DNA from: a virus
DNA length: 64,000 bases
IMG/VR virus record: IMGVR_UViG_3300018422_000001
Location: 1-64,000 of that record
Direction: 5' to 3' (one strand)
The position numbers and the translations under genes were made by a program. Below, piece by piece: positions 1 to 64,000 of the stretch. The notes under the pieces were generated by a model that was given only the letters and a program-made list of their open reading frames with translations, made no database searches and was not told where the DNA came from. Every line of letters starts with the position of its first letter. Within the stretch, counting starts at the first letter, position 1.

Positions 1-187
1 CGGCGCCCTCGAGCCCGGCGCCCTCGAGCCCGGCGCCCTCGAGCCCGGCGCCCTCGAGCCCGGCGCCCTCGAGCCCGGCGCCCTCGAGCCCGGCGCCCTC
101 GAGCCCGGCGCCCTCGAGCCCGGATCCCCGGCGCCCTCGAGCCCGGCGGTCGCGGCCCGGCGCCCTCGAGCCCGGCGCCCTCGAGCC
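1..187. repeat. 15-bp tandem repeat array, unit CGGCGCCCTCGAGCC
   Basis: 8 perfect head-to-tail copies at 1..120, more copies at 129..143, 158..172, 173..187. The window starts inside the array. Related degenerate GC-rich words continue to about 330. Confidence 0.95.
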
Positions 188-330
188 CGGCTGCCGCCCG
201 CGGCTCGCGCGACCCTGTCAGAGCCGCGCCCGAGCCTGCCCGCGCCGCTCGAGAGCCCGAGAGGCCGCCCGCGCCGGGCTACAGAGCCCGCGCCGCTCGA
301 GAGCCCCGCGGCCCTCGAGCCCGGCTCGTC

Positions 331-564
331 TCAGGCGGCTTTGAGCTTGCGGCCGACCGCGATAACCGTCTGCCGGCTGCCGAAGTTCAGCTCTGCGATA
401 AGCGACCGCGACCATTCGGTTTCCGCGATCGCGAGAAGCGTCTTTGCGAGCGTCACGATGGCGGCCTGACACACGGTCGACTCGGCGCCCTCGCCATCCT
501 CGTCGGCGGCGTTGATCTGAGATACGAGGTTCGTCGCGGTGGTCTTGAGCGTCGTCTTGTTCAC
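331..564 (-). CDS. small hypothetical protein (77 aa from GTG 564; ORF stays open to 591)
   Basis: ORF track 331..591. GTG at 564 lies 23 nt downstream of the Box B TAGTGT, identical spacing to gene 18032..18220. Confidence 0.5.
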   Translation of the reverse strand: MNKTTLKTTATNLVSQINAADEDGEGAESTVCQAAIVTLAKTLLAIAETEWSRSLIAELNFGSRQTVIAVGRKLKAA

Positions 565-580
565 ACCCTTATCGTGCGCT

Positions 581-597
581 ATCCGGGACACTAGCGC
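581..597 (-). promoter_or_regulatory. Box B motif copy 1 (GCGCTAGTGTCCCGGAT in gene orientation)
   Basis: ATCCGGGACACTAGCGC on + strand, identical at 18237..18253 and 18381..18397, one mismatch at 33824..33840. Always upstream of a minus-strand gene. Confidence 0.55.
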
Positions 598-644
598 AAG
601 GCTAGGCGCTCCCTATCGCACCGATTTTGGGGCTCGTGTAGGTA

Positions 645-683
645 TGAAATACCGCTTGCGTCTTTCAAGACCGGAGCTAGTCT
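645..683 (+). promoter_or_regulatory. Box A promoter/operator copy 1
   Basis: TGAAATACCGCTTGCGTCTTTCAAGACCGGAGCTAGTCT. TAGTCT ends 9 nt before ATG 693. Confidence 0.6.
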
Positions 684-692
684 CAAATACAG

Positions 693-1004
693 ATGGACAC
701 CAACGAGAAAACGCAGTCGTTCGAAGTCACGGTCGAAGCTTTCGTCGCCAAGCTCAATGCTCGCTCGGCAGAGCTTGCCGCGGCGGGCAAGAGCCCTCTT
801 TACAAGAGCTTCGGCTACACCATGGGACCTAAGCACGCGCGGATCTTCTCGATTTGCGGCAGCTCGCGATCCTCGCGGGCATTCTTCAGTCGTGACGGCT
901 TGATCCGACGCGCCGACAGCTGGAAAGCGGCGGGCCGTGTGCTCGGTTCGCACGACAGCGACGGTGCTTTTGCCTACGTTCTCGGCATCTATCTCAGCTA
1001 TTGA
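693..1004 (+). CDS. small early protein, unknown function (103 aa, MDTNEK...)
   Basis: ORF track. Start coupled to Box A copy 1. Stop abuts Box A copy 2. Confidence 0.6.
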   Translation: MDTNEKTQSFEVTVEAFVAKLNARSAELAAAGKSPLYKSFGYTMGPKHARIFSICGSSRSSRAFFSRDGLIRRADSWKAAGRVLGSHDSDGAFAYVLGIYLSY

Positions 1005-1043
1005 TGAAATAGTGCTAGCGCTTTTCAAAGACTCAGCTAGGTT
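1005..1043 (+). promoter_or_regulatory. Box A promoter/operator copy 2
   Basis: TGAAATAGTGCTAGCGCTTTTCAAAGACTCAGCTAGGTT. TAGGTT ends 6 nt before ATG 1050. Confidence 0.6.
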
Positions 1044-1049
1044 CAAGTC

Positions 1050-1829
1050 ATGGACAGCAAGGCAACACGGTCTCTCAACAAGCAATCGGTCGGCGTCGTC
1101 GCGGTGGCGATGTATGGCAAGCGTCGCGAGAAGTTTCTCGCGAGTGTCGCTGTGATCAACGAATCGCTCGCACAAGGCGCCTGGATCAAGCGCGGCTCGG
1201 CAAAAGCCGACGTTGGTTTCTATCAGGGCCTCGAGTCGAAACAGCGCAGAATGCAGCCCTTCCGGCTCGAGATGTGCGTGAATTACGGCCAAGCTTTCGC
1301 AGAAGAGCTGACTGATGAGATGTGCACGCAAACGGCGAATCCGCGCGTGTTGCGCGCCTGGGTTTCGCTCTGCAGCGAGGTTGCCGCCGCCCGTAAGCTT
1401 CTCGACGCGGCCCGCCCGCGACCGGTTGTGACGGCGATCGGGCTCTCGCCGAAAGTCACCAAGACGTTTCAAGAGTGCAATCTCGATCTCGACAGCACGA
1501 CGATCGCGCCTGCAGAAATCGAGCGCTGCGAGGTCCAGCGCCGACACTCGGTGACGGGCGAACCGTGTTTCACGGCGGCGGGCGTGCCTGAGATGGAGGT
1601 GTTTTACCGAGTCAAGTGGTCGACGGGAATCGCGTTGCACGTGAGCCGCTTCTCGTACAGCAACGGCTGCGAGGCGTGTGGCAAGTCGATTCCGAGCGGT
1701 CGATTCGTGCCGATCGAGGCCGACTGCCGCAAGCTTGGCAAGCGGATCGGGATGTGGGTCGGCTGCGATTGCGCGCGGAACATCTTTGGGATCAAGGACA
1801 TCGGGATCGGCCGAACCGAGGCGGTCTGA
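1050..1829 (+). CDS. early protein with C-terminal Cys-rich (Zn-ribbon-like) module (259 aa)
   Basis: ORF track. Leaderless-type start after Box A. C-terminal CEACGKSIPSGRFVPIEADCRKLGKRIGMWVGCDCARNIFG. Confidence 0.65.
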   Translation: MDSKATRSLNKQSVGVVAVAMYGKRREKFLASVAVINESLAQGAWIKRGSAKADVGFYQGLESKQRRMQPFRLEMCVNYGQAFAEELTDEMCTQTANPRVLRAWVSLCSEVAAARKLLDAARPRPVVTAIGLSPKVTKTFQECNLDLDSTTIAPAEIERCEVQRRHSVTGEPCFTAAGVPEMEVFYRVKWSTGIALHVSRFSYSNGCEACGKSIPSGRFVPIEADCRKLGKRIGMWVGCDCARNIFGIKDIGIGRTEAV

Positions 1830-1863
1830 AATCGACGCGAAGGGCCTCGACAACGGGGCCCGC

Positions 1864-2157
1864 ATGCGGGACACTAAGAGCATGGCCACGAAGACGAAGA
1901 AACTCAGGATCGTGCTCGCGAAACTCGTCGATGACGTCGAGGTGATCTCGGCCGGTGCTCGCGACCTCGGAGAGGCGCCGACTCTCGCGGCGATCAAGCG
2001 CGCGGTCGCGGTCGTCTGGAAGTTGAGCGGGACAGAGACCGACCTCGAGAAGGCGCGGAAGTTCGCGGCGATTGAGGGTTACACTGTGCTTGTCTACAAG
2101 ACGAGCGAGCGCAATCCGCTCGAGCGGGCCCGCGCGGAGATCTCGGCTGCCGGCTGA
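1864..2157 (+). CDS. small hypothetical protein (97 aa; alternative ATG 1882)
   Basis: In-frame part of ORF 1678..2157 downstream of the 1050..1829 stop. No own Box A, so probably co-transcribed. Confidence 0.45.
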   Translation: MRDTKSMATKTKKLRIVLAKLVDDVEVISAGARDLGEAPTLAAIKRAVAVVWKLSGTETDLEKARKFAAIEGYTVLVYKTSERNPLERARAEISAAG

Positions 2158-2181
2158 TTCTCGAGCGGCTGCCGCAAGTTA

Positions 2182-2220
2182 TGAAATACCGCTAGCGCTT
2201 TTCAAGGCCCGCGCTAGAGT
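2182..2220 (+). promoter_or_regulatory. Box A promoter/operator copy 3
   Basis: TGAAATACCGCTAGCGCTTTTCAAGGCCCGCGCTAGAGT. TAGAGT ends 6 nt before ATG 2227. Confidence 0.6.
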
Positions 2221-2226
2221 CTAGGT

Positions 2227-2388
2227 ATGAACACGATGACAAACCGAATCGCCAGCCGCTACGAGCAACTTCTTCGCGAGCTGCAGAGCGACATGTGCGA
2301 CCTCGTTGCGAGTGGCGACATGACCGACGTCGAGGCGAATGAGTGGGTCAACGCGGCGGCGGATCGGTGGGCAGCCGAACAAGGCTGA
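2227..2388 (+). CDS. small early protein (53 aa, MNTMTNRIASRYEQLL...), below ORF-track cutoff
   Basis: Hand translation: ATG 2227 to TGA 2386..2388 without stops. Bracketed by Box A copy 3 and hairpin 2403..2425. Confidence 0.55.
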   Translation: MNTMTNRIASRYEQLLRELQSDMCDLVASGDMTDVEANEWVNAAADRWAAEQG

Positions 2389-2402
2389 AAGGCCCGGAGC
2401 GC

Positions 2403-2425
2403 GCCGCTCGAGAATCTCGAGCGGC
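2403..2425 (+). terminator. GC-rich hairpin (10-bp stem GCCGCTCGAG / CTCGAGCGGC, loop AAT)
   Basis: Perfect inverted repeat read directly. No T-tract. The same hairpin recurs at 3635 and 3945. Confidence 0.5.
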
Positions 2426-2437
2426 TGCCGCAAGTTA

Positions 2438-2476
2438 TGAAATACCGCTAGCGCATTTCAAGAGCCGGGCTAGAGT
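2438..2476 (+). promoter_or_regulatory. Box A promoter/operator copy 4
   Basis: TGAAATACCGCTAGCGCATTTCAAGAGCCGGGCTAGAGT. TAGAGT ends 6 nt before ATG 2483. Confidence 0.6.
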
Positions 2477-2482
2477 CTACAC

Positions 2483-2641
2483 ATGGACGACGCACTCAAC
2501 ATCCTGAACCGATTCGAGACCGCCCGCGCGAAAGCCATGGACGCGGAAGCCCGTAACCTCTCGCAGGCAACCCAGCGCAAGCGCTGGCGTGAGTTTTTCG
2601 CGGCGGAAGACGCCCTCAAAGCTCGCGACGGCTGGCGTTGA
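2483..2641 (+). CDS. small early protein (52 aa, MDDALNILNRFETARAK...), below ORF-track cutoff
   Basis: Hand translation ATG 2483 to TGA 2639..2641. The stop overlaps the TGAAA of the next Box A. Confidence 0.55.
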   Translation: MDDALNILNRFETARAKAMDAEARNLSQATQRKRWREFFAAEDALKARDGWR

Positions 2642-2677
2642 AATACCGCTAGCGCTTTTCAATGCCGGAGCTAGGAT
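2639..2677 (+). promoter_or_regulatory. Box A promoter/operator copy 5
   Basis: TGAAATACCGCTAGCGCTTTTCAATGCCGGAGCTAGGAT. TAGGAT ends 6 nt before ATG 2684. Confidence 0.6.
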
Positions 2678-2683
2678 CAACAC

Positions 2684-2875
2684 ATGGACCGAACGCAGCG
2701 AGTGGCTTTGAGTAGCGAACTAAACCGCCTGAATCTCGAGAGGGCGGCTCTGAATCGGAAACGCGGCCCTCTCGGGCACGGCGTGATTTATCACGCGGAT
2801 CTCGCGGAGAAGCGGATCGCCTTGACAGCGCGGATCGAAGAGATCCGGGGCTTGTTGAGCGAGGGCAAGTCATGA
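2684..2875 (+). CDS. small early protein (63 aa, MDRTQRVA...)
   Basis: ORF track. Leaderless-type start after Box A. Confidence 0.6.
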   Translation: MDRTQRVALSSELNRLNLERAALNRKRGPLGHGVIYHADLAEKRIALTARIEEIRGLLSEGKS

Positions 2876-3069
2876 GCATCACGCGAGAGCAACTCGACTC
2901 GCACCAATGCGATCGCGCCCGATCGTGGTGGGAACACGACGCGCAAGGCATCCCGCTCTGTCGGGTGTGCGACAAATGCAGACAGAGCAAGCTGTCGCGC
3001 TACAGGCCCGAGATTCTGAGCGGCTACGATCAATCTGACGTCGACGAGCCGATCGATCCCGACGAGTGA
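2872..3069 (+). CDS. small Cys-rich protein (65 aa)
   Basis: ORF track. ATGA overlap with the previous gene. CDRARSWWEH...CRVCDKCRQSK pattern and acidic tail. Confidence 0.55.
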   Translation: MSITREQLDSHQCDRARSWWEHDAQGIPLCRVCDKCRQSKLSRYRPEILSGYDQSDVDEPIDPDE

Positions 3070-3268
3070 GACCGCCGCCCGCGGGGCAGCCCGAGAGCCC
3101 GAGAGGCCCGCGCCGGGGCCCGAGTCGCACGGCCGCCGATCTGCGCCGCTCGAGAGCCCGAGAGGCCCGATCCGGGGCAGCTCGAGACCGCCGATCGGCG
3201 CCGCTCGAGACCGCCGAATCGGCGCAGCCCCGAGATCGCTCGAGGCCCGCCGAACAATCGACCGGCGC
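3070..3268. repeat. GC-rich degenerate short-repeat spacer (CTCGAG-centred words)
   Basis: CGCCGCTCGAGAGCCCGAGAGGCCCG-type words repeated inside the spacer and also at 245..268. Several GCCGCTCGAGA(C/G)C units. Confidence 0.8.
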
Positions 3269-3271
3269 CGT

Positions 3272-3310
3272 TGAAATACCGCTAGCGCTTTTCAAGGCCG
3301 GAGCTAGAGT
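3272..3310 (+). promoter_or_regulatory. Box A promoter/operator copy 6
   Basis: TGAAATACCGCTAGCGCTTTTCAAGGCCGGAGCTAGAGT. 6 nt before ATG 3317. Confidence 0.6.
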
Positions 3311-3316
3311 GAAGAC

Positions 3317-3622
3317 ATGGACAACGCAGTCGCAAAAATCATCGTGTCTCAGCTCGGCAACCGCGGTTTGACGATGCTCGGCGCGAGCAACCTCGTCGCG
3401 GGCGAAAACAGCCTGACCTTCAAGATTGGCCGTAATGGCAAGTCGGTCTCGCACATCCGGATCACGCTGCAGCCGAGCGACACCTACACGGTCGAATCGC
3501 TCCGCGTGCGTAAGAGCGGCGGCGTGCCGGTGTGCAAGACGCTCGAGACCTGCGAAGACGTGCACGTCGAGAGCCTGCGACGCACCATCGAGGGCTTTAC
3601 CGCGATGTACATGAGCCTGTGA
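3317..3622 (+). CDS. small early protein (101 aa, MDNAVAKI...)
   Basis: ORF track. Leaderless-type start. Followed by hairpin 3635..3657. Confidence 0.6.
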   Translation: MDNAVAKIIVSQLGNRGLTMLGASNLVAGENSLTFKIGRNGKSVSHIRITLQPSDTYTVESLRVRKSGGVPVCKTLETCEDVHVESLRRTIEGFTAMYMSL

Positions 3623-3634
3623 GCCGCCGCCCGC

Positions 3635-3657
3635 GCCGCTCGAGAATCTCGAGCGGC
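3635..3657 (+). terminator. GC-rich hairpin GCCGCTCGAG-AAT-CTCGAGCGGC
   Basis: Identical to the hairpin at 2403..2425. Confidence 0.5.
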
Positions 3658-3669
3658 TGTGACGACTTG

Positions 3670-3708
3670 TGAAATACCGCTAGCGTCTTTCAAGGCGGGA
3701 GCTAGAGT
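3670..3708 (+). promoter_or_regulatory. Box A promoter/operator copy 7
   Basis: TGAAATACCGCTAGCGTCTTTCAAGGCGGGAGCTAGAGT. 6 nt before ATG 3715. Confidence 0.6.
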
Positions 3709-3714
3709 CTACAC

Positions 3715-3933
3715 ATGGACACGAAGCAAGCACTCACTCTGATTTATCGGCACACGCACAAGGACTACCGCGGCAAGCTCGCGGGCCGCAAGACGATCCT
3801 GATGGGTCGCCCGGGCGTCGGCACCTGCCTCGTGTTTCTCGAGGATTTGACGGCGGCGGAGATCGCCTCGCTGCTACCCGGGGCAGAGCGCCGAGAAGCC
3901 GAGCGGCTCGCGAAGAAGGCGCTCAAAGCTTGA
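3715..3933 (+). CDS. small early protein (72 aa, MDTKQALT...)
   Basis: ORF track. Leaderless-type start. Hairpin follows. Confidence 0.6.
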   Translation: MDTKQALTLIYRHTHKDYRGKLAGRKTILMGRPGVGTCLVFLEDLTAAEIASLLPGAERREAERLAKKALKA

Positions 3934-3944
3934 GCGAGGCCCGC

Positions 3945-3967
3945 GCCGCTCGAGATTCTCGAGCGGC
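3945..3967 (+). terminator. GC-rich hairpin GCCGCTCGAG-ATT-CTCGAGCGGC
   Basis: Perfect 10-bp stem read directly. Confidence 0.5.
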
Positions 3968-3979
3968 TGCCGCAAGTTA

Positions 3980-4018
3980 TGAAATACCGCTAGCGCTTTT
4001 CAAGACTGGAGCTAGATT
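3980..4018 (+). promoter_or_regulatory. Box A promoter/operator copy 8
   Basis: TGAAATACCGCTAGCGCTTTTCAAGACTGGAGCTAGATT. 6 nt before ATG 4025. Confidence 0.6.
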
Positions 4019-4024
4019 GAAGTT

Positions 4025-4243
4025 ATGGAAACGAATCGCAAGAACACGCCGACCTGGACCGTGACGGAAGCCGTAGTGAACGAGCGCGGGATGCTCGTGT
4101 GCACGACCCGCAGCCTGACCTTTCGCGCCGAAAACGCCCTCGAGGCCGACGGCATCATGGTCGGTTGGGCCCGCTTTATCGGCGCGACCGCCGTGTATGT
4201 GCGCAACCCCTGGATGCACAACGAGTACGCGACCGCGGTTTGA
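4025..4243 (+). CDS. small early protein (72 aa, METNRKNT...)
   Basis: ORF track. The first 4 codons are nearly identical at DNA level to gene 4368. Confidence 0.6.
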   Translation: METNRKNTPTWTVTEAVVNERGMLVCTTRSLTFRAENALEADGIMVGWARFIGATAVYVRNPWMHNEYATAV

Positions 4244-4322
4244 GACCGCCCGCCCGCGCCGGGGAACGACCGGCGCCCGGCGCCCGCCGACAGGGCCCGC
4301 GGGAACAATCGACCGGCGCCGT

Positions 4323-4361
4323 TGAAATACCGCTAGCGCTTTTCAAGGCCGGAGCTAGATT
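4323..4361 (+). promoter_or_regulatory. Box A promoter/operator copy 9
   Basis: TGAAATACCGCTAGCGCTTTTCAAGGCCGGAGCTAGATT. 6 nt before ATG 4368. Confidence 0.6.
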
Positions 4362-4367
4362 GAAGTT

Positions 4368-4670
4368 ATGGAAACGAACCGCAACGAGACGCAGACGCTC
4401 TTCGCCCTCATGACCGACCGCGACGAAGCTTGGCGCTGCAGCAAGTGCTCGGGCAAGGGTGTGATTGACGCCTACCACTGGAACAAGGACGGGCTCTGCT
4501 TCAAGTGCGAGGGCACCGGCGCCGCTCAGGATGCGCGCTCGCTCAAGACGGTCGAGCGGCTCGACGCGAAGATCGCCAAGCTCAGCGCCTCGATTCAGGC
4601 GCGCGCGCCGAAAGCCGAGGAACTGCCGGATCTCGCGGACATCGACCTCTCGGCTCTGATGAGCGGCTGA
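4368..4670 (+). CDS. small protein with two DnaJ-type CxxCxGxG zinc-finger motifs (100 aa)
   Basis: CSKCSGKG and CFKCEGTG motifs. Leaderless-type start after Box A. Confidence 0.65.
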   Translation: METNRNETQTLFALMTDRDEAWRCSKCSGKGVIDAYHWNKDGLCFKCEGTGAAQDARSLKTVERLDAKIAKLSASIQARAPKAEELPDLADIDLSALMSG

Positions 4671-4680
4671 AACCTACAGG

Positions 4681-4694
4681 GCCCCGATCGGGGC
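4681..4694 (+). terminator. short GC hairpin (palindrome GCCCCGATCGGGGC)
   Basis: Perfect 14-nt palindrome 11 nt after the stop of 4368..4670. Confidence 0.4.
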
Positions 4695-4730
4695 TCTCCG
4701 AGCCCGCGCCGAACAATCGACCGGCGCCGT

Positions 4731-4769
4731 TGAAATACCGCTAGCGCTTTTCAAGACTCGAGCTAGATT
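4731..4769 (+). promoter_or_regulatory. Box A promoter/operator copy 10
   Basis: TGAAATACCGCTAGCGCTTTTCAAGACTCGAGCTAGATT. 6 nt before GTG 4776. Confidence 0.6.
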
Positions 4770-4775
4770 CAAGAC

Positions 4776-4946
4776 GTGGACAGCAACAACCTGACGTTCT
4801 GGGGATACTCGAAGATCAACGGCCGCACTTTCGGCGCCTGGCTCCGCGCGGCGGGCCGCCATGATGGCAACGTAACCGCTGTAGGTTACATGGACTTGCA
4901 AGCGGCTTGGCGCCGGGGCGAAAAGCCCGCGGATCACACCTACTGA
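4776..4946 (+). CDS. small early protein (56 aa, VDSNNLTFWGYSKING...), below ORF-track cutoff
   Basis: Hand translation GTG 4776 to TGA 4944..4946. Followed by a terminator-like hairpin. Confidence 0.5.
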   Translation: MDSNNLTFWGYSKINGRTFGAWLRAAGRHDGNVTAVGYMDLQAAWRRGEKPADHTY

Positions 4947-4955
4947 AGACCTGCA

Positions 4956-4984
4956 GGGGCCGCCTAGAGCGGCCCTTGTTCGTT
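4956..4984 (+). terminator. rho-independent-like terminator (GGGCCGC-CTAGA-GCGGCCC then TTGTTCGTT)
   Basis: 7-bp GC stem, 5-nt loop, T-rich tail read directly. Confidence 0.6.
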
Positions 4985-5207
4985 CCCCGACCGAGAGGCG
5001 CCGCCGCCCGCGCGCGCCGCCTGCGACCGTCAGAGCCCCGCTCGAGACCGCTCGAGACCGCCGCTCGAGACCGCCGACCGCGCCTGCGACCGTCAGAGCC
5101 CCGCGCCGAGACCGCCTGCGACCGCCGCCCGCGCCGGGGCAAGCTCGAGACCGCCGACCGAGACCGCGACGGATCGGCGCTCGAGAATCTCGAGCGGCTG
5201 CCGCAAG
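4985..5207. repeat. GC-rich degenerate short-repeat spacer
   Basis: CGCCTGCGACCGTCAGAGCCCCGC occurs twice. CCGCTCGAGACCG units. Ends in hairpin CGCTCGAG-AAT-CTCGAGCG at 5178..5196. Confidence 0.8.
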
Positions 5208-5210
5208 TTA

Positions 5211-5249
5211 TGAAATACCGCTAGCGTCTTTCAACGCGCGAGCTAAGCT
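5211..5249 (+). promoter_or_regulatory. Box A promoter/operator copy 11
   Basis: TGAAATACCGCTAGCGTCTTTCAACGCGCGAGCTAAGCT. 6 nt before ATG 5256. Confidence 0.55.
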
Positions 5250-5255
5250 CTGGTT

Positions 5256-5432
5256 ATGACAACGACGAGCAACGCGAAGACCTGGATTGTGGCCGAGTAT
5301 CGCAGCGACGACTTTTACGGCCAGACCGAGAACCTCACCTTGCAGGCAGCACACGCGCTAGCCGAAAAGATTCGGGAGAGCGGGCACGAAGCCTCGGTGG
5401 TCGACAACCTCGCTGACCTCGAATCTTTCTGA
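5256..5432 (+). CDS. small early protein (58 aa, MTTTSNAKTWIVAEYRSDDFYGQ...), below ORF-track cutoff
   Basis: Hand translation ATG 5256 to TGA 5430..5432. Hairpin follows. Confidence 0.55.
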   Translation: MTTTSNAKTWIVAEYRSDDFYGQTENLTLQAAHALAEKIRESGHEASVVDNLADLESF

Positions 5433-5446
5433 GAAGAGCCCCGACC

Positions 5447-5471
5447 GGGCCCCGGGGAACAGCCGGGGCCC
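5447..5471 (+). terminator. GC hairpin GGGCCCCGG-GGAACAG-CCGGGGCCC
   Basis: Perfect 9-bp stem read directly, 15 nt after the stop codon. Confidence 0.5.
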
Positions 5472-5624
5472 GCGCCGCTCGAGACCGCCGCTCGAGACCG
5501 CCGAGACCGCCGCTCGAGACCGCCGCTCGAGACCGCCGACCCGCGCCGACCCGCGCCGACCGCGCCGACCGCGCCGACCGCGCCGACCGCGCCGACCCGC
5601 GACGACCCGCGCCGAGACCGCCGA
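5472..5624. repeat. two adjoining microsatellite-like arrays (13-bp CCGCTCGAGACCG x4; 9/10-bp CCGAC(C)CGCG x8)
   Basis: Read directly from 5472..5624. Confidence 0.9.
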
Positions 5625-5663
5625 CGAAATACCGCTAGCGTTTTTCAAGACTCGAGCTAGGAT
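5625..5663 (+). promoter_or_regulatory. Box A promoter/operator copy 12
   Basis: CGAAATACCGCTAGCGTTTTTCAAGACTCGAGCTAGGAT. 6 nt before ATG 5670. Confidence 0.6.
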
Positions 5664-5669
5664 CAAGAC

Positions 5670-6212
5670 ATGGACAGCAACGCAACCGAGATGTCGACCG
5701 AGACGAAGAAGATTCACCCTTTCGAGCGCAACGGGCTCGGGATCGCGCCTTTCAAATACGTCGGCTTTTATGTCTCGAAGTATCAGGCGATCCCGGGCGA
5801 CCCGAGTTGCCCGATTCAGGCGGGAAGCTCGTGCGACCATTGCGGAACCGCGATCATGAATGTTTGCCGGATCAAGTCGGCAGACGGTCGCGAATTCAAG
5901 GTCGGCAACGAATGCGTTGCCAAGGTCGGTCGCGAGTACGATCGCGCTCTCTTGACCGTCGTCGAGGCCGCCGCTCGCAAGAGGGCCCGAGTCGCCGCTA
6001 AGAGCCTCGCAGCGGCCCGCGCCGACGAGTTGGCGACCTTGCTCGCGACCGACTCGGTTCGGGCGACCCTGGCCCTGCAGCCGCACCCGCACCCCTACCG
6101 CGCCGGTCTTGGTGAGACCCTTCTCGACTCGCTCGAGTTTGCGGTCAAGCGTAGCGGCGCGGCGGGCAAGGCGCGCGCCCTCAAGACGATCAAGACGCTG
6201 ATCGGCGCGTGA
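5670..6212 (+). CDS. early protein with Cys-rich module (180 aa)
   Basis: ORF track. SSCDHCGTAIMNVCRIKSADGREFKVGNECVAKVG resembles the C-terminus of 1050..1829. Confidence 0.65.
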   Translation: MDSNATEMSTETKKIHPFERNGLGIAPFKYVGFYVSKYQAIPGDPSCPIQAGSSCDHCGTAIMNVCRIKSADGREFKVGNECVAKVGREYDRALLTVVEAAARKRARVAAKSLAAARADELATLLATDSVRATLALQPHPHPYRAGLGETLLDSLEFAVKRSGAAGKARALKTIKTLIGA

Positions 6213-6220
6213 GCGCACAC

Positions 6221-6240
6221 GGGCCCGCCAAGTCGGGCCC
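6221..6240 (+). terminator. GC hairpin GGGCCCG-CCAAGT-CGGGCCC
   Basis: 7-bp perfect stem 9 nt after the stop. Confidence 0.45.
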
Positions 6241-6271
6241 GCTCGGTGTTCCTACGCCGGATCGCGGTCGC

Positions 6272-6310
6272 TGAAATACAGCTGGCGCTTTTCAACCGCG
6301 CTGCTAGGCT
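6272..6310 (+). promoter_or_regulatory. Box A promoter/operator copy 13 (diverged)
   Basis: TGAAATACAGCTGGCGCTTTTCAACCGCGCTGCTAGGCT. 6 nt before ATG 6317. Confidence 0.5.
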
Positions 6311-6316
6311 CTGGAC

Positions 6317-6625
6317 ATGGACAGCGTGAGCAAGACGGGTCTCGCGAAAGCGCGCAAGGTGGCGAGAGCCGAGCGAGCGAACTACGAGGCGGCGAGATGG
6401 GCTGCTCTCGCAGCGGGCCGACAGGCGCGAGCCCGCAAGACCGGCAGAGCCCGCATGATCCGAGAAGACGCTCTTGATGCAGCGCTCGAGGCCCGGATCA
6501 CGATGAAACATTACGCGGCGGTGCTCGCTCGAATGCTCGCTCTCCCGGTCGAGCCTTTCGCGGGCCGGAACAGCCCCGCGGCGATCGCGCGGCTGCGAGC
6601 GAGCGGCCGACTCGATCCAGCGTGA
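6317..6625 (+). CDS. small early protein, Arg/Ala-rich (102 aa, MDSVSKTG...)
   Basis: ORF track. Leaderless-type start. Confidence 0.55.
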   Translation: MDSVSKTGLAKARKVARAERANYEAARWAALAAGRQARARKTGRARMIREDALDAALEARITMKHYAAVLARMLALPVEPFAGRNSPAAIARLRASGRLDPA

Positions 6626-6630
6626 TCCGC

Positions 6631-6658
6631 TTGACTGTACACGCATCCGGGGTACAAT
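6631..6658 (+). promoter_or_regulatory. canonical sigma-70-type promoter TTGACT-16 nt-TACAAT
   Basis: TTGACT 6631..6636, TACAAT 6653..6658. The predicted TSS near 6665/6666 coincides with an in-frame GTG 6666. Confidence 0.6.
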
Positions 6659-6953
6659 GAATGCTGTGACTCCGACCGAAGTAGTCGTCTCGAAAGAAGC
6701 GCAAAAGGATCTTCGAACGGTACCGAAGCAAGTGGCGCGAAAGTTCGAGCAGTGGCGTCTTGCGATTTTGGTCGATGGTCTCGAAGAGACGCGGAAGATC
6801 CCGGGGTACCACGATGAGCCGCTTGCGGGAGATCTCGCGGGAACACGCTCGGTCCGACTGAGCGGCGCCTATCGCGCTTACTACCGGATCGAGGACGGCG
6901 AGATTCGGCTTGTCAGAGTCACGGGCGTTGACAAACACCGGTATCGGAAGTGA
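6657..6953 (+). CDS. RelE/ParE-superfamily (HigB-like) toxin (start ATG 6657 or, more likely, GTG 6666)
   Basis: GYHDEPLAGDLAGTRSVRLSGAYRAYYRIEDGEIRLVRVTGVDKHRY matches the RelE/ParE C-terminal pattern. Toxin-first order with a downstream XRE HTH. Confidence 0.7.
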   Translation: MNAVTPTEVVVSKEAQKDLRTVPKQVARKFEQWRLAILVDGLEETRKIPGYHDEPLAGDLAGTRSVRLSGAYRAYYRIEDGEIRLVRVTGVDKHRYRK

Positions 6954-6960
6954 GGAACCC

Positions 6961-7407
6961 ATGACTGCGAAGAAGAAAGCAACGAAGGTCAGACCGGGCG
7001 ATCGCGAGGCTGGCGAGTTCATGGATGAACTTTTGGGAGGCCCGCTCACGTTCGGCGCAATGGTTCGCTCGACTCGGCTAACCGACAACTTCACTCTCGC
7101 AACATTCGCGAAGAAGCTCGGTGTGTCGCGACAGTTTGTGTGCGATGTCGAGCAGGGGCGTCGCAGCGTTTCGGCTGCTACCGCTGCAAAGTGGGCTTCG
7201 TTGCTCGGCTACTCAGAAGCCGTGTGGATCGGGCTCGCGTTGCAGGATGGCATTGACGCGTCTGGTCTCAAGTATCGAGTGCATGTGACACCTGGATTCG
7301 ACTTCAATCGCTCGACAGGGCGCGGCCCGAAGGGCTTGCGCAAGGCTCTCGAGATCATGAGAGCGTCGAAGCGAGGTCGACCGCGTCAGCTCGAGGCTAC
7401 GAAATGA
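6961..7407 (+). CDS. XRE-family HTH antitoxin (HigA-like)
   Basis: GAGGAA SD before ATG 6961. FTLATFAKKLGVSRQFVCDVEQGRRSVSAATAAKWASLLG is an XRE helix-turn-helix. Confidence 0.7.
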   Translation: MTAKKKATKVRPGDREAGEFMDELLGGPLTFGAMVRSTRLTDNFTLATFAKKLGVSRQFVCDVEQGRRSVSAATAAKWASLLGYSEAVWIGLALQDGIDASGLKYRVHVTPGFDFNRSTGRGPKGLRKALEIMRASKRGRPRQLEATK

Positions 7408-8444
7408 GCACGCCAGCGAACATGTTCGATGCTTCGAGGCTCAGTGCGAGTCGTGCCTTGCTGTTTTCCAAAGCATGGTTGAGCGATCCGATTCCGACGG
7501 CGACGAGGCTCGCGACCGAGATCTGCCGAATGTCGCGGATCTCTCTCGCGGATCCGAATGATCCCGAAACCAGTGCGGCCTATCACACGATCATGATGAA
7601 TACGCTCATCGTTGGTCGATGGGCTATGGCAGGGCTTCCGGTCGTGACGCTCGGACATCGCACGGCGGCGGCTTTGATGGCCACACGAATCAAGCCCGAC
7701 GATGCCGAGGAGTTCGTGCGAGCCCCGTGGCCCGCATTCGCGATCCGGTTGCCGGTGCCGATGCTCACGGTCGACGACGAGGGCGTGTTGCGAGATGCCA
7801 ACCTCGTGCTCGTGACGAGTATCCCTCGAGAGCAAGTCGGACCGAACGATGAGCTACAAGGCGGCGATCGATGGTGGTACAAGCTCGTAGCGGTCGATCA
7901 CGAGCCTCTGCCCGGGTCCGAGCGAATGCCGCCCGACATGATCGGGTTTCTCGGTGGCCTCAATCTGTGGGGCTTCAACACGCCGACTCGGTATCTCGCA
8001 ACGGCCGACTCGAGCGACGAAGAAGGTTGGACTCGGTGGGGCTTGCGCGAGACGATCTCGAGCGACCAACGCTCGGATCAGATGGCTCGCTCGCTGATCA
8101 TCGCGTGCTGTCTGTATCTCAGCGGCGATCCGCTCTCGAGGGCCGCTCGAGGCGAGGGCGAGAGCAAGGTCACGATCACGACTCGCTCTCGCTCGCAGCG
8201 CGACGGCGACGAGCTGCCCGGCTACACCGAGCACGAGATCCGATCGGCGATCACGATCAACCTGCATCATGCGATTCGCGACTACGTGCATCACGGCGGT
8301 GGAACACCTGCAGTGCAGACGCTCGTCGCGGGGCATTGGAAGCGACAGGCGTTCGGCACCGGCCGGACCGAGCGGCGGATCATCCACGTGCATCCCTACT
8401 GGCGCGGCCCGATCGACGCGCCGGTCTCGACTCGAATCAAGTGA
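7404..8444 (+). CDS. hypothetical protein, 346 aa, translationally coupled to the antitoxin
   Basis: ORF track. ATGA overlap with 6961..7407. No motif recognised. Confidence 0.6.
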   Translation: MSTPANMFDASRLSASRALLFSKAWLSDPIPTATRLATEICRMSRISLADPNDPETSAAYHTIMMNTLIVGRWAMAGLPVVTLGHRTAAALMATRIKPDDAEEFVRAPWPAFAIRLPVPMLTVDDEGVLRDANLVLVTSIPREQVGPNDELQGGDRWWYKLVAVDHEPLPGSERMPPDMIGFLGGLNLWGFNTPTRYLATADSSDEEGWTRWGLRETISSDQRSDQMARSLIIACCLYLSGDPLSRAARGEGESKVTITTRSRSQRDGDELPGYTEHEIRSAITINLHHAIRDYVHHGGGTPAVQTLVAGHWKRQAFGTGRTERRIIHVHPYWRGPIDAPVSTRIK

Positions 8445-8613
8445 CCAAGATCGGTGGCTCGACGCAACCTCGTGAGTAAGGTCTCGGACGATGTGGCGGC
8501 ATGGTACGCGGGGAGATCCCGCGGCGCCTCTGTCAGGTGGGTCATGAAACACCGTCGCATCGTTCTCGGCTGGCCAACGCAGGCGATCGACTTGCGGTGA
8601 ATCAGAGGGCCCC

Positions 8614-8633
8614 GTGTGGCCCCGGGATTACAC
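8614..8633. repeat. 18-bp palindrome family copy a (GTGTGGCCCCGGGATTACAC)
   Basis: Member of the TGTGGCCCCGGGGYYACA family, 6 copies in the window, intergenic. Confidence 0.8.
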
Positions 8634-8664
8634 GCTCGGTTACCCTCCCGAGAGAGGTGACACC

Positions 8665-9363
8665 ATGAGCAAGGATCTGCGGTCGGTCAACGAAGTGAAT
8701 GCCGTAGGCGATCGCGTGTTCGGCGATCCCGGTACGACTCAGCGTGAATGCGGAACGGTCGTCGAGGTCGACAAGACGACTCGACGATGCCGAGTGGAGT
8801 GGGATTCGGGGCTTACGACGTATGCGGAACACGACAGCCTCGAGCCAGAGGACCTCGGCAAGGTCGCTCGTCGGCCGCTCGTGCGAGCGGGCAACGTGCT
8901 CAAAGACAAGGCAGTCGAGAACGCCGGGCCGGTAGCGACACCGAGCGCGACGAAGCCGCGTGAGGTTCTAGGCGGCACGGTACAGGTCTCGGTCGGCGAG
9001 GTCCCGGCAGTCGGCGACGAGTCGGGTCTGCCGCCCGTGCAGCTCTCGAATAGGCGTGTCTCAGAGAGGCCGCGCAGCGAGGTCGAGGCCGATCAGCGCA
9101 ATCAGAATCTCGACGCGCGCGAGAAGCTCGAGGCCGACCCGCGCGATCGAGACGAGAACGACGAGACCGCGCCCGCGAAGGTCGAGACCGACGGCAACGT
9201 TCAGGCGCGCGAGACGCCCGACGGCGTGCAAGTGCGGAACACCCCGGAGGCGCAGCCGCTCGGGCACGTCTCGATCGAAAAAGACGACGAGAGTGACGAC
9301 GAAGACGACGACGAGAGCACAACCGTAGTCGACGCGTCCAAGAAGCACGCCTCGACCGAATAG
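8665..9363 (+). CDS. acidic hypothetical protein (232 aa)
   Basis: In-frame ATG 8665 with GAGAGG upstream. Asp/Glu-rich C-terminal half. Confidence 0.6.
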   Translation: MSKDLRSVNEVNAVGDRVFGDPGTTQRECGTVVEVDKTTRRCRVEWDSGLTTYAEHDSLEPEDLGKVARRPLVRAGNVLKDKAVENAGPVATPSATKPREVLGGTVQVSVGEVPAVGDESGLPPVQLSNRRVSERPRSEVEADQRNQNLDAREKLEADPRDRDENDETAPAKVETDGNVQARETPDGVQVRNTPEAQPLGHVSIEKDDESDDEDDDESTTVVDASKKHASTE

Positions 9364-9520
9364 GGTTGAGAGAGTTCGGCTCGTTGCCGGTAGAGTGGAC
9401 CGGCCAAACCACGAACGAGCCTATCCCACGATTCAACCCGGGCCGTGTGGCGAGACGAACAACATGGGTGACAGTCGGGAGAGACCGGCATTCAACTTGA
9501 ATGCAGCGTAGGAGCCTATC

Positions 9521-9823
9521 TTGCACGCTACTGGTCGTCACTGTCACATGAGCGAAGCCATGTCGAGCGACCAAGCAAGCAACGTCATCCGGGCTCTAGC
9601 AAGCGCGTGGTGCCTACTCATGGTGCTCGGCATACTCGCGGGCGTGCTGCGGCAGCTCGACGGCTCTGCGAGCCTCGAGCGGCGCTCTGCGGCCATGATC
9701 GAGCCCGAGCCAGAAGACCTGCGACGGGCTCGACGTCGGATCCGATCTCAAGCGGTGGTCAATGCTCGCCTCGCACCCGAACAAGGTGCGAGCGAGGTGA
9801 CTGCACATGAGGATCGACGCTGA
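9521..9823 (+). CDS. small membrane-associated hypothetical protein
   Basis: TTG 9521 six nt after GGAG. Hydrophobic stretch ALASAWCLLMVLGILAGVL. Confidence 0.45.
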   Translation: MHATGRHCHMSEAMSSDQASNVIRALASAWCLLMVLGILAGVLRQLDGSASLERRSAAMIEPEPEDLRRARRRIRSQAVVNARLAPEQGASEVTAHEDRR

Positions 9824-10442
9824 CCGGTTTCCGCTCGCTTGGCCCGCTGACTGGCCACGCACGACACGACGCGAAAACACCGCTCGCTACAGCCTTTCGT
9901 TCGATGCGAGTCGCGAGCGGTTAGTCCGACACTTGAAGATGCTCGGTGCGACCGAGTTCGTTCTCTCGACGAATGTTCCGCTCCGCAAGGACGGCTTTCC
10001 GAGAACGACGACCGAGCCGCACGATCCGGGCGTTGCTGTGTATTGGGTCGAGGCGTACTCGCAACCCGCGAACGGTAAACCTGCGACTCGAGCGTATCGA
10101 TCGAAGGTGATCGCCTGCGACCACTGGTCTCGAGTGCGTGACAACTTGCGTGCGTGCGGCATGGCGATCGAAGCGCTGCGAGCGCTGCAGCGCTCGGGCG
10201 CGACTCAGGTGATCGACCGCGTGTTCACGGGCTTCGCGGCGTTACCAGCGACCGCGAGTAAGAGCAGTTGGCGAACGGTGCTCGAGATCGGTCCAGAGAT
10301 CACGCGCATCTCTCCCGAGTTGCTGAAGGACGCCTACTTTACGGCGTCACTCGTAGCGCATCCGGATCGAGGCGGCAGCCACGACGATCAAGCACGCGTC
10401 AATCAAGCCTACGCAGATGCACGTCGAGAGCTTGGCCTATGA
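9807..10442 (+). CDS. J-domain (DnaJ-like HPD motif) protein
   Basis: C-terminal LLKDAYFTASLVAHPDRGGSHDDQARVNQAYADARREL. Confidence 0.7.
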   Translation: MRIDADRFPLAWPADWPRTTRRENTARYSLSFDASRERLVRHLKMLGATEFVLSTNVPLRKDGFPRTTTEPHDPGVAVYWVEAYSQPANGKPATRAYRSKVIACDHWSRVRDNLRACGMAIEALRALQRSGATQVIDRVFTGFAALPATASKSSWRTVLEIGPEITRISPELLKDAYFTASLVAHPDRGGSHDDQARVNQAYADARRELGL

Positions 10443-10897
10443 TCGAGCGCGGACAGATCTCGTGCGCGCGCTTGGGTTGCTTCAACGTGTTTGCGCCGGA
10501 CCGGTCGTCGCAACGCTACTGCTCGCGTCGCTGTCTGAATCGCAGACGCAACGCAGAGCCGCTCGACGAGCGCGCGTGCAAGACGTGCTCGCGACTGTTC
10601 CGCCCGCGGACGGTGCAAGGTCTCTACTGCAGCCCACGGTGTCAGGTCTCAGCGGCACAAAAAGCTTACGAGCGAAGGCGCCGGCTACCGCTACCCGAGA
10701 AGAGCGAGCCCGAGCGCACCGGTGTTCCCCGAACCGTTTCGCTCGATGCAGACGTGTTTGCAGAGCTGGAGTTCCAGGCCGAGCGATTGGATCGCTCGGT
10801 GTCTTGGATCGTCTCGCGTTGTTTAGACATCGCGATGCCGTCGATCTACGAGCTGCCCACGCTACCCCAACCCGAGATCTGGAGACGATCGCGATGA
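10439..10897 (+). CDS. Zn-finger plus ribbon-helix-helix (CopG-like) DNA-binding protein
   Basis: ATGA-coupled start 10439. Three CxxC-type pairs, then VSLDADVFAELEFQAERLDRSVSWIVSRCL. Confidence 0.55.
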   Translation: MIERGQISCARLGCFNVFAPDRSSQRYCSRRCLNRRRNAEPLDERACKTCSRLFRPRTVQGLYCSPRCQVSAAQKAYERRRRLPLPEKSEPERTGVPRTVSLDADVFAELEFQAERLDRSVSWIVSRCLDIAMPSIYELPTLPQPEIWRRSR

Positions 10898-11142
10898 GCC
10901 AGACGAATGTCGAATGTCACGAGTGCGGCGCACTCACGGATGTGCGGCACGCCGCGTGTTTGCCGGCAACAGCTCTCGCGGGTCGTCTATGCGATGAGTG
11001 CATGGAGCGAGTTTGTAAGGGTCTGGCGCGTCTTCGAGCCGATCACGAGCGGCTTCTCGTTGAAGGCGTGCATCCGGACATCGCATCGCGTCGTCTGTGC
11101 GTGTCAGTAGCCCGCGGAGAGTACGATGAACCGCACGAGTAA
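10894..11142 (+). CDS. small Cys-rich hypothetical protein (82 aa)
   Basis: ATGA-coupled start. CHECG...CDEC. Confidence 0.5.
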   Translation: MSQTNVECHECGALTDVRHAACLPATALAGRLCDECMERVCKGLARLRADHERLLVEGVHPDIASRRLCVSVARGEYDEPHE

Positions 11143-11371
11143 ACCCGCAGAGCCCGAAGAGATGAGCCCGTTTTGCTCGAGACTCGAATCGGCAGCCGTC
11201 AGGCTCGAAGGGCTCAGGTCACGATCGAGCCCGACGGTCGCCATGGACATCTTGCGTGAGATCGTCGCCATTCGCGAGGCTGCGACACGTCTCGAGGGAA
11301 CACCCTGTCACGCATGCTTCGCGCGCCCTTCAGACAAGTGCCGATGGTGCGCGGGCACGGGGGCTCTATGA
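11126..11371 (+). CDS. small hypothetical protein (81 aa)
   Basis: ORF track. C-terminal CHACFARPSDKCRWCAGTG. Confidence 0.5.
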   Translation: MNRTSKPAEPEEMSPFCSRLESAAVRLEGLRSRSSPTVAMDILREIVAIREAATRLEGTPCHACFARPSDKCRWCAGTGAL

Positions 11372-11604
11372 GTGCGATCGGTGGCCTCGGTGTCTTCGCG
11401 TTCTATCGCGGGCAGTTCGGTCTGCAGCACGGCACGCGTCGACCGATTCTCTTCACTGGCATCACGATCGGCTGGTTTGCGATCGGGCGCTTCAAGCTCG
11501 ACCGCGAGTGGCAGCCCGCGCCGCGACCCTCGTACGACTTCGGCGAGATGGAGATCGCAGACGAGCTTGATCGAGAGGCACTCGAGCGAGAGGGGCGGTC
11601 GTGA
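11368..11604 (+). CDS. small membrane protein (78 aa)
   Basis: ATGA-coupled start. Hydrophobic segments GGLGVFAFY and ILFTGITIGWFAI. Confidence 0.5.
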   Translation: MSAIGGLGVFAFYRGQFGLQHGTRRPILFTGITIGWFAIGRFKLDREWQPAPRPSYDFGEMEIADELDREALEREGRS

Positions 11605-11846
11605 TCGACGTCAAACTCAGCGACGAAGACATTGAACGGATCGCTCAACGCGTGACCGATCTGCTCGCTCGAAAGCTACTGGGAAGACTGGCGAAATTCG
11701 CAGGCGGGCTAGTCGCCAATGATGCAGAGGGCGCCCCTATCGGGGACACCTCCCGTGTTGCCAAAGTCGAGCGGCGTGCCAATGTCCAGCCGACCGCGCA
11801 GGATTTTGCTGACGTTGCGGCGCGGCGAGCAAGAAGAGGTTGTTGA
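11601..11846 (+). CDS. small hypothetical protein (81 aa)
   Basis: GTGA-coupled start. ORF track. Confidence 0.45.
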   Translation: MIDVKLSDEDIERIAQRVTDLLARKLLGRLAKFAGGLVANDAEGAPIGDTSRVAKVERRANVQPTAQDFADVAARRARRGC

Positions 11847-11848
11847 CG

Positions 11849-13162
11849 ATGCCACGAAAACAAACGGGTTCAGTCGAGAAAAGAGGCGGTCGGTTTCGCG
11901 CACGACTTGGCCGAGAAGTGCTCGGCACATTCGATACAGAAGACGAAGCGGATCGGAAGATCATCGCGGCGCAAGTGATGAACAAGGGCGTTACGCCCGA
12001 CATGTTTTGCATCAAGGGCGAGAAGTACATGAAGAACGAAGAGCTGCTCGCGCGTACGCGTCGAGGCAACTCGAAGATGTGGCAGAAGGAGGTCTCGCTT
12101 TGGGCTCGGCACATTCGCACGAGCAAGATTTATCGAATGAACGTGAAGAGCATTCAACGCGAGCACGTTCAAGATCTGCTCGAGAAGGTCGCGCAAACAC
12201 GCGCCGTGCGAATCGAGCCGAAGGTTGGTGGTGGATTCGATATCGTCGAAACGGATCGATTCTGCGGTGAGCGCACGATCAAACGTGTTCGCAGTCGTCT
12301 GTCGCACTTCTTCGATCGATGCCGTGGCTTGAAGAGCAACCCAGCGCTGCGTTGTCCGATTCCCAACACGACACAGATCAAGATTCGTCACGACTCGGAT
12401 CAGAAGCCTCACTTGCATGCAGACGAGGTCGTTCGTTTGTTCGATCTGCTCGAGATGACAGACGAGCATCGTGCTGTGTACGCGTTCGGGATTTACGCCG
12501 GGCTTCGTATCGACGAGATCGTTGGTCTGCGATGGGAGAACATTCTTCGGCTCGACAGCGACGATCCCGAGCTTGCGATCCAGTTCAGCTACGACGCGCC
12601 GACCAAAACGCAAAGCTCGCAGAGAGGAATCCCGATGCTGCCGCAGCTCGTGAAAGAGCTTCGGGCGTATCGTGCCTCGTTGCCCTCTACGCCGATCGCT
12701 GGCGTTGTGTTCCCTGGCAAGGATGGCTCGGTGAGGTCGATCGGTTACTCGGCTCGTTGGGCTGACAAGCGGTACAGGAACGAAAACGGAGAGTGGCGAG
12801 TGCGGGTCGGTTACCGAACGCTCGCTGGCATTCGCAAGCACATCTTGTTTCGGCATGTCCGGCATACGTGCGCGACTCATTTGCTCAAGGGCACATTCAC
12901 GCACGGGCACGAATGGCCGATCGAGAAAGTCTCGCAGTTGCTCGGGCACGAAGACGTGTCGACGACGATCGAACACTACGCCTCGAGAGAGGTCGACCGA
13001 CTGCACTCGGAGGTCGCGAAGGGCAAGCGCAAAGCCGAGCGAGAGCAGAGGCGCGTAGCCTCGGCTCGGTTGCTCGAGGATGGCTCAGACGAGCCCCGCA
13101 AGCCGAGGTCGATCTCTGGCAAGAAACCGGGCCGGAAAAACCCCACGAAAAACCCCAGGTGA
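11849..13162 (+). CDS. int: tyrosine recombinase / phage integrase
   Basis: GLRIDEIVGLRWENI, HVRHTCATHLLKG and LLGHEDVSTTIEHYA (R, HxxR and Y motifs). GAGG 9 nt before ATG 11849. Confidence 0.9.
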   Translation: MPRKQTGSVEKRGGRFRARLGREVLGTFDTEDEADRKIIAAQVMNKGVTPDMFCIKGEKYMKNEELLARTRRGNSKMWQKEVSLWARHIRTSKIYRMNVKSIQREHVQDLLEKVAQTRAVRIEPKVGGGFDIVETDRFCGERTIKRVRSRLSHFFDRCRGLKSNPALRCPIPNTTQIKIRHDSDQKPHLHADEVVRLFDLLEMTDEHRAVYAFGIYAGLRIDEIVGLRWENILRLDSDDPELAIQFSYDAPTKTQSSQRGIPMLPQLVKELRAYRASLPSTPIAGVVFPGKDGSVRSIGYSARWADKRYRNENGEWRVRVGYRTLAGIRKHILFRHVRHTCATHLLKGTFTHGHEWPIEKVSQLLGHEDVSTTIEHYASREVDRLHSEVAKGKRKAEREQRRVASARLLEDGSDEPRKPRSISGKKPGRKNPTKNPR

Positions 13163-13175
13163 TTTGACCATACGT

Positions 13176-13274
13176 CCCAAGTGTGCGAAAAGATGGGCCT
13201 GCGCCCATAGCTCAGCTGGATAGAGCGTCGGTCTTCGGAACCGACGGACCGCCGAATGATTTCGCACACTTGGG
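13176..13274. other. candidate attP-like structure: perfect 15-bp inverted repeat (13176..13190 / 13260..13274) bracketing a tRNA fragment
   Basis: CCCAAGTGTGCGAAA and TTTCGCACACTTGGG are exact reverse complements. Located 14 nt after the integrase stop. Confidence 0.6.
13201..13249 (+). pseudogene. tRNA-Arg-like 5' fragment (acceptor strand, D-arm, anticodon arm with UCG; no canonical T-arm)
   Basis: GCGCCCA TA GCTC AGCTGGATA GAGC G TCGGT CTTCGGA ACCGA folds as the 5' two-thirds of a tRNA. The downstream sequence lacks a 5-bp/7-nt T-arm. Confidence 0.6.
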
Positions 13275-13475
13275 TGTCACTTGTACCTAGGCGGGGTTTT
13301 TCAGGGCCCTACGAGCCTCTAGGCGCCCTCGAGAAGCTCGATGCAGAGCGACCTAGCAGCCCGGTCCAGAGCGGCCCGCTGGCGTGCCTGAGAGCCGCGC
13401 GATAGGCGCTGCGAGAGCGCTCTCGAGGGTGCGGCGGGCAGGGCTTCTCGAGAGGCTCAGGCCAATAGGTCTGGC

Positions 13476-14084
13476 ATGCGACATCGCGTCAGACGCTCGC
13501 CCGATCTCACCGAGCCGCTCGAGAAGCCCGCGGCGAAACCCAAGCGGGTCGACTACCGATCCGAGAGGCTTGCGCTTCAAGGCGCAAGGGCCCGCTGCGA
13601 GCATCGCGGCAACAAGGATTTTGCCGACTACGGGGCCCGCGGGATCCGAGTTGCTACGCAGTGGAGAGGCCGTTACGGTTTCGACGAGTTCATTGCTCAC
13701 ATCGGGCCGAAGCCGACGCCCCGACACACTCTCGACCGGATCGACAACGAGCGCGGATACGAGCCGGGGAACGTTCGTTGGGCATCGTGGATCGAGCAAG
13801 CCAACAACCGACGATCGTCGCGGCTCATTGCTTGGCGCGGCGAGACGCTCACGGCTGCGAATTGGGCGCGACGACTTGGCGTCCGCCGACAAGACGTCAG
13901 CAACCGAATGAATCGAGGATGGCCGCTCGAGTTGGTGCTCAACCCGAGCCCGACCCTGTCAGAGCAACTTCTCGTGGTGGCCGACTTCATCGGCAGCACG
14001 ATCGATCCGAGTGCGCCGAGTGATTGGAAGTTGCGACTCGTGCAAGCGTGCCTCATTGCAGCCGAGCAGTTGAGCGACACCTGA
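13476..14084 (+). CDS. HNH-type endonuclease-like DNA-binding protein
   Basis: HTLDRIDNERGYEPGNVRWASWIEQANNRR motif. Confidence 0.55.
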   Translation: MRHRVRRSPDLTEPLEKPAAKPKRVDYRSERLALQGARARCEHRGNKDFADYGARGIRVATQWRGRYGFDEFIAHIGPKPTPRHTLDRIDNERGYEPGNVRWASWIEQANNRRSSRLIAWRGETLTAANWARRLGVRRQDVSNRMNRGWPLELVLNPSPTLSEQLLVVADFIGSTIDPSAPSDWKLRLVQACLIAAEQLSDT

Positions 14085-14135
14085 TCCGAAGATTGGGCTT
14101 CTCCCGAGCCCGTCTCGAGGGCTACCGTCGGGCCC

Positions 14136-14396
14136 ATGGGCAGCCCTCGAAGAGACGACAGCATCGCGCCCGGATTCGGTGCGCGTGTTCGAGAAGCACG
14201 AGAGCGGCTATGGATGTCGCAAGCCGCTCTCGGTGAGGCGATCGGCGGCGACACGGCGACCATCTATCGGACCGAGGCTGGCGACAATCTGCCGCAGCTC
14301 GCAACGTTCGCAGCCATGTGCATCGCGCTCGACGTCACGTCTGACTTTCTGTTGTTCGGCGAGAGCGGTCGACCTCGAGTCATGGTGAAACGCTAG
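14136..14396 (+). CDS. XRE-family HTH regulator (Cro/CI-like)
   Basis: FGARVREARERLWMSQAALGEAIGGDTATIYRTEAG. Confidence 0.7.
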   Translation: MGSPRRDDSIAPGFGARVREARERLWMSQAALGEAIGGDTATIYRTEAGDNLPQLATFAAMCIALDVTSDFLLFGESGRPRVMVKR

Positions 14397-14397
14397 C

Positions 14398-14417
14398 GTG
14401 TGGCCCCGGGGCTACAC
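14398..14417. repeat. 18-bp palindrome family copy b (GTGTGGCCCCGGGGCTACAC)
   Basis: Lies between convergent genes 14136..14396 and 14422..14733. Confidence 0.8.
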
Positions 14418-14421
14418 GCGA

Positions 14422-14733
14422 TCAACCATTCGAATCGCGCTTCGTCCTCGGTCTGATCGGCGGGAACAACTCGGCTCGCTTTCGCTTGCATGGTTCGATC
14501 GGCGGGAACAACTCAGCTGCATTCGGTTCGTCGTGCACGGTCGGATTTTCGCTTGCAGCGCTCTTTGAGCCACCGAGCCTGAGATAGCGTTCGAGCTTGG
14601 TGCGGGTCCAGCGCATTTGCTTTCCGACGTAGATGGTGCCGCCTGTCTCGCGCATGATGCGTCTCGCTGTATTCAGCGAGACGCGTAGGATCGCAGCAAC
14701 GTCGGCTGGCGTAAGCAGTGGCTCGAGAGGCAT
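14422..14733 (-). CDS. excisionase-family / MerR-like HTH protein
   Basis: MPLEPLLTPADVAAILRVSLNTARRIMRETGGTIYVGKQMRWTRTKLERYL. The internal ATG 14733 was chosen because the upstream part of ORF 14422..15036 is Arg/Cys-rich. The tail has a duplicated AELFPPI(E/R)P. Confidence 0.6.
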   Translation of the reverse strand: MPLEPLLTPADVAAILRVSLNTARRIMRETGGTIYVGKQMRWTRTKLERYLRLGGSKSAASENPTVHDEPNAAELFPPIEPCKRKRAELFPPIRPRTKRDSNG

Positions 14734-15020
14734 GTCGATCGGCTCGATACCGCGAGAGCGCGCGCCCGCAAAATTCTCGACGACCGTGTCTCGACAGGCG
14801 GGCTCGAGACAACCTCGTTGGCAATGCCAACCGACGACAAGTGGAATGCGCCGTGCAAGCCGGATCAATGTTGGGTGTGTGCCGCATGCGGTCGACACGC
14901 GAAGCCCGGGGCGTCGCGCGCCAGCTTGGGCGACACCTCGTGCGTGATGCATGCAGTCTTGTGCTACGCGCAACGGAACGGCGAGACGTGGCGAGCAGTG
15001 CAACCCAACTAGGAGCCAGC

Positions 15021-15233
15021 ATGCCCGACGCAACACTGCTTTGCGAGCACCACTGGAGCCGACACAGGTACGAGCCCGAGCTTGAGCGAGAGATGCGCTA
15101 CTGCATGCGTTGCGGTCGATGCCAGCAACGAGAGGGCCACGGCTGCAACCGCTTTGCGAAGTGGCGCAACAACCGACTGCGCGCGGGCAGGCATATCAAG
15201 CTGTTCAGCTACGTCGTCGACGAAGCGGATTGA
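15021..15233 (+). CDS. small Cys/His-rich protein (70 aa)
   Basis: AGGAG 5 nt before ATG 15021. CEHHW...CMRCGRCQQREGHGC. Confidence 0.5.
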   Translation: MPDATLLCEHHWSRHRYEPELEREMRYCMRCGRCQQREGHGCNRFAKWRNNRLRAGRHIKLFSYVVDEAD

Positions 15234-15237
15234 TCCG

Positions 15238-15390
15238 TCATCGTACGTGCCGATTCGCATGAGCCAGCATCGCTTCCCAAGCGATCGGCTGCAGCTCGGG
15301 AACATGTGCGAGGCTCGCTCGAGTGCGTCTAGCTAGCTCGACGTCTGCGCGAAACCGGATCCGTTGGTCGAGCTTCGAGTCGTACGACAT
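15238..15390 (-). CDS. small RHH-like protein (50 aa), below ORF-track cutoff
   Basis: GAGGAA before ATG 15390. MSYDSKLDQRIRFRADVELARRTRASLA. Confidence 0.4.
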   Translation of the reverse strand: MSYDSKLDQRIRFRADVELARRTRASLAHVPELQPIAWEAMLAHANRHVR

Positions 15391-15443
15391 GCGAAAGAGT
15401 TCCTCGCTCGCTCGCGACTCGACCGGCGTTGCATCGAGGTCAC

Positions 15444-15761
15444 TCACGACGCGTCGGCTCGTTGCTCGAAGAGATTGCGCGCGATCACCTCGTCGTCGTC
15501 GGTAAGCGAAACGTACTCTTCGCCAAGCGCTCGCACGACGAAGAATGTTCCGACGAGCCCGGCTCGATTCGGCTGCAGCCCGATCAACCGACCCTCTTCG
15601 TTGCAGATCACGAAGAGCCAATGACGCGCGAGAACCGGAACATGCACTTGCTCGATGTAGCCGCCGACGATCCGCTGCATGTCTTTCAACTCGTTGTCGA
15701 TCTCGATCATCTCGCCGGGCTTGCCGGGCTCGTAGACGAGAATCCTGATCCGTTCGCTCAC
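15444..15761 (-). CDS. DUF3846-like protein
   Basis: ORF track. VYEPGKPGEMIEIDNELKDMQRIVGGYIE...ICNEEGRLIGLQPNR pattern, recalled from DUF3846 family members. Confidence 0.5.
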   Translation of the reverse strand: MSERIRILVYEPGKPGEMIEIDNELKDMQRIVGGYIEQVHVPVLARHWLFVICNEEGRLIGLQPNRAGLVGTFFVVRALGEEYVSLTDDDEVIARNLFEQRADAS

Positions 15762-16024
15762 TCGCTGGCCTCGTATGCGAACCGCGAGTCAACCCGAGAT
15801 GTGATGCCGAGGAATCGATCGCCAAGCTCTGCGGCCAATCCGAGTGCGCGCTCTCGACTGCAGAACTTCGACACGCAGAGCTGTTGATCTTCGTCGAGGT
15901 AATGCACGTCGTACGGTAGCGACTGCGTGAGTCGACGAAGCGAATTGAACGCGACGTTCCCCGCGTGTTTTCGCGCGGCGTCAGGATTGGTAAACTTGGG
16001 GGCCATCGGTCGCCAGTCCCGCAT
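15758..16024 (-). CDS. small hypothetical protein (alt start 16006)
   Basis: ORF track. GTGA overlap with the downstream gene. Confidence 0.45.
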   Translation of the reverse strand: MRDWRPMAPKFTNPDAARKHAGNVAFNSLRRLTQSLPYDVHYLDEDQQLCVSKFCSRERALGLAAELGDRFLGITSRVDSRFAYEASE

Positions 16025-16051
16025 ACGGGCCGTGTTGTCAAGAGTCGACCG

Positions 16052-16648
16052 ATGGTCGAGGATTCACCCTCGACCGAATCGAGTCAGCTAATGGGCGAGC
16101 AACACGAGCTGTTCCCTGGTCACGTGCAACCGCAGGCTCCAAGAGCCGAGCCCGCGCCAGCCGGGCCGCAGGTAGCGGTGCCCTCTCGCCCGCGCCTCTC
16201 GAGGGCTGCAGGGCCCGCGGTTGAGCCGCCTGAGAGCACGGAGCGGGTCTTCGACGTCGTAGCCGCAAGCGAGGGCCGTGGCCCGTGGTCGACACGCACG
16301 AGGGCCTCGACTGCGGCCTATCACGCGAAGGCGATCGCGGCCGAGCCCGCGCCGGTGTGCATGGTCTCGGTGCAGATCACTCGCGGCTCGCCCGAGCCAC
16401 TGCCCGAGCGGGTCGAGTCGCTGCAGGCCGCGCTTACGAAAGCCAAGCAAACGATCACCGAGCTACGCGCGCGCATCGTGCGCGCCGATACGGTGGCCGA
16501 AATGTGGCGGTCGGCATCGGATCCGGAAAATCTCGAGCGACGAAAATGCGGGCTCGCGATCCGTCGGATCCTGCAGGTCGACGGCGATGCGAGTCTCAAG
16601 ACGGCACTCGCAGAGCTGCAAGCTCTGATCGGAAAGGGTGAGCCATGA
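16052..16648 (+). CDS. hypothetical protein, Pro/Ala-rich N-terminus, coiled C-terminus
   Basis: In-frame ATG 16052 of ORF 15965..16648. Divergent from the minus-strand operon. Confidence 0.45.
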   Translation: MVEDSPSTESSQLMGEQHELFPGHVQPQAPRAEPAPAGPQVAVPSRPRLSRAAGPAVEPPESTERVFDVVAASEGRGPWSTRTRASTAAYHAKAIAAEPAPVCMVSVQITRGSPEPLPERVESLQAALTKAKQTITELRARIVRADTVAEMWRSASDPENLERRKCGLAIRRILQVDGDASLKTALAELQALIGKGEP

Positions 16649-16920
16649 CAGAGCCGACGACGACTGATTTTCGGCTGGCGAAACGCCGCGAAGCTCTCGA
16701 GGTGTTCCAAGCCGAGCCGCAGCGTGAGCTGACGTGCACGGAACTCGCGAAAGCGATCCGGTGCTCGAGGTCGATCGCAACCCAGACGTTGCGATCGCTC
16801 GAGACCGCTCTCACGATCACGAGCCGACTCGTCGTGAGCCCTCATCGCGGCGGGCTCGGCCGACGGCGGCGGTTCTACCGCCTGCATCGGCGAGTCGCGG
16901 CAGCCCCGCGACTCGCCTAG
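16645..16920 (+). CDS. winged-helix (MarR-like) DNA-binding protein
   Basis: ATGA-coupled. ELTCTELAKAIRCSRSIATQTLRSLE. Confidence 0.5.
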   Translation: MTEPTTTDFRLAKRREALEVFQAEPQRELTCTELAKAIRCSRSIATQTLRSLETALTITSRLVVSPHRGGLGRRRRFYRLHRRVAAAPRLA

Positions 16921-16923
16921 CTC

Positions 16924-17100
16924 TCAGGCAGGCGCGTTCCACTCTGCGAGGCAGAGCCGCTCGTTGCCGTAGGCTTTCATGGCTGCGAAGACGAGCCAAT
17001 CGCGCTCCGAGGTTAGATGGCCGGGCAGGCAATCGAGGCAATCGAGGCTCGGTTGCCGCATCGCGTGCAGGGTCCTGTCGAGTAGTTCTAAGAGAGACAT
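16924..17100 (-). CDS. small early protein (58 aa, MSLLELLDRTLHAMRQ...), below ORF-track cutoff
   Basis: Hand translation with no stops. GGAG 8 nt before ATG 17100. Downstream of the minus-strand Box A at 17141. Confidence 0.45.
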   Translation of the reverse strand: MSLLELLDRTLHAMRQPSLDCLDCLPGHLTSERDWLVFAAMKAYGNERLCLAEWNAPA

Positions 17101-17140
17101 TCGGTGTGCTCCGGGCCGGGGTTGCGTCTGGCCTCACTCA

Positions 17141-17179
17141 ACACTAGCTCCGGTCTTGAAAAGCGCTAGCGGTATTTCT
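17141..17179 (-). promoter_or_regulatory. Box A promoter/operator copy 14 (minus strand; only copy with a ~45-nt leader)
   Basis: Reverse complement AGAAATACCGCTAGCGCTTTTCAAGACCGGAGCTAGTGT. Confidence 0.55.
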
Positions 17180-17436
17180 CAGGCGCCCGCCGTCCACACG
17201 TGCACTCGCCAATCGTTGCCGTCGACGTCGGTACCCCAATACTCATGATGAGGGCGCTCGGCATCGTGCACGGCGACGTCACCTTCGCACTCGACGAAGA
17301 GAGCGGCGCATACAACGCTCGGATCGAGGCGGCCCGCCTGAGCCATGTCGACGGCATCGATCCAGACAGTCTGTCCGCGCGAGATCGATTCGTTGATTGA
17401 GTGGTCGATGAGCTGAGAGAGGTTATTCGTGGACAT
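17179..17436 (-). CDS. small early protein (85 aa)
   Basis: ORF track. GGAG before ATG 17436. Confidence 0.55.
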   Translation of the reverse strand: MSTNNLSQLIDHSINESISRGQTVWIDAVDMAQAGRLDPSVVCAALFVECEGDVAVHDAERPHHEYWGTDVDGNDWRVHVWTAGA

Positions 17437-17480
17437 GGTTTACTCCAATCGGTGAGGTCGGTTCGGTTGCCGGGATCTGG

Positions 17481-17717
17481 TTACGCCTGCTCGCGAGAGG
17501 CGAGCCATGCTCGACCGGTCTCGGTTGCGCGCGCGTGATTGGCGTTTCGAGTCGCGAAGCCGATGCTCACGAGGTGCTCGATCGCGTTCCACCATCGCGC
17601 GGCATCGGGGCCCGCCATGCGGTAGCCGCTCGGTGTCAGCGATCCGTCCGCTGTAGCCGCCTCGGTGAGCACGACGACGCGGTAGGCGGTCAACTTGATT
17701 GGTTTCTGCGATGCCAT
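17481..17717 (-). CDS. small early protein (78 aa)
   Basis: ORF track. ATG 17717 lies 6 nt after the TAGAGT of minus-strand Box A. Confidence 0.6.
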   Translation of the reverse strand: MASQKPIKLTAYRVVVLTEAATADGSLTPSGYRMAGPDAARWWNAIEHLVSIGFATRNANHARATETGRAWLASREQA

Positions 17718-17723
17718 GATTTG

Positions 17724-17762
17724 ACTCTAGCTCCGGTCTTGAAAAGCGCTAGTGGTATTTCA
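17724..17762 (-). promoter_or_regulatory. Box A promoter/operator copy 15 (minus strand)
   Basis: Reverse complement TGAAATACCACTAGCGCTTTTCAAGACCGGAGCTAGAGT. Confidence 0.6.
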
Positions 17763-17805
17763 CCGAGGCCGAGGGAATCGGATCCGGATCCGCGTGCTCA
17801 TGCCA

Positions 17806-17988
17806 TCAGACCTTGACCGTACACGCGACTGGATACTGCCCGGCAGTCTGCGACATCCAGCGACCCGCGCTGACTTCGTACACGTGCAACCCGCGAAGCA
17901 CGTAGGTGTGTGGCGGCTCGCCCGGGCCGACCGAGAACGTGTTGCGCACTTCCATCCACTGCCCGTTGACTCTGATTTGCTTGCTCAC
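17806..17988 (-). CDS. small early protein (60 aa from GTG 17988)
   Basis: GTG 7 nt after the TAGGCT of Box A copy 16. C-terminal part of ORF 17806..18222. Confidence 0.5.
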   Translation of the reverse strand: MSKQIRVNGQWMEVRNTFSVGPGEPPHTYVLRGLHVYEVSAGRWMSQTAGQYPVACTVKV

Positions 17989-17995
17989 AACAGAC

Positions 17996-18034
17996 AGCCT
18001 AGCTCGGTCGCTGAAAGATGCAAGCGGTATTTCA
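17996..18034 (-). promoter_or_regulatory. Box A promoter/operator copy 16 (minus strand, diverged)
   Basis: Reverse complement TGAAATACCGCTTGCATCTTTCAGCGACCGAGCTAGGCT. Confidence 0.5.
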
Positions 18035-18220
18035 ACCGCTCTTGAGTGTTGCCTTGTACACGGCGACAGTGACGTAGCCGTCACGGTGGCTCTTTGTGCG
18101 CACGACGCGAGAGCCGTCCGGCTGATAGGCCGTTTCAAAGCAAACTTTCGGCCCGGGCGCGCACACGATGCGCACTGCCGTCGACTTCGCTTCTGCCCAC
18201 TTGAGATCGATGTTCTCCAC
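18032..18220 (-). CDS. small early protein (62 aa)
   Basis: ORF track. GTG 18220 lies 23 nt downstream of the Box B TAGTGT. Confidence 0.55.
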   Translation of the reverse strand: MENIDLKWAEAKSTAVRIVCAPGPKVCFETAYQPDGSRVVRTKSHRDGYVTVAVYKATLKSG

Positions 18221-18236
18221 ACCTCAACCGTAGCTT

Positions 18237-18253
18237 ATCCGGGACACTAGCGC
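18237..18253 (-). promoter_or_regulatory. Box B motif copy 2
   Basis: ATCCGGGACACTAGCGC. Confidence 0.55.
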
Positions 18254-18289
18254 AAGAGGCTCGGCTCGAGAATCGACTGCGCGCCGGGC

Positions 18290-18337
18290 GCAGACGGCAG
18301 ACGGCAGACGGCAGACGGCAGACGGCAGACGGCAGAC
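18290..18337. repeat. 7-bp microsatellite (GCAGACG) x6.9
   Basis: Read directly. Lies between two Box B copies. Confidence 0.95.
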
Positions 18338-18380
18338 TGGATCGCGTATCCGCGGAAGACTAGATAAGCGCCGGGCCGGT

Positions 18381-18397
18381 ATCCGGGACACTAGCGC
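18381..18397 (-). promoter_or_regulatory. Box B motif copy 3
   Basis: ATCCGGGACACTAGCGC. Confidence 0.5.
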
Positions 18398-18425
18398 CGG
18401 TTTCCCTAGGCGCTGTCGCAAGTTA

Positions 18426-18464
18426 TGAAATACCGCAAGCGCTTTTCAGAGGCGGAGCTAGTCT
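18426..18464 (+). promoter_or_regulatory. Box A promoter/operator copy 17
   Basis: TGAAATACCGCAAGCGCTTTTCAGAGGCGGAGCTAGTCT. 7 nt before GTG 18472. Confidence 0.55.
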
Positions 18465-18471
18465 GTGGTTT

Positions 18472-19407
18472 GTGAGCACCACGATGAAAACGCTTCGGTT
18501 CGGGATTGAGATTGAAACGGTCGGCGCGTCGCGCCCGACGATCGCTGCGGCGATTGCCACGGTACTCGGCGGCAACTACAACGGCGGCGAGACGGCGACC
18601 GACTCGCTCGGTCGCACATGGAAGGTTGTGCCCGATGGCAGCCTCGCAGGCGGATACGACCGTAGCGGCGAGATTGTCTCGCCGATCCTCACCTACGCCG
18701 ACCTCGACACGCTGCAGGCGATTGTGCGTGCAGTGCGTGCGGCGGGCGCGCGGGTCGATAGCTCATGCGGCATTCACGTACACATCGACAGCTCGACGTT
18801 TACGGCAAAGAGCGTCGTCAACCTCGTCAAGACAGTGCACAAGCAAGAGCGCTTGATCGAGCACGCCTTGCGCATCGCGCCGAGTCGACTCGAGCGCTAC
18901 TGCCGCCCGATCGATGCCGATTTCATGGCTCGCCTCGAGTCGACCACGGTTCGCACGATGGCCGATGTGTCGAATGCTTGGTACGGCTACAGCAACTCTT
19001 CGCCGAACCGCTACGACAGCTCGCGTTACCATGGCCTCAACCTCAACTCTCACTTTTTTCGCGGAACCGTTGAGTTTCGCTACTTCTCGGGCTCGTTGCA
19101 TGCTGGCGAGGTCAAGGCGTATGTGCAGTTTGCGCTCGCACTCGCGGCCCGCTCGCTCACGATGAAGGCTGCTTCGAGCAAGCGCCGCGAATTCAACGTC
19201 GATACCGCGAAATACGACTTTCGCGTACTCATGATCAAGCTCGGCCTGATCGGCGACGAGTTCAAAACGTGCCGCCTCCATCTCTCGAAGCATCTCGAGG
19301 GTACGAGCGCGACGAAGCGAGCGGTCGTCGCGACGGCGGCGGTTGCCGCAACGGAGACCGCTGCAGCCGTCGAGACGGCCGACAACGGGGCAGCCGATGG
19401 CGAGTAA
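18472..19407 (+). CDS. amidoligase-family enzyme (Amidoligase_2 / glutamine-synthetase-like COOH-NH2 ligase)
   Basis: [28 protein letters not shown] and [11 protein letters not shown] motifs typical of the putative amidoligase family. Confidence 0.75.
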
Positions 19408-19897
19408 GCCCCGCGGCAAGCGGCCGACAGCGGCCCGCACAAGCGCTCGAGAGGCCCTCTACTTCGCATACGGCTCGAACCTGAGCCCGGCGCAGATGCA
19501 GGCGCGATGTCCAGGCGCCTTGATCGAGGCCCGCGCGACTCTCAGCGACTACGCGATCGCATTCGGCGGATTCAGTGCGAGATGGGGCGGCGGTGTCGCA
19601 AGTCTCGTACGAGTGCGAGGCGCCTGCACAGAGGGCCTGATCTACCGAATCGACAGAGACCTCATGAGTCGACTGGATCAGTACGAGGGTGTTCCCCGCG
19701 CATACGTGCGCATCGCGAAAGAGGTGCTTGACGAGCATGGACGGCGGCGTCGAGCGCAAGTGTATCTGCAGACGGACGCGTCGTTCGAATCCGAGAACCT
19801 GCCCTCTGCGAGGTACCTCGCTCAGATCCTCGCCGCCTACGATCGCCTGGGTTTCGACACCGATCCGCTACGTGCCGCAGTTGGAGGTTTTCAGTGA
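19397..19897 (+). CDS. gamma-glutamylcyclotransferase-like (AIG2/GGCT fold) protein 1
   Basis: [19 protein letters not shown] near the N-terminus, YEGVP motif. Start ATG 19397 overlaps the amidoligase end by 11 nt. Confidence 0.65.
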
Positions 19898-20259
19898 CCA
19901 TCGTGTTTGTGTACGGCTCATTACTTGCAGGGCAGGGCAACAACCGGTTGCTTCGTACGGCCCGATTCGTCGGGCCCGGGCGGACGGCACCCGAGTACAC
20001 GATGCTTTCGCTAGGCGGGTTTCCAGGCGTCGTGAGCGGCGGCAGTACCCCGATCGAGGGCGAGTGCTACGAGGTCGACGGCCCGACGCTCGAGGCACTA
20101 GACAGGCTCGAGGGGCACCCAAGCTTCTACCGTCGCACGGCGATTGTGCTAGAGGACAAGTTGTCGGTTGAATTCTACTTGCTCAATACCGAGCACGTGC
20201 GAGAGCTGCCGATCGTGGTTTCGGGATCCTGGTTGAAGTACCGGCAGGGGCAAAGATGA
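19894..20259 (+). CDS. gamma-glutamylcyclotransferase-like (AIG2/GGACT) protein 2
   Basis: [50 protein letters not shown]-coupled. Confidence 0.7.
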   Translation: MTIVFVYGSLLAGQGNNRLLRTARFVGPGRTAPEYTMLSLGGFPGVVSGGSTPIEGECYEVDGPTLEALDRLEGHPSFYRRTAIVLEDKLSVEFYLLNTEHVRELPIVVSGSWLKYRQGQR

Positions 20260-20501
20260 GAATCGAGATTCGAGATGGTCGCGTGTTGCAGGGGACGGCG
20301 TTGCAGATCGTAAAGGCGATGCAGGACCTCGCATTCGGCGTGCAAGATTTCACGGTCGCGCAATACGTCGCTTGGGTCGTCGACAACTCGCTACGCATCG
20401 AAGAGCTAGTGCTCGACGTCAAGGGCGAGACCGACGACGAGCTTGCGCAGTCGCTCGTTGCCGAGATGCTCGGCAAGAATCTCGCGCGAAAGCTCGACTG
20501 A
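20256..20501 (+). CDS. small hypothetical protein (81 aa)
   Basis: ORF track. ATGA-coupled to GGCT-2. Confidence 0.5.
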   Translation: MRIEIRDGRVLQGTALQIVKAMQDLAFGVQDFTVAQYVAWVVDNSLRIEELVLDVKGETDDELAQSLVAEMLGKNLARKLD

Positions 20502-20541
20502 GACATGGCAACGAAGCCCGCCTCGATCGAATACGGTTGGG

Positions 20542-21027
20542 GTGCGGCGGCGAAACACAGTCGATGATTTTTGGCGGAACGTCGATCGCTCAGGCGGGCC
20601 GGATGCTTGTTGGCCATGGAAGGGTGCGCCCGACTCCGATGGCTACGGGCGAATGATGGTCGATGGGAAGCAATACAAGGCGCATCGGTTCGCATACGGC
20701 GTGACAAATGGATTCGTGCCGCCGAGTGTTCTGATCCGTCACTCGTGCGACAACCCGCCGTGTTGCAACCCGGGTCACTTGTTGACAGGCTCGCCTGCAG
20801 ACAACATGCGAGATCGCGACGAGCGCGGACGGCATGTGTCTCGCCCCGGAGAGACTAACGGATCGTCCAAGTTGCTCGATGCGCAAGCCGCAGAAATACG
20901 CGCGCGGTTTTTGCGCGGCGAGTCGGCTGCCTCAATCGCGAGAGACTTCCCGCAAGTCACCTACTGTCAGACGAATCGAATCGCGCGCCGCTACAGCAGA
21001 ACGAAGGACAATCAGCGTGGCCAGTAA
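20542..21027 (+). CDS. HNH homing-type endonuclease
   Basis: FWRNVDRSGGPDACWPWKG...YGRMMVDGKQYKAHRFAY...IRHSCDNPPCCNPGHL. GTG 20542 chosen as the first start after the upstream stop. Confidence 0.7.
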   Translation: MRRRNTVDDFWRNVDRSGGPDACWPWKGAPDSDGYGRMMVDGKQYKAHRFAYGVTNGFVPPSVLIRHSCDNPPCCNPGHLLTGSPADNMRDRDERGRHVSRPGETNGSSKLLDAQAAEIRARFLRGESAASIARDFPQVTYCQTNRIARRYSRTKDNQRGQ

Positions 21028-21913
21028 ACAGTTTCGACCGATGCTTGCAGCAACTTTGGAGTCTGTGACTCAGCTGCGATTTCCAGTGCTCGCCTCGCCA
21101 AAACTGGACGGAATTCGTACCGTGATTCGCGACGGCAAGGCTCTGAGCCGGAGCCTCAAGCCGATCCCGAACGAAGCGGTCCGCAAGTTTCTCGAGGGCC
21201 GCCCGGAACTCGAGGGTCTCGACGGTGAGTTGATGGTGCATGGCGCAACGTTTCAAGCGACGACGAGTGCGTTTATGAGCCGCTCGGGCGCGTTGCCTGC
21301 AGGCTGGTATTTCGGCGTGTTCGATGCTCTGCCGATCGTCGAGCGTGAGCCGTACACGCAACGGTTGATCCGCGCGACCGCCGCCGTCGCGAAAGCCGGG
21401 CCTCACATCGTGCTTGTCGAGCAGACCGAGGTTTGCAGCGCGGATCAGCTCGACACCTACGAAGCGAAAGCGCTAGAGCTTGGCTTCGAGGGCGTCATGA
21501 TTCGTCGCGCTGCAGCCTTCTACAAGCACGGGCGCTCGACCGCGACCGACGGCGCCTTGCTCAAGCTCAAGCGCTTTGCCGACGGCGAAGCGACCGTGAT
21601 TGGCTTCGCGGAGCGCATGCACAACGGCAACATTGCGACGACGAGCGCGACCGGTCGCACGCAACGATCGTCTGCGAAAGCAGGCAAGTCGCAGACGGGC
21701 AGTCTCGGCGCGTTGCTCGTGCGTGAGTGCAAGACCGGGATCGAGTTTGAGGTCGGCACGGGTTTCACCGAGGCGCAGCGACAGACGTTCTGGCGTACGC
21801 AAGCCGAGTTGCTCGGTCGCACGATCAAGTACAAGCACTTCGTGATCGGCGCGATGGTCAAGCCGCGGTTCCCGACCTTCATCGGGTTTCGCGCCGCAGA
21901 GGACATGAGCTGA
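21017..21913 (+). CDS. ATP-dependent DNA ligase
   Basis: Nucleotidyl-transferase motif I SPKLDGIRTV. GFEGVMIRR and LLKLK motifs. Start GTG 21017 (or ATG 21041) overlaps the HNH end. Confidence 0.75.
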   Translation: MASKQFRPMLAATLESVTQLRFPVLASPKLDGIRTVIRDGKALSRSLKPIPNEAVRKFLEGRPELEGLDGELMVHGATFQATTSAFMSRSGALPAGWYFGVFDALPIVEREPYTQRLIRATAAVAKAGPHIVLVEQTEVCSADQLDTYEAKALELGFEGVMIRRAAAFYKHGRSTATDGALLKLKRFADGEATVIGFAERMHNGNIATTSATGRTQRSSAKAGKSQTGSLGALLVRECKTGIEFEVGTGFTEAQRQTFWRTQAELLGRTIKYKHFVIGAMVKPRFPTFIGFRAAEDMS

Positions 21914-22023
21914 GAGAGGGCCTCTCGAGCCCCGGCGCCGCCCGCGCCGCTCGAGGGTGCTACGTCGATGAGGTCGCTCGAGGCCCGCACCGCTCAGAGG
22001 CCCGAGAGCGCTCCGGGCTCGGT

Positions 22024-22063
22024 TGAAATACCGCTTGCGTGTTTCAAAGGCTCGCGCTAGAGT
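22024..22063 (+). promoter_or_regulatory. Box A promoter/operator copy 18 (40 nt)
   Basis: TGAAATACCGCTTGCGTGTTTCAAAGGCTCGCGCTAGAGT. 6 nt before GTG 22070. Confidence 0.55.
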
Positions 22064-22069
22064 CTTGGT

Positions 22070-22288
22070 GTGAGCAAGATCATTTTCATCCGGCACTCAT
22101 CAGGCGCAACGCATGCACTCGGCGGCAAGCGACTCGCGAAACTGCTCTCCGAGCTGAAAGCCGGGCGCGGGCAAGTCGAGATGTGCCGCTTGCAGGAAAA
22201 CGGGTACATGGAGACGATGTCGGGTCACTGCATCAGCGATTTGACGTACGAGCTTGCTCTGCGCCTCGCATCCGGCGCAGCCGAGTGA
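22070..22288 (+). CDS. small early protein (72 aa)
   Basis: ORF track. Leaderless-type GTG start. Confidence 0.55.
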   Translation: MSKIIFIRHSSGATHALGGKRLAKLLSELKAGRGQVEMCRLQENGYMETMSGHCISDLTYELALRLASGAAE

Positions 22289-22301
22289 TCCCGGGCGGTT
22301 G

Positions 22302-22340
22302 TGAAATACCGCTTGCGTGTTTCAAAGCGTGAGCTAGGCT
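22302..22340 (+). promoter_or_regulatory. Box A promoter/operator copy 19
   Basis: TGAAATACCGCTTGCGTGTTTCAAAGCGTGAGCTAGGCT. 6 nt before GTG 22347. Confidence 0.55.
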
Positions 22341-22346
22341 CAAGAC

Positions 22347-22442
22347 GTGGACATCAGAGAGCGCGGCACCGGTTGGATTCTTTCACTAGTCGACGTCGTT
22401 TTCGTCGCGATTTTTCGGGTGCCTCTGACCCGCCCGTTTTGA
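22347..22442 (+). CDS. possible 31-aa leaderless micro-ORF (VDIRERGTGWILSLVDVVFVAIFRVPLTRPF)
   Basis: Hand translation. Hydrophobic core. Very short, so uncertain. Confidence 0.3.
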   Translation: MDIRERGTGWILSLVDVVFVAIFRVPLTRPF

Positions 22443-22449
22443 GGCAAGC

Positions 22450-22725
22450 ATGACACCCATCGAGTTTTGGCCCATCGTGCGACGCAAGGGCCGCGCGGGA
22501 TACAGCGCTGCGCACTTCGCGGCGGTTAGCCCGCAAGCCGACAACCCTCTGCTCGTTGCCGAGCGACTCGCGGCCCGCGTGTCGGGCTCGAGTCGTGAGC
22601 GGAACTGGAGCGAGCTTTGCGAGTCTTGGGATTTTCTGATCGCGACGCTCGAGAGGCATTCGGCCGAGCCGCAGATCGCCAAGTTTCTCAAAGCGGCCGT
22701 GAAAGCGAAGAAGAGCGCGACCTGA
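22450..22725 (+). CDS. small hypothetical protein (91 aa)
   Basis: ORF track. Confidence 0.5.
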   Translation: MTPIEFWPIVRRKGRAGYSAAHFAAVSPQADNPLLVAERLAARVSGSSRERNWSELCESWDFLIATLERHSAEPQIAKFLKAAVKAKKSAT

Positions 22726-22758
22726 GCCGGGGGAAACCCGAGAGGTCCCGAGTGGTTA

Positions 22759-22797
22759 TGAAATACCGCTAGCGCTTTTCAAGGCTTGAGCTAGAGT
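22759..22797 (+). promoter_or_regulatory. Box A promoter/operator copy 20
   Basis: TGAAATACCGCTAGCGCTTTTCAAGGCTTGAGCTAGAGT. Confidence 0.55.
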
Positions 22798-22835
22798 CTT
22801 GTTGTGGGCACGAGAGCCCCGAGACGGAGTCGAAG

Positions 22836-23093
22836 ATGTCGGAACAGAGCAACTATTACGAGAACTACTGCCGCGGCGGTGCTTTTGCGCGTGAAGATGC
22901 CGACGAATGCGGTTGTCGCGGATCAGGTTGGTTTCTGTCGGAGGTCGACACATGGCACGAGTGCCCGGCGCACTACGTAGCCGGTCAACGTCATCCCGAA
23001 GATGGTGATGTCTTCGAGGGCCCGGCAGAAGCGGTCGCGCGGGTCGCGCCGGTTGCTGTCGCGGTGGTCGAAGACGACGACATCCAGTTTTGA
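22836..23093 (+). CDS. small Cys-rich protein (85 aa)
   Basis: GGAG 6 nt before ATG 22836. CRGGAFAREDADECGCRGSGWFLSEVDTWHECPAHY. Confidence 0.55.
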   Translation: MSEQSNYYENYCRGGAFAREDADECGCRGSGWFLSEVDTWHECPAHYVAGQRHPEDGDVFEGPAEAVARVAPVAVAVVEDDDIQF

Positions 23094-23154
23094 GATTTTG
23101 CCGACGGGCCGGGGGAACACCCCCGGCTCTCTGGCGAACACTCAGGATCAAGAG

Positions 23155-23499
23155 ATGCAAAAGAATCGCAGAGCTTTCTTCGTACGGTCGACGACTCGCA
23201 TCGATCGGCCCGAGCTGAGAGGCCCGACGTTCTACCCTGTCGTGCCTGGCACGCGTTGCCAGAACCTAGACCGCTTCTCGACCGCGAAGGCGGCTCGTGA
23301 GCGTATGGCGGCTCTGCTCGCAGGCATCGACGACTCGGCGGGCGAGTACATCTCGAGCGTCGACGCGTACTCGGTCGAGGTCAGAGTGTCTCTGAATGAG
23401 TACGGACGCGAAGTTGTGACCGAGATTGGTAGGCGGCATTACCTTTGCTCGATGCAGATCCGAGAACGAGCCGACAGCGCCGAGCACGTGACTGCCTGA
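23155..23499 (+). CDS. hypothetical protein (114 aa)
   Basis: In-frame ATG 23155 of ORF 23002..23499. Confidence 0.45.
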   Translation: MQKNRRAFFVRSTTRIDRPELRGPTFYPVVPGTRCQNLDRFSTAKAARERMAALLAGIDDSAGEYISSVDAYSVEVRVSLNEYGREVVTEIGRRHYLCSMQIRERADSAEHVTA

Positions 23500-23774
23500 G
23501 CACCGACACCTCGGCGCGAGTGATCAACCGTTCGATTTACCGCAAGCACTGGATCCGATGACGTCGGTAGGTGTCCCGTATGCGGTGTGCATGACGTCGA
23601 TCAACTAGCGCTCGGATCGTAATCGCGCTCCGATCGTTTGTTGGCTTGACCCTGCGAGTCGATCGTCGCTAGACCGCAGAGGCAGTCGCGCCGGTGTTAG
23701 CGTGATTACGGGTCGCGGGTCATGACTCGCGGTTGCAGCGAATACATCCGAGAGCAAACGGAGGCCGGTTGATC

Positions 23775-24749
23775 ATGGCGCGAGCAAAGCTGCCTACGGG
23801 CATGTTTGGTTCCGAGGCAGAGCTGTGCGAGTTGCTCACGAAAGTAGCCCGAGCTGCAGGGTTTCTCGTGCATGCCGAGGTCGGCGGTTGGGATCTGGTC
23901 ATCGTGTCGCGCGAGACCGGCTTGCAGTGCGGCGTGCAGGCCAAGCTGAGACCGAACGTCGATGTCTTGGCTCAGGCGTTCGGTACCGACTCGCACGAGC
24001 CCGGGCCCGCGGTGCACGCGGTGCTCGTACCGGTGCCCTCAAGAGCCTTTCTGCAGGTCGCAGCGCGGCTCGATGTGATGGTGATCCAGGGCGTGACGCT
24101 CGACCGCTTCGACTTGGCTAGCGCTGTCTCGAGGGCGCCTCGGTGGCAGCATAAGGCGCCGCTCTGGGTGCCCGACGTCGAGATCATCACGCCGGCAGGG
24201 GTAGCGAGCCCACGCAAGGTCACTGAGTGGAAGGTCAACGCGGTCAAGTTGTGCTTGCTGATCCGAGAGCGCGGATACGTGACGACCGCTGACATGCGGC
24301 GACTCGGGCAAAATCGATCGTGGTGGTTCATGCGATCCGCGCCGATCCTCGTGCGCTCGGAACACGAGTCGAGACAAGCTCGCTACGTCTTCGCAGATCC
24401 GTCGAGCCCGCTCGTGCCGGATCTTCGATGGCCCGAGATCGTGACGGCTCTGCAGATCGGTGAGCGCAACCTTCGCGACCGAGAGGCGCGCGAGCTGGAG
24501 ATCATCGAGTCGATCGCCGCTCACGCGTTGCCGCCGCAGTCGTCGATTCCCTCGCCTGTTTGTGTTCCGAGAGGTCGACCGCGAGTACGCACGAAGGCCG
24601 AGCAGAGTGTTCCCAGGCAGTCGATGCTGCCGCCTCCGATCGGCGGCGACTTCGAGCCCATCTCGGAACGGATCCTCAAGCCGCCTGCGAATGCTCGGCA
24701 TGCCCTTGCTTGTGTAGAGCCTCTCGCCAAGCGACGCGCCCGCGCCTGA
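23775..24749 (+). CDS. hypothetical protein with possible N-terminal PD-(D/E)xK nuclease-like motif
   Basis: GGAGG upstream of ATG 23775. SEAEL...GGWDLVIV...GVQAKL resembles an E...D...(E/Q)xK nuclease core. Confidence 0.4.
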   Translation: MARAKLPTGMFGSEAELCELLTKVARAAGFLVHAEVGGWDLVIVSRETGLQCGVQAKLRPNVDVLAQAFGTDSHEPGPAVHAVLVPVPSRAFLQVAARLDVMVIQGVTLDRFDLASAVSRAPRWQHKAPLWVPDVEIITPAGVASPRKVTEWKVNAVKLCLLIRERGYVTTADMRRLGQNRSWWFMRSAPILVRSEHESRQARYVFADPSSPLVPDLRWPEIVTALQIGERNLRDREARELEIIESIAAHALPPQSSIPSPVCVPRGRPRVRTKAEQSVPRQSMLPPPIGGDFEPISERILKPPANARHALACVEPLAKRRARA

Positions 24750-24835
24750 GATTTGCGCACGAGCATGTCTGCGTTGCGGCTCTGATCGGAATACCGTGCA
24801 GGGGACCCTCCTAGGTCTCTTCGGTGCGCGTGATC

Positions 24836-24866
24836 TGCGAGGCCCTTTTCAGACAAGGGCCTCGCA
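24836..24866 (+). terminator. 12-bp perfect-stem hairpin TGCGAGGCCCTT-TTCAGAC-AAGGGCCTCGCA
   Basis: Read directly. Lies between gene 23775..24749 and the likely XRE start at 24890. Confidence 0.55.
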
Positions 24867-24889
24867 GGTCGTTTCGATCGGGAGGTCGT

Positions 24890-25294
24890 GTGAAACGGGT
24901 CAACATCAACGATCGGCGTTGGGGGCGACTGCCTCGCTTCTGCAGCGGTCAGATCCTGCGAGACGCGCGCGAGAGTGCGTCGCTCACGTTACGAGTCGTG
25001 AGCGACGTCACGGGGATCGCGAGTTGCTCGATCAGCGACATGGAGCGCGGGATCGCAGCAACCCCGCTGCATCACGTGCACGTGCTCTGCGAAGCCCTGC
25101 AGCTCGACCGAGCGAAGCTCATCGAAGCCATTTTGCAAGACAAACTTCTCGAGGTCGGGTTGATCGGCTACGCGGTGTGTGTGGCCCCGGGGCCACACAG
25201 CCAAACCGCCGCAACCGAGCTACCCGAGGCCGCCGACCGGGCCGGCTCAACCGAGGCCGCTAGCGGCCCGCATACGGGCTCGAGGCGGGGTTAG
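24890..25294 (+). CDS. XRE-family HTH regulator (repressor-like)
   Basis: GQILRDARESASLTLRVVSDVTGIASCSISDMERG. GGAGG before GTG 24890. The ORF track start 24824 would include the hairpin. Confidence 0.65.
   Translation: MKRVNINDRRWGRLPRFCSGQILRDARESASLTLRVVSDVTGIASCSISDMERGIAATPLHHVHVLCEALQLDRAKLIEAILQDKLLEVGLIGYAVCVAPGPHSQTAATELPEAADRAGSTEAASGPHTGSRRG
25179..25198. repeat. 18-bp palindrome family copy c (GTGTGGCCCCGGGGCCACAC)
   Basis: Inside the 3' tail of the XRE ORF, between convergent genes. Confidence 0.8.
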
Positions 25295-25438
25295 TGCTAG
25301 GACGCCACGTCAAGCGAGCCACTGTCGCCAAATCGCCTCGCAGCGGGCTCGGTGAGCCGATGTGGGACAGCTTACTTTCTGAAGTCGCTCGACAGCGAGC
25401 CCTTCATGCGGGACACTAATGGTGTGACGAGACTACGC

Positions 25439-25930
25439 TCACCCTTGCGCAGCAGTCGCGGGCGCAGCCGCTTGAGCGGCTCGCAACCAGGCGACCGCAG
25501 CGGCACTCGGGCGCTTGCGTCGACGAGTGCTCTCGCAGACGGCGCACAAAGTCTGGCGACCGGTCTTGCGAACGTATGCCTCGCCACACTTGCGACAATC
25601 AGGCGTTGCGATCGTCCGAGAACCGAGCCACGTGACATCGCCTCCGCTGTTTTCGGCGATCTTACTCAGAGCCATGTTTTCGATCTGCCGCACTCGCTCG
25701 CGTGTGATCGACATGACACGGCCAATCTCTTCGAGCGTCATCCCAAATGGGTGCTCGCTCACGGCCTGTTGAGCGGCGGGGTGCATTTCCCATTCGAGAT
25801 CCGACCACGGATCAGGTATGTGCGCCGGGGCTCGACCACGTCTCGGCGCGGGTCTTTGGGGACAGACCTCGAGCACGGTTTGAGATGTCGCAGCGATTGG
25901 CGTTTTTCGAATGCGAATCTTGTACGGCAC
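25439..25930 (-). CDS. sigma-70 region-4-like HTH protein with C-terminal Zn ribbon
   Basis: HPFGMTLEEIGRVMSITRERVRQIENMALSKIAE (region 4.2-like), then CRKCGEAYVRKTGRQTLCAVC. No region 2 seen. Confidence 0.6.
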   Translation of the reverse strand: MPYKIRIRKTPIAATSQTVLEVCPQRPAPRRGRAPAHIPDPWSDLEWEMHPAAQQAVSEHPFGMTLEEIGRVMSITRERVRQIENMALSKIAENSGGDVTWLGSRTIATPDCRKCGEAYVRKTGRQTLCAVCESTRRRKRPSAAAVAWLRAAQAAAPATAAQG

Positions 25931-26052
25931 GCCAGAGTTTTAGTGGCTCTAGCAATGTGGGAGCTAGGCCCCTCTAGCTATTGCGTTGGCGATTTTAGTT
26001 GCACATAAACGAGACCCAAGAGGCCCGCATACCGGGCGCGAGACGAAAAACC

Positions 26053-26448
26053 ATGCGAAAAGTATTGTTGTTGTCGGCTATTCGGTTGGTACGTGGCGAT
26101 CAGGCTGCTCTCGACGAGATTCTGCGCGCCTTGCGCAAGACCTCGGGAAACATGCGGCAAGCCTGCGAGCAACTCGGGCTTGGCAAGTCGTCGATGTATC
26201 GACTCATCGACGAGCTTGGCGCGCGAGAAGCGGTCGACGCTCTGATCGAGTCGAAGGGCTACAAGGTCAAGGGTCGCGACAAGGATCGGGCGGTCGAGCC
26301 GGCTCGTCGTAAGCGGATCGAAGATGAAGTCGGGGCTGCAAGTCGACGCAAGCGCAAGGCTTCAGTGACGACTCTCAAGACGAAGCCCGAGCACGAGCCC
26401 GTAGCTGCACAAGGCCCGCGCGCTCGCGTCAAAAAGGCTTCTGCATGA
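26053..26448 (+). CDS. Fis/NtrC-type HTH DNA-binding protein with basic tail
   Basis: SGNMRQACEQLGLGKSSMYRLIDELG. Confidence 0.55.
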   Translation: MRKVLLLSAIRLVRGDQAALDEILRALRKTSGNMRQACEQLGLGKSSMYRLIDELGAREAVDALIESKGYKVKGRDKDRAVEPARRKRIEDEVGAASRRKRKASVTTLKTKPEHEPVAAQGPRARVKKASA

Positions 26449-26690
26449 GTGCGTCAGACAAGGCACGAACATTCGCGCTCAAGAGACGGACGTTTGTGCT
26501 GCAGTCAGAGCCGCAAGTCTCACCGAGTACGAAGTTGATCAGTAGCGTGACGGTGCTTTTGTTGGGAGCGCACGATCACATCAGCGTTTGGAACAGAGGC
26601 GTTCACTCGGGCGATCTCGTGATGGCAGATGGCGACGGCGCTCAATTCGCGACAGTGCTCGGGTTGACGGAAGTCGAGGCCGACGAATGA
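26445..26690 (+). CDS. small hypothetical protein (81 aa)
   Basis: ORF track. ATGA-coupled. Confidence 0.45.
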   Translation: MSASDKARTFALKRRTFVLQSEPQVSPSTKLISSVTVLLLGAHDHISVWNRGVHSGDLVMADGDGAQFATVLGLTEVEADE

Positions 26691-26911
26691 GTGCTCTCAC
26701 CCAATGCAACTTTTGCGATCTGCGCGACATTCGGCGTTGGGCCGAGAAGAAAGGGCAAGTCGTGCACCTCGTCGACAACAAGCCCGACGGCCCGGGTAAT
26801 GACGATGGTGTAACGGCGCTCGTGTGTCGGCCCGACGAAACGCCTACTCACGCTGATCACTTCGTCGCGTGGTTCATGGAGCTTCCAGACAAGTGCGCGT
26901 GCAACTCGTGA
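26687..26911 (+). CDS. small hypothetical protein (74 aa)
   Basis: ATGA-coupled internal start of ORF 26588..26911. Confidence 0.45.
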   Translation: MSALTQCNFCDLRDIRRWAEKKGQVVHLVDNKPDGPGNDDGVTALVCRPDETPTHADHFVAWFMELPDKCACNS

Positions 26912-26929
26912 CGTGATACGCCTTCGCGA

Positions 26930-27244
26930 GTGCTCTGCACTCGGTGCCACAAGCAAGCCGCTGTCGAGGGGACACGGCGCTGCGAGTCGTGCCGAACGTA
27001 CATGAACGAGCGGCAACGCGAGCAACGCATCCGACGCGAGCGCGAGTCTCGATGCCTCTGCGGGCGATCGTGCGGCGACTATCGGATACGGTGCGACGCA
27101 TGTCTCGACGAAGAGCAGAGCGCTCGCGACGAGCTGCAGGCCCGACGCGAGCGCGAGCACTCGTGCATCTTGTGCGGCAAGCGTAGCCCTGCAGCGGGCC
27201 TCAAGACGTGCCGAGCCTGCATCGACCGGCTACTACGGCGTTGA
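26930..27244 (+). CDS. multi-CxxC zinc-finger protein (104 aa)
   Basis: CTRCH, CESCR, CDAC, CILCG and CRAC pairs. Confidence 0.5.
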   Translation: MLCTRCHKQAAVEGTRRCESCRTYMNERQREQRIRRERESRCLCGRSCGDYRIRCDACLDEEQSARDELQARREREHSCILCGKRSPAAGLKTCRACIDRLLRR

Positions 27245-28444
27245 GACGGCTGCGGGCCGCACACGAGGTCGAGGGCCGCTCGTACGCTTCGCTTTGCCGC
27301 CCGTCAGACGCTCCCATCGCTCAACGATGACGTCGCAGTATTCGGGCGACAGCTCGATCGCGGTGCAGGAGCGTCCAAGCTGTTCCGCTGCGATGAGAGT
27401 CGAGCCCGAGCCTGCGAACGGATCGAAAACTGTTCCCTCGCTGAATCCCAAGCACCAAGCCATCAGAGCAACGGGCTTCTGCGTGGGGTGCTGCCGCTTC
27501 TCGGATTCACCCGCGCGAATCATGCCGTTCCAGAGCTGCCGATGAATGCGCGCGGGCCCGGGCCGATTCGACCACGCAAGCTCTGCATCTGCGAAGTTGT
27601 TTTTGATCTCGGTGTCGGCTCGCTTGTCCCAAATCAACCAGCCGCCCGCGGGCGGCAGCTGATCCGCGAAGTAGTTGCCGCCCCAAATCGTGACGACGTC
27701 ACCGAGCGCGATGAGCCAGCGAACCTCTGGCGTTTTGCCATCGCCCGCGATCGGCGTGTACTTGCCCTTCTTCGCTTTGTGCCATGGCCCGTCGATGCAA
27801 CCGACGACTCCCTTTTGCACGACAGAGATACCGTAGGGCGGATCGGCCAACACGGCGCCGAATCGATCGGGTTGCTTCACTGTCAGGGCGTCGGCGCAGA
27901 TCAGCCGATGCTTGCCGAGCGTCCAAATGTCACCGAGCTTGCTGACTGGCTTGCCCTTCGGCAGCTCGGGAACCTCGTCTTCGGTGATCTCGCTGCGACT
28001 GGCGCGATCGGCATCCGCGATCAGCTTCTCGACCTCGGCAGCCGACCAACCGGTGCCGGGTAGATCGTCCGTATGCTTCGACATCAGCGCCGCGAGTTCG
28101 GCATCGTTCCAGCCGCCCTTGATCACGAGCTGATTCGAGGTGACTAGGTACGCCTCGGCTTCGTGCTCGTTGCGGAAGTTCACGCCTCGCACGACGGGAA
28201 CACACCACGTGCCGTCGGCAGAGACCTCGATGCGATCGGGCGGCGCCTGCCCCGCGGCTTTCTTCGCAAGCAACTTCTCGAGGCGACCATGCCCCGCAAC
28301 GATGCGCTGCGTGCCTTCGTCGAAGCAGATCGGCTCGACGTAGCCGAACCGGTCGAGCGACTCACCGAGCCCGTCGAGGTCGTGCTCTTTCGGGTTGCCG
28401 GGCCATGTCGCCAGCTCTTCGAGGGGCACCCATTCGAGGCGCAT
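27233..28444 (-). CDS. ParB-like nuclease domain fused to N6-adenine/N4-cytosine DNA methyltransferase
   Basis: N-terminal IVAGHGRLEKL (ParB-N-like). LADPPYGISVV (motif IV) precedes FDPFAGSGSTLIAAEQLGR (motif I), the beta-class order. Start ATG 28444 (MRLEWVPLEEL). Confidence 0.8.
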   Translation of the reverse strand: MRLEWVPLEELATWPGNPKEHDLDGLGESLDRFGYVEPICFDEGTQRIVAGHGRLEKLLAKKAAGQAPPDRIEVSADGTWCVPVVRGVNFRNEHEAEAYLVTSNQLVIKGGWNDAELAALMSKHTDDLPGTGWSAAEVEKLIADADRASRSEITEDEVPELPKGKPVSKLGDIWTLGKHRLICADALTVKQPDRFGAVLADPPYGISVVQKGVVGCIDGPWHKAKKGKYTPIAGDGKTPEVRWLIALGDVVTIWGGNYFADQLPPAGGWLIWDKRADTEIKNNFADAELAWSNRPGPARIHRQLWNGMIRAGESEKRQHPTQKPVALMAWCLGFSEGTVFDPFAGSGSTLIAAEQLGRSCTAIELSPEYCDVIVERWERLTGGKAKRTSGPRPRVRPAAVSTP

Positions 28445-28450
28445 TTTGCT

Positions 28451-28470
28451 TTGTGGCCCCGGGGCCACAC
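28451..28470. repeat. 18-bp palindrome family copy d (TTGTGGCCCCGGGGCCACAC)
   Basis: 7 nt upstream of the methyltransferase start. Confidence 0.8.
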
Positions 28471-28488
28471 GGGTGTTCCGACGTTGAG

Positions 28489-28899
28489 TCAAAGGCCAAC
28501 AACCCTTCCGCTGTTCCAATCGGCATGAAAGCCGGGCGTGCAGCCGAGCCGGGGATCTTGCTCTGCCCAATCGCGCCCGAGTGTCCGATACATCACCGGG
28601 ATGTCGTGATCACACGCAAGGCCGACTGCGATGAGCATGCCGTCGCTGATGCCGAGGTCGGTGTAGACGATCACGGATTCAGCGAGTAGCAGCCACGCGC
28701 AATGCCCCGCGATGCCTTGCGCGCGATCGACGTCGCGCGTGTCGTCGAGGACTCTCGGATAGAGCAGATGGCCCAAGAATGGCGCCTCGCCTCGACGAAG
28801 CGAGTCGAGCATGCAGGCGTCTGCGTATTGGAGGTTGAGCTTGAGATCGCCTCTGAAGGGCGACTCGATGCAGACGGGCTTCGCGGTCGGTAGGATCAT
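28489..28899 (-). CDS. hypothetical protein, possibly nucleoside 2-deoxyribosyltransferase-like fold
   Basis: ORF track. VCIESPFRGD...GEAPFLGHLLYP...VIVYTDLGISDGM pattern. Weak recollection only. Confidence 0.3.
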   Translation of the reverse strand: MILPTAKPVCIESPFRGDLKLNLQYADACMLDSLRRGEAPFLGHLLYPRVLDDTRDVDRAQGIAGHCAWLLLAESVIVYTDLGISDGMLIAVGLACDHDIPVMYRTLGRDWAEQDPRLGCTPGFHADWNSGRVVGL

Positions 28900-28979
28900 T
28901 TCGATTGGCTCGGCTATCCGACGATCTGGTTGGTCTTGAGATACGCTGCGGGCAGTTACGAGAGCAAGTTGAGGGATCG

Positions 28980-29261
28980 ATGAGTCTGCACGTTCTACAA
29001 CTAGCAGTTCCCGCGAGTGGCGATACCGGTCCCGGCGCCGGGCGAGTCGTTCGTGATCTCAGCAACAAGACACTGCAGATCGTCGGCGGCGACGGATCGT
29101 GGGATGTTCAAATTTCGCTCAACGGGACCGACTACGCGACGGCGCTCAGTGGCGTAGACCCGGGCGAGGTCTATCTTCTCGAACACGCGTGCTCGCACGT
29201 TCGAATCAATGCTCTGGTCAACACGACCGCACCGGTCGTGTTGCTCGCAGGTCACCTCTAA
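28980..29261 (+). CDS. small hypothetical virion-module protein (93 aa)
   Basis: GAGGG before ATG 28980. Immediately upstream of the portal gene. Confidence 0.45.
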   Translation: MSLHVLQLAVPASGDTGPGAGRVVRDLSNKTLQIVGGDGSWDVQISLNGTDYATALSGVDPGEVYLLEHACSHVRINALVNTTAPVVLLAGHL

Positions 29262-29273
29262 AAGACTGGACCT

Positions 29274-31274
29274 ATGGCCCCTCGAGACGGCGAGATCAGC
29301 GCGGAGCAGCGCATCGAGAGTGTTGCCGGTACGCGCAACACGGTGGTCAAGGCGTACGAGATCGGGCGCGACTACGCCGGGCTCGAGAAGGCCGAGCAAC
29401 AGAGCGAGGCATCCGACGACACGATCATGAGCATCTCGACGGCGTTCGCTCGAGACCAGATCGAGCCGCCGTACAGCCCCGATCACCTCTGCAAGTTGTT
29501 CGAGCACTCGGCATCACTACGGCAGAACGTCGACGCGTACATGACGAACATCGACGGGTTTGGACACACGTTCGACCCGGTGATCCAACTCAAAGAAGCC
29601 GCGGGCCGCGACATGGTGCGCGACGCGATCTTCATCGAGCGATACGAGGCCGCGCACAACCCACCGGCTCGGAAACCGGGCGAGCCCGTGCAGCCGGCTC
29701 CGGAAGTACTGATGCCGACCGATGCCGACATCGAGGCTCGGATCGATCAACTGCGAGCACAGATGCGAATGGAGCGCGCGCGAGTCGAGAGCTTCTTCTC
29801 GTACTGCGTCGCAGAAGAGAGTTTCACGAGCCTCCGGCGCCGCACTCGCCAAGACATCGAGGTCACCGGGAACGGCTATTGGGAAGTGATCCGCAACGGC
29901 GTCGGCGAGATCTCGCAGTTCGTTTACATCCCGTCGCGGTCGATGCGCGTGACCTCGAAAAAGCCGCACTCGGTCGAGGTGCCGCAGCTCGTGCGATTCG
30001 GTTCGCTTGCTCATCGCAAAGAAACGTTTCGCCGCAAGTTTCGCCGCTACCTGCAGACGGGCGGTGATCATCCGATCTGGTTCAAAGAGTTCGGCGACCC
30101 TCAAATACTCAGCTCGAGGACGGGCAAGTCATACGACACGCTCGAGCTTCTGCAGGCTACAGAACACGGCGTCCCGGAAGCGACCGAGGTGTTCCACTTC
30201 AAGATTCACGCGCTCACGACGAGCGCATACGGCGTGCCGAGATGGATCGGGAACCTGCTCTCGGTGCTCGGCTCGCGAGCCGCCGAAGAAGTGAACCTCG
30301 CTTACTTCGACAACAAAGCGATCCCGCCGATGGCGATCCTCGTGAGCGGCGGGCGACTCGGCGAAGAGTCGGTCAAGCGCATCGAGGATTTCGTCGAGGT
30401 CCAGATCAAGGGCCGCAAAAACTTTCACAAGATCCTCGTGATCGAAGCGGAGACGACCGCGGGCGCGATCGGTCTCGGCAACGAGAACGCCGGGCACATG
30501 CGCGTCGAGATCAAGACGCTGACCGACGCGCAACTCAAGGACGGCCTGTTCCTCGCTTACGACAGCGCGAACATGGACAAGGTCGGTATGGGCTTCCGGC
30601 TGCCGCGGTTGCTGCGCGGCGACATTCGCGACTTCAATCGCGCGAGTGCCGAAGCCGCTCTCGACTTCGCTGAAAGCCAAGTGTTCGGGCCCGAGCGCAA
30701 CGACTTCGATTTCGCGATGAATCGCCACGTGCTCCCAGCGCTCGGGATCCACCACTGGCAATTCAAAAGCAACGGCCCGCGCCTCTCGGACTCGCAGAGT
30801 TGGGGCGACATGATCGTCAAGCTCACGGTCGCTGGCATCCTGACGCCAGAGGATGCGCGCGCGCTTACCGGGACGAAGGTTCTCTCGCAAGAGCTACCCC
30901 TCATCTCGGCCGACTGGATCCGTCAACCGTTGCCTCTGACGATCGCAGGTGTGCAGCTCGACACGTCGCTCGACAACAACATCCCGCTAGCCGCGGCAGA
31001 GGGCGCAGGCGGCGCTGGGTTGCCCGATACGACCACGGGACCGACGCCAGCACCGGGCCTCGTCTCGGCTGCCAAGGGGCGGTTGCTAGCGCGCGCCAAA
31101 GACCTGATCCGGTTGCGCGATGCGTTCCGCAAACAAGAGACCGCTCAGGCGGTGGCCACACACAAGAAGCTGCAGGCTGCGGCCGATGCTGAGACCGACG
31201 AAGACGAGATCGTCATACGCATGACGGCCGAAGAGCTGGCGACGAATTTCGGGATCACGCGCAAAGAGACATGA
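29274..31274 (+). CDS. portal protein
   Basis: 666 aa ORF directly upstream of and ATGA-coupled to a MuF-like gene. Size, position and acidic C-terminus are typical of portals. Confidence 0.75.
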   Translation: MAPRDGEISAEQRIESVAGTRNTVVKAYEIGRDYAGLEKAEQQSEASDDTIMSISTAFARDQIEPPYSPDHLCKLFEHSASLRQNVDAYMTNIDGFGHTFDPVIQLKEAAGRDMVRDAIFIERYEAAHNPPARKPGEPVQPAPEVLMPTDADIEARIDQLRAQMRMERARVESFFSYCVAEESFTSLRRRTRQDIEVTGNGYWEVIRNGVGEISQFVYIPSRSMRVTSKKPHSVEVPQLVRFGSLAHRKETFRRKFRRYLQTGGDHPIWFKEFGDPQILSSRTGKSYDTLELLQATEHGVPEATEVFHFKIHALTTSAYGVPRWIGNLLSVLGSRAAEEVNLAYFDNKAIPPMAILVSGGRLGEESVKRIEDFVEVQIKGRKNFHKILVIEAETTAGAIGLGNENAGHMRVEIKTLTDAQLKDGLFLAYDSANMDKVGMGFRLPRLLRGDIRDFNRASAEAALDFAESQVFGPERNDFDFAMNRHVLPALGIHHWQFKSNGPRLSDSQSWGDMIVKLTVAGILTPEDARALTGTKVLSQELPLISADWIRQPLPLTIAGVQLDTSLDNNIPLAAAEGAGGAGLPDTTTGPTPAPGLVSAAKGRLLARAKDLIRLRDAFRKQETAQAVATHKKLQAAADAETDEDEIVIRMTAEELATNFGITRKET

Positions 31275-33532
31275 ACATCTGGTCGCGCGGCGTGGCGGCA
31301 GCCGAGGATCTCGCGACCGAGCTGCTCGGCGTGAGCGTGCACAAGGCGGTCGACCCGCTCGACCCGGACGGCTTCGTCGTGATCGGCGATCGGGTCGCGG
31401 CTGCCCTACGCAAAGCGGTCCGGGGCGGGGAAGCCGACGTGGTTCGAGGCGCGCTCGATGCGCTCAACATCGATTGGAACAAGGCTTCTCCGAACGCTGT
31501 CGACAAGGCGATCGATGCCGCGAAAGCTTCGATCAAAGCGCACTACGAAAAGTTCGTGCTGCCGAAGGTCAACGACACGCTCGAGTTGCAGGGCCCGATC
31601 CTGATGAAGGGCGTCAAGAGGGCCGTGATCGCCCGCGAGAAGATCGAGATCGCCCCGATGCTCTCGCTGCGCGACGAGGGCGCCGAGACCGCGATCCGAC
31701 GGCAGCACGTCAACTTCATTCGTGACAGCGCGGGCAAGCGGCTCGAGAGGATGAGTGAAGAAGCCCGCGGCATCGTCGCTCGAGGCTTTTCGGAGGGCCT
31801 CGGTCGCAACGTCATCGGGCGAGACCTCAAAGACCATTTCACCGACCGCATCGTGCGGCCCGACTCGTATTGGAACGTCGTCGCGAGCGCATACATCGGC
31901 CGAGCGCGATCGACGTCGCAGGTCTACGCGTACGAGGATGCAGGGATCCAGACGTTCGAGGTCGTCGCGGTGCTCGACGAGGTGACGACCGATCAGTGCC
32001 GTTTCATGGACGGGCAGGTGTTCACGATCCGATCGGCTCGACAGATCCTCGATGTGGTCGAAGACATCGAGGATCCCGAGGACGTCGTGCTCGCGAATCC
32101 GTGGATCCGAAAGGGTCGCGATCCGTCGGGCGGTATGCGGCTCTTCGTGCCGACGAAGGGCGGGGGAACAGAAACGCTGGCGAAGATCGATCGCAGCGGT
32201 CTCGGCAAGCTCGACGACAAGGGCTCGTTCTCGGGCGGCAAGAGTGCTGCCGGTCTGAGCAAGCTCGGTGTCTCGATGCCGCCCTATCACGGGCTCTGCC
32301 GCACGACGATCGTTGCTGGCGCAGAGATGTCGGAAGAGAAGCCGGTGCGCGCGCCGAGAGCGAAGCCTGCGCCGAAGCCCGAGCCGAAGCCCGAGCCGAA
32401 GCCCGAGCCGAAACCAGAGACACCGTTCAGCCCGCTCGAGGTTGAACCGATCCCATCGTATCCGACTCAGCTGCGTCTACCGATGAGACTAACGCCGCCT
32501 GCGAAGCCGGTGATTGTTCCGCCTGTCGTCGCAGAACCGAAACCGAAAAAGCCTCGAGCGCCTCGCAAGAAGCCTGCAGCCGACGCGCCGGTTGCTGCGA
32601 AGCCGGCTCCGGTGACAGCGTTGCCTGCTGAGTCAGCTTGGATGCAGGAGCCGACACTCGATGTCGTGTTCGATGACGACGCGCCTGGCGGTGGTGTGAA
32701 CGGCGCGCGGCTACTCTCGGTGAGAGACGCAAAAGCAACCGGATATGCGCATGCTCTACAAGGTGTTTGGAAGCCGATATCGACAGAGAGCTATGGTCTG
32801 CGCACGGGCATTGAGGCGGGCTCGTACTATCAACGCGAAGCTGCAATGTTCGAGTTGGATTCACTTCTTGAAGGCAAGCCCGTTGTGCCGCCCACCATCG
32901 TGCGAGAGCACAAGGGCGAAAAGGGCAGCTTTCAACAGTTCGTCAGTAACGCTACGTCTACAGTAAAGATCCGCGCCTCTGAGCTGCAACAGGCGAGCGA
33001 GCGTCATCTTCAGACAGAGCCCTCGTTGCGGCGATTGTTTCTGCTCGACGTGATCGCAGCGAACGACGATCGACACGTTGGCAACACGCTCTGGACCGGG
33101 AGAGGCAACAACATGAAAGCGGTCGCAATCGACAACGGGCTGACGTTCCCAAAGAGGCCGTGTCGATTCCTCTTTGCCGTGCCGGATCCGAAGGTCGCAG
33201 ATGCGCTAATGAAGTTCGACGCGACGAGTCTCGAGCAACTCAAGTCATTGAAGCTCGAGGACGTCGCGGCGATTCTGCACAAGCAACCCGACATTTTGGA
33301 AGAGCAGATCGCGGCAACTCTCGGCCGGATCAAGTCACTGCAGAACGATCACGCTCAATTCGAAAAGTTTATCCCGAAACCGGGCACGTACGGGGCTAAC
33401 AGAGTCGACGAACGCCAAACCGAAATTCATCGCTGGCTCGGCAAGCATACGACCGAGCGAGTCATGGACGGTGAGATCACCGAAGACGAGAAGCTCGAGA
33501 TCTACAAGCTCGCGAAACGGGCGATCGACTAG
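31271..33532 (+). CDS. MuF/SPP1 gp7-like head morphogenesis protein fused to a PI3K/PI4K-like (HipA-related) kinase domain
   Basis: MuF motif AVLDEVTTDQCRFMDGQVF. (KPEP)n and Pro-rich linker. C-terminal LFLLDVIAANDDRHVGN...AVAIDNGLTFP (DRHxxN catalytic loop and IDxG). Confidence 0.7.
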   Translation: MNIWSRGVAAAEDLATELLGVSVHKAVDPLDPDGFVVIGDRVAAALRKAVRGGEADVVRGALDALNIDWNKASPNAVDKAIDAAKASIKAHYEKFVLPKVNDTLELQGPILMKGVKRAVIAREKIEIAPMLSLRDEGAETAIRRQHVNFIRDSAGKRLERMSEEARGIVARGFSEGLGRNVIGRDLKDHFTDRIVRPDSYWNVVASAYIGRARSTSQVYAYEDAGIQTFEVVAVLDEVTTDQCRFMDGQVFTIRSARQILDVVEDIEDPEDVVLANPWIRKGRDPSGGMRLFVPTKGGGTETLAKIDRSGLGKLDDKGSFSGGKSAAGLSKLGVSMPPYHGLCRTTIVAGAEMSEEKPVRAPRAKPAPKPEPKPEPKPEPKPETPFSPLEVEPIPSYPTQLRLPMRLTPPAKPVIVPPVVAEPKPKKPRAPRKKPAADAPVAAKPAPVTALPAESAWMQEPTLDVVFDDDAPGGGVNGARLLSVRDAKATGYAHALQGVWKPISTESYGLRTGIEAGSYYQREAAMFELDSLLEGKPVVPPTIVREHKGEKGSFQQFVSNATSTVKIRASELQQASERHLQTEPSLRRLFLLDVIAANDDRHVGNTLWTGRGNNMKAVAIDNGLTFPKRPCRFLFAVPDPKVADALMKFDATSLEQLKSLKLEDVAAILHKQPDILEEQIAATLGRIKSLQNDHAQFEKFIPKPGTYGANRVDERQTEIHRWLGKHTTERVMDGEITEDEKLEIYKLAKRAID

Positions 33533-33783
33533 TCTTCGACGGTCTCGATGCGAAAGAACGTCCCGATCAGCTTGTCGAGGGCGTCGTAATACTTCTGCCC
33601 GTCTGTCGGTTTGAAGACACCGGCGCTCGTTGCCATCGTGCCGAGCATGCCGCTAAACATCAGCGCTTGATCGGGCTCGAGGTACTCGATCACGACCTTG
33701 TCTGCATCCTTGTCGAGAGTGAATGTGCAGATCGTCACCTCATCTTCGAGGTCGTCTGGCGAAGCGGCAACTAGGCGTTTCAT
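33529..33783 (-). CDS. small acidic protein (84 aa), convergent with the MuF-kinase gene
   Basis: ORF track. Box B-like motif 41 nt upstream of its ATG. Confidence 0.55.
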   Translation of the reverse strand: MKRLVAASPDDLEDEVTICTFTLDKDADKVVIEYLEPDQALMFSGMLGTMATSAGVFKPTDGQKYYDALDKLIGTFFRIETVED

Positions 33784-33823
33784 GGGCAGGGCCTTTCACA
33801 GGTTCTCAGGACAAGTGTGCTGC

Positions 33824-33840
33824 ATCCGGGACACTAACGC
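33824..33840 (-). promoter_or_regulatory. Box B motif copy 4 (ATCCGGGACACTAACGC)
   Basis: One mismatch to the other copies. Confidence 0.5.
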
Positions 33841-33933
33841 AATGCGAATCTCGAGTGTACACGCTGCGCTAATGTAGGCGAGGACTGCGGCGAGAAATCG
33901 ACAGCGAGTGCACGAGCCCGGTAGGGCTTTCGT

Positions 33934-34233
33934 ATGCCCGGTGAACTGATCGAGTTGTTCGTCGACAAGTCGCTCGCTCGTCGAGTGCTGACGAAGGTCC
34001 AAGACGTGATCATGACCTCGTTCGTCGACGATCGCTCTCGCATCACTCGAGCCGAGACCGTTCGTCGATTCAAGATCGTCGAGACCCTGTTCCGCGAGTT
34101 GCGGGCAGAGGGTTGGCCGCATCAGCGCATCCTCGATGTGATGCCGGAAGCGTTGCGACACAAGCTCGACGGCACGCCTTGGGAGCCAGACTTCACTCGC
34201 AACGTCTGGCAACCGAGCGGCAATCGCGGGTGA
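33934..34233 (+). CDS. hypothetical protein (99 aa)
   Basis: ORF track. Confidence 0.5.
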   Translation: MPGELIELFVDKSLARRVLTKVQDVIMTSFVDDRSRITRAETVRRFKIVETLFRELRAEGWPHQRILDVMPEALRHKLDGTPWEPDFTRNVWQPSGNRG

Positions 34234-34304
34234 GCTAGACGCGTCACAAGTTGCGCCGGTCGCTCGAACGAGCATCTACTTGCCGGCTAAGGGAGCCCGA
34301 CAGA

Positions 34305-35066
34305 ATGCCGACCTTCGCAGAGCAGATCGCCGCTACGAATGCCAAACTCGACGCACTGATTGCCGGGCCGCCGCCGCCCGCGCCGCCCGCGCCCGAAGAG
34401 TTGAAACTCACCCCTGCAGAGGCACTCGCGACGATCACGGCAGAGTTGAGCAAGAGCGACACGACTCCAGATCGCGCGACCTACCTCAAGTCAGTGCTCG
34501 CGGAGATCGCGAAGTCTCATTGGGAAGCGACCTCGTTCATTCAGCTCAAAGTGTTGCACGATCCGCTGTTGCAGGTCGCGACGACGACGGTTACCCCGGT
34601 TGCGAATGCGAGCACGGGCCCGGCTGCAACCGGCTTCTCGAGCAACGAGCCGTTGACCGGTATGGCCAAGGCTCAAGAGATGCAGAAGCTGATCGTCGAC
34701 CGCGATGCGCTCAAAAAGGCGATCGCGAAGTCGCGGCTCACCGACAAGATGGCCGAGATCAAGACCGTCTTTCAGATCGCGGACACTGAGTTGGAGACCG
34801 AGTACGACCTGCGATGGAAGATCGGCGACATCGTCGACATGTTGCAGAAGGCGATCAAGCTCGAGCAGTTCGTCGGTGACCCGATGCTCGCGCCGGTCGC
34901 GGCGCCGTATGCGCCTCCGGGCACGACGCCCCCGACACCGACGAGTTTCACTGCAAACGACAAGTCGCCATGGCCCGCCGACATGGCGAAAGCCAAGTTC
35001 GACGACAAGGAAGGTCTCTTCAAGGCGGACCTTCCTTCGTGGGGTCGCGACGGCGAGAAAGCCTAG
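34305..35066 (+). CDS. hypothetical head-module protein (Pro-rich, coiled)
   Basis: GGGAG before ATG 34305. Lies between MuF and the protease. Confidence 0.5.
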   Translation: MPTFAEQIAATNAKLDALIAGPPPPAPPAPEELKLTPAEALATITAELSKSDTTPDRATYLKSVLAEIAKSHWEATSFIQLKVLHDPLLQVATTTVTPVANASTGPAATGFSSNEPLTGMAKAQEMQKLIVDRDALKKAIAKSRLTDKMAEIKTVFQIADTELETEYDLRWKIGDIVDMLQKAIKLEQFVGDPMLAPVAAPYAPPGTTPPTPTSFTANDKSPWPADMAKAKFDDKEGLFKADLPSWGRDGEKA

Positions 35067-35812
35067 TGCCAGAGGCAACGTTCAAGTCGGCGATCGCGGG
35101 TGCTCTCGCTCTGATTCCAGAGGGCCCCGATACGGTCGTAATCGACGGCGGCGACGAAGCCGGCGACGTCACGACGCTGATCGCGACGGCACAGCAGTCC
35201 GGCTCATCGTGGGTCGTCGAGATCCCGCAAGTGGGCTCGATGCTCGAGGCGCTGTCGAAGCAAGAGAACCTCTCGGTGTTCTACATCGAGGCGTTGCCGG
35301 GCAGTCTCTTCGTGACGTGTGAGCCGCTCGCGGCGGGCCGCAGTAGCGTGATCATGAGCAAGGGCGTGATCGGCTACACCGCGCCCGAGCCGCCGCCCGA
35401 GATCAAGCCGGGGCACGAGCCAACGCACAAGCGGATCACCAAGTTGCTCAAGACTGCAGAGGAACGCTACGTGCTCGGTGTCGTGCTTGTGCCCGAGCAC
35501 AAGGACTCGCAAGGCGACATCTACTCGCACGACGAAGTTCGCAACGCGGCACACGTGTACATGGAGAAGGCTCAGGCACTCGGCAAGCAACACGGCGAGA
35601 TCGTCACGGGTAAGCTCAAGATCCTCGAGAGCTACGTTGCACCGGTCGACTTCGTGCTCGAGGCAGAGACCATCACGAAGGGGACATGGATTCTCGGTAT
35701 CCGAGTGGTCGATGACGACCTCTGGACCGAGGTCAAAAAGGGGAGCTTCACTGGCTTCTCAATCGGCGGCGAGGCGTACCGCACACCCGAGACGCCCGCG
35801 GCGCGCGGGTAG
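35066..35812 (+). CDS. XkdF-type prohead serine protease-like protein
   Basis: ERYVLGVVLVPEHKDSQGDIYSHDEVRNAAHVYMEK ... GFSIGG. GTG 35066 overlaps the upstream TAG. Confidence 0.65.
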   Translation: MPEATFKSAIAGALALIPEGPDTVVIDGGDEAGDVTTLIATAQQSGSSWVVEIPQVGSMLEALSKQENLSVFYIEALPGSLFVTCEPLAAGRSSVIMSKGVIGYTAPEPPPEIKPGHEPTHKRITKLLKTAEERYVLGVVLVPEHKDSQGDIYSHDEVRNAAHVYMEKAQALGKQHGEIVTGKLKILESYVAPVDFVLEAETITKGTWILGIRVVDDDLWTEVKKGSFTGFSIGGEAYRTPETPAARG

Positions 35813-35871
35813 TTTCATTGCGGTGCGGATCCGCACTCAGTTACGTTGATCGACAAGAGGGCTGAAACCGT

Positions 35872-36720
35872 ATGACACACCGACAGCGAGTGCGGGTCCG
35901 CAAAGAAGAGCCGGCTGCAGGCGCGACAACTCGATTGACGGAGATCGTCGTCAACGAAGTCTCAATCGTCGATCGCGCTGCGAATCAGCGAAAGTTCCTC
36001 GTCGTCAAGGCGGATCCGCCCGCGCCGCCCGCGCCGCCCGCGCCGCCCGCGGCAACACCGCCTGCGGCTGCGATCCAGATGTCGCCAGAGTTCAAGGCGA
36101 CTGTGGCTCAGGTGCTCAAGAGTGCGAGCGAAAAGATCGCGCTCATCTCGAAGGCTCTCGAAGGCGCAGTCGAGACTCCCGGAGCGCCGCCGCCGCCCGA
36201 GCTAGTGCAGCAGATGGTCGCGATCGGCGGGCTCTTCGCAGCCAAGCCTGCGGCGCCCGCGGGCCCTCCGCCGCCCGCGCCAGCTGCCGCGCCGACCTTC
36301 AAAGCTGGTCGGAAGATCAGCGCGGCTCGTCTGGCGCAACTCAACGCCGCGAAGCAGGCGATCGACAGCGTGATCAACGACGCGGGCGCTGCAGCCGACG
36401 GCGACGAAGACGACGACACCGATGGCGACGAGCCTTCGAAGACCTCGAAGAGCGACGAAGCTGTTCCGTCCGTAGAGCCGAGCGCTGAGATCACTGCGAT
36501 CCAGGCGGCGATCGCATCACTCGCTGCGAGCATGGAGAAGATGACGCTCGTTTTCGACGGGCAGAATAGCCGCCTCGACTCGCTCGCGAAGTCGCGCGGC
36601 GAGAGCCGACAGGTCGACATCGACAAGGCCGGCATCACCAAGCCCCCCAAGCCCGTAGTGTGGGGCATGGACATGAACAAGCCGCTTCCGACCGACGCGC
36701 CGTCCGAGCGCAGCTTCTAA
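35872..36720 (+). CDS. putative head scaffolding protein
   Basis: Located between protease and capsid. EVSIVDRAANQRKFLVVK, PPAPPAPPAPPA linker, Ala/Glu-rich helical remainder. Confidence 0.55.
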   Translation: MTHRQRVRVRKEEPAAGATTRLTEIVVNEVSIVDRAANQRKFLVVKADPPAPPAPPAPPAATPPAAAIQMSPEFKATVAQVLKSASEKIALISKALEGAVETPGAPPPPELVQQMVAIGGLFAAKPAAPAGPPPPAPAAAPTFKAGRKISAARLAQLNAAKQAIDSVINDAGAAADGDEDDDTDGDEPSKTSKSDEAVPSVEPSAEITAIQAAIASLAASMEKMTLVFDGQNSRLDSLAKSRGESRQVDIDKAGITKPPKPVVWGMDMNKPLPTDAPSERSF

Positions 36721-36784
36721 AACCCCGAACCTGACCGATCACCGTTTGACGGGCGACCCGACCGGGCGCTCTTTGGAGATTTCC

Positions 36785-37720
36785 GTGCAAGCAAACAAGA
36801 CGATCCTCGAGAAGGCCGACATGGCTCTAGGTGACCTGACGGCCGGAGGGTTGCTCTTGCCGGCTCAGGCTCAGAAGTTCATTCGCATCCTCATCGACGA
36901 AGGCAAGCTGATGAAGCTTGCGACAGTCACGCCGATGAAGTCGCACACGCAGGAGATCAACAAGATCAAATTCGGCACGCGCGTGTTGCGCGCCGGGCAA
37001 GAGAACACGGCTCTGCTCGCTGCAGAGCGCGCGAAGCCGACGACGAGCAAGGTCTCGCTCGTCGCGAAGCTCTTCAAGGGGCAGGTCAATCTGACCTACG
37101 AAGTGCTCGAGGACTCGATCGAGCAAGAGACGCTCAAGACGACGATCATGCAGTTGATGGGCGAAGCCATCGCGCGTGACATCGACGAGATTCTCGTGCG
37201 CGGCGACACGACTCTGGTTGCCGATCCGTTCCTCGCGCAGTTCGACGGCGTGCTCAAGCAAGCCGTGAGCAACATCGTCGATGCGTCGCAGACGCCTCTC
37301 ACGAAGACGATTCTGCGCGACATGATCAAGGCGATGCCGAGCGCGTTCCTGCGCAATAAACAGGACCTGCGATTCCTGACGTCGGTCGATGCCGAGATCG
37401 ACTATCGCGACAGCATCTCGAACCGCATGACCGACAAGGGCGACAAGGCTCTCGACGGTGCGGCTCCGGTCGGCTACTCGGGCATCCCGGTGATCGACGT
37501 GCCGCTGTTCCCCGAGAACCTCGGCGTCGGCACCAACGAGACGGACATCTTGTTGCTCGATCCCAAGAACATCAACGTCGGCATCTGGCGCAACATCCAG
37601 ATCGAGACGGACAAGGACATCGAGGCCGGTCGCGTGATCATCGTCGTGACGATGCGCATGGACATGAAGTTCATCGAAGAGACCGCGGTCGTCAAAGCTG
37701 TCGGCGTGACTGTTTCCTGA
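36785..37720 (+). CDS. major capsid protein (HK97-fold family)
   Basis: GGAG before GTG 36785. About 310 aa. A classical terminator follows. Confidence 0.75.
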
Positions 37721-37754
37721 ATCTCGGGTAGCGCTCTCAGGCGCGCACCGAGAG

Positions 37755-37792
37755 GGGCCGCCGACCACACGGTTCGGCGGCTCTGTTATTTG
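37755..37792 (+). terminator. rho-independent terminator after the capsid gene
   Basis: GCCGCCGACC-ACAC-GGTTCGGCGGC stem followed by TCTGTTATTT. Confidence 0.7.
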
Positions 37793-37805
37793 AAAGGACC
37801 GAACG

Positions 37806-39074
37806 ATGGCGATGCTAGTCAGACTCAAGCCGATCAACGAGCGCAAGGGCTTCAATGTCCGGACCTACATGGTCGAGGGCGCTCGATTCTACGTCGATCG
37901 CGGTTGGTACGAGGTCGACGACTCGTTGGCCGAGCGACTCTCGACGTTGCATCAGAACTACGACGATCCCGACAGCCCGCCGCTCTTCGACGTGATGACG
38001 CGCGATGCGGCGGAGGCTCTCGAGCAGAGCGAGATCGATCGCGAAGCGAACGCCCGTGCGTCGGCAAGTCGACCGGCTACCGCGCAAGGCTCGCGACGTG
38101 TCTCTACGCCGGGCCGCGCACGATCGAACCGCGAAGGCGAGGGTGACTTGACCTCGGCCGACGTGACGGGTCGCAGGCAGCTTCTCGACCCGGATCCCGA
38201 CGGCGACGAGCTGATCAACGAGAACGACGAAGGCCGAGCGGAGCGCTACTACCACGGGCCTCGGAACAACCCGAGCCACAAGAACAAGCATCAGCACGAA
38301 GACGACGGCACCGAGAGCGCGCCGGACTACGACGGCACCGACTCGGGCGCTGACAGCGGGCCCGACAACACGCTTTCGAGCGGCAACTTTCTCTCGCGCG
38401 ACGAGCCGAAGAACGACGAAGAGCGGAACGGCCGTGAGCGAGTGACCGAGATCGCTCGCGTCAAAGCGGTAGCCGACAAGACCCGAGCGCTCGAGAAGAT
38501 TCATCGGCGCGACACGGCCGATGATCGCGAAGAGCACGATCGAGAGGTCGACAGCGAGCAGGCGAGCCGGCACGACAAGGATCCGGCCGAGATGTTTGCT
38601 CGCACCAAGACGCTCGAGGTCACTCAGTACGATGACGTCGAGAAGCCCGAGACTCATTTTCTTCGAGGTCGCGGCGAGCGGCACGAGGAACACAAAGAGC
38701 GCGCGCGGGCGCAGCAGTTGGCTCAGGACAAGACTCAGGTCGGGCGCAACAAGCCCGACGTCGAGCATCACACCGACGAGACCCGCGAAGTGCACGCGGC
38801 CCGCAAGCGAGTCGAGCACGACCGTACGAATCCCGATCGCACTCGTGTGTCGGCCCGACCCGAGGACCAGGAGATCGTCGAGAGTGCGAAGCGAGAGCAC
38901 GCGACCCGCAAGGGCGAGCATGCGACCCGAGTGAAGGCAGACCCGCAGCTCTCTGCCAAGGATGCTCCGCAGCACAGCGCGTCCGAGAAGACGAAGGTCG
39001 AGGTGTCCGAGCGCAGCCGCGCAGAGAACGCGGCTCGCACTGAGAGCGGGCGTTCGCAGAGGCGCAAGCACTAG
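37806..39074 (+). CDS. 422-aa protein: ~85-aa folded-looking N-domain plus long highly charged low-complexity tail
   Basis: AAGGA before ATG 37806. The tail is dominated by D, E, R, K and H. Confidence 0.6.
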   Translation: MAMLVRLKPINERKGFNVRTYMVEGARFYVDRGWYEVDDSLAERLSTLHQNYDDPDSPPLFDVMTRDAAEALEQSEIDREANARASASRPATAQGSRRVSTPGRARSNREGEGDLTSADVTGRRQLLDPDPDGDELINENDEGRAERYYHGPRNNPSHKNKHQHEDDGTESAPDYDGTDSGADSGPDNTLSSGNFLSRDEPKNDEERNGRERVTEIARVKAVADKTRALEKIHRRDTADDREEHDREVDSEQASRHDKDPAEMFARTKTLEVTQYDDVEKPETHFLRGRGERHEEHKERARAQQLAQDKTQVGRNKPDVEHHTDETREVHAARKRVEHDRTNPDRTRVSARPEDQEIVESAKREHATRKGEHATRVKADPQLSAKDAPQHSASEKTKVEVSERSRAENAARTESGRSQRRKH

Positions 39075-39078
39075 ACTG

Positions 39079-39100
39079 CACCCCGAGAGCGGGGTTGTTC
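39079..39100 (+). terminator. weak hairpin ACCCCG-AGAG-CGGGGT followed by TGTTCC
   Basis: Read directly. Confidence 0.35.
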
Positions 39101-39141
39101 CGAGCGGGCAAGCTTACTCGCTCGAGAGAGGGTGAATCGCA

Positions 39142-39807
39142 GTGCCGAGCCTCTACGCGACTGCCGATCAACTTCGCGGCGAGGGCGTTGCCGAAGAGAC
39201 GACTGATGCACGGCTGCTCGAGAAGATCGGCCGTGCATCGCGTCAGATCGACCGTTGGTGTGGATGGTGGTTCTGGCCGAAGCCGATGTCGATCGTGCTC
39301 GATGGCACGGGCGCTCACATCCTGCAGCTCGGCATTCCAATCTGCGATCTGACCGGCATGGTGATCGACGGCGAGGACACGCCTCTCACCGAGGTCCGCG
39401 TGTACAACCGACACCTCACTCAGGATCTGACCAATCCCGACGATCGGAACAACCCAAAGCTCGTTTGGGATGGTCGATTCCCGCGCGGCACGGTCAACAC
39501 GCGGCTTACCGGCTTCTTCGGCTACACCGATTTCAGCGAGAGCGATCCGCTTGGCGAGACGCCGGTTCTGATCACTCAGGCATGCGCGATGATGGTGATC
39601 GCGGATCTCGCAGCGCTCGGTGATTCAGACGCTCGAGACGAAGCGCGCAACCGCGGTCGAGTGACGGGGCTACGCACTCGCGATCAAGAGATCTCGTATG
39701 CCGCGCCGGCGCGTGACGCTCGAGGCGTCGGCGCGTGGACCGGCGACAGCGCGATCGACAGCATCATCGCTTCGTATCGCAGGCCGCCGACGCTCGGTGC
39801 CGTCTGA
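39142..39807 (+). CDS. head-tail connector (gp6-like) protein
   Basis: LYATADQLRGEGV...ARLLEKIGRASRQIDRWCG, an N-terminal pattern typical of gp6-like adaptors. Confidence 0.6.
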   Translation: MPSLYATADQLRGEGVAEETTDARLLEKIGRASRQIDRWCGWWFWPKPMSIVLDGTGAHILQLGIPICDLTGMVIDGEDTPLTEVRVYNRHLTQDLTNPDDRNNPKLVWDGRFPRGTVNTRLTGFFGYTDFSESDPLGETPVLITQACAMMVIADLAALGDSDARDEARNRGRVTGLRTRDQEISYAAPARDARGVGAWTGDSAIDSIIASYRRPPTLGAV

Positions 39808-40010
39808 TGAGTGAGCGCACTGTTTTCACGTGCGACCGATGCGGGCGCGAGACGACGCTCCCTGAGAAGCGCGGGCTAGGCGAGCAGTTTCGAGTTACGG
39901 TCATCGATTGCGGGCCTGTGATGCGCGGCATGGACAACAACGTGACCAAGATGCAGATTTGCGCGACGTGCACAGAGGCTCTTCGAACCTGGCTCCGCGG
40001 TGATGAATGA
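39807..40010 (+). CDS. small Zn-ribbon protein (67 aa)
   Basis: CDRCG...CATC. ATGA-coupled. Confidence 0.45.
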   Translation: MSERTVFTCDRCGRETTLPEKRGLGEQFRVTVIDCGPVMRGMDNNVTKMQICATCTEALRTWLRGDE

Positions 40011-40189
40011 GTCGGTCGCGGAACAGTCGGCGAGGTCGGAAGTGCAACCGGCCGATCAGCGGTCTCACGAAGCTCGACCGCGCGATCGAGCATGGTCGAC
40101 GGCGTGCGGCTCTCAAGCGAGAGGCGCCGGGCGACGAGACGAAGGTCGAGCGGCATCACGAGCGCTGGGATAAATGGAACTGGGATTGA
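40007..40189 (+). CDS. small basic protein (60 aa)
   Basis: ORF track. ATGA-coupled. Confidence 0.4.
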   Translation: MSRSRNSRRGRKCNRPISGLTKLDRAIEHGRRRAALKREAPGDETKVERHHERWDKWNWD

Positions 40190-40198
40190 GGTGCTGTC

Positions 40199-40732
40199 GT
40201 GCCGAGAGGTCGTCTGGTCTTCCCGTTCATCGTTGAGCTTGGCTTGCTCGACACCGCTGCGACTGCGGCGGATCCCGACGGCCCGGGCCCGCTCGCATCG
40301 GGCTACGATGACGAGTTCCGTGAGCCTGTGATGATCGCTCCGACGACAGGCAGTGCGCGCGGGCAGATCCGGCGAGTCGAGCGTGTCGAGCGATTCAAGG
40401 CGCAGGTCGAAGACGACACGGCCGATGCGTTGCAGATGGCCGCTGCAGGCAACAGCCCGACGAGTACGATGGGCCTCGTGTTCCACTTCGCGGATCTCGA
40501 GAAGTGCGGCGCCGTGCAGATGAGCACGGGCAAGCCGTCGATCAAGGCGCCGGGCGCGCGGCTGATCGCGATCTACAACCCTCGCAGCGGACAGCTGATC
40601 GAGAGGTTCGATGCCGAGCCCGGTCTCTATGCAACGCAGGCGAAGAGTCTCGGCTTTGGTCTCGGGCCCGATCGAAACCTTCTGCTCGTGATCTTCCAAG
40701 AGCGCTCGGTCAGCGCTCAAGCGACGAGCTGA
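40199..40732 (+). CDS. head-closure / neck protein (putative)
   Basis: Position between the connector and the tail-completion gene. GAGG before GTG 40199. Confidence 0.45.
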   Translation: MPRGRLVFPFIVELGLLDTAATAADPDGPGPLASGYDDEFREPVMIAPTTGSARGQIRRVERVERFKAQVEDDTADALQMAAAGNSPTSTMGLVFHFADLEKCGAVQMSTGKPSIKAPGARLIAIYNPRSGQLIERFDAEPGLYATQAKSLGFGLGPDRNLLLVIFQERSVSAQATS

Positions 40733-40733
40733 T

Positions 40734-41408
40734 GTGTTCAAGATCCAACTCACGGGCGACTGGTCGAAAGCGAAGGGGATCCTAGGCGACTCGACCAACC
40801 TCAAAGCCGCGATCAACTACGCCGTCCAACAAGAGGCGCAGCAAGTCAGGCGACAGATCGTCAAGGGCATCACGTCGCAGGCGCCGGGCGGCAAACAGTT
40901 CGCTCCGCTCGCGGCGACAACGCTCGCTCTGCGCAAAGCGAAAGGCTTCAAGGGCAGCAAGGCTCTGCTCATCTCGGGCGGCTTGCGTGGCTCGGTGGTC
41001 GCCAAGCCGATGAGCACGGGCAAAGCGTTCGTCGGCGTGCTGCGTAACGCGCGCGGCAAGGACGGCAAGGAACTCGTGAACATCGCTCAAGTGCACGAGT
41101 TCGGCGCGACGATCGTGATCCGAGTCACGCCTCGCATGCGTCGGTTTCTCATGGCGGGCCTATCGAAGAGCAAGCTTGGTAAGCCGAAAGAGAGCGGCGG
41201 GCGCGACAAGGGCGGTCGCTTCAAGAAGTGGAAGTTCAAAGCGAGCGGCGGCGGGCAGTTGAGCAAAGGGGTGATCGTGATCAAGGTTCCGGCGCGGCCC
41301 TTCATCGGGCCGGTGATCGATCAAGTGCTCGCGAATCCGAAAGCTCTGCGGCGCCGACTCGCGACACGAATCGCCAAGAAGCTCCGGCTCGCTCTCGGTT
41401 CGGCGTAG
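40734..41408 (+). CDS. virion morphogenesis / tail completion protein (HK97 gp10- or Mu gpG-like)
   Basis: QAPGGKQFAPLAATTLALRKAKGFKGSKALLISGGLRGS...IAQVHEFG. Confidence 0.55.
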   Translation: MFKIQLTGDWSKAKGILGDSTNLKAAINYAVQQEAQQVRRQIVKGITSQAPGGKQFAPLAATTLALRKAKGFKGSKALLISGGLRGSVVAKPMSTGKAFVGVLRNARGKDGKELVNIAQVHEFGATIVIRVTPRMRRFLMAGLSKSKLGKPKESGGRDKGGRFKKWKFKASGGGQLSKGVIVIKVPARPFIGPVIDQVLANPKALRRRLATRIAKKLRLALGSA

Positions 41409-41417
41409 GCTTGCGCC

Positions 41418-42392
41418 GTGAGCATCCCGACGATCACAAGCGTGAGCCCCGCACGAGGCCACACGGGCGGCCTCGGTCTCGTCGAGGTGTTGGGTACCGG
41501 CTTCAAGACGTGGGCCGTACCGGAGCCGACAGGGGGCCCGAGCGGGCCTGTCTGGCCGACGGTGCAAGTGCTCTTCGGCGGGCGACCCGGCATGCATGTC
41601 GCGGTGGTCTCGTCGACTCGGCTCTTTGTGCGCGCGCCTCCGACACCGCTTGCAGTCTCGGGCCCGGGCTACGGTGAGGGCTCGGTCGACGTGACGGTCC
41701 GGAACCTCACCGAGAGCGGAACAGTCGTGACTGCCGAGAGCGCGACGCTTGCCGGGGCGTACAGCTACGAGCGACCGCAACTCGGGCACATGACGGATCT
41801 AGGCCGCTTGGTGCGAGAGCTGATCCGCGCGCTCCGCTCGCAGACGCTCACCAACGTTTCGATCTCGACGCACACCGATTGGGATGGTGACGTCTCGGAT
41901 CTAGAAAACATCGTCGAAGTGGCTTCGTTGCCGGCGGTGGTGTTGTTCGGTCCGAGGCTGATCGAGAACAAGTTTTTCACTCAACACGGCATGTTGACGG
42001 CTGCCGCTCCGGGCGGCGGATTCGCGGTGAGGCCCGCGCCGCAGACCGACGATCTCGTGTTCATGCTGGTCGGCGTGAGCAATCAGAAGCTCGAGGCATT
42101 CGCTCTGCAGTCGACGGTCCGGCAGTTCTTCAAGAAGAACCCCTGGCTGTATCTCGAGCGCGATCCCGAGCAACCCGATCTCGGCTTCGTCAAATACGAC
42201 ATGGTCCTAGATCCCGCGGGCATCGGCTTCGATCCGGTCACGGACCAGAAGTCGAACCTCAGATCCTTTTCCGGTAGCTTCGTCGTGCGTGGCTTCGACC
42301 ACGAAGACCTCGCGAGCTTCCCAGGGGACGACCTAATCGGTCGAGGCGAGATCGTCACGTCACCGGAGATCATGACCGTCAAGAAGGGCTGA
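41418..42392 (+). CDS. structural protein with N-terminal IPT/TIG (Ig-like) domain
   Basis: PTITSVSPARGHTGGLGLVEVLGTGF...VLFGGRPGMHVAVVSSTRLFVRAPP. Confidence 0.55.
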   Translation: MSIPTITSVSPARGHTGGLGLVEVLGTGFKTWAVPEPTGGPSGPVWPTVQVLFGGRPGMHVAVVSSTRLFVRAPPTPLAVSGPGYGEGSVDVTVRNLTESGTVVTAESATLAGAYSYERPQLGHMTDLGRLVRELIRALRSQTLTNVSISTHTDWDGDVSDLENIVEVASLPAVVLFGPRLIENKFFTQHGMLTAAAPGGGFAVRPAPQTDDLVFMLVGVSNQKLEAFALQSTVRQFFKKNPWLYLERDPEQPDLGFVKYDMVLDPAGIGFDPVTDQKSNLRSFSGSFVVRGFDHEDLASFPGDDLIGRGEIVTSPEIMTVKKG

Positions 42393-42393
42393 A

Positions 42394-42684
42394 ATGGCAT
42401 CCACGCTCAAGAACGATTCACGACAAGCGGTGGTGCTGATCTTGGATCATCCCGCCTTTCACACGAAGGCCCATGGCTGGCGCCGCACGACCGAAAGCTT
42501 TGCGTCGCAGAACGCAAACGGCGTGCAGTCGATCGTGGAGAAGCGACGGTCCTACCCGGGCTCGCTCACGCTGCAGCCGGGCGAGAAGGTCGAGGGTCTC
42601 GACGACGCGATCGCCGAGTGCTCGCAGGTGCCCGGGTTGATCGCGACACGAGTTCTTTCGATTCGCACGGAGGCTAGCCGATGA
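42394..42684 (+). CDS. small hypothetical tail-module protein (96 aa)
   Basis: ORF track. ATGA-coupled to the sheath gene. Confidence 0.5.
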   Translation: MASTLKNDSRQAVVLILDHPAFHTKAHGWRRTTESFASQNANGVQSIVEKRRSYPGSLTLQPGEKVEGLDDAIAECSQVPGLIATRVLSIRTEASR

Positions 42685-44627
42685 GCGCGCAGTTACTCAG
42701 CTCGAAGATCGTGATCCAAGAAGAGCCGCCCTCGCTTCGCACGATCCAGAACGTTGCGAGCGGTGTGCTCGCGATGCCCGGGATCTCTGCAAAGGGCCCG
42801 GTCGGCGTCTCGACGCTCGTGACGTCGTTCGAAGAATTCGTCCGCATCTTCGGCGGCGACATCCCGAACGGCATCGCGGCAAGCGCGGCTCGAGGCTACT
42901 TCTCGGGCGGCGGGCGGCGAATGTACTTCACTCGCGTCGTGCACTATGACGACATCACGATCCCGACCTCGCAGACGAGCCTCCGGGGAACACTCGAGCT
43001 GTCGACTGCAGCGGCGGCGCCCTCGAGTGGCCGACTCGTAGGAACAGTCGTCGGGCCGTATGCGCTCGAGGATGGCGCGACTCTGATCATCGCGGTCGAT
43101 GGCGCGCCGGGCGTATCGGTGGCCATCGAAGCGGCAGACGTCGACGACATCGAGGCAGTGACGGGAGCCGAGATCAAAACGATCGTCGAAGCCGCGGTCG
43201 ACGGCGTGCTCGTGACGGTGGTCGGCGGCGCGTTGCAGATCGCGTCGACGACGACGGGCGCCTCGAGCAGTGTTCAGGTGACTGCGCTCTCGACGGCAGA
43301 TGACGAGTTGGGCCTCGACAACCTCGTGCACTCGGGCAGCTCGGGCGCCGCAGTGCCGACGCTGACGATCGATGCGAAGTACGACGGCACCTACTCGAAC
43401 GATCTGACGGTGCTGATCACGGCAGCGACTTCGGGCGACCCGAGCGAGTTCAATCTTCGTGTGCTCGATGGCGGCTACGTCGTCGCGACCTACCCGAATC
43501 TCACGATGGTCGATTGGGCACCTCGCTACGTCGCGACGGTGATCAACGCGACAGATGGTTCGGGATCGGAACACATTCAAGTCGAGGTGATCGGCGCCTC
43601 GGCTGATGCGCTAGCCGAGCGGCCGAGCAACAGCCCCGGCAGCCCGCCTGTCGCATTCGGGCCGCTCGTCGGCGGGGACGATGGGCTCGTTGGGCTGACC
43701 GATGTCGACTTCGCAGGCGACTCGTCGAGTCACCTCGGATTCTTCGCGTTCAATCTCAATGCCGACGTCGACTTGCTCATCTGCCCGGACCGAGCCACGC
43801 CTGCGGTTCACAACGCGGGGCTCTCGTACGTGTCTGTGACACGTAAGCAAGAGGTCTTCTTCATTGCAGACCCGCCCGCGGGCCTGAGCCCTGAAGGGAT
43901 CAACATCTACGTCGACAGCACGGCGTCGCTTCGAGAGCTGACCGAATCCGGTGCAATCTACTGGCCTCGAGTGAAAGTGCTCAACCCGAACAAGTCGGTA
44001 TTCGGATCGAGCGATACGATCATCGTGCCGCCGTCGGGGCACGTCGCAGGCATGTTTGCTCGCACGGACAGCAATCGTGTCGGCGGCATCTACGATCCCC
44101 CGGGCGGTGTCGAGCGCGGCACGTTGCCGGGCGTGCTCGGATTCGAAAACGATCAGGTGATGGACGAAGACGTTCGCGATCTGATCGTGCCGATGCGCAT
44201 CAACCCGATCACCAAGCTCCGCGGGCAGCCGATCGCGGTCGACGACGTGCTCACGCTCAAGGGCAGTGGCTCGTTCCCGACCATCGGAGAGCGACGCGGT
44301 GTCAGCTACATCGAGCGCTCGATCAAAGATGGGATTCAGTTTGCGCGACTGCGCAACAACGACGAATCCCTGCGAGACGAGTTGGATCGCACGATCGAAG
44401 CGTTCTTGCTCGTGCAGACGAAGCTCGGCGCGTTCCGCAGTAAAGACCCTGCAAAGGCATTCTTCGTCGACGTCGGCGATGGGCTCAACCCGCCGTCCGA
44501 GCAGTTTGCGGGCAAGGTGAATGCTCGTATCGGTCTCGCAACGCAGAAGCCCGCTCGGTTTCTGATCCTCTCGTTCGCACAAGACACGCGCGCCATCGAC
44601 GAAGAGATTGCTGCCGCTGCCGGCTGA
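42681..44627 (+). CDS. contractile tail sheath protein
   Basis: 648 aa immediately upstream of a gp19-type tube gene. GVSYIERSIKDG and LSFAQD-type C-terminal pattern. Confidence 0.85.
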   Translation: MSAQLLSSKIVIQEEPPSLRTIQNVASGVLAMPGISAKGPVGVSTLVTSFEEFVRIFGGDIPNGIAASAARGYFSGGGRRMYFTRVVHYDDITIPTSQTSLRGTLELSTAAAAPSSGRLVGTVVGPYALEDGATLIIAVDGAPGVSVAIEAADVDDIEAVTGAEIKTIVEAAVDGVLVTVVGGALQIASTTTGASSSVQVTALSTADDELGLDNLVHSGSSGAAVPTLTIDAKYDGTYSNDLTVLITAATSGDPSEFNLRVLDGGYVVATYPNLTMVDWAPRYVATVINATDGSGSEHIQVEVIGASADALAERPSNSPGSPPVAFGPLVGGDDGLVGLTDVDFAGDSSSHLGFFAFNLNADVDLLICPDRATPAVHNAGLSYVSVTRKQEVFFIADPPAGLSPEGINIYVDSTASLRELTESGAIYWPRVKVLNPNKSVFGSSDTIIVPPSGHVAGMFARTDSNRVGGIYDPPGGVERGTLPGVLGFENDQVMDEDVRDLIVPMRINPITKLRGQPIAVDDVLTLKGSGSFPTIGERRGVSYIERSIKDGIQFARLRNNDESLRDELDRTIEAFLLVQTKLGAFRSKDPAKAFFVDVGDGLNPPSEQFAGKVNARIGLATQKPARFLILSFAQDTRAIDEEIAAAAG

Positions 44628-44641
44628 TAGGAAGACAGCGC

Positions 44642-45112
44642 ATGAGCATCATCGGACAACCACGTCACTTTCATACGAAGTTCAAATTCCGAGTCGAGAT
44701 CGATGGCCTGGGCAGTGCTGCGTTTCAGAGCTGCAGCGAGCTGAAAGCCGAGATTGCGAAGATCGAATACTTCGAGGGCGGCGCGATCACGCCTGACAAG
44801 CAACCCGGGCGCATGACGGTGAGTGACATCACTCTCGAGCGAGCCGTGACGAAGGATGTCGATCTGTACACGTGGTTCCAGATCACGGCCAACGCGGTCG
44901 CGAATGGCGGCTTGCGCAGCCCCTTCTTCAAGCGCAACGGATCGATCGTGCAGTACGACCGGGACAATGCGGTGATGCGTCGGTGGCAGCTCGCTGGGCT
45001 CTGGCCGGTCTCGTATGTCGGCGGCGCGTGGGACAACAACAGCGACGAGTTTGCGATGGAGCAGATCGTGCTGTCGCTCGACTGGTTCCTGCTCAAGAAG
45101 AACGCTCTCTAG
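44642..45112 (+). CDS. tail tube protein (T4 gp19 / eCIS tube family)
   Basis: FKFRVEIDGLGSAAFQSCSELKAEIAKIEYFEGG...GRMTVSDITLERAV. Confidence 0.85.
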   Translation: MSIIGQPRHFHTKFKFRVEIDGLGSAAFQSCSELKAEIAKIEYFEGGAITPDKQPGRMTVSDITLERAVTKDVDLYTWFQITANAVANGGLRSPFFKRNGSIVQYDRDNAVMRRWQLAGLWPVSYVGGAWDNNSDEFAMEQIVLSLDWFLLKKNAL

Positions 45113-45120
45113 TGACCTCG

Positions 45121-45237
45121 ATGCAACCGCTAGTGGTCGGGGTACGGTTGAGCTGGCTCGCTTTCTTCGCTCAACTGTTCCTCGGCTTTCTGGCGGGCAT
45201 CGCGGGCGGCGCTCTGTATGCGTGGCTCACGTCGTGA
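45121..45237 (+). CDS. possible 38-aa hydrophobic micro-protein
   Basis: MQPLVVGVRLSWLAFFAQLFLGFLAGIAGGALYAWLTS. Very short. Confidence 0.3.
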   Translation: MQPLVVGVRLSWLAFFAQLFLGFLAGIAGGALYAWLTS

Positions 45238-45320
45238 GCAAGCCTGGCAAAGACAATTGGTGAGCCTCGAGAGAATCAACCTGGTTGAGGCCCGCACCGG
45301 GCCCGACAAGGACGATTCGA

Positions 45321-46091
45321 ATGAGCAAAGAGATCGAGCTGGACTGCCCCTCTGGGCTTCGCGTACGGCTTCGCGGGATCAAGGGCAAGGACCTAGACGG
45401 GTTGCGCGACAAGCGCCGTGTGCAGACCGGAGAGGGCTTCAGTCGGCTTCTCGACGAGTGCACGCTCGAGGTGCTCGACCACGGGCCCTACAAGGCCGGT
45501 GGCTGGCGCTGGGCCGATGCTCTGGTCGGCGACCGAGTGCGCGCTATGATCGGGGTACGCGTGGCGACGTCGGGCGCCCTTTACGCGTTTCGAGCGCGAT
45601 GCTCGAACGAGGATTGTAAAAAGTGGATCGATTGGGAGGTCGACATGCTCGACTTGCCAATGAAGAAGCTGCCTGCCGAGTCACGCGCGACGTTTCTCGC
45701 GGGCAACCGCTTCGAGACGATTGCGGGTGAGAAACTCGTGACGTTTCGTCTGACGACGGGCGAGGATCAGGTCCGAGCATTTCGGAAGCGTGAGCAAGTC
45801 GCCGCCTCGCAGAAGAGACAGCAACGAGAGGGCGGTGCCGCCGCTCAGGTCCCGCAAGTGATGCTCGGGCTTGCGATGCGGATCGTCGAGGTCGAGGGCG
45901 AGCCCGATGTGATGTCGTTTCTCGGCGAGCTAGATCTCGGCGAGGTGCATCGGCTCAGTCGCGCGATGGACGCGGTCGACTGCGGCATCGAGACGACGAT
46001 CGACATCGTCTGCCAAGAGTGCTCGGAGGTCACTGCCACGGAACTCCCTTTGGACGCGACGTTCTTTCGACCGATGACGACAACGGCCTAG
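45321..46091 (+). CDS. tail assembly chaperone (G-like, short form)
   Basis: Position between tube and tape measure. AAGGA before ATG 45321. Overlapped by a -1 frame ORF. Confidence 0.6.
   Translation: MSKEIELDCPSGLRVRLRGIKGKDLDGLRDKRRVQTGEGFSRLLDECTLEVLDHGPYKAGGWRWADALVGDRVRAMIGVRVATSGALYAFRARCSNEDCKKWIDWEVDMLDLPMKKLPAESRATFLAGNRFETIAGEKLVTFRLTTGEDQVRAFRKREQVAASQKRQQREGGAAAQVPQVMLGLAMRIVEVEGEPDVMSFLGELDLGEVHRLSRAMDAVDCGIETTIDIVCQECSEVTATELPLDATFFRPMTTTA
46046..46052 (+). other. candidate -1 programmed frameshift slippery heptamer C CCT TTG
   Basis: X XXY YYZ pattern in the 0 frame of 45321..46091. The -1 frame continues open to 46333. Confidence 0.5.
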
Positions 46092-46333
46092 AGATCCTCG
46101 CCGCTGTCTTGCCGCCGTTCGAGAAGCCAGAAGGCGAGTCGGGCGAGAACGTGCTGACGTGGCAAGAGATCCGGTTTGAGCTGATGTGGATTCAGCACGG
46201 CGGATCCGGGCTCGCGATGTCATTCGCGGAGGTCAACGACCTCGACATCGACGAGATCGTCTGGTTGCTCGAGGCGCAGCACGAACGGCGTAAGACAGAG
46301 TCAGAGGCGATCAAGCGAGCCGGTCGCAGGTGA
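46052..46333 (+). CDS. -1 frame extension of the tail assembly chaperone (GT-like long form 45321..46052 + 46052..46333)
   Basis: ORF 46019..46333 overlaps the chaperone 3' end in the -1 frame and ends 41 nt before the tape measure start. Confidence 0.5.
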   Translation, partial: GRDVLSTDDDNGLEILAAVLPPFEKPEGESGENVLTWQEIRFELMWIQHGGSGLAMSFAEVNDLDIDEIVWLLEAQHERRKTESEAIKRAGRR

Positions 46334-46334
46334 G

Positions 46335-46366
46335 ATGTGGCCCCGGGGTTACAACCCCGGGTAGCC
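46335..46366. repeat. 18-bp palindrome family copy e (ATGTGGCCCCGGGGTTACAA plus second arm CCCCGGGTAGCC)
   Basis: Between the chaperone and tape measure genes. Confidence 0.8.
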
Positions 46367-46373
46367 TCATCCT

Positions 46374-48677
46374 GTGGCGCTCAACAATCTCGGGCTCGGC
46401 TTTCTTTTCAACGCGCAGGACATGGCGTCCGGCACGATGAAGAAGCTCGGGGCCAACCTCAAGGGGCTCGAGGAACAGTCCGGGCACTCGATCGGCAACA
46501 TCGATCAGATGGTGTCCAAGCTGAGCGGCGGTCTCGCCGCTATGGCGATCGGCGCCGGTGGTCTCGCAGCGGCGTTCTCGCTGGCCGGCGCGTCGGCGAA
46601 GTTCGAGATGGCCACGGCTCAGGTCGGCGCCGTGGCCAATGCGACTACGGAAGAACTAGTAGCACTCGAAGACGCGGCGATCAGCTTGAGCAAGTCGCGC
46701 GGCTTCAAGCCCACGGAAGCGATGCTCGGTCTCAACGAGTTGGCGCAAGCCGGCTTCGATGCGAAGACGTCGATCGAGTTGCTCGATCCCGTGCTGCTAC
46801 TCGCGGCGGGCTCGCTCGGAGATCTCAACCCGCAGGAAGCAGCGGGTGTGATCTCGCAAACGATGAAGGCGTTCGCGATCGAGACCAAAGACGCCGGCAT
46901 CATGGTCGATCAGATGCTCGGTGCAGGCATGGACTTCGCGACGGGGGCGAAGGATCTGCCGATCGCTCTCGGTCGCATCGCGAGCGGCTCGATCGCGATG
47001 AATCAGAACATGACTGAGTCGATGATCGCGTTCGGCATGGTCAAGAACGTGATCGGTGGTGCCGAGGTCTCTGCTACCGCCCTCAACTCTGCGATGTTGC
47101 GTCTCGCCGATCCAGAAGTCTCGAAGATGATGAAGGGGCAGGGCGTCGCTGTAGCCGATTCAAACGGCAAGTTTCGCGATTTCCTCGACGTCGTAGCCGA
47201 CCTACAGCCCGCGCTCGGGAAGATGACAGAGCAAGGCAAAGCAGGGTTTCTCAAGAAGGCTTTCGGTGAGGATGCGTTGAAGGCCGTGATGGCCATCAGT
47301 AGTCAGATGGAGTCTGGCGTCGTGGGAGTCGATGGCCTGTTGCGCAAGGGCGGAGAGGTCGCGGACTACTATCGCAACCGCATGATCAACGCGGGCGGCG
47401 TCGGTACGATTTTCGCTGACAAGATGCTTGCGACGTTCGAAGGCGTGCAGAAGCAACTCGCGGGCTCGATGGAGACTTTCGCGATCAAGCTCGGTGACCC
47501 GTTTAGAGAAATCTTCAAGCCTGTAATGGTGGCCGTTACCATGGGGCTCGACTGGATGACAGAGGTGCTCAAAGGCATGAGCCCCGAAGTGAAGAAGTGG
47601 GGTGCATTGCTGCTCGTAGGCGGCTCCGCGTTGCTACTTTTAGCCGGCGCCATGTCGGTCGGTTTCGCGATCGCGCCGCTCTTCGCAGGCGGTCTCACGG
47701 CGTTGTCGATCGGCTTCACTCAGTTCTCGTTGGCACTCGGCTCGACGTTGCTCGCGGCGTGGCCCTTCGTGCTCGCAGGCATTGCGATCGCGGCGATCGT
47801 CTACGCGATCAAAGAGAACATAGGCGGGATGGGTGACGTCTGGGATCGAGTGGTCGGCATGTTCGCAGGCGGCGGCGACACGCTGAAAAACATCTTCGGC
47901 AAGGTGCTCGCGTTCGTTACGCCTCTTTGGGATGCGCTCAAAGAGGGCTTTGGGGTGATGTGGGAACGGATGCAGCCGATCTTCGGCATGCTCGCAACGT
48001 CGTTCGACGTCTTGCTCGATGCGTTCTCACGACTCGGCGCGCTCTTCGATTCGACTGCGAGCGGGCCCGGTTCGTTCCTGATGAATGTGTTCCGCGGCAT
48101 CGGCAAGGTGATCGGATGGGTGCTCGGCGTCGTGATCCAGCTGATCACCTACTTCGTCTTCTTCGCGAGCATTGTCGCGCATGTCTTTACCGGACTCGTC
48201 GGCGTGGTGATGACGATCTTCACCGCGCTCTACGATGGGATAGCGTGGTTCGTCGACGCGTTCACGAGCTGGATGAAGGTGCTCGGCAAGGGCATCGACG
48301 TCGTCAAGGGTTGGCTTGGCATCGAGGTCACTGCAGGTCCGGTCGAGGACAAAGAAGCGCAGCCCGACGCTTACGGCTCGGTCAAGTATCGCGGCATGAC
48401 GGATCCGACAGCGCCGACAGCTCCGACAGATCCCACGAAGCCGAACGACGAGATCACGGCCGCTGCAGAGATGGCGGCTCTCAAAGCGCCTGCAGCAAGC
48501 CCTTTTGAGACGGGCGAGAAGAATGCAGATCAGATCGGCGCTGCAGTGGCCAAGGCAATGCAGAAGATGCCGCTCACGGTGAACATGGATGGGCAGAAGG
48601 TCGGTGCTCTCATCGCGGCTGCAGGGCGAGCCGATATGGCCCGCTCGAGTTCGAGCAACGTCGGGAGCGAGCGGTGA
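46374..48677 (+). CDS. tail tape measure protein
   Basis: 767 aa. Ala/Gly/Leu-rich with hydrophobic central segments. Canonical position. Confidence 0.85.
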   Translation: MALNNLGLGFLFNAQDMASGTMKKLGANLKGLEEQSGHSIGNIDQMVSKLSGGLAAMAIGAGGLAAAFSLAGASAKFEMATAQVGAVANATTEELVALEDAAISLSKSRGFKPTEAMLGLNELAQAGFDAKTSIELLDPVLLLAAGSLGDLNPQEAAGVISQTMKAFAIETKDAGIMVDQMLGAGMDFATGAKDLPIALGRIASGSIAMNQNMTESMIAFGMVKNVIGGAEVSATALNSAMLRLADPEVSKMMKGQGVAVADSNGKFRDFLDVVADLQPALGKMTEQGKAGFLKKAFGEDALKAVMAISSQMESGVVGVDGLLRKGGEVADYYRNRMINAGGVGTIFADKMLATFEGVQKQLAGSMETFAIKLGDPFREIFKPVMVAVTMGLDWMTEVLKGMSPEVKKWGALLLVGGSALLLLAGAMSVGFAIAPLFAGGLTALSIGFTQFSLALGSTLLAAWPFVLAGIAIAAIVYAIKENIGGMGDVWDRVVGMFAGGGDTLKNIFGKVLAFVTPLWDALKEGFGVMWERMQPIFGMLATSFDVLLDAFSRLGALFDSTASGPGSFLMNVFRGIGKVIGWVLGVVIQLITYFVFFASIVAHVFTGLVGVVMTIFTALYDGIAWFVDAFTSWMKVLGKGIDVVKGWLGIEVTAGPVEDKEAQPDAYGSVKYRGMTDPTAPTAPTDPTKPNDEITAAAEMAALKAPAASPFETGEKNADQIGAAVAKAMQKMPLTVNMDGQKVGALIAAAGRADMARSSSSNVGSER

Positions 48678-49501
48678 GCCTTCGAGAGGACAACCGCACG
48701 TTCGCACGCACGACTTACGCGGCGAGTCTGGTTACCACTCCGCAGCGCTTCTCGGTTTGGAACGCAAGTGCGAACCAAGAGGTCGTTGCGCAGATGAATC
48801 CGACGACGTTCGACGAGAGCATCGGCGCCGAGTACGAGAAGCTGTCGACGCAAGGCCAGTCGCATCAGCGCCAGCACTATCGGAACACCTCGAACTACGT
48901 CGTGTCGATGGAACTTCGCTGGCGAGCGTTCTCTGAAGACGAGTACGCAGAGATGATCGTCGCGCGGCATCAGCTCTTGAGTTGGTGCTATCCATGGCGC
49001 ACGGCGGGGCAACGCCAGATCGGGCCGCCCCGGTTGATCGCGACATGGCCGAGTGTCTTCTCGATGAGTTGCTACCTGATGAGCTGCAAGATCAAGCACG
49101 AGCGTTTCGGGCTCGACGGCGGCTCGCTCGCCTTCACTGCATCGGTCGTGTTCGAAGAAGCTCGCGATCGGTTTCTGTCGAGTAGCCAAGTCGCAGACGT
49201 GATCGTTGTGCGCGGGCTCGAAGCGAATGACGAGGTCGAGCCGGTTGCGAATCCAAAGCCGGCGAGCGCTCCCAAGCCGCAAGGCAACCCCAAACAAGAC
49301 GCGTACATTTACAACAAGTGGTTTTCAGCTGCCGCGCTTAGCGGGCTCTCGCCTGAGATGCAGCAGGTTGCTGCGCCCTACGTTGAGGCCGCAGGCAAAT
49401 ACATGCAGCAGCCCGCTAGCAAGAGCCGGACGGCAAACCTAGCGAACACAGCGGCTATGCTAGACGCCGCGCTAATCCACAATAGCGCGTACCAGGGTTG
49501 A
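48674..49501 (+). CDS. tail/baseplate protein (tube-initiator-like position)
   Basis: GTGA-coupled to the tape measure gene. Precedes the LysM protein. Confidence 0.5.
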   Translation: MSLREDNRTFARTTYAASLVTTPQRFSVWNASANQEVVAQMNPTTFDESIGAEYEKLSTQGQSHQRQHYRNTSNYVVSMELRWRAFSEDEYAEMIVARHQLLSWCYPWRTAGQRQIGPPRLIATWPSVFSMSCYLMSCKIKHERFGLDGGSLAFTASVVFEEARDRFLSSSQVADVIVVRGLEANDEVEPVANPKPASAPKPQGNPKQDAYIYNKWFSAAALSGLSPEMQQVAAPYVEAAGKYMQQPASKSRTANLANTAAMLDAALIHNSAYQG

Positions 49502-49504
49502 GCA

Positions 49505-49849
49505 ATGGCCGTCTACGAGCACAGTCGACACACGTTCTGCCACGGCTTCACGGATGCCGATGGCTGCGCGTTTCTCGACGACCGCTCACCGTTCCGCTAT
49601 CGCGACCTGCCCGACAACGCGACGCACATCGTCAAGCAAGGCGAAACCATCTGGTCGATCGCGGGGCAGCACTTCTCGCCGCACGAGCGCGCGGCGGGCC
49701 TGTGGTGGGCGATCGCAGACTTTCAGCCCAATCCGATTCACGACCCGACGATCGCGCTCGTTGCAGGCTCGGTGCTGATCTTGCCGAGCTTGCGGACTGT
49801 GTTGCACGACGCTCTCGGTGAGCAGAGGCGGCGCGAAAGCCGCCTATGA
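49505..49849 (+). CDS. LysM-domain tail protein (P2 gpX-like)
   Basis: HIVKQGETIWSIAGQHF...WWAIADFQPNPIHDP...GSVLILPS. Confidence 0.7.
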   Translation: MAVYEHSRHTFCHGFTDADGCAFLDDRSPFRYRDLPDNATHIVKQGETIWSIAGQHFSPHERAAGLWWAIADFQPNPIHDPTIALVAGSVLILPSLRTVLHDALGEQRRRESRL

Positions 49850-51261
49850 GAAACGCTCCGCAGATCGAAGTATCGGTCGAGCCAGAGGGATCGCCGAAGG
49901 TACGAGTCGACATGAGCGACTCGATCATTTCGCTGTCGTACGAGGACTGCGAGAACAAGGCCGACAAGCTCTCGCTCGTCGTCGATAACCACGATCTCTC
50001 GCACTTCGACGATCCGATCTGGCGCCATGGCAACAAGCTGCACGTGAGCTGGGGCTATGCCGAGTCGATGTCGATCACGCGCATCTGCCAGATCCGAAAA
50101 ATCTCGGGCTTCAAAGAGTTGACGATCGAAGCGCTCGGGCGCGAGGTCGAGGTAAACGTCGAGACGAAGGTCCGAGCGTTCGAGGGCGCGAGTCGAAGTG
50201 ACGTCGTGCGGCAGATTGCGGCCGAGTGGGGATTCAAAGACGCAACGCAGCTCCACATTCAAGACACGAAGCGCTCTCGCGCTCACATTACGCAAGCGCG
50301 ACAGACAGATGCTCAACTCTTGCGGCGACTCGCGAGCAAAGAGGGCTTCGAGTGGTACATCGATCACGATGGCTTCCACTTTCACGAGCGGAACTTCATG
50401 CAGCGCTCGATTCGCACGTTTTCGTGGGTCGACGATCCGGACAACTCTGAGATCCAATCGATCATGGTCGAGAGCGATGTCACCAAGCGCGCGGGCTCGG
50501 TCGCGGTCAAGAGTCACAGCCCGGTCGCGCGAAACTCGATCCTGACTCTCGCAACGCAGGCGAGCCAGAAGGATCGCGCGGTGCTCGCATCGGTGGTCGA
50601 GGCGCCGGGCCTCACCGAGAAGGGCGTCCCTGGCTACAAGTCGGTCGCGCATCACGAGATCATCACGAGCACGGATGACGACGAAGAAGGCGCGGCCCGC
50701 ACGGGCGCGGCTGCGTTTCGAAACGCTCAACACCGAGCAGTCAAGCTCACGATGGAGTGCGAGGGCGATCCGAACGTGTACGCGAAATCGATCATCGCGC
50801 TGACAGGCGTCGGTAAGCGGCTCTCGCAGAAGTACTACGTGCGAACGGTGACGCACGTGATTCGAGGCGGCTACACGATGACGCTCGAGTGCGTGTCGGA
50901 CGGCTCGGGCGGGCACACGACGAAGAGCAAGCACGCGACCCATGCGAGCGCTGTGCAGGTCGGGCCTGCGATCGTCGGCAAGAAGGGCCCGAGCACACCG
51001 AGCGTCCGAAACTCGATCCTGACGCTGGCCAACTCGAAGAATCCGAAGGCCCTCGAGCCCGTCACCAATCCCGACGGCAGCAAGCAATTCGTGCCGCCGA
51101 ATTCCAGCGCTCTCACGCCCCCTGCAGTGCCCGGGCCCGCAGCTGCCCCTGTAGCGTCGATCGACCCGGCTGCGGCCCGCAGAGCGGCGGCAGAGGGCCT
51201 GGTGTCAGTAGATCCTCTGATGTCAGTCGATCCGCTGATGTCTGAAAGCGACGAACCGTGA
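49846..51261 (+). CDS. baseplate hub / late control gene D-like protein
   Basis: ISLSYEDCENKADKLSLVVDNHD...GNKLHVSWGY...VVRQIAAEWGF pattern of gpD/gp27-like hubs. Confidence 0.75.
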   Translation: MRNAPQIEVSVEPEGSPKVRVDMSDSIISLSYEDCENKADKLSLVVDNHDLSHFDDPIWRHGNKLHVSWGYAESMSITRICQIRKISGFKELTIEALGREVEVNVETKVRAFEGASRSDVVRQIAAEWGFKDATQLHIQDTKRSRAHITQARQTDAQLLRRLASKEGFEWYIDHDGFHFHERNFMQRSIRTFSWVDDPDNSEIQSIMVESDVTKRAGSVAVKSHSPVARNSILTLATQASQKDRAVLASVVEAPGLTEKGVPGYKSVAHHEIITSTDDDEEGAARTGAAAFRNAQHRAVKLTMECEGDPNVYAKSIIALTGVGKRLSQKYYVRTVTHVIRGGYTMTLECVSDGSGGHTTKSKHATHASAVQVGPAIVGKKGPSTPSVRNSILTLANSKNPKALEPVTNPDGSKQFVPPNSSALTPPAVPGPAAAPVASIDPAAARRAAAEGLVSVDPLMSVDPLMSESDEP

Positions 51262-51830
51262 ACGACAACGAGAATGCACACGTCTCGCTGTATGAGGGGA
51301 CCGTTTACGACAACCGCGACCCTCTGCGCCTCGGGCGGATCAAGGCCAATGTTCCGGGCGTACTCGAGCCCTACAGCGGTTGGGCTCTGCCGATCGGGGG
51401 CACGGGCGGCGGCGCAGAAGATTCGGGTTGGTGGCAGGTGCCGGCGATCGGGGCCAACGTCGCGATCATGTTCCGCGAGGGCGACCCGGACCATCCTCGC
51501 TACTTCGTCGGCGGTTGGGGTGCGCCGGGCGGCGTGCCGCAGAGCCCGAGCTTCGCGAGCGAGCTGCCGGCGGGCGAGGCGGTGCAAGTGGCCGGGCTCG
51601 AGACCAAGCGGTGGAACATCGTCGTCGACGATCGGCCCGGGCACGAGAGCGTGCGGATCGTCGATCGAAAGTTTTCGGGCAACTCGATCGAGATCGACGG
51701 CGTGCTGCAGGGCGTGACCATCAGCGGCACCGTCGGAGTTCAGATCAAGAGCACGGGCGTCGTGAACATTCAGGCGATGCAGGTGATCATCAACGGGCGC
51801 GTGGTGCTGCCGACGGGGAAGCCGATATGA
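51258..51830 (+). CDS. baseplate spike (gpV / gp5 OB-fold) protein
   Basis: YEGTVYDNRDPLRLGRIKANVPGV...GWWQVPAIGANVAIMFREGDPDHPRYFVGGW. Confidence 0.8.
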   Translation: MNDNENAHVSLYEGTVYDNRDPLRLGRIKANVPGVLEPYSGWALPIGGTGGGAEDSGWWQVPAIGANVAIMFREGDPDHPRYFVGGWGAPGGVPQSPSFASELPAGEAVQVAGLETKRWNIVVDDRPGHESVRIVDRKFSGNSIEIDGVLQGVTISGTVGVQIKSTGVVNIQAMQVIINGRVVLPTGKPI

Positions 51831-52540
51831 GTCTCGATCTCAGCTCGCTGGCATGCGTCCCGATCGGCGAGATGCCGAAGCCGCTTTGCGTGACGTTGCC
51901 GGGCGGGCTCGAGGTCTGCGCGATGCCGGGCGATCTGCCGCCGTCGCTCTTCTCGTACGCACGCACGGCACTCGGTGCTGCAAATAGCGCGATGGCTCCG
52001 CTCGGGCCGATCTTCACGATCATCGAAGTCGTGACGAGTGTGCATGCCTGCCTCAAATCGATCGTCGACTGCCTCGGACCGCCGCCGAATCCCGCGAAGC
52101 TGATCAAGGCTCTGGTCGATCTCGCGAAAAAGATGGAGGCACTGCTCAAGCTGATTCCGCAGCTGAGTGTCCCGCTCATGATCGTGCAGCTCATCGACGT
52201 GCTCATCGCAGCGCTCGACGGCGCCGCATCCGAGCTAGCTGCGTTGGCCCGGTACGCGTTGCAGATCCAGCAAGCCGAGCTTGCCGCGCAGTCAGCGCCG
52301 GCTCTGCTCGACATGATCGCTTGCTCGAGAGGCTCGCTCGAGATGCAGATGAGCAACATCGAATCGGCGTTCGCTTCGATCAACCCGATCATCGAGCTGA
52401 TCAACACTCTCGGCGGGCTCGCGGGTCTGCCGCCGATCGCGGCGTTCTCTGGCCTCGATCCCGACCCGACCGTGGCGACAGAGGCGCTCCGAGCGGCGGC
52501 CGACGCGCTACGAGTGGTCCGATACGCGATCCCGGTCTAG
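51827..52540 (+). CDS. hypothetical baseplate-module protein (237 aa)
   Basis: ATGA-coupled start 51827 within ORF 51380..52540. Confidence 0.5.
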   Translation: MSLDLSSLACVPIGEMPKPLCVTLPGGLEVCAMPGDLPPSLFSYARTALGAANSAMAPLGPIFTIIEVVTSVHACLKSIVDCLGPPPNPAKLIKALVDLAKKMEALLKLIPQLSVPLMIVQLIDVLIAALDGAASELAALARYALQIQQAELAAQSAPALLDMIACSRGSLEMQMSNIESAFASINPIIELINTLGGLAGLPPIAAFSGLDPDPTVATEALRAAADALRVVRYAIPV

Positions 52541-52562
52541 TGCTTGTCGTACCCTCGCCAGC

Positions 52563-53525
52563 ATGGCTCTCATGCGCATCGATCAGGCGTCCGAGGCGGG
52601 CTTCGAAGGCTCACCGGGCGTCGCTCGCAATTGGGGTATGGCCGACTCGACTGTCTATCTGGTCGACCTCACGCCGGGCGGCGAGACGCTCTTTGAGATC
52701 CTGTGGGCCGATGACGATCAGAGCCTAGCGACATTGCACGCCAGTGACGGCGACGGGCATACGTGGGAGTTCATCCCAGGCGCCGGGCCGAACGGCGGCG
52801 GCAACGCGATCCGGATTCGTCTGACGCACACGGCGCCGGGGCAGGTCGTGACAACGCAGATCCGGATCTTCGGGATCCCGGATGCCAACGGAGTTGTTCC
52901 GCCCGCGCCGGGCGAGCTGGCTGATCCGAACGCCTCGCTACTCAACGCGACCGACCCGGCTGTGATCGATCGGTGCGAGCGGAACTGGCCGACGACTCGG
53001 TTTCCAGCAGGTCAGCCGTTCGGCTGGAGCGATGCGATCCCGCGCACCCCTGTCGCGGCGGGCGGCGGTCTGCCGCCGACCTACTTCAAAGCATACGCAT
53101 CGTCACACTACTCGATGGGCAACGACGCAATCCCATGGGAAGGGCTTATGGGAAAGCTCACCATTCTTGAGGGCGAAGAGTCGGAAGGCATTGTGCGCGA
53201 CGGTTCGTCTTTCAGTGTGCCGGCGACAGGTCTGTACGTGCTTGATCTGATGGTGACGTACTACGTGAGTCAGCCAACTCCCGCATTGTTCGGGTTACGC
53301 GCGAGACGAGGCTCTGAGACCTTAGCTCAACAAGTCTCAAGCCAGACGGGTTTCGCCGACGATGGCGCCGCCATGCTTCATGCTGTGATGATGCTCGACG
53401 CGGACGACACCATCACGCTCGAATATTCTCAGGCGACTGGCGGCAACGTGAGCGGCGGAGCGTGGCCAAGCTTTGGCGGGGAGGCGGCTCGGCATTCAAA
53501 CATCGCGATGTATCGGATCGCCTAG
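52563..53525 (+). CDS. fibre-like protein with C1q/TNF-like C-terminal jelly-roll (putative receptor binding)
   Basis: FSVPATGLYVLDLMVTYYV...HAVMMLDADDTITLEY resembles the C1q head-domain pattern. Confidence 0.4.
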   Translation: MALMRIDQASEAGFEGSPGVARNWGMADSTVYLVDLTPGGETLFEILWADDDQSLATLHASDGDGHTWEFIPGAGPNGGGNAIRIRLTHTAPGQVVTTQIRIFGIPDANGVVPPAPGELADPNASLLNATDPAVIDRCERNWPTTRFPAGQPFGWSDAIPRTPVAAGGGLPPTYFKAYASSHYSMGNDAIPWEGLMGKLTILEGEESEGIVRDGSSFSVPATGLYVLDLMVTYYVSQPTPALFGLRARRGSETLAQQVSSQTGFADDGAAMLHAVMMLDADDTITLEYSQATGGNVSGGAWPSFGGEAARHSNIAMYRIA

Positions 53526-53798
53526 ATGGGATGCGAACGGCTATCGGTCGAGCTTGAGCAAGTCGCGCTCTCGATCGACATCGCGCAAGTGGCTCTCTCG
53601 ACCGACATCGGGCAAATCGCGCTCTCGATCGACATCGCGCAAGCGGCTCTCTCAATCGACATCGAGCAAGTCACGATCGATGTCGAGTGGTGCTCGGAGA
53701 AGGGTTGGTACGTACGAGTCGAGAACATCACGTATCTCGGAGAAGTCGTGACGTACTTGGGCGAGCCGATCACGCACCGAGTGATCTACGAGGAATAG
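53526..53798 (+). CDS. small protein with 4.5 tandem 9-residue repeats (xQ[VIA]ALS[IT]DI)
   Basis: 27-bp DNA repeats at 53566..53694. ORF track. Confidence 0.5.
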   Translation: MGCERLSVELEQVALSIDIAQVALSTDIGQIALSIDIAQAALSIDIEQVTIDVEWCSEKGWYVRVENITYLGEVVTYLGEPITHRVIYEE

Positions 53799-53803
53799 CC
53801 CGG

Positions 53804-54187
53804 ATGGACATCACTGAGCTAGGCGCTGTTCTCGAGTTGGTCTCGCGGCCTCACCGAGATACCTCCGAGCAGAGCCGTGCGAACAAGCGAATGCCAGCCT
53901 TGACGACACTCGCAGACGGCGACCTCGCATGTGCAATCGCGGTGACCCGTAATCCAGCGACGGGCGCGTACGTCGGCGTGATGGTGAACGGGATTGTCGT
54001 GACGGAGCTTGGCGACGGCACCCGAATCGGCGCAGCCTGTTACTACAGCGGCGATCTAGGCACGACTGCCCGAGCTTGGGGTACCGTGGTTGTTGGCGAT
54101 ACGTGCCATTGGAACGGTTCCGTCGCTGGCTATGAGCTGGCGCCGACAGATGTGATCGATTTCATTTACGAGGAAGGACCGCCCTAA
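53804..54187 (+). CDS. fibre-module protein sharing a C-terminal domain with 54187..55020
   Basis: CYYSGDLGTTARAWGTVVVGDTCHWNGSVAGYELAPTDVIDFIYEE versus CYFSADSGTTAKTIANIAAGDTLYWVGTVALYQLAATDVIDFDYVV. Confidence 0.5.
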   Translation: MDITELGAVLELVSRPHRDTSEQSRANKRMPALTTLADGDLACAIAVTRNPATGAYVGVMVNGIVVTELGDGTRIGAACYYSGDLGTTARAWGTVVVGDTCHWNGSVAGYELAPTDVIDFIYEEGPP

Positions 54188-55020
54188 TGCTCGACGGCAA
54201 ACAAATCCGAGACGCGACCATCACTGCAGCGAAGCTCGCATCGAGCATCCTATCCGGGCTCTTGAGGGCCGACGGGACGGTGCTCTGGACTGCGAACCAG
54301 GACGCTAACGGCAATCGATTGGTCGGGCTCGCGCAGCCTGTCAATGCGAACGACGCCGCGAGGTTGACCGACATCCACAACATCCCGTGGAAGCAATCGG
54401 TCCGAGCAGCGACGACAGGCAACATCACATTGTCTGGCGCGCAGACCATCGACGGCGTCTCGCTGATCGCTGGCGATCGCTGCCTCGTACGAGCACAGAC
54501 GCTTGGCCAAGATAACGGCATCTATGTCGTGACGGCTGGCGCGTGGACACGCGCGGCGGACAGCGACAGCGCGGCCGAGTTGCGTGGTGCTCTCGTCTCT
54601 GTCGAGGCGGGCACGGTGTCTGCGGACAAGCGCTACGCGATGACTACCGACACGGTTACGCTCGGCACCACGCCTCTCGTTTGGGTCGACATCGGCAGCG
54701 GTCCGACAGCGGCATATCCGACCACGTCTAACAAGGGGATGACCGCGAGCGTCACGAGCGCTGACTTCCAGGTCGCGTGTGCGACCACTGTTGCCACGAC
54801 ACCTGCGCAGGACAGCCACTGCAGCGTGCTCGTCAACGGTGTCTCAGTGCAGGTCGGCAACGGCGTGAAGACCAAGGACTGCTACTTCAGTGCAGACAGC
54901 GGGACCACGGCCAAGACGATCGCGAACATTGCTGCAGGCGACACGCTCTACTGGGTTGGTACCGTCGCGCTGTATCAGCTCGCGGCGACCGATGTAATCG
55001 ACTTCGACTACGTGGTGTAG
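54187..55020 (+). CDS. tail fibre-like protein
   Basis: N-terminal LDGKQIRDATITAAKLA as in fibre proteins. ATG overlaps the upstream TAA. Confidence 0.6.
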   Translation: MLDGKQIRDATITAAKLASSILSGLLRADGTVLWTANQDANGNRLVGLAQPVNANDAARLTDIHNIPWKQSVRAATTGNITLSGAQTIDGVSLIAGDRCLVRAQTLGQDNGIYVVTAGAWTRAADSDSAAELRGALVSVEAGTVSADKRYAMTTDTVTLGTTPLVWVDIGSGPTAAYPTTSNKGMTASVTSADFQVACATTVATTPAQDSHCSVLVNGVSVQVGNGVKTKDCYFSADSGTTAKTIANIAAGDTLYWVGTVALYQLAATDVIDFDYVV

Positions 55021-55023
55021 CTT

Positions 55024-57333
55024 ATGGGCATCTCTGGGAAGCAGATCCTCGACTACACGATCGGGGAAGCAAAGCTCGCGTTGGGTCTGTTGAACGCGGT
55101 GGCGAGCACGCGGCAAGCGTGCCGCGTCACAACGGCATTGCCCATGCGATGGTGGTGGGGCGTCGCGTCATCAGCAGACGGGTCGAGGCTTGTCGCTTGC
55201 GATGGCTGGGACGGTTATGTCTACACCAGTCCCGATAGCGGAGCCACTTGGATTCAACGGCCCGCGGCGGGGCGAGCGTTTGAATGGTATGCGGTAGCCT
55301 CATCGTCCGACGGTATGAAGCTTGTAGCGATCGCGCTCAATGGCTACGTCTGTACCAGTGACGACGGCGGAGCTACTTGGACTGAGCGCACGGCTCTAGG
55401 CGTTGGTGTTTGGAACTCTGTAGCGTCATCCGCCGACGGTACGAAACTCGTCGTGACAGACAACTCGCCTGGCTATCTGTACACGAGTGCAGATAGCGGC
55501 GCGACATGGACGCAGAGGACCGCGTTCGGGATGCGCAATTGGCACGGTGTCGCCTCATCCGATGATGGCTCTAAGCTCGTCGCTGTCGTTTACGAGGGCT
55601 ACATCTATACGAGCACCGATAGCGGTGCGACGTGGACTGAGCGTGTGTCATCTGGCTCTCGTCTCTGGGCAGGTGTTGCGTCATCGTCAGATGGTACGAA
55701 GCTCGTCGCGTGTGAAGAGAATGGCTATGTCTATACCAGCACCGATAGCGGTGCTACTTGGACCGAGCGCACATCGGCGTATTCTGATGCGTGGCTAACC
55801 GTTGTGTCATCGTCAGATGGTGAGAAGCTCGTCGCTGCTTCCCGCAACGGCTACATCTATACGAGCACCGATAGCGGTGCGACGTGGACTGAGCGTGTGT
55901 CCGCGAGTGCTCGAGCATGGCGCGGAATCGCTATGTCTTCGGATGGCACGAAGCTCGTTGCGTGCGTCGAGGAAGGCTACATTTACACCAGCACCGATAG
56001 CGGGGCGAGTTGGGAGCGACGCCCAAATTTCAAGATCACGCTAGCGGGCAGCGCGCCCGATAAGCTCGACGAGGTATGGCTCGAAGTCGGCGATCGAATC
56101 CTGGTCAAAGATCAGTTCAGTGCTCACCAGAACGGCATTTACACGGTTGTGGATGTCGGCGATGGCGCGAGTGGCACATGGACACGCGCCGACGATGCAT
56201 CGACGTCCGAGCAACTCGTAGCCGGGCAACAAGTCTCTGTGACAGAGGGAGCTGTTCACGCCGGCACGCGGTGGATGCTCACAGCAAGCGAACCGATAAC
56301 AATCGACACAACCCCGCTCGGATACGTCACAGAGCCACACGGCAACCATGCGGGCGGCGAGCTGCACGCTGTCGCAACAGTCGAGGCAAACGGATTTTTG
56401 AGCGCGGCAGACAAGGCCAAGCTCGACGAGATCACGCTTGCTGGACTTGCTGGAGCAGGTCTTACGACGATCGGCACGTCGCTCAACCTTGTTGCCTCGG
56501 ACCCATCAATCATCGTAGGCACCGACACCTTGAGAGTTGGCGTGCTTCAGAATGACACGCAGCACGGAGCACGTGGCGGCAGCTCGCAGCACGCGGCTGC
56601 GACGACGTCGGTTGCCGGCTTTCTCAGCGCCGCAGATAAAACGAAGCTCGACGCGATCGAGGCGGGCGCACAAGTCACGAGTGCGGCACGCGTGCTGACA
56701 GCGCTTGCAGGCGCGGCGGGCGACGTCGCTGTCAACTCGCGCAAGATCACCGGCCTCGGTACGCCAACCGCGAGCACGGATGCGGCGACGAAGGCGTATG
56801 CGGACACGGCTGCGAGCACAGCTGTGTCGACTCACGCGGCTCTCGGCACCGGGCATCCCGTCGCGACAGGCAGTGTGAACGGCATGATGAGTGCCGCCGA
56901 CAAGACGGCGCACGACGCGAACGTCACCAAGCTCGCGACGCTCGCAGCGGGGCAGGCGGCGACTCTCGGCCGCCTGACCGTCGACTCGATCCTCGAGACG
57001 CCTCTCGCGGTCGCCTATGCAGCTGCCATCGCGCTCGACATCGGCGCCAAGAACGACCACGCCATCGGGCTTCTGACTGGTCCCGTTACCTTCACGTTCC
57101 TCAATGCAGCTCCCGGTCGTCAGGGCCTCATCATCGTTCGGCAAGACGAGGTCGGGGCCCGCGCCGTCACATTCACGGCGCCGGCAGGATACGTGCTCAT
57201 GCGTGATTCGGACGCCGCAGATCTCGCCGCCGCACCGGAGGTCGGACGCGTCACCATGTGGGCGTACGCGTGCTTTTCTGTCGGCGGGATTCTCGTGTTT
57301 CACGTCGCACGAACGATCATGGTGGAAGCCTGA
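55024..57333 (+). CDS. tail fibre with seven-bladed Asp-box (BNR) beta-propeller and GxxSAADKxKLD repeats
   Basis: Seven ~42-aa repeats W.GVASS.DG.KLVA....GY.YTS.DSGATWTER. Three GFLSAADK(A/T)KLD-type motifs. Confidence 0.8.
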   Translation: MGISGKQILDYTIGEAKLALGLLNAVASTRQACRVTTALPMRWWWGVASSADGSRLVACDGWDGYVYTSPDSGATWIQRPAAGRAFEWYAVASSSDGMKLVAIALNGYVCTSDDGGATWTERTALGVGVWNSVASSADGTKLVVTDNSPGYLYTSADSGATWTQRTAFGMRNWHGVASSDDGSKLVAVVYEGYIYTSTDSGATWTERVSSGSRLWAGVASSSDGTKLVACEENGYVYTSTDSGATWTERTSAYSDAWLTVVSSSDGEKLVAASRNGYIYTSTDSGATWTERVSASARAWRGIAMSSDGTKLVACVEEGYIYTSTDSGASWERRPNFKITLAGSAPDKLDEVWLEVGDRILVKDQFSAHQNGIYTVVDVGDGASGTWTRADDASTSEQLVAGQQVSVTEGAVHAGTRWMLTASEPITIDTTPLGYVTEPHGNHAGGELHAVATVEANGFLSAADKAKLDEITLAGLAGAGLTTIGTSLNLVASDPSIIVGTDTLRVGVLQNDTQHGARGGSSQHAAATTSVAGFLSAADKTKLDAIEAGAQVTSAARVLTALAGAAGDVAVNSRKITGLGTPTASTDAATKAYADTAASTAVSTHAALGTGHPVATGSVNGMMSAADKTAHDANVTKLATLAAGQAATLGRLTVDSILETPLAVAYAAAIALDIGAKNDHAIGLLTGPVTFTFLNAAPGRQGLIIVRQDEVGARAVTFTAPAGYVLMRDSDAADLAAAPEVGRVTMWAYACFSVGGILVFHVARTIMVEA

Positions 57334-58160
57334 TGCTTCCGGGTAGACCGGCGTTCGTCGCGCGTGCACGCGGTTCGGCACTCGCCTTGCCAGCGCGGCC
57401 GATCGATATCGTCGGATCGAAGCTGCTACTCGATCTCGATAGCCGTTATGTCTCGCTGAGCGTCGGAACCAAGATCGCGCAGTGGCGTGACCAGAGTTCG
57501 TACGGGCATCACGTCCTACAGGGCACATCACTCAACCAACCGACTCACCAGGTGCCGCTTGCGGGGCTCACGTTCGACGGCAAACCGGCGGTTCGGTTTA
57601 CCAACATCACCAACACGACCTATCTCGACGGTGCGATTGCGCCCGGGCTGTTGACTATCGGCGACACACCGTACCTCTACGTCGTCACTCGAGCATGGCA
57701 GACGGGCGGATATGTGCATCCTGCATTCGGGCTGATCGCGATCAGTGAAGACGGGACACCTGCTACAGAGATCCGCTTGGGCAAAACGACCGGCTTCTCG
57801 ATGTCGATGAAGGGCACGGACTACGTAGCCAACATCAGCACCAATAACGCGTTGTACTACGCGTGGCCCATGGAAATGATGGGCAAGTTCATTGGGGCTA
57901 CGATGCATCTCAATATCAGCTGGTTTCAGCTGCCGTCGACGCATCATGCGAATCCGTGGGCCAATAGCGTCAGCACTCCGCCTGGACTGGTGAACGCGCT
58001 CACGCAGCTCTCAATCGGGCGCAGCTTCGCGGGGATCGGCGGACGCATGGATGTCTTTCGCATCCTGGTTGTCAATCCCGCGCCTAGTCCGGAGGAGCAC
58101 GTCGCGATCCGAAACTGTCTGCGCCGCGAATATCCGTCCTTCATTGCAACCGCCTCTTGA
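57333..58160 (+). CDS. hypothetical fibre-associated protein (275 aa)
   Basis: ATG 57333 overlaps the fibre TGA. Confidence 0.5.
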   Translation: MLPGRPAFVARARGSALALPARPIDIVGSKLLLDLDSRYVSLSVGTKIAQWRDQSSYGHHVLQGTSLNQPTHQVPLAGLTFDGKPAVRFTNITNTTYLDGAIAPGLLTIGDTPYLYVVTRAWQTGGYVHPAFGLIAISEDGTPATEIRLGKTTGFSMSMKGTDYVANISTNNALYYAWPMEMMGKFIGATMHLNISWFQLPSTHHANPWANSVSTPPGLVNALTQLSIGRSFAGIGGRMDVFRILVVNPAPSPEEHVAIRNCLRREYPSFIATAS

Positions 58161-58178
58161 AGAAAGCAGGGTCTGAAC

Positions 58179-58538
58179 ATGGCTCGAGAGTATCTAGTTG
58201 TGCCAGCGAGTGAAGGGCAAGACGCGCGCGAAGCGCTCGGGCGTCTCTACGCCGAATCACTGGGTCTACCCTGGCCGATCCGAGCGCAGAATGCGGAGCC
58301 AGATGATCACTCTGGCGACACGCTCTATTACATCAACCCTGCAGCAAGCGTCGATGAAACGGAGGCTGCGTTCGGCCCGCGCGATGAGGTGCTCGACTAT
58401 TGCCTCGGCAAGATGATCTCGCTGACATCGGGCAGCTACACGTTGCCGTCGACGTTTACAACGTTGCCCGATAACTGGTTTCTCGATCCGCCCGCGCCCG
58501 AAGAGGAGGAATACCCGTCTGCGCCGCCCGAAGGCTGA
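58179..58538 (+). CDS. hypothetical protein (119 aa)
   Basis: ORF track. Confidence 0.5.
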   Translation: MAREYLVVPASEGQDAREALGRLYAESLGLPWPIRAQNAEPDDHSGDTLYYINPAASVDETEAAFGPRDEVLDYCLGKMISLTSGSYTLPSTFTTLPDNWFLDPPAPEEEEYPSAPPEG

Positions 58539-58541
58539 TCC

Positions 58542-58877
58542 ATGACTACTAACCAGCTGCTTACCTATCGCGCGATCGTAACCGACTCTAACCTCGAGCC
58601 GATCACGCTCGACGTTCGCAGAGGCGGCGCTCCCGTCGATCTGACGATCTTCACAGGAACGATCACGATTCGCGACGAACGATCGGCTGCACTGATTGCG
58701 GAGAACTTGCCTGTGGCGCTCAACGCGAATGGCCGAGCTGAGTATTATTTCACCGCAGAGCAGGTTGCGCTGATCACGAAAGATAGCGTGTGGCTTGTCG
58801 AATGGAAGATCGTCGCGCCCGATGGCAAAGCTCACAGGTTGTACAAGGCGCGGCTGCCGGTGCGCGTGAAACTGTGA
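58542..58877 (+). CDS. hypothetical protein (111 aa)
   Basis: ORF track. Confidence 0.5.
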   Translation: MTTNQLLTYRAIVTDSNLEPITLDVRRGGAPVDLTIFTGTITIRDERSAALIAENLPVALNANGRAEYYFTAEQVALITKDSVWLVEWKIVAPDGKAHRLYKARLPVRVKL

Positions 58878-59353
58878 ACGTAGGTAGGAAGGTCATCGCT
58901 GTTATGGCTCTCGCCTCACTCGCAGGGTGCGCGACAGCGGGACAGACACGGCTGTCGCGAGCACAGAACGCAAGCGACTCGATGCGCGAAATGCTCGTGC
59001 TCGTCGACGAAGAAGCCGCGAAGATCTTCTCGATCGCTGCAGCGAAAGCAGACCGCGAGCATCCCGACGACGATGCTGCATACGATCGCGTGATGGAGAG
59101 CTTCGAGAACGTCAACCGCGTGATCGAAGCAGCGCGGCTCGAGCACGCATTGTTGAGCGTCGCGGTCGGGCAATGGGAACAGGATCCGAGTGGTCGAGAG
59201 CGTTGGTACGACGTGTTGCCGTGCGCGTTGGTGACAGTCGAGACGCTTGCGGCCGTGCTCACGGAACCACTTCGCGGCGCGGCGTTGGCCGTTGCTCGGC
59301 AACTCAGAGCGTTGCGGCCAGCGCATTGGCAAGAGTGCCGGAGGCAGCCATGA
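58874..59353 (+). CDS. predicted lipoprotein (159 aa)
   Basis: GTGA-coupled start. Signal peptide with lipobox VIAVMALASLAGCAT. Confidence 0.6.
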   Translation: MNVGRKVIAVMALASLAGCATAGQTRLSRAQNASDSMREMLVLVDEEAAKIFSIAAAKADREHPDDDAAYDRVMESFENVNRVIEAARLEHALLSVAVGQWEQDPSGRERWYDVLPCALVTVETLAAVLTEPLRGAALAVARQLRALRPAHWQECRRQP

Positions 59354-59553
59354 AAGAGATCGTGAGCGAGATTCTGTTTTCGCGCGTGCCTAGGATGCTC
59401 AAGATCCTTTTCACAGGCCAAGACATCGAAGCCGAGCCGAAGGAACAGCGACGCGTGCAGGGCCCGTTGCCGCCGTCGAAGGCCGAGCAAATCTTGCTCG
59501 ATGCAAGGCGCGATCGCGCCGCTCGACAAGCTGCGAAGAAGAGCGAGCCATGA
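59350..59553 (+). CDS. small hypothetical protein (67 aa)
   Basis: ATGA-coupled. Confidence 0.45.
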   Translation: MKEIVSEILFSRVPRMLKILFTGQDIEAEPKEQRRVQGPLPPSKAEQILLDARRDRAARQAAKKSEP

Positions 59554-59936
59554 GTTTCGGGATCGCGAGCTATGGGGCCGATTCTTACGGGCTCGGTGCG
59601 AACGTCGGATCGGCGCCGTTGATCTATGCTTGGGTGCCGAGTGTCGGACTGCAGATCGCGCGACTGGACTGGATCGGCTTCACCGTCGCCTCGAGCAGAC
59701 CTCTCGCATCGGTGATCGTGCGTGTGATCTACCAGTCTGGGATCACGGAGCCCGTCTACGCAGAGGGTGCCTTCTCGGGCCTCTACTGGCGCGGCAGTGC
59801 TGCGATCGAGATCGGCGCCGGGCTACGGTTCGTCTGCCGGCGCGCGGGCGGCTGGCCGGCTGCGAGGTTCCGCTTGCATGTGCGGGCCGAAGACGATCTC
59901 GGGCGAGTCTCGATCGGGCGAGGGGACTACACATGA
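59550..59936 (+). CDS. hypothetical baseplate-module protein (128 aa)
   Basis: ORF track. ATGA-coupled. Confidence 0.5.
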   Translation: MSFGIASYGADSYGLGANVGSAPLIYAWVPSVGLQIARLDWIGFTVASSRPLASVIVRVIYQSGITEPVYAEGAFSGLYWRGSAAIEIGAGLRFVCRRAGGWPAARFRLHVRAEDDLGRVSIGRGDYT

Positions 59937-60427
59937 GCGCGCCTGCTTGGCAGATCCTTCCGGATCCCATCACACCCGACCTCGAGAGCGCGGCGATCAC
60001 GCACGCCGACACAGGCCGATCGCTCTCGATCGGCTTCTCGGGCCGCGGCTTGCTCGTGCCGTTTCAGCGCGACGGCAAGTCGGATTTTCGATCGGGCGTC
60101 TCGGCGGAGCTGACACAGTCTGCGGTCTCGCTCGTGCTCGGTACGATCTGCGGCTCGGCTACAACGCAGGGCGAATTGCCGTGGCGTACAGAATTTGGCT
60201 CGCTCATCCACCTCTTGAGGATGCGCTCGAATAGCCCGGCGCTGGCCGAGCTGTCGCGCAGCGTGATCGAGCAAGCGCTCGCTCAGTGGGTCCCATGGGT
60301 GCAGCTTCGTCGGATCGAGGTGAGCGCGCGCGCGGACCGACAGACGGTGCTGATCGCCTACGATTCGGTCGATCCATCGGGCCGTGTGTTGGTGCCCGGA
60401 CTAGAGACGCGAGTCGCGCTCGGTTAG
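59933..60427 (+). CDS. baseplate wedge protein gpW / gp25-like
   Basis: SAVSLVLGTICGSATTQGELPWRTEFGSLIHLLRMRSN matches the GPW/gp25 core pattern. Confidence 0.7.
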   Translation: MSAPAWQILPDPITPDLESAAITHADTGRSLSIGFSGRGLLVPFQRDGKSDFRSGVSAELTQSAVSLVLGTICGSATTQGELPWRTEFGSLIHLLRMRSNSPALAELSRSVIEQALAQWVPWVQLRRIEVSARADRQTVLIAYDSVDPSGRVLVPGLETRVALG

Positions 60428-60456
60428 CCTCTGGGTTTGTAACCCCGGGGCCACAT
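60426..60456. repeat. 18-bp palindrome family copy f (inverted orientation relative to copy e)
   Basis: Reverse complement begins ATGTGGCCCCGGGGTTACAA, identical over 20 nt to copy e. Confidence 0.8.
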
Positions 60457-60457
60457 C

Positions 60458-61951
60458 TTGAGTCTGATCCGACCATCGCTCGACTACACCTCGAAGGACT
60501 TCGACGCTCTGCGCGCGAGGCTCTTCAATCTGGTCGACTCAGCCTTTCCTGAGTGGACCGACAAGCAAGTAGCCAGTTTCGGCAACGTGCTGATCGAGAT
60601 GTTCGCTTTCACGGGCGATGTGCTCGGCTTTTACCAAGACTCGCAGGCCAAAGAGAGCCGATGGTCAACGGCGCAGCTCCGGCGCTCGATGCTCGGTCTG
60701 GTCAAGCTCATCGGATACGCCGCTCGAGGAACTAGCGCGGCAACGGCCGACATCACGCTGCAGCTTGCGGCACCTCCGGTCGGCGCGGTGACGATCGAGA
60801 TCGGCGACACCTTTCGCACGCTCGAGGCCGCCGACGCGATCGTGTTCCAGGCGATCACCGGAGCCGTGATTGCTGCCGGCGCGGATCCGCCTGTCGCGAC
60901 GCTCACGGTCGAGCACAGTGCGCCAAGCAACGAGGTCCTGCAGTCGACCGAGTTGGCCGATCAAGAGTACATGCTCAACGACTCGCCATTTCTAGACGGC
61001 TCGCTTGCGATTCTGGCGAGCGACGGGCCCTACACGCTCGTCGAGGATCTGCTTAGTTCGGTCGCGACCGACAAGCATGCGACGGTGACGGTCGACGAAA
61101 ACGATCGGGCTCACGTGCGATTCGGAGATGGTTCGCTCGGGTCGATCCCGACCGGCGCGATCACCTTCGTCTACAAGACGGGCGGCGGCTCGCGGGGCAA
61201 CGTCGAGCAAAACTCGATTCGGCGGCCTGGAAAAGCCTACGTCGACACGTTTGGCAACCCGGTCAATGTGACGGTTACCAACTCGCAGAAGGCGTCGGGC
61301 GGTCTCGAGCGGCAGACGGTCGAGGGTATCCGGGGAAGCGCGCCTAGAAGCTTGAGGGCGCCTACGCGGACCGTGTGCCGAGAGGACTACGAGATCAACG
61401 CGCTACGTGTCTCGGGCGTGGCTCGCGCTCTGATGGTGACGAACGACGAGAAGCCGAGCGTGCTCGAGAATCAGGGCGAGCTGTACATCGTGCCATCGGG
61501 CGGCGGCGCGCCTTCGTCGACGATGATCGCGGCGGTGATGCACATGTGCACGGTGACCTATCCGAACGGGATCACCTTCCGCTTGCACGTGTACGGGGCT
61601 GAGTATCTACCGATCCACGTGAGCGCTCGAGTGCATCTCGCTCGAGGCGCAACCCCGGGGGCCGTCGGCCCGGCATGCCGGGCCGCACTCGCGAAATTCT
61701 TTTCGACACTCGCGCCCGACGGTTCCGAAAACGAGTCGATCAACTTCGGATTCTACCTCGATGGCGCGCTCGCATGGAGCGACATCTTCAACGCGGTTCG
61801 AGACACGCCGGGCATCCGGAAGGTCGACGACGGTTACAGTGCTTTCACGCTCAACGGGCAACATGACGATGTCGACGTGCTGCCGCAACAGTTCCCGATC
61901 CTCGGCACAGTTACACTCGTCGATGCCAAGACCGGGATCCCGTTGCCGTGA
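60458..61951 (+). CDS. baseplate J-like protein
   Basis: RPSLDYTSKDFDALRARLFNLVDSAFPEWTD...NVLIEMFAFTGDVLGFYQD. TTG start per ORF track. Confidence 0.8.
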   Translation: MSLIRPSLDYTSKDFDALRARLFNLVDSAFPEWTDKQVASFGNVLIEMFAFTGDVLGFYQDSQAKESRWSTAQLRRSMLGLVKLIGYAARGTSAATADITLQLAAPPVGAVTIEIGDTFRTLEAADAIVFQAITGAVIAAGADPPVATLTVEHSAPSNEVLQSTELADQEYMLNDSPFLDGSLAILASDGPYTLVEDLLSSVATDKHATVTVDENDRAHVRFGDGSLGSIPTGAITFVYKTGGGSRGNVEQNSIRRPGKAYVDTFGNPVNVTVTNSQKASGGLERQTVEGIRGSAPRSLRAPTRTVCREDYEINALRVSGVARALMVTNDEKPSVLENQGELYIVPSGGGAPSSTMIAAVMHMCTVTYPNGITFRLHVYGAEYLPIHVSARVHLARGATPGAVGPACRAALAKFFSTLAPDGSENESINFGFYLDGALAWSDIFNAVRDTPGIRKVDDGYSAFTLNGQHDDVDVLPQQFPILGTVTLVDAKTGIPLP

Positions 61952-62760
61952 TCGACAATCCATCGTTCGAAACGATGCTCGACGGCGGGCACCCGGGTCG
62001 CGCTGAAAGCTGGACCGCGGCGACGATCGGCGCGCTCGAGGTCACGGCCGAGTTCACAGGCGATCTCGGTCTCGCATTCTCGGGACACGAGTCGTTCGAG
62101 CACGGCTGGAGCGCGCTCAACCCGCAAACCTTGCTCACGGGCGACGACGCGTTCGATATCGGCTCGCGTCTTGGCGACTCATTCGAAACGCGGTGGTCTC
62201 CGCTCAACGATCAACAGACGACGATCCTCACGGCTCTGTCGGCAGCTGTCTTCGCGACACCGGTGCAAACCGTCGAGACCTTCGAGGATGGTTGGAAGGT
62301 CTTCGACGCGACTCTGCTCTTCGCACTCGGTCCGACCGCAGCATTGGCCGTCGAGAGCTTCAGCGATTGGGCCCCCGGTGCGAGCGTGCTAGGCGCGACG
62401 GCGGCGGCATCGTTTGGCGCTGCAGGACTCGGCACGAGCCCGGCTTCGCCCTCTGCAGTGGAACAGTTCGAGTTGCGCGTGAGGCAGCTCGTGACGATCG
62501 ATGCGGACGACGACAGCGTGCGGTCGCTCGTGCCGTTTCAGCTCGTGACGGGCGATGCCGTGAGTTTCGCGGTCGAGCGAGGCGAGCTGCCCTCGCCGAT
62601 CTCGGCGACCGAGACTTATCTCGTCGATCTCGGCGGGCATCTCAACAAGCTCACGATCCGAACGACCGCAGATGCGTCCGAGGTCGAGATCACGGACTAC
62701 GGGTCCGGAGTGCACTACGTGATCGCGGATCCTGGTAGGTTCTGGATCGATGCGTTGTAA
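61948..62760 (+). CDS. hypothetical baseplate/tail protein (270 aa)
   Basis: GTGA-coupled to the gpJ-like gene. Confidence 0.5.
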   Translation: MIDNPSFETMLDGGHPGRAESWTAATIGALEVTAEFTGDLGLAFSGHESFEHGWSALNPQTLLTGDDAFDIGSRLGDSFETRWSPLNDQQTTILTALSAAVFATPVQTVETFEDGWKVFDATLLFALGPTAALAVESFSDWAPGASVLGATAAASFGAAGLGTSPASPSAVEQFELRVRQLVTIDADDDSVRSLVPFQLVTGDAVSFAVERGELPSPISATETYLVDLGGHLNKLTIRTTADASEVEITDYGSGVHYVIADPGRFWIDAL

Positions 62761-62784
62761 ACCCTCTGCGCGGATGGAACACAC

Positions 62785-63516
62785 ATGGCCTCACTCGATT
62801 GGTCGCCTCTCAGCGGAGGACTGACAGACAGCAACGTCAAGCGAGGCGCGACGGCGGGCGCGACTGCACCGAACGGCGGCGGCTCGTACGTGTTCGGCAT
62901 GCACTCGATCGCGAACGTCGCAGGCGCGGTCGGAATGCACTGCGTTCTGACTGACTTCAATCCGACCGCGAAAGGCGGTCGGATCACCGGCGCGATCCGC
63001 CGCGGTGTCGTCGGCGGCGCGAGTGGCTTCGCGCCGTTCCTGTTCATGATGGCGGCTGGCGACAACGTCTCGGATGCCGCATACATCCTCGGCTTGTCCG
63101 ATGAAGCGGCGTCACACGTCGAGTTGCGAAAGGGCGCGATCTCACAAGGGCTGCCGGATGCAGCTGTTGATCCGGATGCAGTGCCAAACATCCTGATGCG
63201 CTCGACCGATACATGGCAGCAAGACGTGTGGCAACACCTGCGCCTCGATGTCATCGCGCAAGGCAACGGCGACGTCGTGCTGCAGGTCTATCGCTCGGAC
63301 CTTCTGACGCGACCAGTGCACTCGCCGATCTGGTCGCTTGTGCCGGGCATGGAAGGTCCGTTTCACCCATCGGTGATCGGCTTCGTCGACGACGCACTCG
63401 GGATCAACACGGGCTCGGCTCCGCTCACAGGTGGGCGAGTCGGATTCGGCGCGCGATTCGAGACAGCGAATCGCGCTTGCTTCGTCGATCACGTGAGCAT
63501 CGAACGCCAACTCTGA
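62785..63516 (+). CDS. hypothetical protein, possibly lectin/LamG-like jelly-roll
   Basis: ORF track. C-terminal GRVGFGARFETANRACFVDHVSIE pattern. Weak. Confidence 0.4.
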   Translation: MASLDWSPLSGGLTDSNVKRGATAGATAPNGGGSYVFGMHSIANVAGAVGMHCVLTDFNPTAKGGRITGAIRRGVVGGASGFAPFLFMMAAGDNVSDAAYILGLSDEAASHVELRKGAISQGLPDAAVDPDAVPNILMRSTDTWQQDVWQHLRLDVIAQGNGDVVLQVYRSDLLTRPVHSPIWSLVPGMEGPFHPSVIGFVDDALGINTGSAPLTGGRVGFGARFETANRACFVDHVSIERQL

Positions 63517-63526
63517 TCGAGGTGAC

Positions 63527-63913
63527 TTGAACGTCTTCGACAAGGATCTCGGTGTCCATCAGGGTCGCATACCTGCGGCAACGGGCGGCTTCGTCTACGA
63601 GTTGGGGCACGCTCTCTTAGCCGACGTCAACGTTGCCCCCGGCGACATGCACGAGGTCTCGCAGACATTCGTGATGCAAGCGGGCATGCGAGTGTTGAGC
63701 GCTCATGTGCGAATCGTCACGCCACAAGAGTTGCCGGTCGGTCTCGTGTGGTCGTTCACGATCTGGCTCAACGATTGGTGTGTGGTCTCGCGCCTGCTCT
63801 ATCCAGCGAAGCGAGTGATCGTGCTCGACGACATGCGCGTGAGCTTGAGGCCAGCGTTCGCAGCACCGGCGCCGAACACGATCCGGTTTTGTTTGGAGCT
63901 TGAGACCACGTGA
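63527..63913 (+). CDS. hypothetical protein (128 aa)
   Basis: ORF track. GAGGT before TTG 63527. Confidence 0.45.
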   Translation: MNVFDKDLGVHQGRIPAATGGFVYELGHALLADVNVAPGDMHEVSQTFVMQAGMRVLSAHVRIVTPQELPVGLVWSFTIWLNDWCVVSRLLYPAKRVIVLDDMRVSLRPAFAAPAPNTIRFCLELETT

Positions 63914-64000
63914 AGCTCCCATCGATACAGATCGACGCGATCGCAGAATCGACGTCGGATGGCGTTGATCGGCTGATCGCGAATCGCAATCCGCAGCCCG
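63910..64000 (+). CDS. 5' end of a further coupled ORF (truncated by the window)
   Basis: GTGA overlap at 63910. Open to the window end. Confidence 0.3.
   Translation, partial: MKLPSIQIDAIAESTSDGVDRLIANRNPQP

Follow-up and report, generated by a model that had tools for sequence, protein, structure and literature searches.

Box A copies and their genes

The window, a 64-kb stretch of the source contig of a soil phage of roughly 110 kb, holds exactly 20 copies of a sequence box, Box A, each in the orientation of the gene downstream. They span positions 645-22797, and the structural module in the window holds none. Nineteen copies measure 39 nt and the one at 22024 measures 40 nt, and all coordinates and strands are as an initial annotation of this DNA had given them. 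The phage encodes a tyrosine integrase, and its family has a toxin-antitoxin pair and a resolvase. The host is probably a myxobacterium, a call that rests on the MAG labels (Myxococcota) of relatives with 43-53% portal identity. In the list, leaderless marks a predicted property, and the relative is the only one found to carry Box A.

645..683, plus: Box A; ORF 693-1004 (103 aa), ATG 9 nt past the hexamer, the same spacing as at the orthologous box of the relative (32124)
1005..1043, plus: Box A; leaderless ORF 1050-1829 (259 aa), ATG at 6 nt, same start in an independent gene call on a Logan contig
2182..2220, plus: Box A; leaderless ORF 2227-2388 (53 aa)
2438..2476, plus: Box A; leaderless ORF 2483-2641 (52 aa)
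2639..2677, plus: Box A, its TGA doubling as stop codon of the ORF before; leaderless ORF 2684-2875, then ORF 2872-3069 via an ATGA stop/start overlap
3272..3310, plus: Box A; leaderless ORF 3317-3622 (101 aa)
3670..3708, plus: Box A; leaderless ORF 3715-3933 (72 aa)
3980..4018, plus: Box A; leaderless ORF 4025-4243 (72 aa)
4323..4361, plus: Box A; leaderless ORF 4368-4670 (100 aa)
4731..4769, plus: Box A; leaderless ORF 4776-4946 (56 aa, GTG)
5211..5249, plus: Box A, hexamer TAAGCT; leaderless ORF 5256-5432 (58 aa)
5625..5663, plus: Box A; leaderless ORF 5670-6212 (180 aa)
6272..6310, plus: Box A, the weakest (46 bits); leaderless ORF 6317-6625, whose orthologue in the relative has Box B as its promoter
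17141..17179, minus: Box A of a leadered gene; ORF 17100..16924 (58 aa), start 40 nt downstream, GGAG 8 nt ahead of ATG
17724..17762, minus: Box A; leaderless ORF 17717..17481 (78 aa), followed by Shine-Dalgarno-led ORF 17436..17179
17996..18034, minus: Box A; leaderless ORF 17988..17806 (60 aa, GTG at 7 nt), orthologue in the relative Box B-driven
18426..18464, plus: Box A; leaderless amidoligase gene 18472-19407, GTG at 7 nt, first of a plus-strand gene run up to the ligase at 21913
22024..22063, plus: Box A, the 40-nt variant, its variable spacer longer by one nt; leaderless ORF 22070-22288
22302..22340, plus: Box A; short leaderless ORF 22347-22442, followed by ORF 22450-22725 with GAGG 5 nt ahead of its ATG
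22759..22797, plus: Box A of a leadered gene; ORF 22836-23093 (85 aa), start 38 nt downstream, GGAG 7 nt ahead of ATG; laid out alike in the relative at 51492

No copy would be expected in the window by chance. The 25-nt core was found at 17 sites with three or fewer mismatches (0.00 expected from shuffles) and the pattern GCTAGC-N18-TAnnnT at 13 (0.07 expected). A weight-matrix scan of the 64 kb was cleanly bimodal, with 19 sites scoring 46-69 bits and, beyond the known copies, no other site above 8 bits. The GCTAGC that had been called invariant or nearly so is exact in 13 of the 20 copies and differs by one base in seven (GCTTGC four times, GCAAGC, GCTGGC and ACTAGC). The hexamer list of the initial annotation lacks TAGGTT (1005) and TAGTGT (17141), and all boxes begin with TGAAA except two, with CGAAA or AGAAA. 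The initial annotation had also raised a host REP-like element as a rival; Box A had no match in 185,579 reference genomes, and on this comparison we take it not to be a host repeat.

Box anatomy and start-codon geometry

T34, A35 and T39 (T-12, A-11 and T-7) are constant throughout the 34 fixed-length boxes of the two genomes, as are G-14 and C-13, while hexamer positions 37-38 vary freely (15 and 18 departures). The invariant T-12/A-11/T-7 reads as a sigma70-type -10 signature. Where a -35 belongs lies an invariant 24-nt block (-45..-22), TGAAATA-CCGCTAGCG-yyTTTCAA, with at most two of six positions matching TTGACA at the -35 site, which bears out the remark that TTGACA is not resembled there. 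Consistent with this, a consensus promoter scan called no promoter at any Box A copy, and a dedicated promoter class, as first proposed, is supported. Spacer positions 25-29 vary in sequence but are identical in length in 34 of 35 boxes, so the spacing appears constrained. Identity between orthologous boxes is 87%, higher than in coding sequence (78%) or in the 40 nt upstream (66%), indicating purifying selection. Some of the near-identity among copies within the set may stem from recent duplication or gene conversion and not from selection.

As described earlier, the core CGCTAGCG forms a palindrome and the TGAAA/TTTCA arms show dyad symmetry; the centres of the two dyads lie half a bp apart. 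Conservation of the block is asymmetric, with the left half invariant and positions 16-18 variable. The integrase and the palindromic core would suit a repressor operator equally well.

The initial annotation had overlooked the position of the start codons, as well as the stem-loops upstream, the shuffling of cassettes and the Box B family described below. In 18 of the 20 copies an ATG or GTG of a high-GC3 ORF lies 6 nt (15 copies), 7 nt (two) or 9 nt (one) past the TAnnnT hexamer, and there is no Shine-Dalgarno. Counted from the first T of the hexamer these distances are 12, 13 and 15 nt, in agreement with the TANNNT signal found at around 12 bp in leaderless genes (PMC3160421), a motif experimentally validated in Deinococcus as the -10 of such genes (PMC12340547). 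Given this geometry, Box A is almost certainly a promoter for leaderless mRNAs. The two remaining copies have their gene start 38-40 nt downstream, with GGAG 7-8 nt before it; the same dichotomy is seen at Box A genes of the relative. Genes inside operons have GGAG or an ATGA stop/start overlap for initiation.

TANNNT-led leaderless genes are known from high-GC bacteria, in Deinococcus-Thermus and Actinobacteria (PMC3160421, PMC12340547). They share with Box A a -10 whose first T lies about 12 nt before the start codon, the absence of a Shine-Dalgarno and uninformative middle three hexamer positions. The Box A -10, in contrast, forms part of an invariant, phage-specific 39-nt unit present in 20 copies, and its probable host phylum, Myxococcota, is one for which leaderless genes were not reported in the literature found. 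Among phages, middle and late transcripts of the Thermus phage phiYS40 are reportedly leaderless.

We consider it highly improbable that Box A acts on RNA, as a translation-initiation or regulator-binding site, or is a selfish or recombinational repeat. Its end lies 6-9 nt ahead of start codons, a placement shared with the start-associated sequences (SAS/ESAS) of Cluster K mycobacteriophages (PMC3203893), which are likewise repeated, oriented motifs a few bp upstream of non-structural-gene starts, with upstream inverted repeats in a subset and a preference for ATG. Eight of the 18 leaderless box genes have a GGAG within their box, and cassettes have recombined at or near boxes. SAS, however, has an AGGAG Shine-Dalgarno core and is thought to be translational, whereas Box A has a -10-like hexamer and lacks a Shine-Dalgarno at the right spacing: its GGAG is about 13 nt from the ATG, and the first G is unconserved (10 of 19 window copies). 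The two start-distant copies come with separate, correctly spaced Shine-Dalgarno sequences, the invariant and free hexamer positions are patterned as in a -10 element, and the lack of a match in reference genomes also argues against a repeat. Box A RNA folded no better than shuffled sequence (z-score +0.25) and an Rfam search matched nothing at the boxes; by these measures the box is not an RNA structure. The in-box GGAG could be a weak Shine-Dalgarno on read-through transcripts.

Box B and the proposed factor acting on Box A

Box B, a second palindromic leaderless promoter, occurs in this phage and in more distant relatives. Its copies are listed with a canonical promoter that serves as comparator and with the gene first proposed to encode a sigma-like factor.

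562..599, minus: Box B for ORF 564..331, TTGCGC-17-CACGAT-6-GTG, spacer containing GTGTCCCGG; diverges from the first Box A
1847..1884, plus: Box B, TCGACA-17-GACACT-6-ATG with palindrome GGGCCCGCATGCGGGAC, for array gene 1882-2157, whose orthologue in the relative is Box A-driven
18218..18255, minus: Box B for ORF 18220..18032, divergent from the Box A at 18426, with an additional Box B half-site near 18384-18391
25389..25426, plus: Box B, TCGACA-17-GACACT-6-GTG, antisense to the sigma4-like gene and conserved in the relative
6631..6668, plus: canonical promoter TTGACT-16-TACAAT, then 7 nt and GTG 6666
25439..25930, minus: protein with a sigma70 region-4.2-like HTH and a Cys4 zinc ribbon, specific to this phage family

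The textbook promoter at 6631-6658 is present as described. It drives a leaderless ParE-like toxin (6666-6953) and, downstream, an HTH antitoxin (6910-7407), not a phage regulator. The comparator and Box B have the same -10-to-start spacing as Box A but carry a -35 (TTGACT, TTGCGC or TCGACA), from which we conclude that the host uses -35 elements; Box A lacks one. Box B itself looks repressor-controlled, with an operator across spacer and -10.

In five portal relatives (60-70% identity) the portal-flanking DNA fetched showed no Box A; in three of them (L014, L116 and L117) it contained the Box B palindrome, set in the same architecture. Because relatives carry a different palindrome in the same architecture, a phage-specified factor, as originally suggested, is plausible, and the upstream half of Box A is probably the site of a phage-specific protein. 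Our preferred reading, which we hold to be somewhat probable, is that Box A acts as a self-contained cassette that supplies leaderless early genes with a promoter, its upstream block being bound by such a protein, and we favour an activator over a repressor. The search for an activator gene identified none, the candidates all being ORFans or HTH proteins of generic XRE or Fis type.

It is possible, if doubtful, that Box A instead combines a promoter intrinsically active with host RNA polymerase, through a -10 with G-14 and the A/T-rich, UP-like TGAAATA, with an immunity repressor operator, so that some 20 early promoters would be silenced in the lysogen. The integrase fits this, the toxin-antitoxin pair and resolvase suggest a prophage or plasmid state, and the palindrome varies between related phages as immunity specificities do. 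The dyad symmetry of core and arms is centred at about -34, a classic repressor position also taken by lambda OR2 at PR. Against it, Box A lacks any -35, unlike other promoters of the same genome, which makes strong unaided activity doubtful; the asymmetric conservation and two dyads with different centres are unlike a simple dimer operator; occlusion would not need rigid spacing to the -10; and Box B already resembles the repressor-controlled class. A precedent is P1 C1 with its 22 dispersed operators (PMC8546580), and the initial annotation had invoked the stoperators of mycobacteriophages, which are 13-14 bp, asymmetric and not promoter components (Cluster A; PMC9283540, PMC6550527), making that analogy poor. 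In both systems, as with Box A, a regulator site recurs about 20-30 times over the non-structural portion of the genome of a temperate phage. Their sites are, however, 13-17 bp and asymmetric, and stoperators act on elongation, whereas every Box A includes a -10 at a set distance and itself keeps a set distance to the start codon.

We regard as improbable a third reading, in which RNA polymerase carries a phage-supplied specificity module, either a full phage sigma factor or RNA polymerase encoded outside the window or the 25439..25930 product supplying or replacing -35-type recognition. About 46 kb of the source contig lie outside the window, the box arms contain TTGAAA-like hexamers, and the family-specific HTH retains all primary-sigma -35-contacting residues (TRERVRQIE). 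The protein, however, comprises merely region 4.2 and the zinc ribbon, with no region 2 or other recognisable domain, and its recognition helix is the same in 26 homologues, some from relatives without Box A in portal-flanking DNA. Neither a sigma region 2 nor an RNA polymerase domain turned up in Pfam searches of about 60 window ORFs and of ORFs in another 18.5 kb of the relative, and bipartite conservation over -45..-7 is unlike T7-type promoters.

Cassette organisation and proposed mode of action

Most Box A units have a GC-rich stem-loop upstream, the recurrent form being:

2403..2425, plus: stem-loop GCCGCTCGAG-AAT-CTCGAGCGGC, 12 nt upstream of Box A

Three further copies lie at 3635-3657, 3945-3967 and 5176-5198. 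In all four the 10-bp stem is perfect or nearly so and lies 12 nt ahead of a box, and the relative has three more copies, each likewise 12 nt from a Box A; other boxes follow GC-rich hairpins of different sequence. The 60-mers upstream of boxes have a mean folding energy of -22.7 kcal/mol; for random 60-mers it is -17.7 (p = 1e-4). Between the phage and the relative, cassettes have been rearranged, gained or lost, promoter classes (Box A or Box B) are swapped in front of orthologous genes, and a half Box A remains in the relative at 34467.

Multi-copy phage promoter cassettes are already known, and Box A is not a new kind of system. T4 middle promoters, activated by MotA/AsiA sigma appropriation, are likewise a multi-copy, delayed-early class with a good sigma70 -10 and a conserved phage-specific box replacing the -35; the box differs in sequence, length and position, and for Box A we infer the activation. 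The closest analogue is the PeSL/PmSL, composite promoter-terminator cassettes of T4-type phages (PMC2839356, PMC4122927). These too are multi-copy units of stem-loop, promoter and start codon between small early-region ORFans, tied to insertions, deletions, replacements and displacements between close relatives, with degraded 'half' elements like that at 34467; in PmSLs, a regulator box (Mot box) stands in for the -35 ahead of the -10. Box A differs in lacking a Shine-Dalgarno, in placing the start codon of its leaderless genes at the predicted transcription start, and in having a 24-nt block with dyad symmetry instead of a Mot box of 9 bp. Nor is the phage related to T4, and no MotA or AsiA homologue was detected.

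On the activator reading, host sigma70-family RNA polymerase would read GnTAGnnT as the -10, contacting T-12, A-11 and T-7, and would start about 7 nt downstream at the A or G of the start codon, giving an mRNA with neither 5' UTR nor Shine-Dalgarno. The 24-nt block, at its rigid distance from the -10, would bind the phage-specific protein as an activator or -35 substitute, itself made from host-type promoters such as Box B, so that the class would be delayed-early or middle and silent without its factor. Since a leaderless mRNA requires a 5'-terminal start codon, each small gene would need its own promoter; the GC-rich stem-loop may insulate each unit, and the repeated stem-loop and promoter would form a homology patch through which cassettes may be shuffled, gained and lost.

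Distribution of Box A and the phage that carries it

The 25-nt core of Box A, TGAAATACCGCTAGCGCTTTTCAAG, gave 17 matches with three mismatches or fewer in the window, against 0.00 in 100 dinucleotide-preserving shuffles, and the pattern GCTAGC-N18-TAnnnT was found 13 times where 0.07 were expected. A position weight matrix built from the copies gave a bimodal scan of the 64 kb, with 19 sites at 46-69 bits; besides these and the copy at 22024, a 40-nt variant with one additional base within the variable spacer, no position exceeded 8 bits. Core, pattern and matrix scans thereby confirmed the 20 copies that the initial annotation had placed in 645-22797. Its account of their sequence held in part. 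GCTAGC, described as invariant, is exact in 13 of the 20 copies and altered in the rest; the TAnnnT hexamers listed do occur, as do TAGGTT and TAGTGT; and the inverted arms said to flank the palindrome have a dyad centre half a base pair away from that of the inner palindrome.

Across IMG/VR and the JGI metagenomes, the only other sequence with many Box A copies is a phage contig of 73,487 bp, IMGVR_UViG_3300018432_000014 (the close relative), whose portal is 92% identical to that of the window and whose DNA is 77-89% identical. In its assembled part there are 15 full boxes and a half box; the latter, at 34467-34505, has kept the upstream block and lost the -10. Scanning IMG/VR with a degenerate skeleton returned, besides this relative, chance singletons only (contigs L003-L005). 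Two unrelated lower-GC metagenomic contigs contain the upstream half of Box A only, as a near-perfect match to its upstream 23-25 nt, once each (L008, 1546-1584; L011, 1064-1102), and these copies may reflect chance or an unknown shared binding site. Host chromosomes gave 0 matches among 185,579 species-representative genomes. This lack of a reference-genome match, the restriction of multi-copy occurrence in metagenomes to one related phage and the orientation of the copies, which in 20 of 20 cases is that of the downstream ORF, all argue against a dispersed host repeat of the REP or MITE type; as far as the data go, a host REP-like origin of Box A is excluded.

The window comes from a large myovirus-like phage. 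Portal, sheath, tape measure, baseplate hub and baseplate J are all encoded in it, and so are an amidoligase, two GGACT proteins, an ATP-dependent ligase, a tyrosine integrase and a DNA methylase. Its G+C content is about 62%, and ARAGORN found no tRNA in it. Searches for a closely related isolated phage, by megablast of window positions 1-7000 against INPHARED and by tblastn with the 753-aa head protein, had no match. A portal identical to that of the window is encoded on a contig of 110,308 bp, and contigs of roughly 105-120 kb form a family that shares 55-70% portal identity. A portal-family profile matched 14 loci in the 185,579 reference genomes, one of them on an 887-kb contig. For eleven the MAG label is Myxococcales, Kofleriaceae, Sandaracinaceae, Archangiaceae or delta-proteobacterial; the other three belong to one MAG labelled Proteobacteria only. 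Given these labels of distant relatives, the host is probably a myxobacterium.

Several further features of these genomes were recorded. Within the 32.8 kb assembled of the close relative, nothing matches the segment 11840-14084, where an HNH endonuclease is encoded alongside the tyrosine integrase and a tRNA-like sequence occurs. The tRNA-like sequence (13201-13278, plus strand; Rfam 31.8 bits; missed by ARAGORN) resembles tRNA-Arg(UCG) by eye in its 5' part, and the segment could represent an attP region or the insertion of a small mobile element. The close relative's portal (P0002, 1012 aa) has an extra Pfam domain, PF14528, which we take to be a LAGLIDADG homing-endonuclease family and which would suggest an intein-like insertion. 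TTAA is absent from the 64-kb window (0 against 35 +/- 5.6 in dinucleotide-preserving shuffles), TATA occurs three times in the whole window, and TCGA (949) and GATC (771) are about fourfold above mononucleotide expectation; this bias may reflect restriction avoidance or avoidance of TTAA-targeting elements. Box A also heads a plus-strand gene run, 18472-21913, that leads from an amidoligase (PF12224) to the ATP-dependent DNA ligase and holds two gamma-glutamyl cyclotransferase-like proteins and small ORFs. This amidoligase/GGACT set is similar to gene sets for peptide ligation or tagging. The amidoligase loci L036-L115, at 50% identity or less, were uninformative on promoter evolution.

Promoter anatomy and predicted leaderless genes

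We pooled the 34 fixed-length boxes of the two genomes (length is the same in 34 of 35 boxes), taking box positions 1-39 as -45 to -7 of the predicted start. Invariant positions are G2-A7 (-44 to -39), C11, G14, T19-A23 (-27 to -23), G32-A35 (-14 to -11) and T39 (-7), while positions 25-29 and 37-38 vary freely. The bases T34, A35 and T39, by which sigma70-family -10 elements are recognized, are constant in 34 of 34 boxes, and by sequence this pattern of fixed T-12, A-11 and T-7 with a free middle is the sigma70-family -10 signature. The G at -14 matches the key base of an extended -10. Direct comparison with the consensus at spacings of 16, 17 and 18 nt found no TTGACA-like -35 (best match 2 of 6), and a consensus promoter scan of positions 1-8000 called only the promoter at 6631, and none at any box.

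Other identities for the box were weighed against the same consensus. A role at the RNA level is unlikely, as the box folds no better than chance (z = +0.25), and Rfam had no match at the boxes; the fold equally speaks against an intrinsic terminator. For sigma54, GG-N10-GC is out of register; for an ECF sigma factor, CGT(C/A) is absent 16-17 nt after TGAAAT; for sigma32, CTTGAAA occurs on the bottom strand only and without CCCCAT. Inspection revealed no match to LexA, CRP or Fur boxes. An archaeal TATA/BRE reading was rejected because the relatives of the structural genes are bacterial and other promoters here carry a bacterial-type -35.

A high-GC3 ORF starts just after the hexamer in 18 of the 20 copies, at a distance of 6 nt (15 copies), 7 nt (two) or 9 nt (one); counted from the first T of the hexamer, the start codon lies at 12, 13 and 15 nt, respectively. 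In all 18 the space is too short for a Shine-Dalgarno sequence. This spacing agrees with a TANNNT signal about 12 bp before the start that has been reported for leaderless genes (PMC3160421) and validated experimentally in Deinococcus (PMC12340547). The gene starts behind Box A agree with an independent gene call on a Logan contig. Two copies precede leadered genes:

17100..16924, minus strand: gene behind the box at 17179(-), start 40 nt downstream, GGAG 7-8 nt before ATG
22836-23093, plus strand: gene behind the box at 22759(+), start 38 nt downstream, GGAG 7-8 nt before ATG

At both of these boxes the ORF 6 nt past the hexamer has non-coding composition, and the two copies serve as an internal control for the leaderless geometry. 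The same dichotomy recurs in the close relative, at 31234(-) and 51492(+). Internal operon genes start behind GGAG (17436..17179) or at an ATGA stop/start overlap (2872), and a properly spaced GGAG is confined to such genes and the two leadered exceptions. From this dichotomy between start codons and Shine-Dalgarno sequences we infer that transcription from Box A begins at the start codon. The layout of one promoter per gene would then exist because leaderless mRNA requires a 5'-terminal AUG.

The box-driven proteins are mutually unrelated, with no paralogy among them and almost no family matches, and PADLOC found nothing in the larger early ORFans. The first two codons of both Box A and Box B genes are strongly biased to ATG-GAC or ATG-GAA (Met-Asp/Glu), for example at 1050, 2483, 3317 and 5670, and at 72 and 3111 of L117, a portal-flanking locus of a more distant relative. 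Since the proteins are unrelated, we regard the conserved ATGGAC as part of the signal and not as paralogy; the initial transcribed sequence or leaderless translation may demand it.

The textbook promoter at 6631-6658 (plus strand, TTGACT-16-TACAAT), the only canonical sigma70 promoter noted, has the geometry of Box A, with a GTG 7 nt past TACAAT. It drives a leaderless gene for a ParE/RelE-like toxin (6666-6953), which overlaps the next gene, for an HTH_3 protein (6910-7407), and 6631-7407 looks like a toxin-first toxin-antitoxin moron; as the apparent antitoxin partner of the ParE-like toxin, the HTH protein was dismissed as a regulator of the boxes. This combination of a canonical promoter and a leaderless start indicates that the host makes use of ordinary -35 elements and apparently accepts leaderless starts. 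Box A itself is very probably a promoter for leaderless early genes that makes host sigma70-type -10 contacts, and its upstream block is likely to be the site of a phage-specific protein in place of a -35.

A second promoter class and the control of Box A

Box B, a second family of palindromic leaderless promoters, consists of TTGCGC/TCGACA, a 17-nt spacer with TA-GTGTCCCG-(G/C)AT, the hexamer nAnnnT, 6-7 nt and the start codon; its palindromic core, GTCCCGnATnCGGGAC, lies inside the spacer. We located the following copies:

562-599, minus strand: full promoter-to-start unit
1847-1884, plus strand: full promoter-to-start unit
18218-18255, minus strand: full promoter-to-start unit
25389-25426, plus strand: full promoter-to-start unit, antisense into 25439-25930, conserved
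About 18384-18391, minus strand: motif alone
About 33827-33834, minus strand: motif alone
About 23571, plus strand: motif alone
32070, 36717, 47320, 47449, 49590, 52297 and 54162 of the close relative: Box B

Two of the window units are divergent from Box A units. Among portal-flanking loci fetched from more distant relatives, Box B was found in L014, L116 and L117 (portal identity 65-70%), and no Box A was found in these three; L014 and L117 have three or four copies, at least some directly before small ATGGA-starting genes. A third repeated palindrome, AAAAGTTGTAACCTCGAGGTTACAACTTT, was seen in L013 (6781-6809 and 9674-9702) and L015 (1277-1305, 5745-5773 and 9666-9694), both of about 60% portal identity; it might be an operator or a hairpin resembling a bidirectional terminator. 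On comparison of these sequences, the family-wide design is a fixed-length, palindrome-bearing leaderless promoter cassette with a lineage-specific palindrome. This variation is what sites for phage-encoded DNA-binding proteins would show, and it does not suit elements that a common host polymerase would recognize.

Pfam scans of about 60 window ORFs, the largest included, and of 20 ORFs in a further 18.5 kb of the close relative detected no RNA polymerase or sigma region 2 domain. A promoter for a single-subunit polymerase of the T7/N4 type, which would be roughly 20 bp long and contiguous with the start site, is improbable, there being no polymerase domain in the scanned ORFs and the conservation being bipartite from -45 to -7.

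The initial annotation had proposed the product of 25439..25930 (minus strand) as a sigma-like factor for Box A. It matches primary sigma factors in region 4.2 only, where TRERVRQIE is kept; the Pfam match covers only Sigma70_r4 positions 20-48, and sequence matches in the PDB are likewise limited to region 4.2. This family-specific protein has an AT-hook-like KRRGRAP motif and a region-4.2 HTH in which every -35-contacting residue is present; a Cys4 zinc ribbon comes after the HTH, and the tail is basic. Against its AlphaFold model (mean pLDDT 74), Foldseek found only isolated sigma region 4 domains, with E-values that are by themselves not significant. We found 26 homologues among 5.8 billion proteins, several on the large contigs of the portal relatives, and the recognition helix is invariant in them, including relatives without Box A in the fetched loci. 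Having region 4 and no region 2, the protein is not a complete sigma factor, and with an invariant helix where Box A was not found, it is on sequence grounds a poor candidate for the Box A-specific factor. It could compete for or mimic -35 recognition. The RGRAP motif, the -35-contacting HTH, the zinc ribbon and the basic tail would also suit a phage surrogate for sigma region 4 that serves Box A promoters. Such a surrogate would dock on the TGAAA/TTTCA (TTGAAA-like) arms, which adjoin A/T-rich patches, and bring in host RNA polymerase or change its targeting; it might at the same time vie with host sigma for ordinary -35s. We consider this very improbable; if true, it would amount to a split sigma or reverse sigma-appropriation, with wholesale leaderless early expression, in a myxobacterial phage. 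The remaining candidates are:

14136-14396: HTH_31 protein, generic
24890-25294: HTH_31 protein, generic
26053-26448: Fis-type HTH protein, generic
Small ORFans transcribed from Box B

The Fis-type protein has a homologue in the Box B-bearing locus L014, and no match in the fetched L013 and L015 loci.

How Box A is regulated is less certain. We lean towards positive control, at about even odds: host-type promoters such as Box B would make an activator, which would turn on Box A as a delayed-early class. An activator is preferred because Box A lacks a -35 while the genome's other promoters carry one, because the spacing between upstream block and -10 is rigid, because conservation across the Box A dyad is asymmetric and because Box B already resembles a repressor-controlled class, with an operator across spacer and -10. 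These same points weigh on the serious rival, in which the upstream block is a repressor operator. It has a precedent in P1 C1 with its 22 operators (PMC8546580), and we judge it less likely than an activator.

Cassette shuffling and relation to known systems

Behind each gene, immediately before the next box, lies a GC-rich inverted repeat. The sequence GCCGCTCGAG-AWT-CTCGAGCGGC, forming perfect or near-perfect 10-bp stems, has four copies in the window and three in the close relative, all of them spaced exactly 12 nt from the box that follows. The 60 nt upstream of boxes have a mean MFE of -22.7 kcal/mol, against -17.7 kcal/mol for random 60-mers (p = 1e-4); a terminator scan that requires a T-run did not pick up the repeats before the boxes. 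Cassette order differs between the window and the close relative, several cassettes are unique to either genome, and at two orthologous genes the promoter class is swapped between Box A and Box B. For orthologues, identity is 87% in the boxes, 78% in the coding sequence and 66% in the 40 nt upstream.

GC-rich tandem repeats occupy early intergenic gaps at 1-319, 3092-3228, 5048-5076, 5473-5615 and 18290-18337. Among them, CGGCGCCCTCGAGCC is repeated 13 times at the window start, arrays of CGCCGCTCGAGAC and CGCCGACCCG precede the Box A copy at 5625, and at 18.3 kb seven copies of GCAGACG lie between a Box B and a Box A promoter that diverge.

The closest parallels are the PeSL and PmSL elements of T4-type phages, in which stem-loop, promoter and start codon lie between ORFans and which are tied to indels and shuffling, with degraded half elements (PMC2839356, PMC4122927). 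Box A likewise has a stem-loop directly upstream of the promoter and sits between small ORFans in a variable region with shuffling and indels among close relatives. Unlike both elements, it ends in a start codon without a Shine-Dalgarno sequence, so that its genes would be leaderless, and unlike PeSL it has a long phage-specific block instead of a sigma70 -35. PmSL, a Mot box plus -10 in phages that encode MotA and AsiA, is resembled in layout only; Pfam scans of about 60 ORFs found neither family. The stoperator-like logic first suggested for Box A is a poor fit: Cluster A stoperators are asymmetric repressor sites of 13-14 bp that lie outside promoters and block elongation, whereas Box A, 39 nt long and bipartite, includes a -10 in every copy and keeps a fixed distance to a start codon. 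In Cluster K SAS/ESAS elements the Shine-Dalgarno core, AGGAG, sits 3-7 bp away from the start codon, whereas Box A starts are preceded by TAGnnT at 6 nt, and the GGAG in the box is about 13 nt away with its first G unconserved.

Multi-copy phage-specific promoters, mobile promoter/terminator cassettes and TANNNT-led leaderless genes are already known. What is new is their combination: a 39-nt unit in 20 copies that has a substitute for the -35 and puts the start codon where transcription is predicted to begin, alongside a sibling promoter class and in the setting of a probable myxobacterial phage. The advance is therefore a variant of conserved multi-copy phage promoters and regulatory cassettes and not a new principle. 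To our knowledge, Myxococcota phages have barely been studied, and we know of nothing on their transcription programming. The locus offers 20 natural replicates of a compact 45-nt unit that seems to unite a -10, a -35-replacing factor site and a leaderless start. It would allow tests of how far a one-promoter-per-gene layout derives from leaderless translation, of how a -35-less promoter class is switched on and off in a high-GC host and of cassette shuffling by repeated promoter/stem-loop units outside the T4 group. The Box A unit and Box B may also provide portable expression parts for myxobacteria.

Follow-up and report, generated by a model that had tools for sequence, protein, structure and literature searches.

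The 64,000-nt stretch of viral DNA analysed here (the window) carries 20 copies of a sequence, Box A, that from its letters can be read, with a probability of about 0.7, as a repeated promoter cassette of ~45–48 bp, serving a sigma-70-family holoenzyme and setting transcription to begin on start codons. As the -10 element is followed by a variable 6-nt spacer, the predicted +1 falls on the first base, A or G, of the start codon, and in 14–16 of the 20 copies the downstream gene would be expressed from a leaderless or near-leaderless mRNA, the ribosome presumably binding the 5'-terminal AUG or GUG directly for translation.

Box A and its distance to the start codon

The pattern itself, both in copy number and in spacing, is confirmed. 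The consensus of the 20 window copies is TGAAATACCGCTAGCGCTTTTCAA-N8-GCTAGnnT, and with GAAATACCGCTAGCGCTTTTCAA as the query 19 copies are found at up to 3 mismatches, with 0 expected in shuffles, and 20 at up to 5. The gap that separates the TAnnnT hexamer from the following ATG or GTG is 6 nt in 16 copies, 7 nt in two (starts 17988, minus strand, and 18472) and 9 nt in one (start 693), and the last, the minus-strand copy at 17178, has a leader with GGAG, which reproduces exactly the counts of the initial annotation. An ATG or GTG stands at an arbitrary position with P=0.027, for 16 or more of the 20 to share one offset the chance is ~3e-22, and RTG follows each of 12 different spacer hexamers. 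The start context RTGGA(C/A), earlier counted in 12 copies, is found in the same number, and codon 2 is GAC or GAA in 11 of 17 box genes compared with none of 55 other genes (Fisher 4e-9). The further statement that four starts share one sequence fails for ORF 4776, which reads GTGGACAGC, not ATGGACAGC, its start codon being GTG and not ATG. GUG, which in some bacteria initiates leaderless mRNAs poorly, is the codon at four of the candidate leaderless starts.

Thirteen copies, all on the plus strand, make up the left cluster. Its first member (645..695, TAGTCT) has the 9-nt spacer before ATG 693 (ORF 693–1004, 103 aa) and a predicted leader of ~2–3 nt; the ortholog in the related phage keeps that spacer. 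All the others have N6 between hexamer and start: 1005..1052 with TAGGTT and ATG 1050 (ORF 1050–1829, 259 aa); 2182..2229 with TAGAGT and ATG 2227 (ORF 2227–2388, 53 aa); 2438..2485 with TAGAGT and ATG 2483 (ORF 2483–2641, 52 aa), a hairpin at 2403–2425 preceding the box; 2639..2686 with TAGGAT and ATG 2684 (ORF 2684–2875), after which the next gene, 2872–3069, is led by a Shine-Dalgarno (SD) sequence, GAGG at 7 nt; 3272..3319 with TAGAGT and ATG 3317 (ORF 3317–3622, 101 aa); 3670..3717 with TAGAGT and ATG 3715 (ORF 3715–3933, 72 aa; hairpin 3635–3657 before the box); 3980..4027 with TAGATT and ATG 4025 (ORF 4025–4243, 72 aa; hairpin 3945–3967 before the box); 4323..4370 with TAGATT and ATG 4368 (ORF 4368–4670, 100 aa, CxxC zinc-finger-like); 4731..4778 with TAGATT and GTG 4776 (ORF 4776–4946, 56 aa); 5211..5258 with TAAGCT and ATG 5256 (ORF 5256–5432, 58 aa; hairpin 5176–5198 before the box); 5625..5672 with TAGGAT and ATG 5670 (ORF 5670–6212, 180 aa); and 6272..6319, the most divergent of the cluster, with TAGGCT and ATG 6317 (ORF 6317–6625, 102 aa), a gene whose ortholog in the related phage is without Box A. 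Further along, on the minus strand, 17715..17762 has TAGAGT-N6-ATG 17717 (ORF 17717–17481, 78 aa) and 17986..18034 has TAGGCT-N7-GTG 17988 (ORF 17988–17806, 60 aa), the ortholog of the latter lying behind a different element, Box B, with a 17-nt leader; on the plus strand, 22024..22072, with one extra linker base, has TAGAGT-N6-GTG 22070 (ORF 22070–22288, 72 aa). The remaining 6-nt-spaced codons, GTG 22347 and GTG 22804, are taken up below with the other copies whose gene starts differ or are ambiguous.

Promoter architecture and what may read it

T-12, A-11 and T-7 are invariant in all 20 window copies and in 15 of 15 hexamer-bearing copies of the relative, with variation at -9, at -8 and in the spacer, the -10 element being G-14, C-13, T-12, A-11, G-10, n, n, T-7. 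At 16–18 bp Box A has no -35 hexamer, CTAGCG being there instead, nor has it an extended -10 TGn, AGC being in its place, and it escapes a simple sigma-70 scan. Positions -45..-22 form a 24-bp quasi-palindrome, TGAAATAC CGCTAGCG CTTTTCA, centred at ~-34, invariant and conserved in both phages. Since it occupies the -35 site a bound regulator is likely, and Box A probably needs a factor there. The putative regulator, a dimer of phage or host origin, would be either an activator that replaces the -35 and switches on all ~20 units or a repressor that keeps them off in the lysogen. With -35 and TGn missing, and with this probable need, the box genes are no more than candidates for an 'early' class; the box may be inactive without an extra factor, or may be read by another sigma factor.

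How far should this be taken? That Box A is read by a dedicated factor, whether a phage or alternative sigma or an activator in place of the -35, with its genes middle or delayed and the leaderless geometry intact, comes close to an even chance. Besides the missing elements and the quasi-palindrome, it has in its favour the phage's own canonical promoter (6631..6668, plus strand), TTGACT-16-TACAAT at 6631–6658, with the in-frame GTG 6666, at a distance of 7 nt from the hexamer, just where it had been described, opening a ParE/RelE-like gene that ends at 6953; the 6–7-nt geometry is thus present there also, and the host polymerase would be using TTGACN, from which Box A would depart on purpose. 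At least four small HTH proteins are encoded (6961–7407, 14136–14396, 16645–16920 and 24824–25294), and the phage is temperate, the default state of activator-dependent promoters in a lysogen being silence. Against it, a scan of ~60 proteins turned up no RNA polymerase or sigma homolog, and class II activator sites lie near -41.5, a centre at -34 being more typical of a repressor. Promoters with a -10 only are common in other high-GC bacteria, as mycobacterial TSS maps attest. For the leaderless reading in general, the 6–7-nt geometry recurs in canonical TTGACA-N17-TAnnnT-N6/7-ATG promoters of other soil-phage contigs with a homolog of the 5670 protein.

A 4-mer SD core lies 4–11 nt before the start in 2 of 17 box genes (12%), 20–28 of 55 other genes (36–51%) and 59 of 616 internal ATG/GTG codons (10%). 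Both box instances are the TAGGAT hexamer itself, so that, as initially proposed, there is no usable SD at box starts, and the late genes 36785, 37806, 39142 and 44642 do have the SD sites ascribed to them (GGAG, AGGA, GAGG and AGGA, at 6–10 nt). The larger proposal of two class-specific initiation modes fares less evenly: the contrast between box and other genes is there but only moderate (Fisher p=0.07, with crude gene calls), and the mode is not a property of the gene. An orthologous gene can be preceded by Box A in one of the two phages and by another element in the other, so the mode belongs to the cassette. The 5' coding ends of box genes, being rich in A and CA and unstructured, suit leaderless initiation, which is enhanced by downstream CA repeats and inhibited by structure (PMC9031893): at +4..+33 they have 33% A (other genes 24%, gene interiors 20%), CA/AC dinucleotides are at 23% versus 14% and 11%, and the first 40 nt fold with -3.8 kcal/mol versus -7.5 and -10.8.

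Could the box instead act as RNA, within longer transcripts of leadered genes, as an SD-independent enhancer, ribosome standby or processing site? The candidate elements would be AU-rich GAAAUA / UUUUCAA, two such tracts standing in each box of a genome with 62% GC, or a GGAG found at -17..-14 in 9 of the 20 copies, whose duplex with the anti-SD is worth ~-5.8 kcal/mol and which could be a distant SD on read-through transcripts; several boxes, e.g. that at 2639, also abut the preceding gene without a hairpin. However, 13 nt separate this GGAG from the ATG, in 14 of 15 copies of the relative it is TGAG, and invariance at -12, -11 and -7 with freedom at -9, -8 and in the spacer is what sigma recognition of DNA, not RNA pairing, would leave. 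Box RNA does not exceed shuffles in structure (z=+1.18), has no Rfam match, and in leadered copies is followed by a separate, well-spaced SD; nor was an upstream promoter found for most units. Action at the RNA level is accordingly improbable.

The codon beside the box as gene start

For 14–16 of the 20 copies the box-adjacent codon is, as judged by coding signals, the real gene start. Where the spacer is 6 nt, the hexamer's own TAG stops the frame and thereby rules out any start further upstream. The codon log-likelihood is positive for all box ORFs, and an independent gene call chose the same starts, for the 5670 ORF on a Logan contig. Substitutions relative to the related phage are third-position-biased from codon 2 on: before the next in-frame start they number 20, 29 and 50 at codon positions 1, 2 and 3, summed over the ortholog pairs of 693, 1050, 3317, 3715 and 2483 (6, 9 and 18 for 693 alone; 4, 5 and 12 for 3715 alone). 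PHROG profiles extend as far as residues 5 and 9, ahead of every alternative start, phrog_9437 matching residues 5–101 of the 3317 ORF with its positions 3–98 of 98, the next in-frame start, codon 10, being downstream of where that alignment begins, and phrog_5014 aligning from residue 9 of the 693 ORF to profile position 3. That RTGGAC is the mere tail of a duplicated DNA repeat, with true starts further downstream, is therefore most improbable as a general account, even though unrelated genes have identical first 11–14 nt, for beyond these substitutions and profiles the 13 left-cluster genes and 17717 are without an SD at downstream in-frame starts, and the relative's 1050 ortholog lacks an alternative start around codon 20.

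For single copies it does apply. Nineteen copies had been counted as leaderless, which stands for most and fails for two or three. The copy at 22760 (22759..22806, plus strand) has a 32-nt leader, with GGAG 7 nt before ATG 22836 and a gene, 22836–23093, whose ortholog is retained in the related phage; GTG 22804 is rejected as its start, substitutions in the GTG frame being 2, 5 and 1 by codon position. In the copy at 22303 (22302..22349, plus), GTG 22347 opens 31 codons only, before an SD-led gene at 22450–22725 (GAGG at 5 nt), and there is probably either a 103-nt leader or a small leaderless upstream ORF. The copy at 18427 (18426..18474, plus; TAGTCT-N7-GTG 18472) is ambiguous: its amidoligase gene, running to 19407, has an alternative ATG at 18484, a downstream start there being possible, and a Pfam match from residue 7. 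The minus-strand copy already mentioned (17132..17179) has a predicted +1 at 17134, a leader of ~33 nt and GGAG 9 nt before ATG 17100 (ORF 17100–16924). In two or three copies, then, the box is followed by a leader of 32–103 nt and an ordinary SD-led gene, the SD lying downstream of the box, as it should with transcription starting there. As RTGGAC is present in two leadered copies also, part of it is maybe a promoter or initial-transcript signal and not a translation signal.

Mobility, known systems and host

The claim that conservation extends into the first codons is borne out by non-orthologous genes with identical first 11–14 nt, past which identity drops to random. The first 3–5 codons (Met-Asp/Glu-Ser/Thr-Asn...) belong to the cassette and travel with it between unrelated genes. 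Gene modules between conserved boxes differ between the window and the one relative found, in which the hexamer-to-RTG distance is unchanged even with a different downstream gene. The cassettes, a GC-rich hairpin standing ahead of some of them, may double as recombination points.

The lambda cI transcript from PRM, a promoter of the sigma-70/SigA type, is a leaderless phage transcript. PL1, PR2 and PL2 of Cluster O mycobacteriophages, of the same promoter type, are also leaderless, from purely bioinformatic work, as for Box A (PMC4351075). These promoters share with Box A a -10 lying 6–7 nt before the start codon, a predicted +1 on its first base and no SD; they are, however, single or few and have -35 hexamers, whereas Box A has no -35, recurs ~20 times before ~15 separate small genes, and has a common RTGGAC context and first codons, its host probably being a myxobacterium and theirs enteric or actinobacterial. 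The PeSL (promoter-early stem-loop) elements of T4-like phages are, like Box A, short conserved promoter cassettes among small non-essential genes (PMC2839356, PMC4122927). In both, relatives differ by whole modules between cassettes, hairpins accompanying only part of the Box A copies, but PeSL is canonical sigma-70 with leaders and SD, unlike Box A with its missing -35, leaderless starts and a repeat running 11–14 nt into coding sequence. The start-associated sequences (SAS/ESAS) of Cluster K mycobacteriophages are conserved repeats just upstream of many starts, with an inverted-repeat extension, and resemble Box A in that upstream inverted repeat and in their place in the non-structural region of a temperate phage's genome; SAS contains a ribosome-binding site, so its genes are leadered and SD-dependent, whereas Box A has a -10 hexamer and no SD. 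T4 MotA middle promoters and Mu Mor/C promoters are activator-dependent and without a -35, and the conserved inverted repeats of phiC31 are multi-copy operators. So are the L5 stoperators (mentioned in PMC4351075). All these combine, as does Box A, a good -10 with a conserved factor-binding sequence (putative in Box A) at the -35 site, in many copies per genome co-oriented with transcription; the Box A dyad centre and sequence differ from theirs, and no homologs of MotA/AsiA, Mor/C or the phiC31/L5 repressors were identified in the phage.

The integrase adjoins a 47-nt 5' fragment of tRNA-Arg(TCG), an exact 44-mer of which is found only in three Polyangiales/Sandaracinaceae genomes (185,579 species searched), and integrase and attP-like fragment point to a host among the Polyangiales, probably a soil myxobacterium. 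For Delta-proteobacteria 15.8% leaderless genes have been predicted (8/33 genomes; PMC3160421), and in myxobacteria a leaderless pexR has been proposed (PMC12754779). On the promoter reading preferred here, the small, putatively early genes of this phage should mostly be transcribed from exactly the start codon, and the Box A array is a tidy and large example of a known trick, the mechanism not being new.

Start codons behind Box A

The promoter-like cassette of ~45-48 bp termed Box A is found in 20 copies where none is expected, 13 of them on the + strand in a left cluster (645-6319), three on the - strand at 17.1-18.0 kb and four on the + strand at 18.4-22.8 kb, and all are intergenic and in the same orientation as the next gene. 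Counted from the predicted +1, its logo has four zones: an invariant block, TGAAATACCGCTAGCGCTTTTCAA, at -45 to -22; a variable linker at -21 to -17; GAGCTAG at -16 to -10 plus an invariant T at -7; and a weakly conserved spacer followed by a moderately conserved RTGGACA at +1 to +7. The counts in the initial annotation for the distance from the TAnnnT hexamer (-12 to -7) to RTG (ATG or GTG) proved exact, i.e., 6 nt in 16 copies, 7 nt in two, 9 nt in one and one copy leadered, as did its count of 12 copies with the start context RTGGA(C/A). Since the probability of RTG is 0.027 per position, which for 16 of 20 copies at one offset gives P ~3e-22, this spacing cannot have been produced by chance, and RTG follows each of 12 different spacer hexamers. 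Exact and degenerate Box A patterns, sought in viral, genome and metagenome collections, matched a single relative, IMGVR_UViG_3300018432_000014 (= Ga0190275_10000156; L005 below), with 0 matches in 185,579 genomes.

Is the box RTG where the genes really begin? In 14-16 of the 20 copies it is the true start of a real gene. Where the spacer is 6 nt, the hexamer's TAG is an in-frame stop ahead of RTG, and so in those copies a start further upstream is impossible. All 13 left-cluster ORFs called by an ORF finder begin exactly at the box codon (genes are named here by start position), the codon-usage scores of the box ORFs are all positive and on a par with those of structural genes, and an independent gene call for a public contig begins 5670 and 6317 at the same codons. 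From the box ATG as far as the following in-frame start, substitutions relative to the one comparison genome, the relative (69-90% DNA identity to the window), number 20, 29 and 50 at codon positions 1, 2 and 3, a bias that points to coding constraint on the intervening stretch, and third-position substitutions begin at codon 2. PHROG profiles align residue 5 of the 3317 protein to position 3 of 98, and residue 9 of the 693 protein to position 3, and both alignments begin upstream of any alternative start.

Several copies call for separate comment. The one at 17178 on the - strand is leadered, as had been noticed at the outset, and leadered copies, with a Shine-Dalgarno (SD)-led gene after a 5′ leader, are also present in the relative. 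For copy 22760 the GTG was rejected as a gene start, substitutions in its frame falling on position 2; a GGAG stands 7 nt before ATG 22836, the start, after a 32-nt leader, of a gene for an 85-aa protein that is also conserved in the relative. In copy 22303 the GTG opens just 31 codons before gene 22450, with GAGG at 5 nt, and its status as a gene start is doubtful. Within 22347-22452 this 31-codon ORF ends with TGA at 22440-22442, overlapping the GAGG SD of the ATG 22450 gene; one possibility is a leaderless upstream ORF with coupling to the gene behind it, another simply a 103-nt leader. Copy 18427 is ambiguous between GTG 18472 and ATG 18484.

When a 4-mer SD core ending 4-11 nt upstream of the start is the measure, 20/55 non-box genes have one with the longest-ORF start and 28/55 with the first four starts allowed, compared with 59/616 internal ATG/GTG codons (10% background); as SD is commoner at genes (p=5e-7), the host uses it. 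The early view that box starts have no SD at a functional distance holds, with a core in 2 of 17 box genes, both being the TAGGAT hexamer itself. That there are two class-specific modes of initiation is qualitatively right, but the contrast is modest, as box genes against the others gives p=0.07. Second genes of box units are SD-led, e.g., 2872 with GAGG at 7 nt. A GGAG does occur within the box, at -17 to -14 in 9 of the 20 window copies, and could be considered an SD; however, it is 13 nt from ATG and its position reads TGAG in 14 of 15 copies in the relative, and so it is not a conserved one. SD-like pairing of box genes in an energy scan of the full -20 to -1 was traced to this GGAG and the TAGGAT hexamers, and discarded.

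The 5′ coding ends of box genes are also distinctive. Their A content at +4 to +33 is 33%, against 24% for other genes and 20% for gene interiors; the folding of their first 40 nt is -3.8 kcal/mol (-7.5 and -10.8 for the comparison sets); CA/AC dinucleotides make up 23% versus 14% (p=3e-5) and 11%; and codon 2 is GAC or GAA in 11/17 versus 0/55 other genes. Leaderless translation is enhanced by downstream CA repeats and inhibited by local structure, and GUG is functional as a leaderless start in some high-GC bacteria (PMC9031893). Leaderless translation of the box genes, from a +1 that is predicted from the distance to the -10, is the best explanation, at a probability of roughly 0.7.

Promoter character and a predicted regulator

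What sort of promoter might Box A be? All 20 window copies, and all 15 copies of the relative that have the hexamer, carry T-12, A-11 and T-7, with -9, -8 and the spacer variable. Such invariance with freedom at -9 and -8 characterizes -10 recognition by the sigma-70 family, and the usual distance from a -10 hexamer to +1 is 6 nt. Leadered copies have their SD downstream of the box, as is expected if transcripts start at the box. Box A has neither a canonical -35 (TTGACA-like at 16-18 bp), its -35 to -30 being CTAGCG, nor an extended -10 TGn, its -15 to -13 being AGC, and a consensus promoter scan called no Box A, the sole call being TTGACT-16-TACAAT at 6631. Box A is not a complete canonical promoter. 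The canonical promoter at 6631 shares its start-codon geometry with Box A, GTG 6666 coming 7 nt after the hexamer.

Candidates for a displaced -35 within the logo are TTGAAA at -46 and TTTCAA at -27, rejected as their spacers would be 28 and 9 nt, respectively. Sigma-54 and ECF-type readings were dismissed, the logo lacking GG-N10-GC and GAAC...CGT. Folding of box RNA yielded no more structure than shuffles (z=+1.18), and Rfam at gathering and permissive thresholds matched no family in window 1-7000. Where CAAGTTATGAAATA precedes a box copy, TTGAAA-N18-TAACTT is found on the minus strand (2170-2205, 2426-2461, 3968-4003, 5199-5234 and 18414-18449), a weak sigma-70-like site under the consensus-scan threshold that faces back into the upstream hairpin.

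The stretch from -45 to -22 is a quasi-palindrome centred near -34, with a perfect CGCTAGCG core and outer arms TGAAA / TTTCA; 8 of 12 symmetric positions pair, and the block is nearly invariant in both phages, a dyad symmetry accompanied by conservation that exceeds what RNA polymerase requires. From this pattern we infer a dimeric regulator bound there, which would be either an activator replacing the -35 or a lysogenic repressor of the ~20 units. Candidates are the small HTH proteins encoded by the phage at 6961-7407, 14136-14396, 16645-16920 and 24824-25294. Outside the boxes CGCTAGCG occurs at three sites (14391, 25258 and 56039), and ~2.3 are expected in shuffles, so there is no evidence for extra operators, and these sites were set aside as being about at chance level. 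No sigma factor or RNA polymerase was detected by Pfam and PHROGs among ~60 window proteins, ~10 kb of the genome lying outside the window. Leaderless repressor-type genes are frequent in temperate phages; near the integrase, at 14100-14396, the small Xre/Cro-like HTH gene has TACCGT (TAnnnT) 7 nt before ATG 14136 and no SD, and it may be a leaderless gene of that type, or the spacing may be due to chance.

The phage, its relative and the mobility of Box A

The window, with ~62% GC, has the gene set of a contractile-tailed phage (portal, HK97-type capsid, sheath, tape measure and baseplate) and also encodes a DNA ligase, a DNA methylase, an amidoligase and a ParE/RelE-like toxin with an Xre-type partner. 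Queries from the early and late regions found no DNA match among 50,697 deposited phages, and against the same set the portal reached ~33% identity at best, to assorted phages that give no clue to the host. Directly after a tyrosine integrase gene (11849-13162) is a 47-nt 5′ fragment of tRNA-Arg(TCG) (13201-13247), flanked by a 14-nt inverted repeat, ccaagtgtgcgaaa / tttcgcacacttgg (13179-13271). As it has phage genes to either side, the arrangement is of attP type and the temperate phage non-integrated; the site is likely an attP carrying the 5′ part of the tRNA, the part carried by attP being usually 3′, not 5′. An exact 44-mer of the fragment occurs in 3 of 185,579 species genomes, all Polyangiales/Sandaracinaceae (Myxococcota), in each of which it makes up the 5′ portion of a complete tRNA-Arg gene, and since it occurs only there, the host is probably a soil myxobacterium of the order Polyangiales.

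In the relative the integrase/tRNA region differs (L005 8622-11435 is unmatched), and the ParE/RelE-like toxin gene downstream of the canonical promoter (6657-7407 region) is absent, with its last ~20 nt left. The Xre-type HTH gene is kept (L005 3690-4150), behind a leader of ~70 nt and with GAGGA as its SD; with the toxin lost and the HTH kept, the HTH protein is not merely an antitoxin, and it may be a phage regulator. The neighbouring 346-aa protein of 7404-8444 has a weak AcrVA2-like (anti-CRISPR) Pfam match in public pre-computed annotation, and a Pfam scan of it at E<=0.01 found nothing. The window's 5670 protein is recorded in a protein database on a 110,308-bp contig, which may be a concatemer or hold extra sequence beyond the window; the contig of the relative has 73,487 bp.

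Between window and relative the boxes are conserved and the genes between them reordered, replaced or missing, such that gene modules bounded by Box A copies differ (69-90% DNA identity). Non-orthologous box genes share their first 11-14 coding nt, with random identity beyond; for instance, ATGGACAACGCAGT begins both window 3317 and the relative's ortholog of window 2483. The orthologs 1050 and R5800 (the latter in the relative) differ in their N-terminal codons. It follows that the box takes the first 3-5 codons along with it, in support of the original proposal that the conserved element reaches into translated sequence. Window 1882 lacks a Box A that its ortholog in the relative has, and window 6317 and 17988 are behind Box A with their orthologs behind a different motif.

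Another repeated motif, Box B (CCGGGACACTAGCGC), is on the + strand at 583-597, 18239-18253, 18383-18397 and 33826-33840, with variants at window 1866-1880 and L005 3376-3392. Read on the minus strand, GCG(C/T)TAGTGTCCCGGAT, it is a TAnnnT-type promoter-like site and lies before three minus-strand genes with short leaders, 331-564/591, 18032-18220 and 33529-33783. Its + strand variants are directly before start codons, GGGACACTAAGAGC-ATG at 1882 and GGGACACTAAAGGT-ATG in the relative, and occupy places where the other phage has Box A. The early region also has intergenic GC-rich tandem repeats (1-320, 3092-3228, 5048-5076, 5473-5615 and 18290-18337), many built on CTCGAG, examples being CGGCGCCCTCGAGCC x13 at the window start and CGCCGCTCGAGAC x5, and GCAGACG x7 lies between two Box B copies; these repeats may be recombination substrates or terminator-like spacers.

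Could Box A be a portable ‘plug-in expression cassette’, bringing together promoter, transcription start, start codon and N-terminal tag? This is offered tentatively, as a proposal with the odds against it. Its promoter would consist of the -10 element plus the 24-bp dyad in place of a -35, under the control of a regulator, and its tag, Met-Asp/Glu-Ser/Thr-Asn, would be coded by a CA-rich segment, free of structure and adapted to leaderless initiation. Through recombination in the box and first codons, foreign ORFs could then be captured, swapped and immediately expressed with no ribosome-binding site required, and a single regulator would switch the whole set of ~20 units. If so, it would be a leaderless counterpart, in a myxobacterial phage, of the PeSL system of T4-like phages, where repeated promoter cassettes mediate module shuffling (PMC2839356). 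The likeness is that Box A copies bound gene modules that differ between related phages. In a PeSL unit a promoter is joined to an adjacent stem-loop terminator. Of the Box A copies, only four are preceded by the 23-nt hairpin GCCGCTCGAGAATCTCGAGCGGC (z=-2.8), which has no U-tract, and other copies carry different upstream repeats.

Comparable layouts and what leaderless early genes would mean

Homologs of the 5670 protein are found in other soil-phage contigs. In two of these, L011 (3-4 copies) and L014 (one), they are behind canonical TTGACA-N17-TAnnnT promoters 6-7 nt before ATG, and in a third, L013, the arrangement is TATACT-N7-ATG. These unrelated contigs have repeated promoters of their own (L011 8468, 9967, 12685 and 18413; L014 5794; L013 4175 and 5941), among them TTGACA-N12-GATATACAAT-N6-ATGAAC, all 6-7 nt before a start, a placement which argues that the leaderless layout is common among these high-GC phages. 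In L013 a leaderless start lying 30 nt further upstream (MNANETETRTMMH...) was probably overlooked in the public gene call (MMHRFE...). That phage promoters can abut start codons is known in principle from lambda and actinobacteriophages. Here a cassette with a dyad and no -35 is combined with a large uniform set of predicted leaderless units, first codons in common and a host that is probably a myxobacterium. For Cluster O mycobacteriophages leaderless transcripts have likewise been predicted, from SigA-like promoters (PMC4351075). A literature search for myxobacterial transcription start site maps or leaderless genes yielded one indirect mention and a 2011 computational survey only. In Delta-proteobacteria leaderless genes were predicted computationally in 8/33 genomes, averaging 15.8% (PMC3160421), and a 2025 paper proposed pexR as leaderless in myxobacteria (PMC12754779).

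Were the prediction to hold, ~15 leaderless mRNAs would come from one promoter beside 2-3 leadered ones from the same promoter, and orthologs in a sister phage would switch between the two modes, providing a ready-made comparison of factors in leaderless efficiency: 5′ AUG versus GUG, codon 2 GAC, and CA-rich unstructured starts. To our knowledge, translation initiation and phage biology are almost unstudied in Polyangiales/Myxococcota. Box A could also be a compact expression part for high-GC hosts and, with its -10 and a dyad replacing the -35, it is a candidate single-regulator switch for a whole early gene set.
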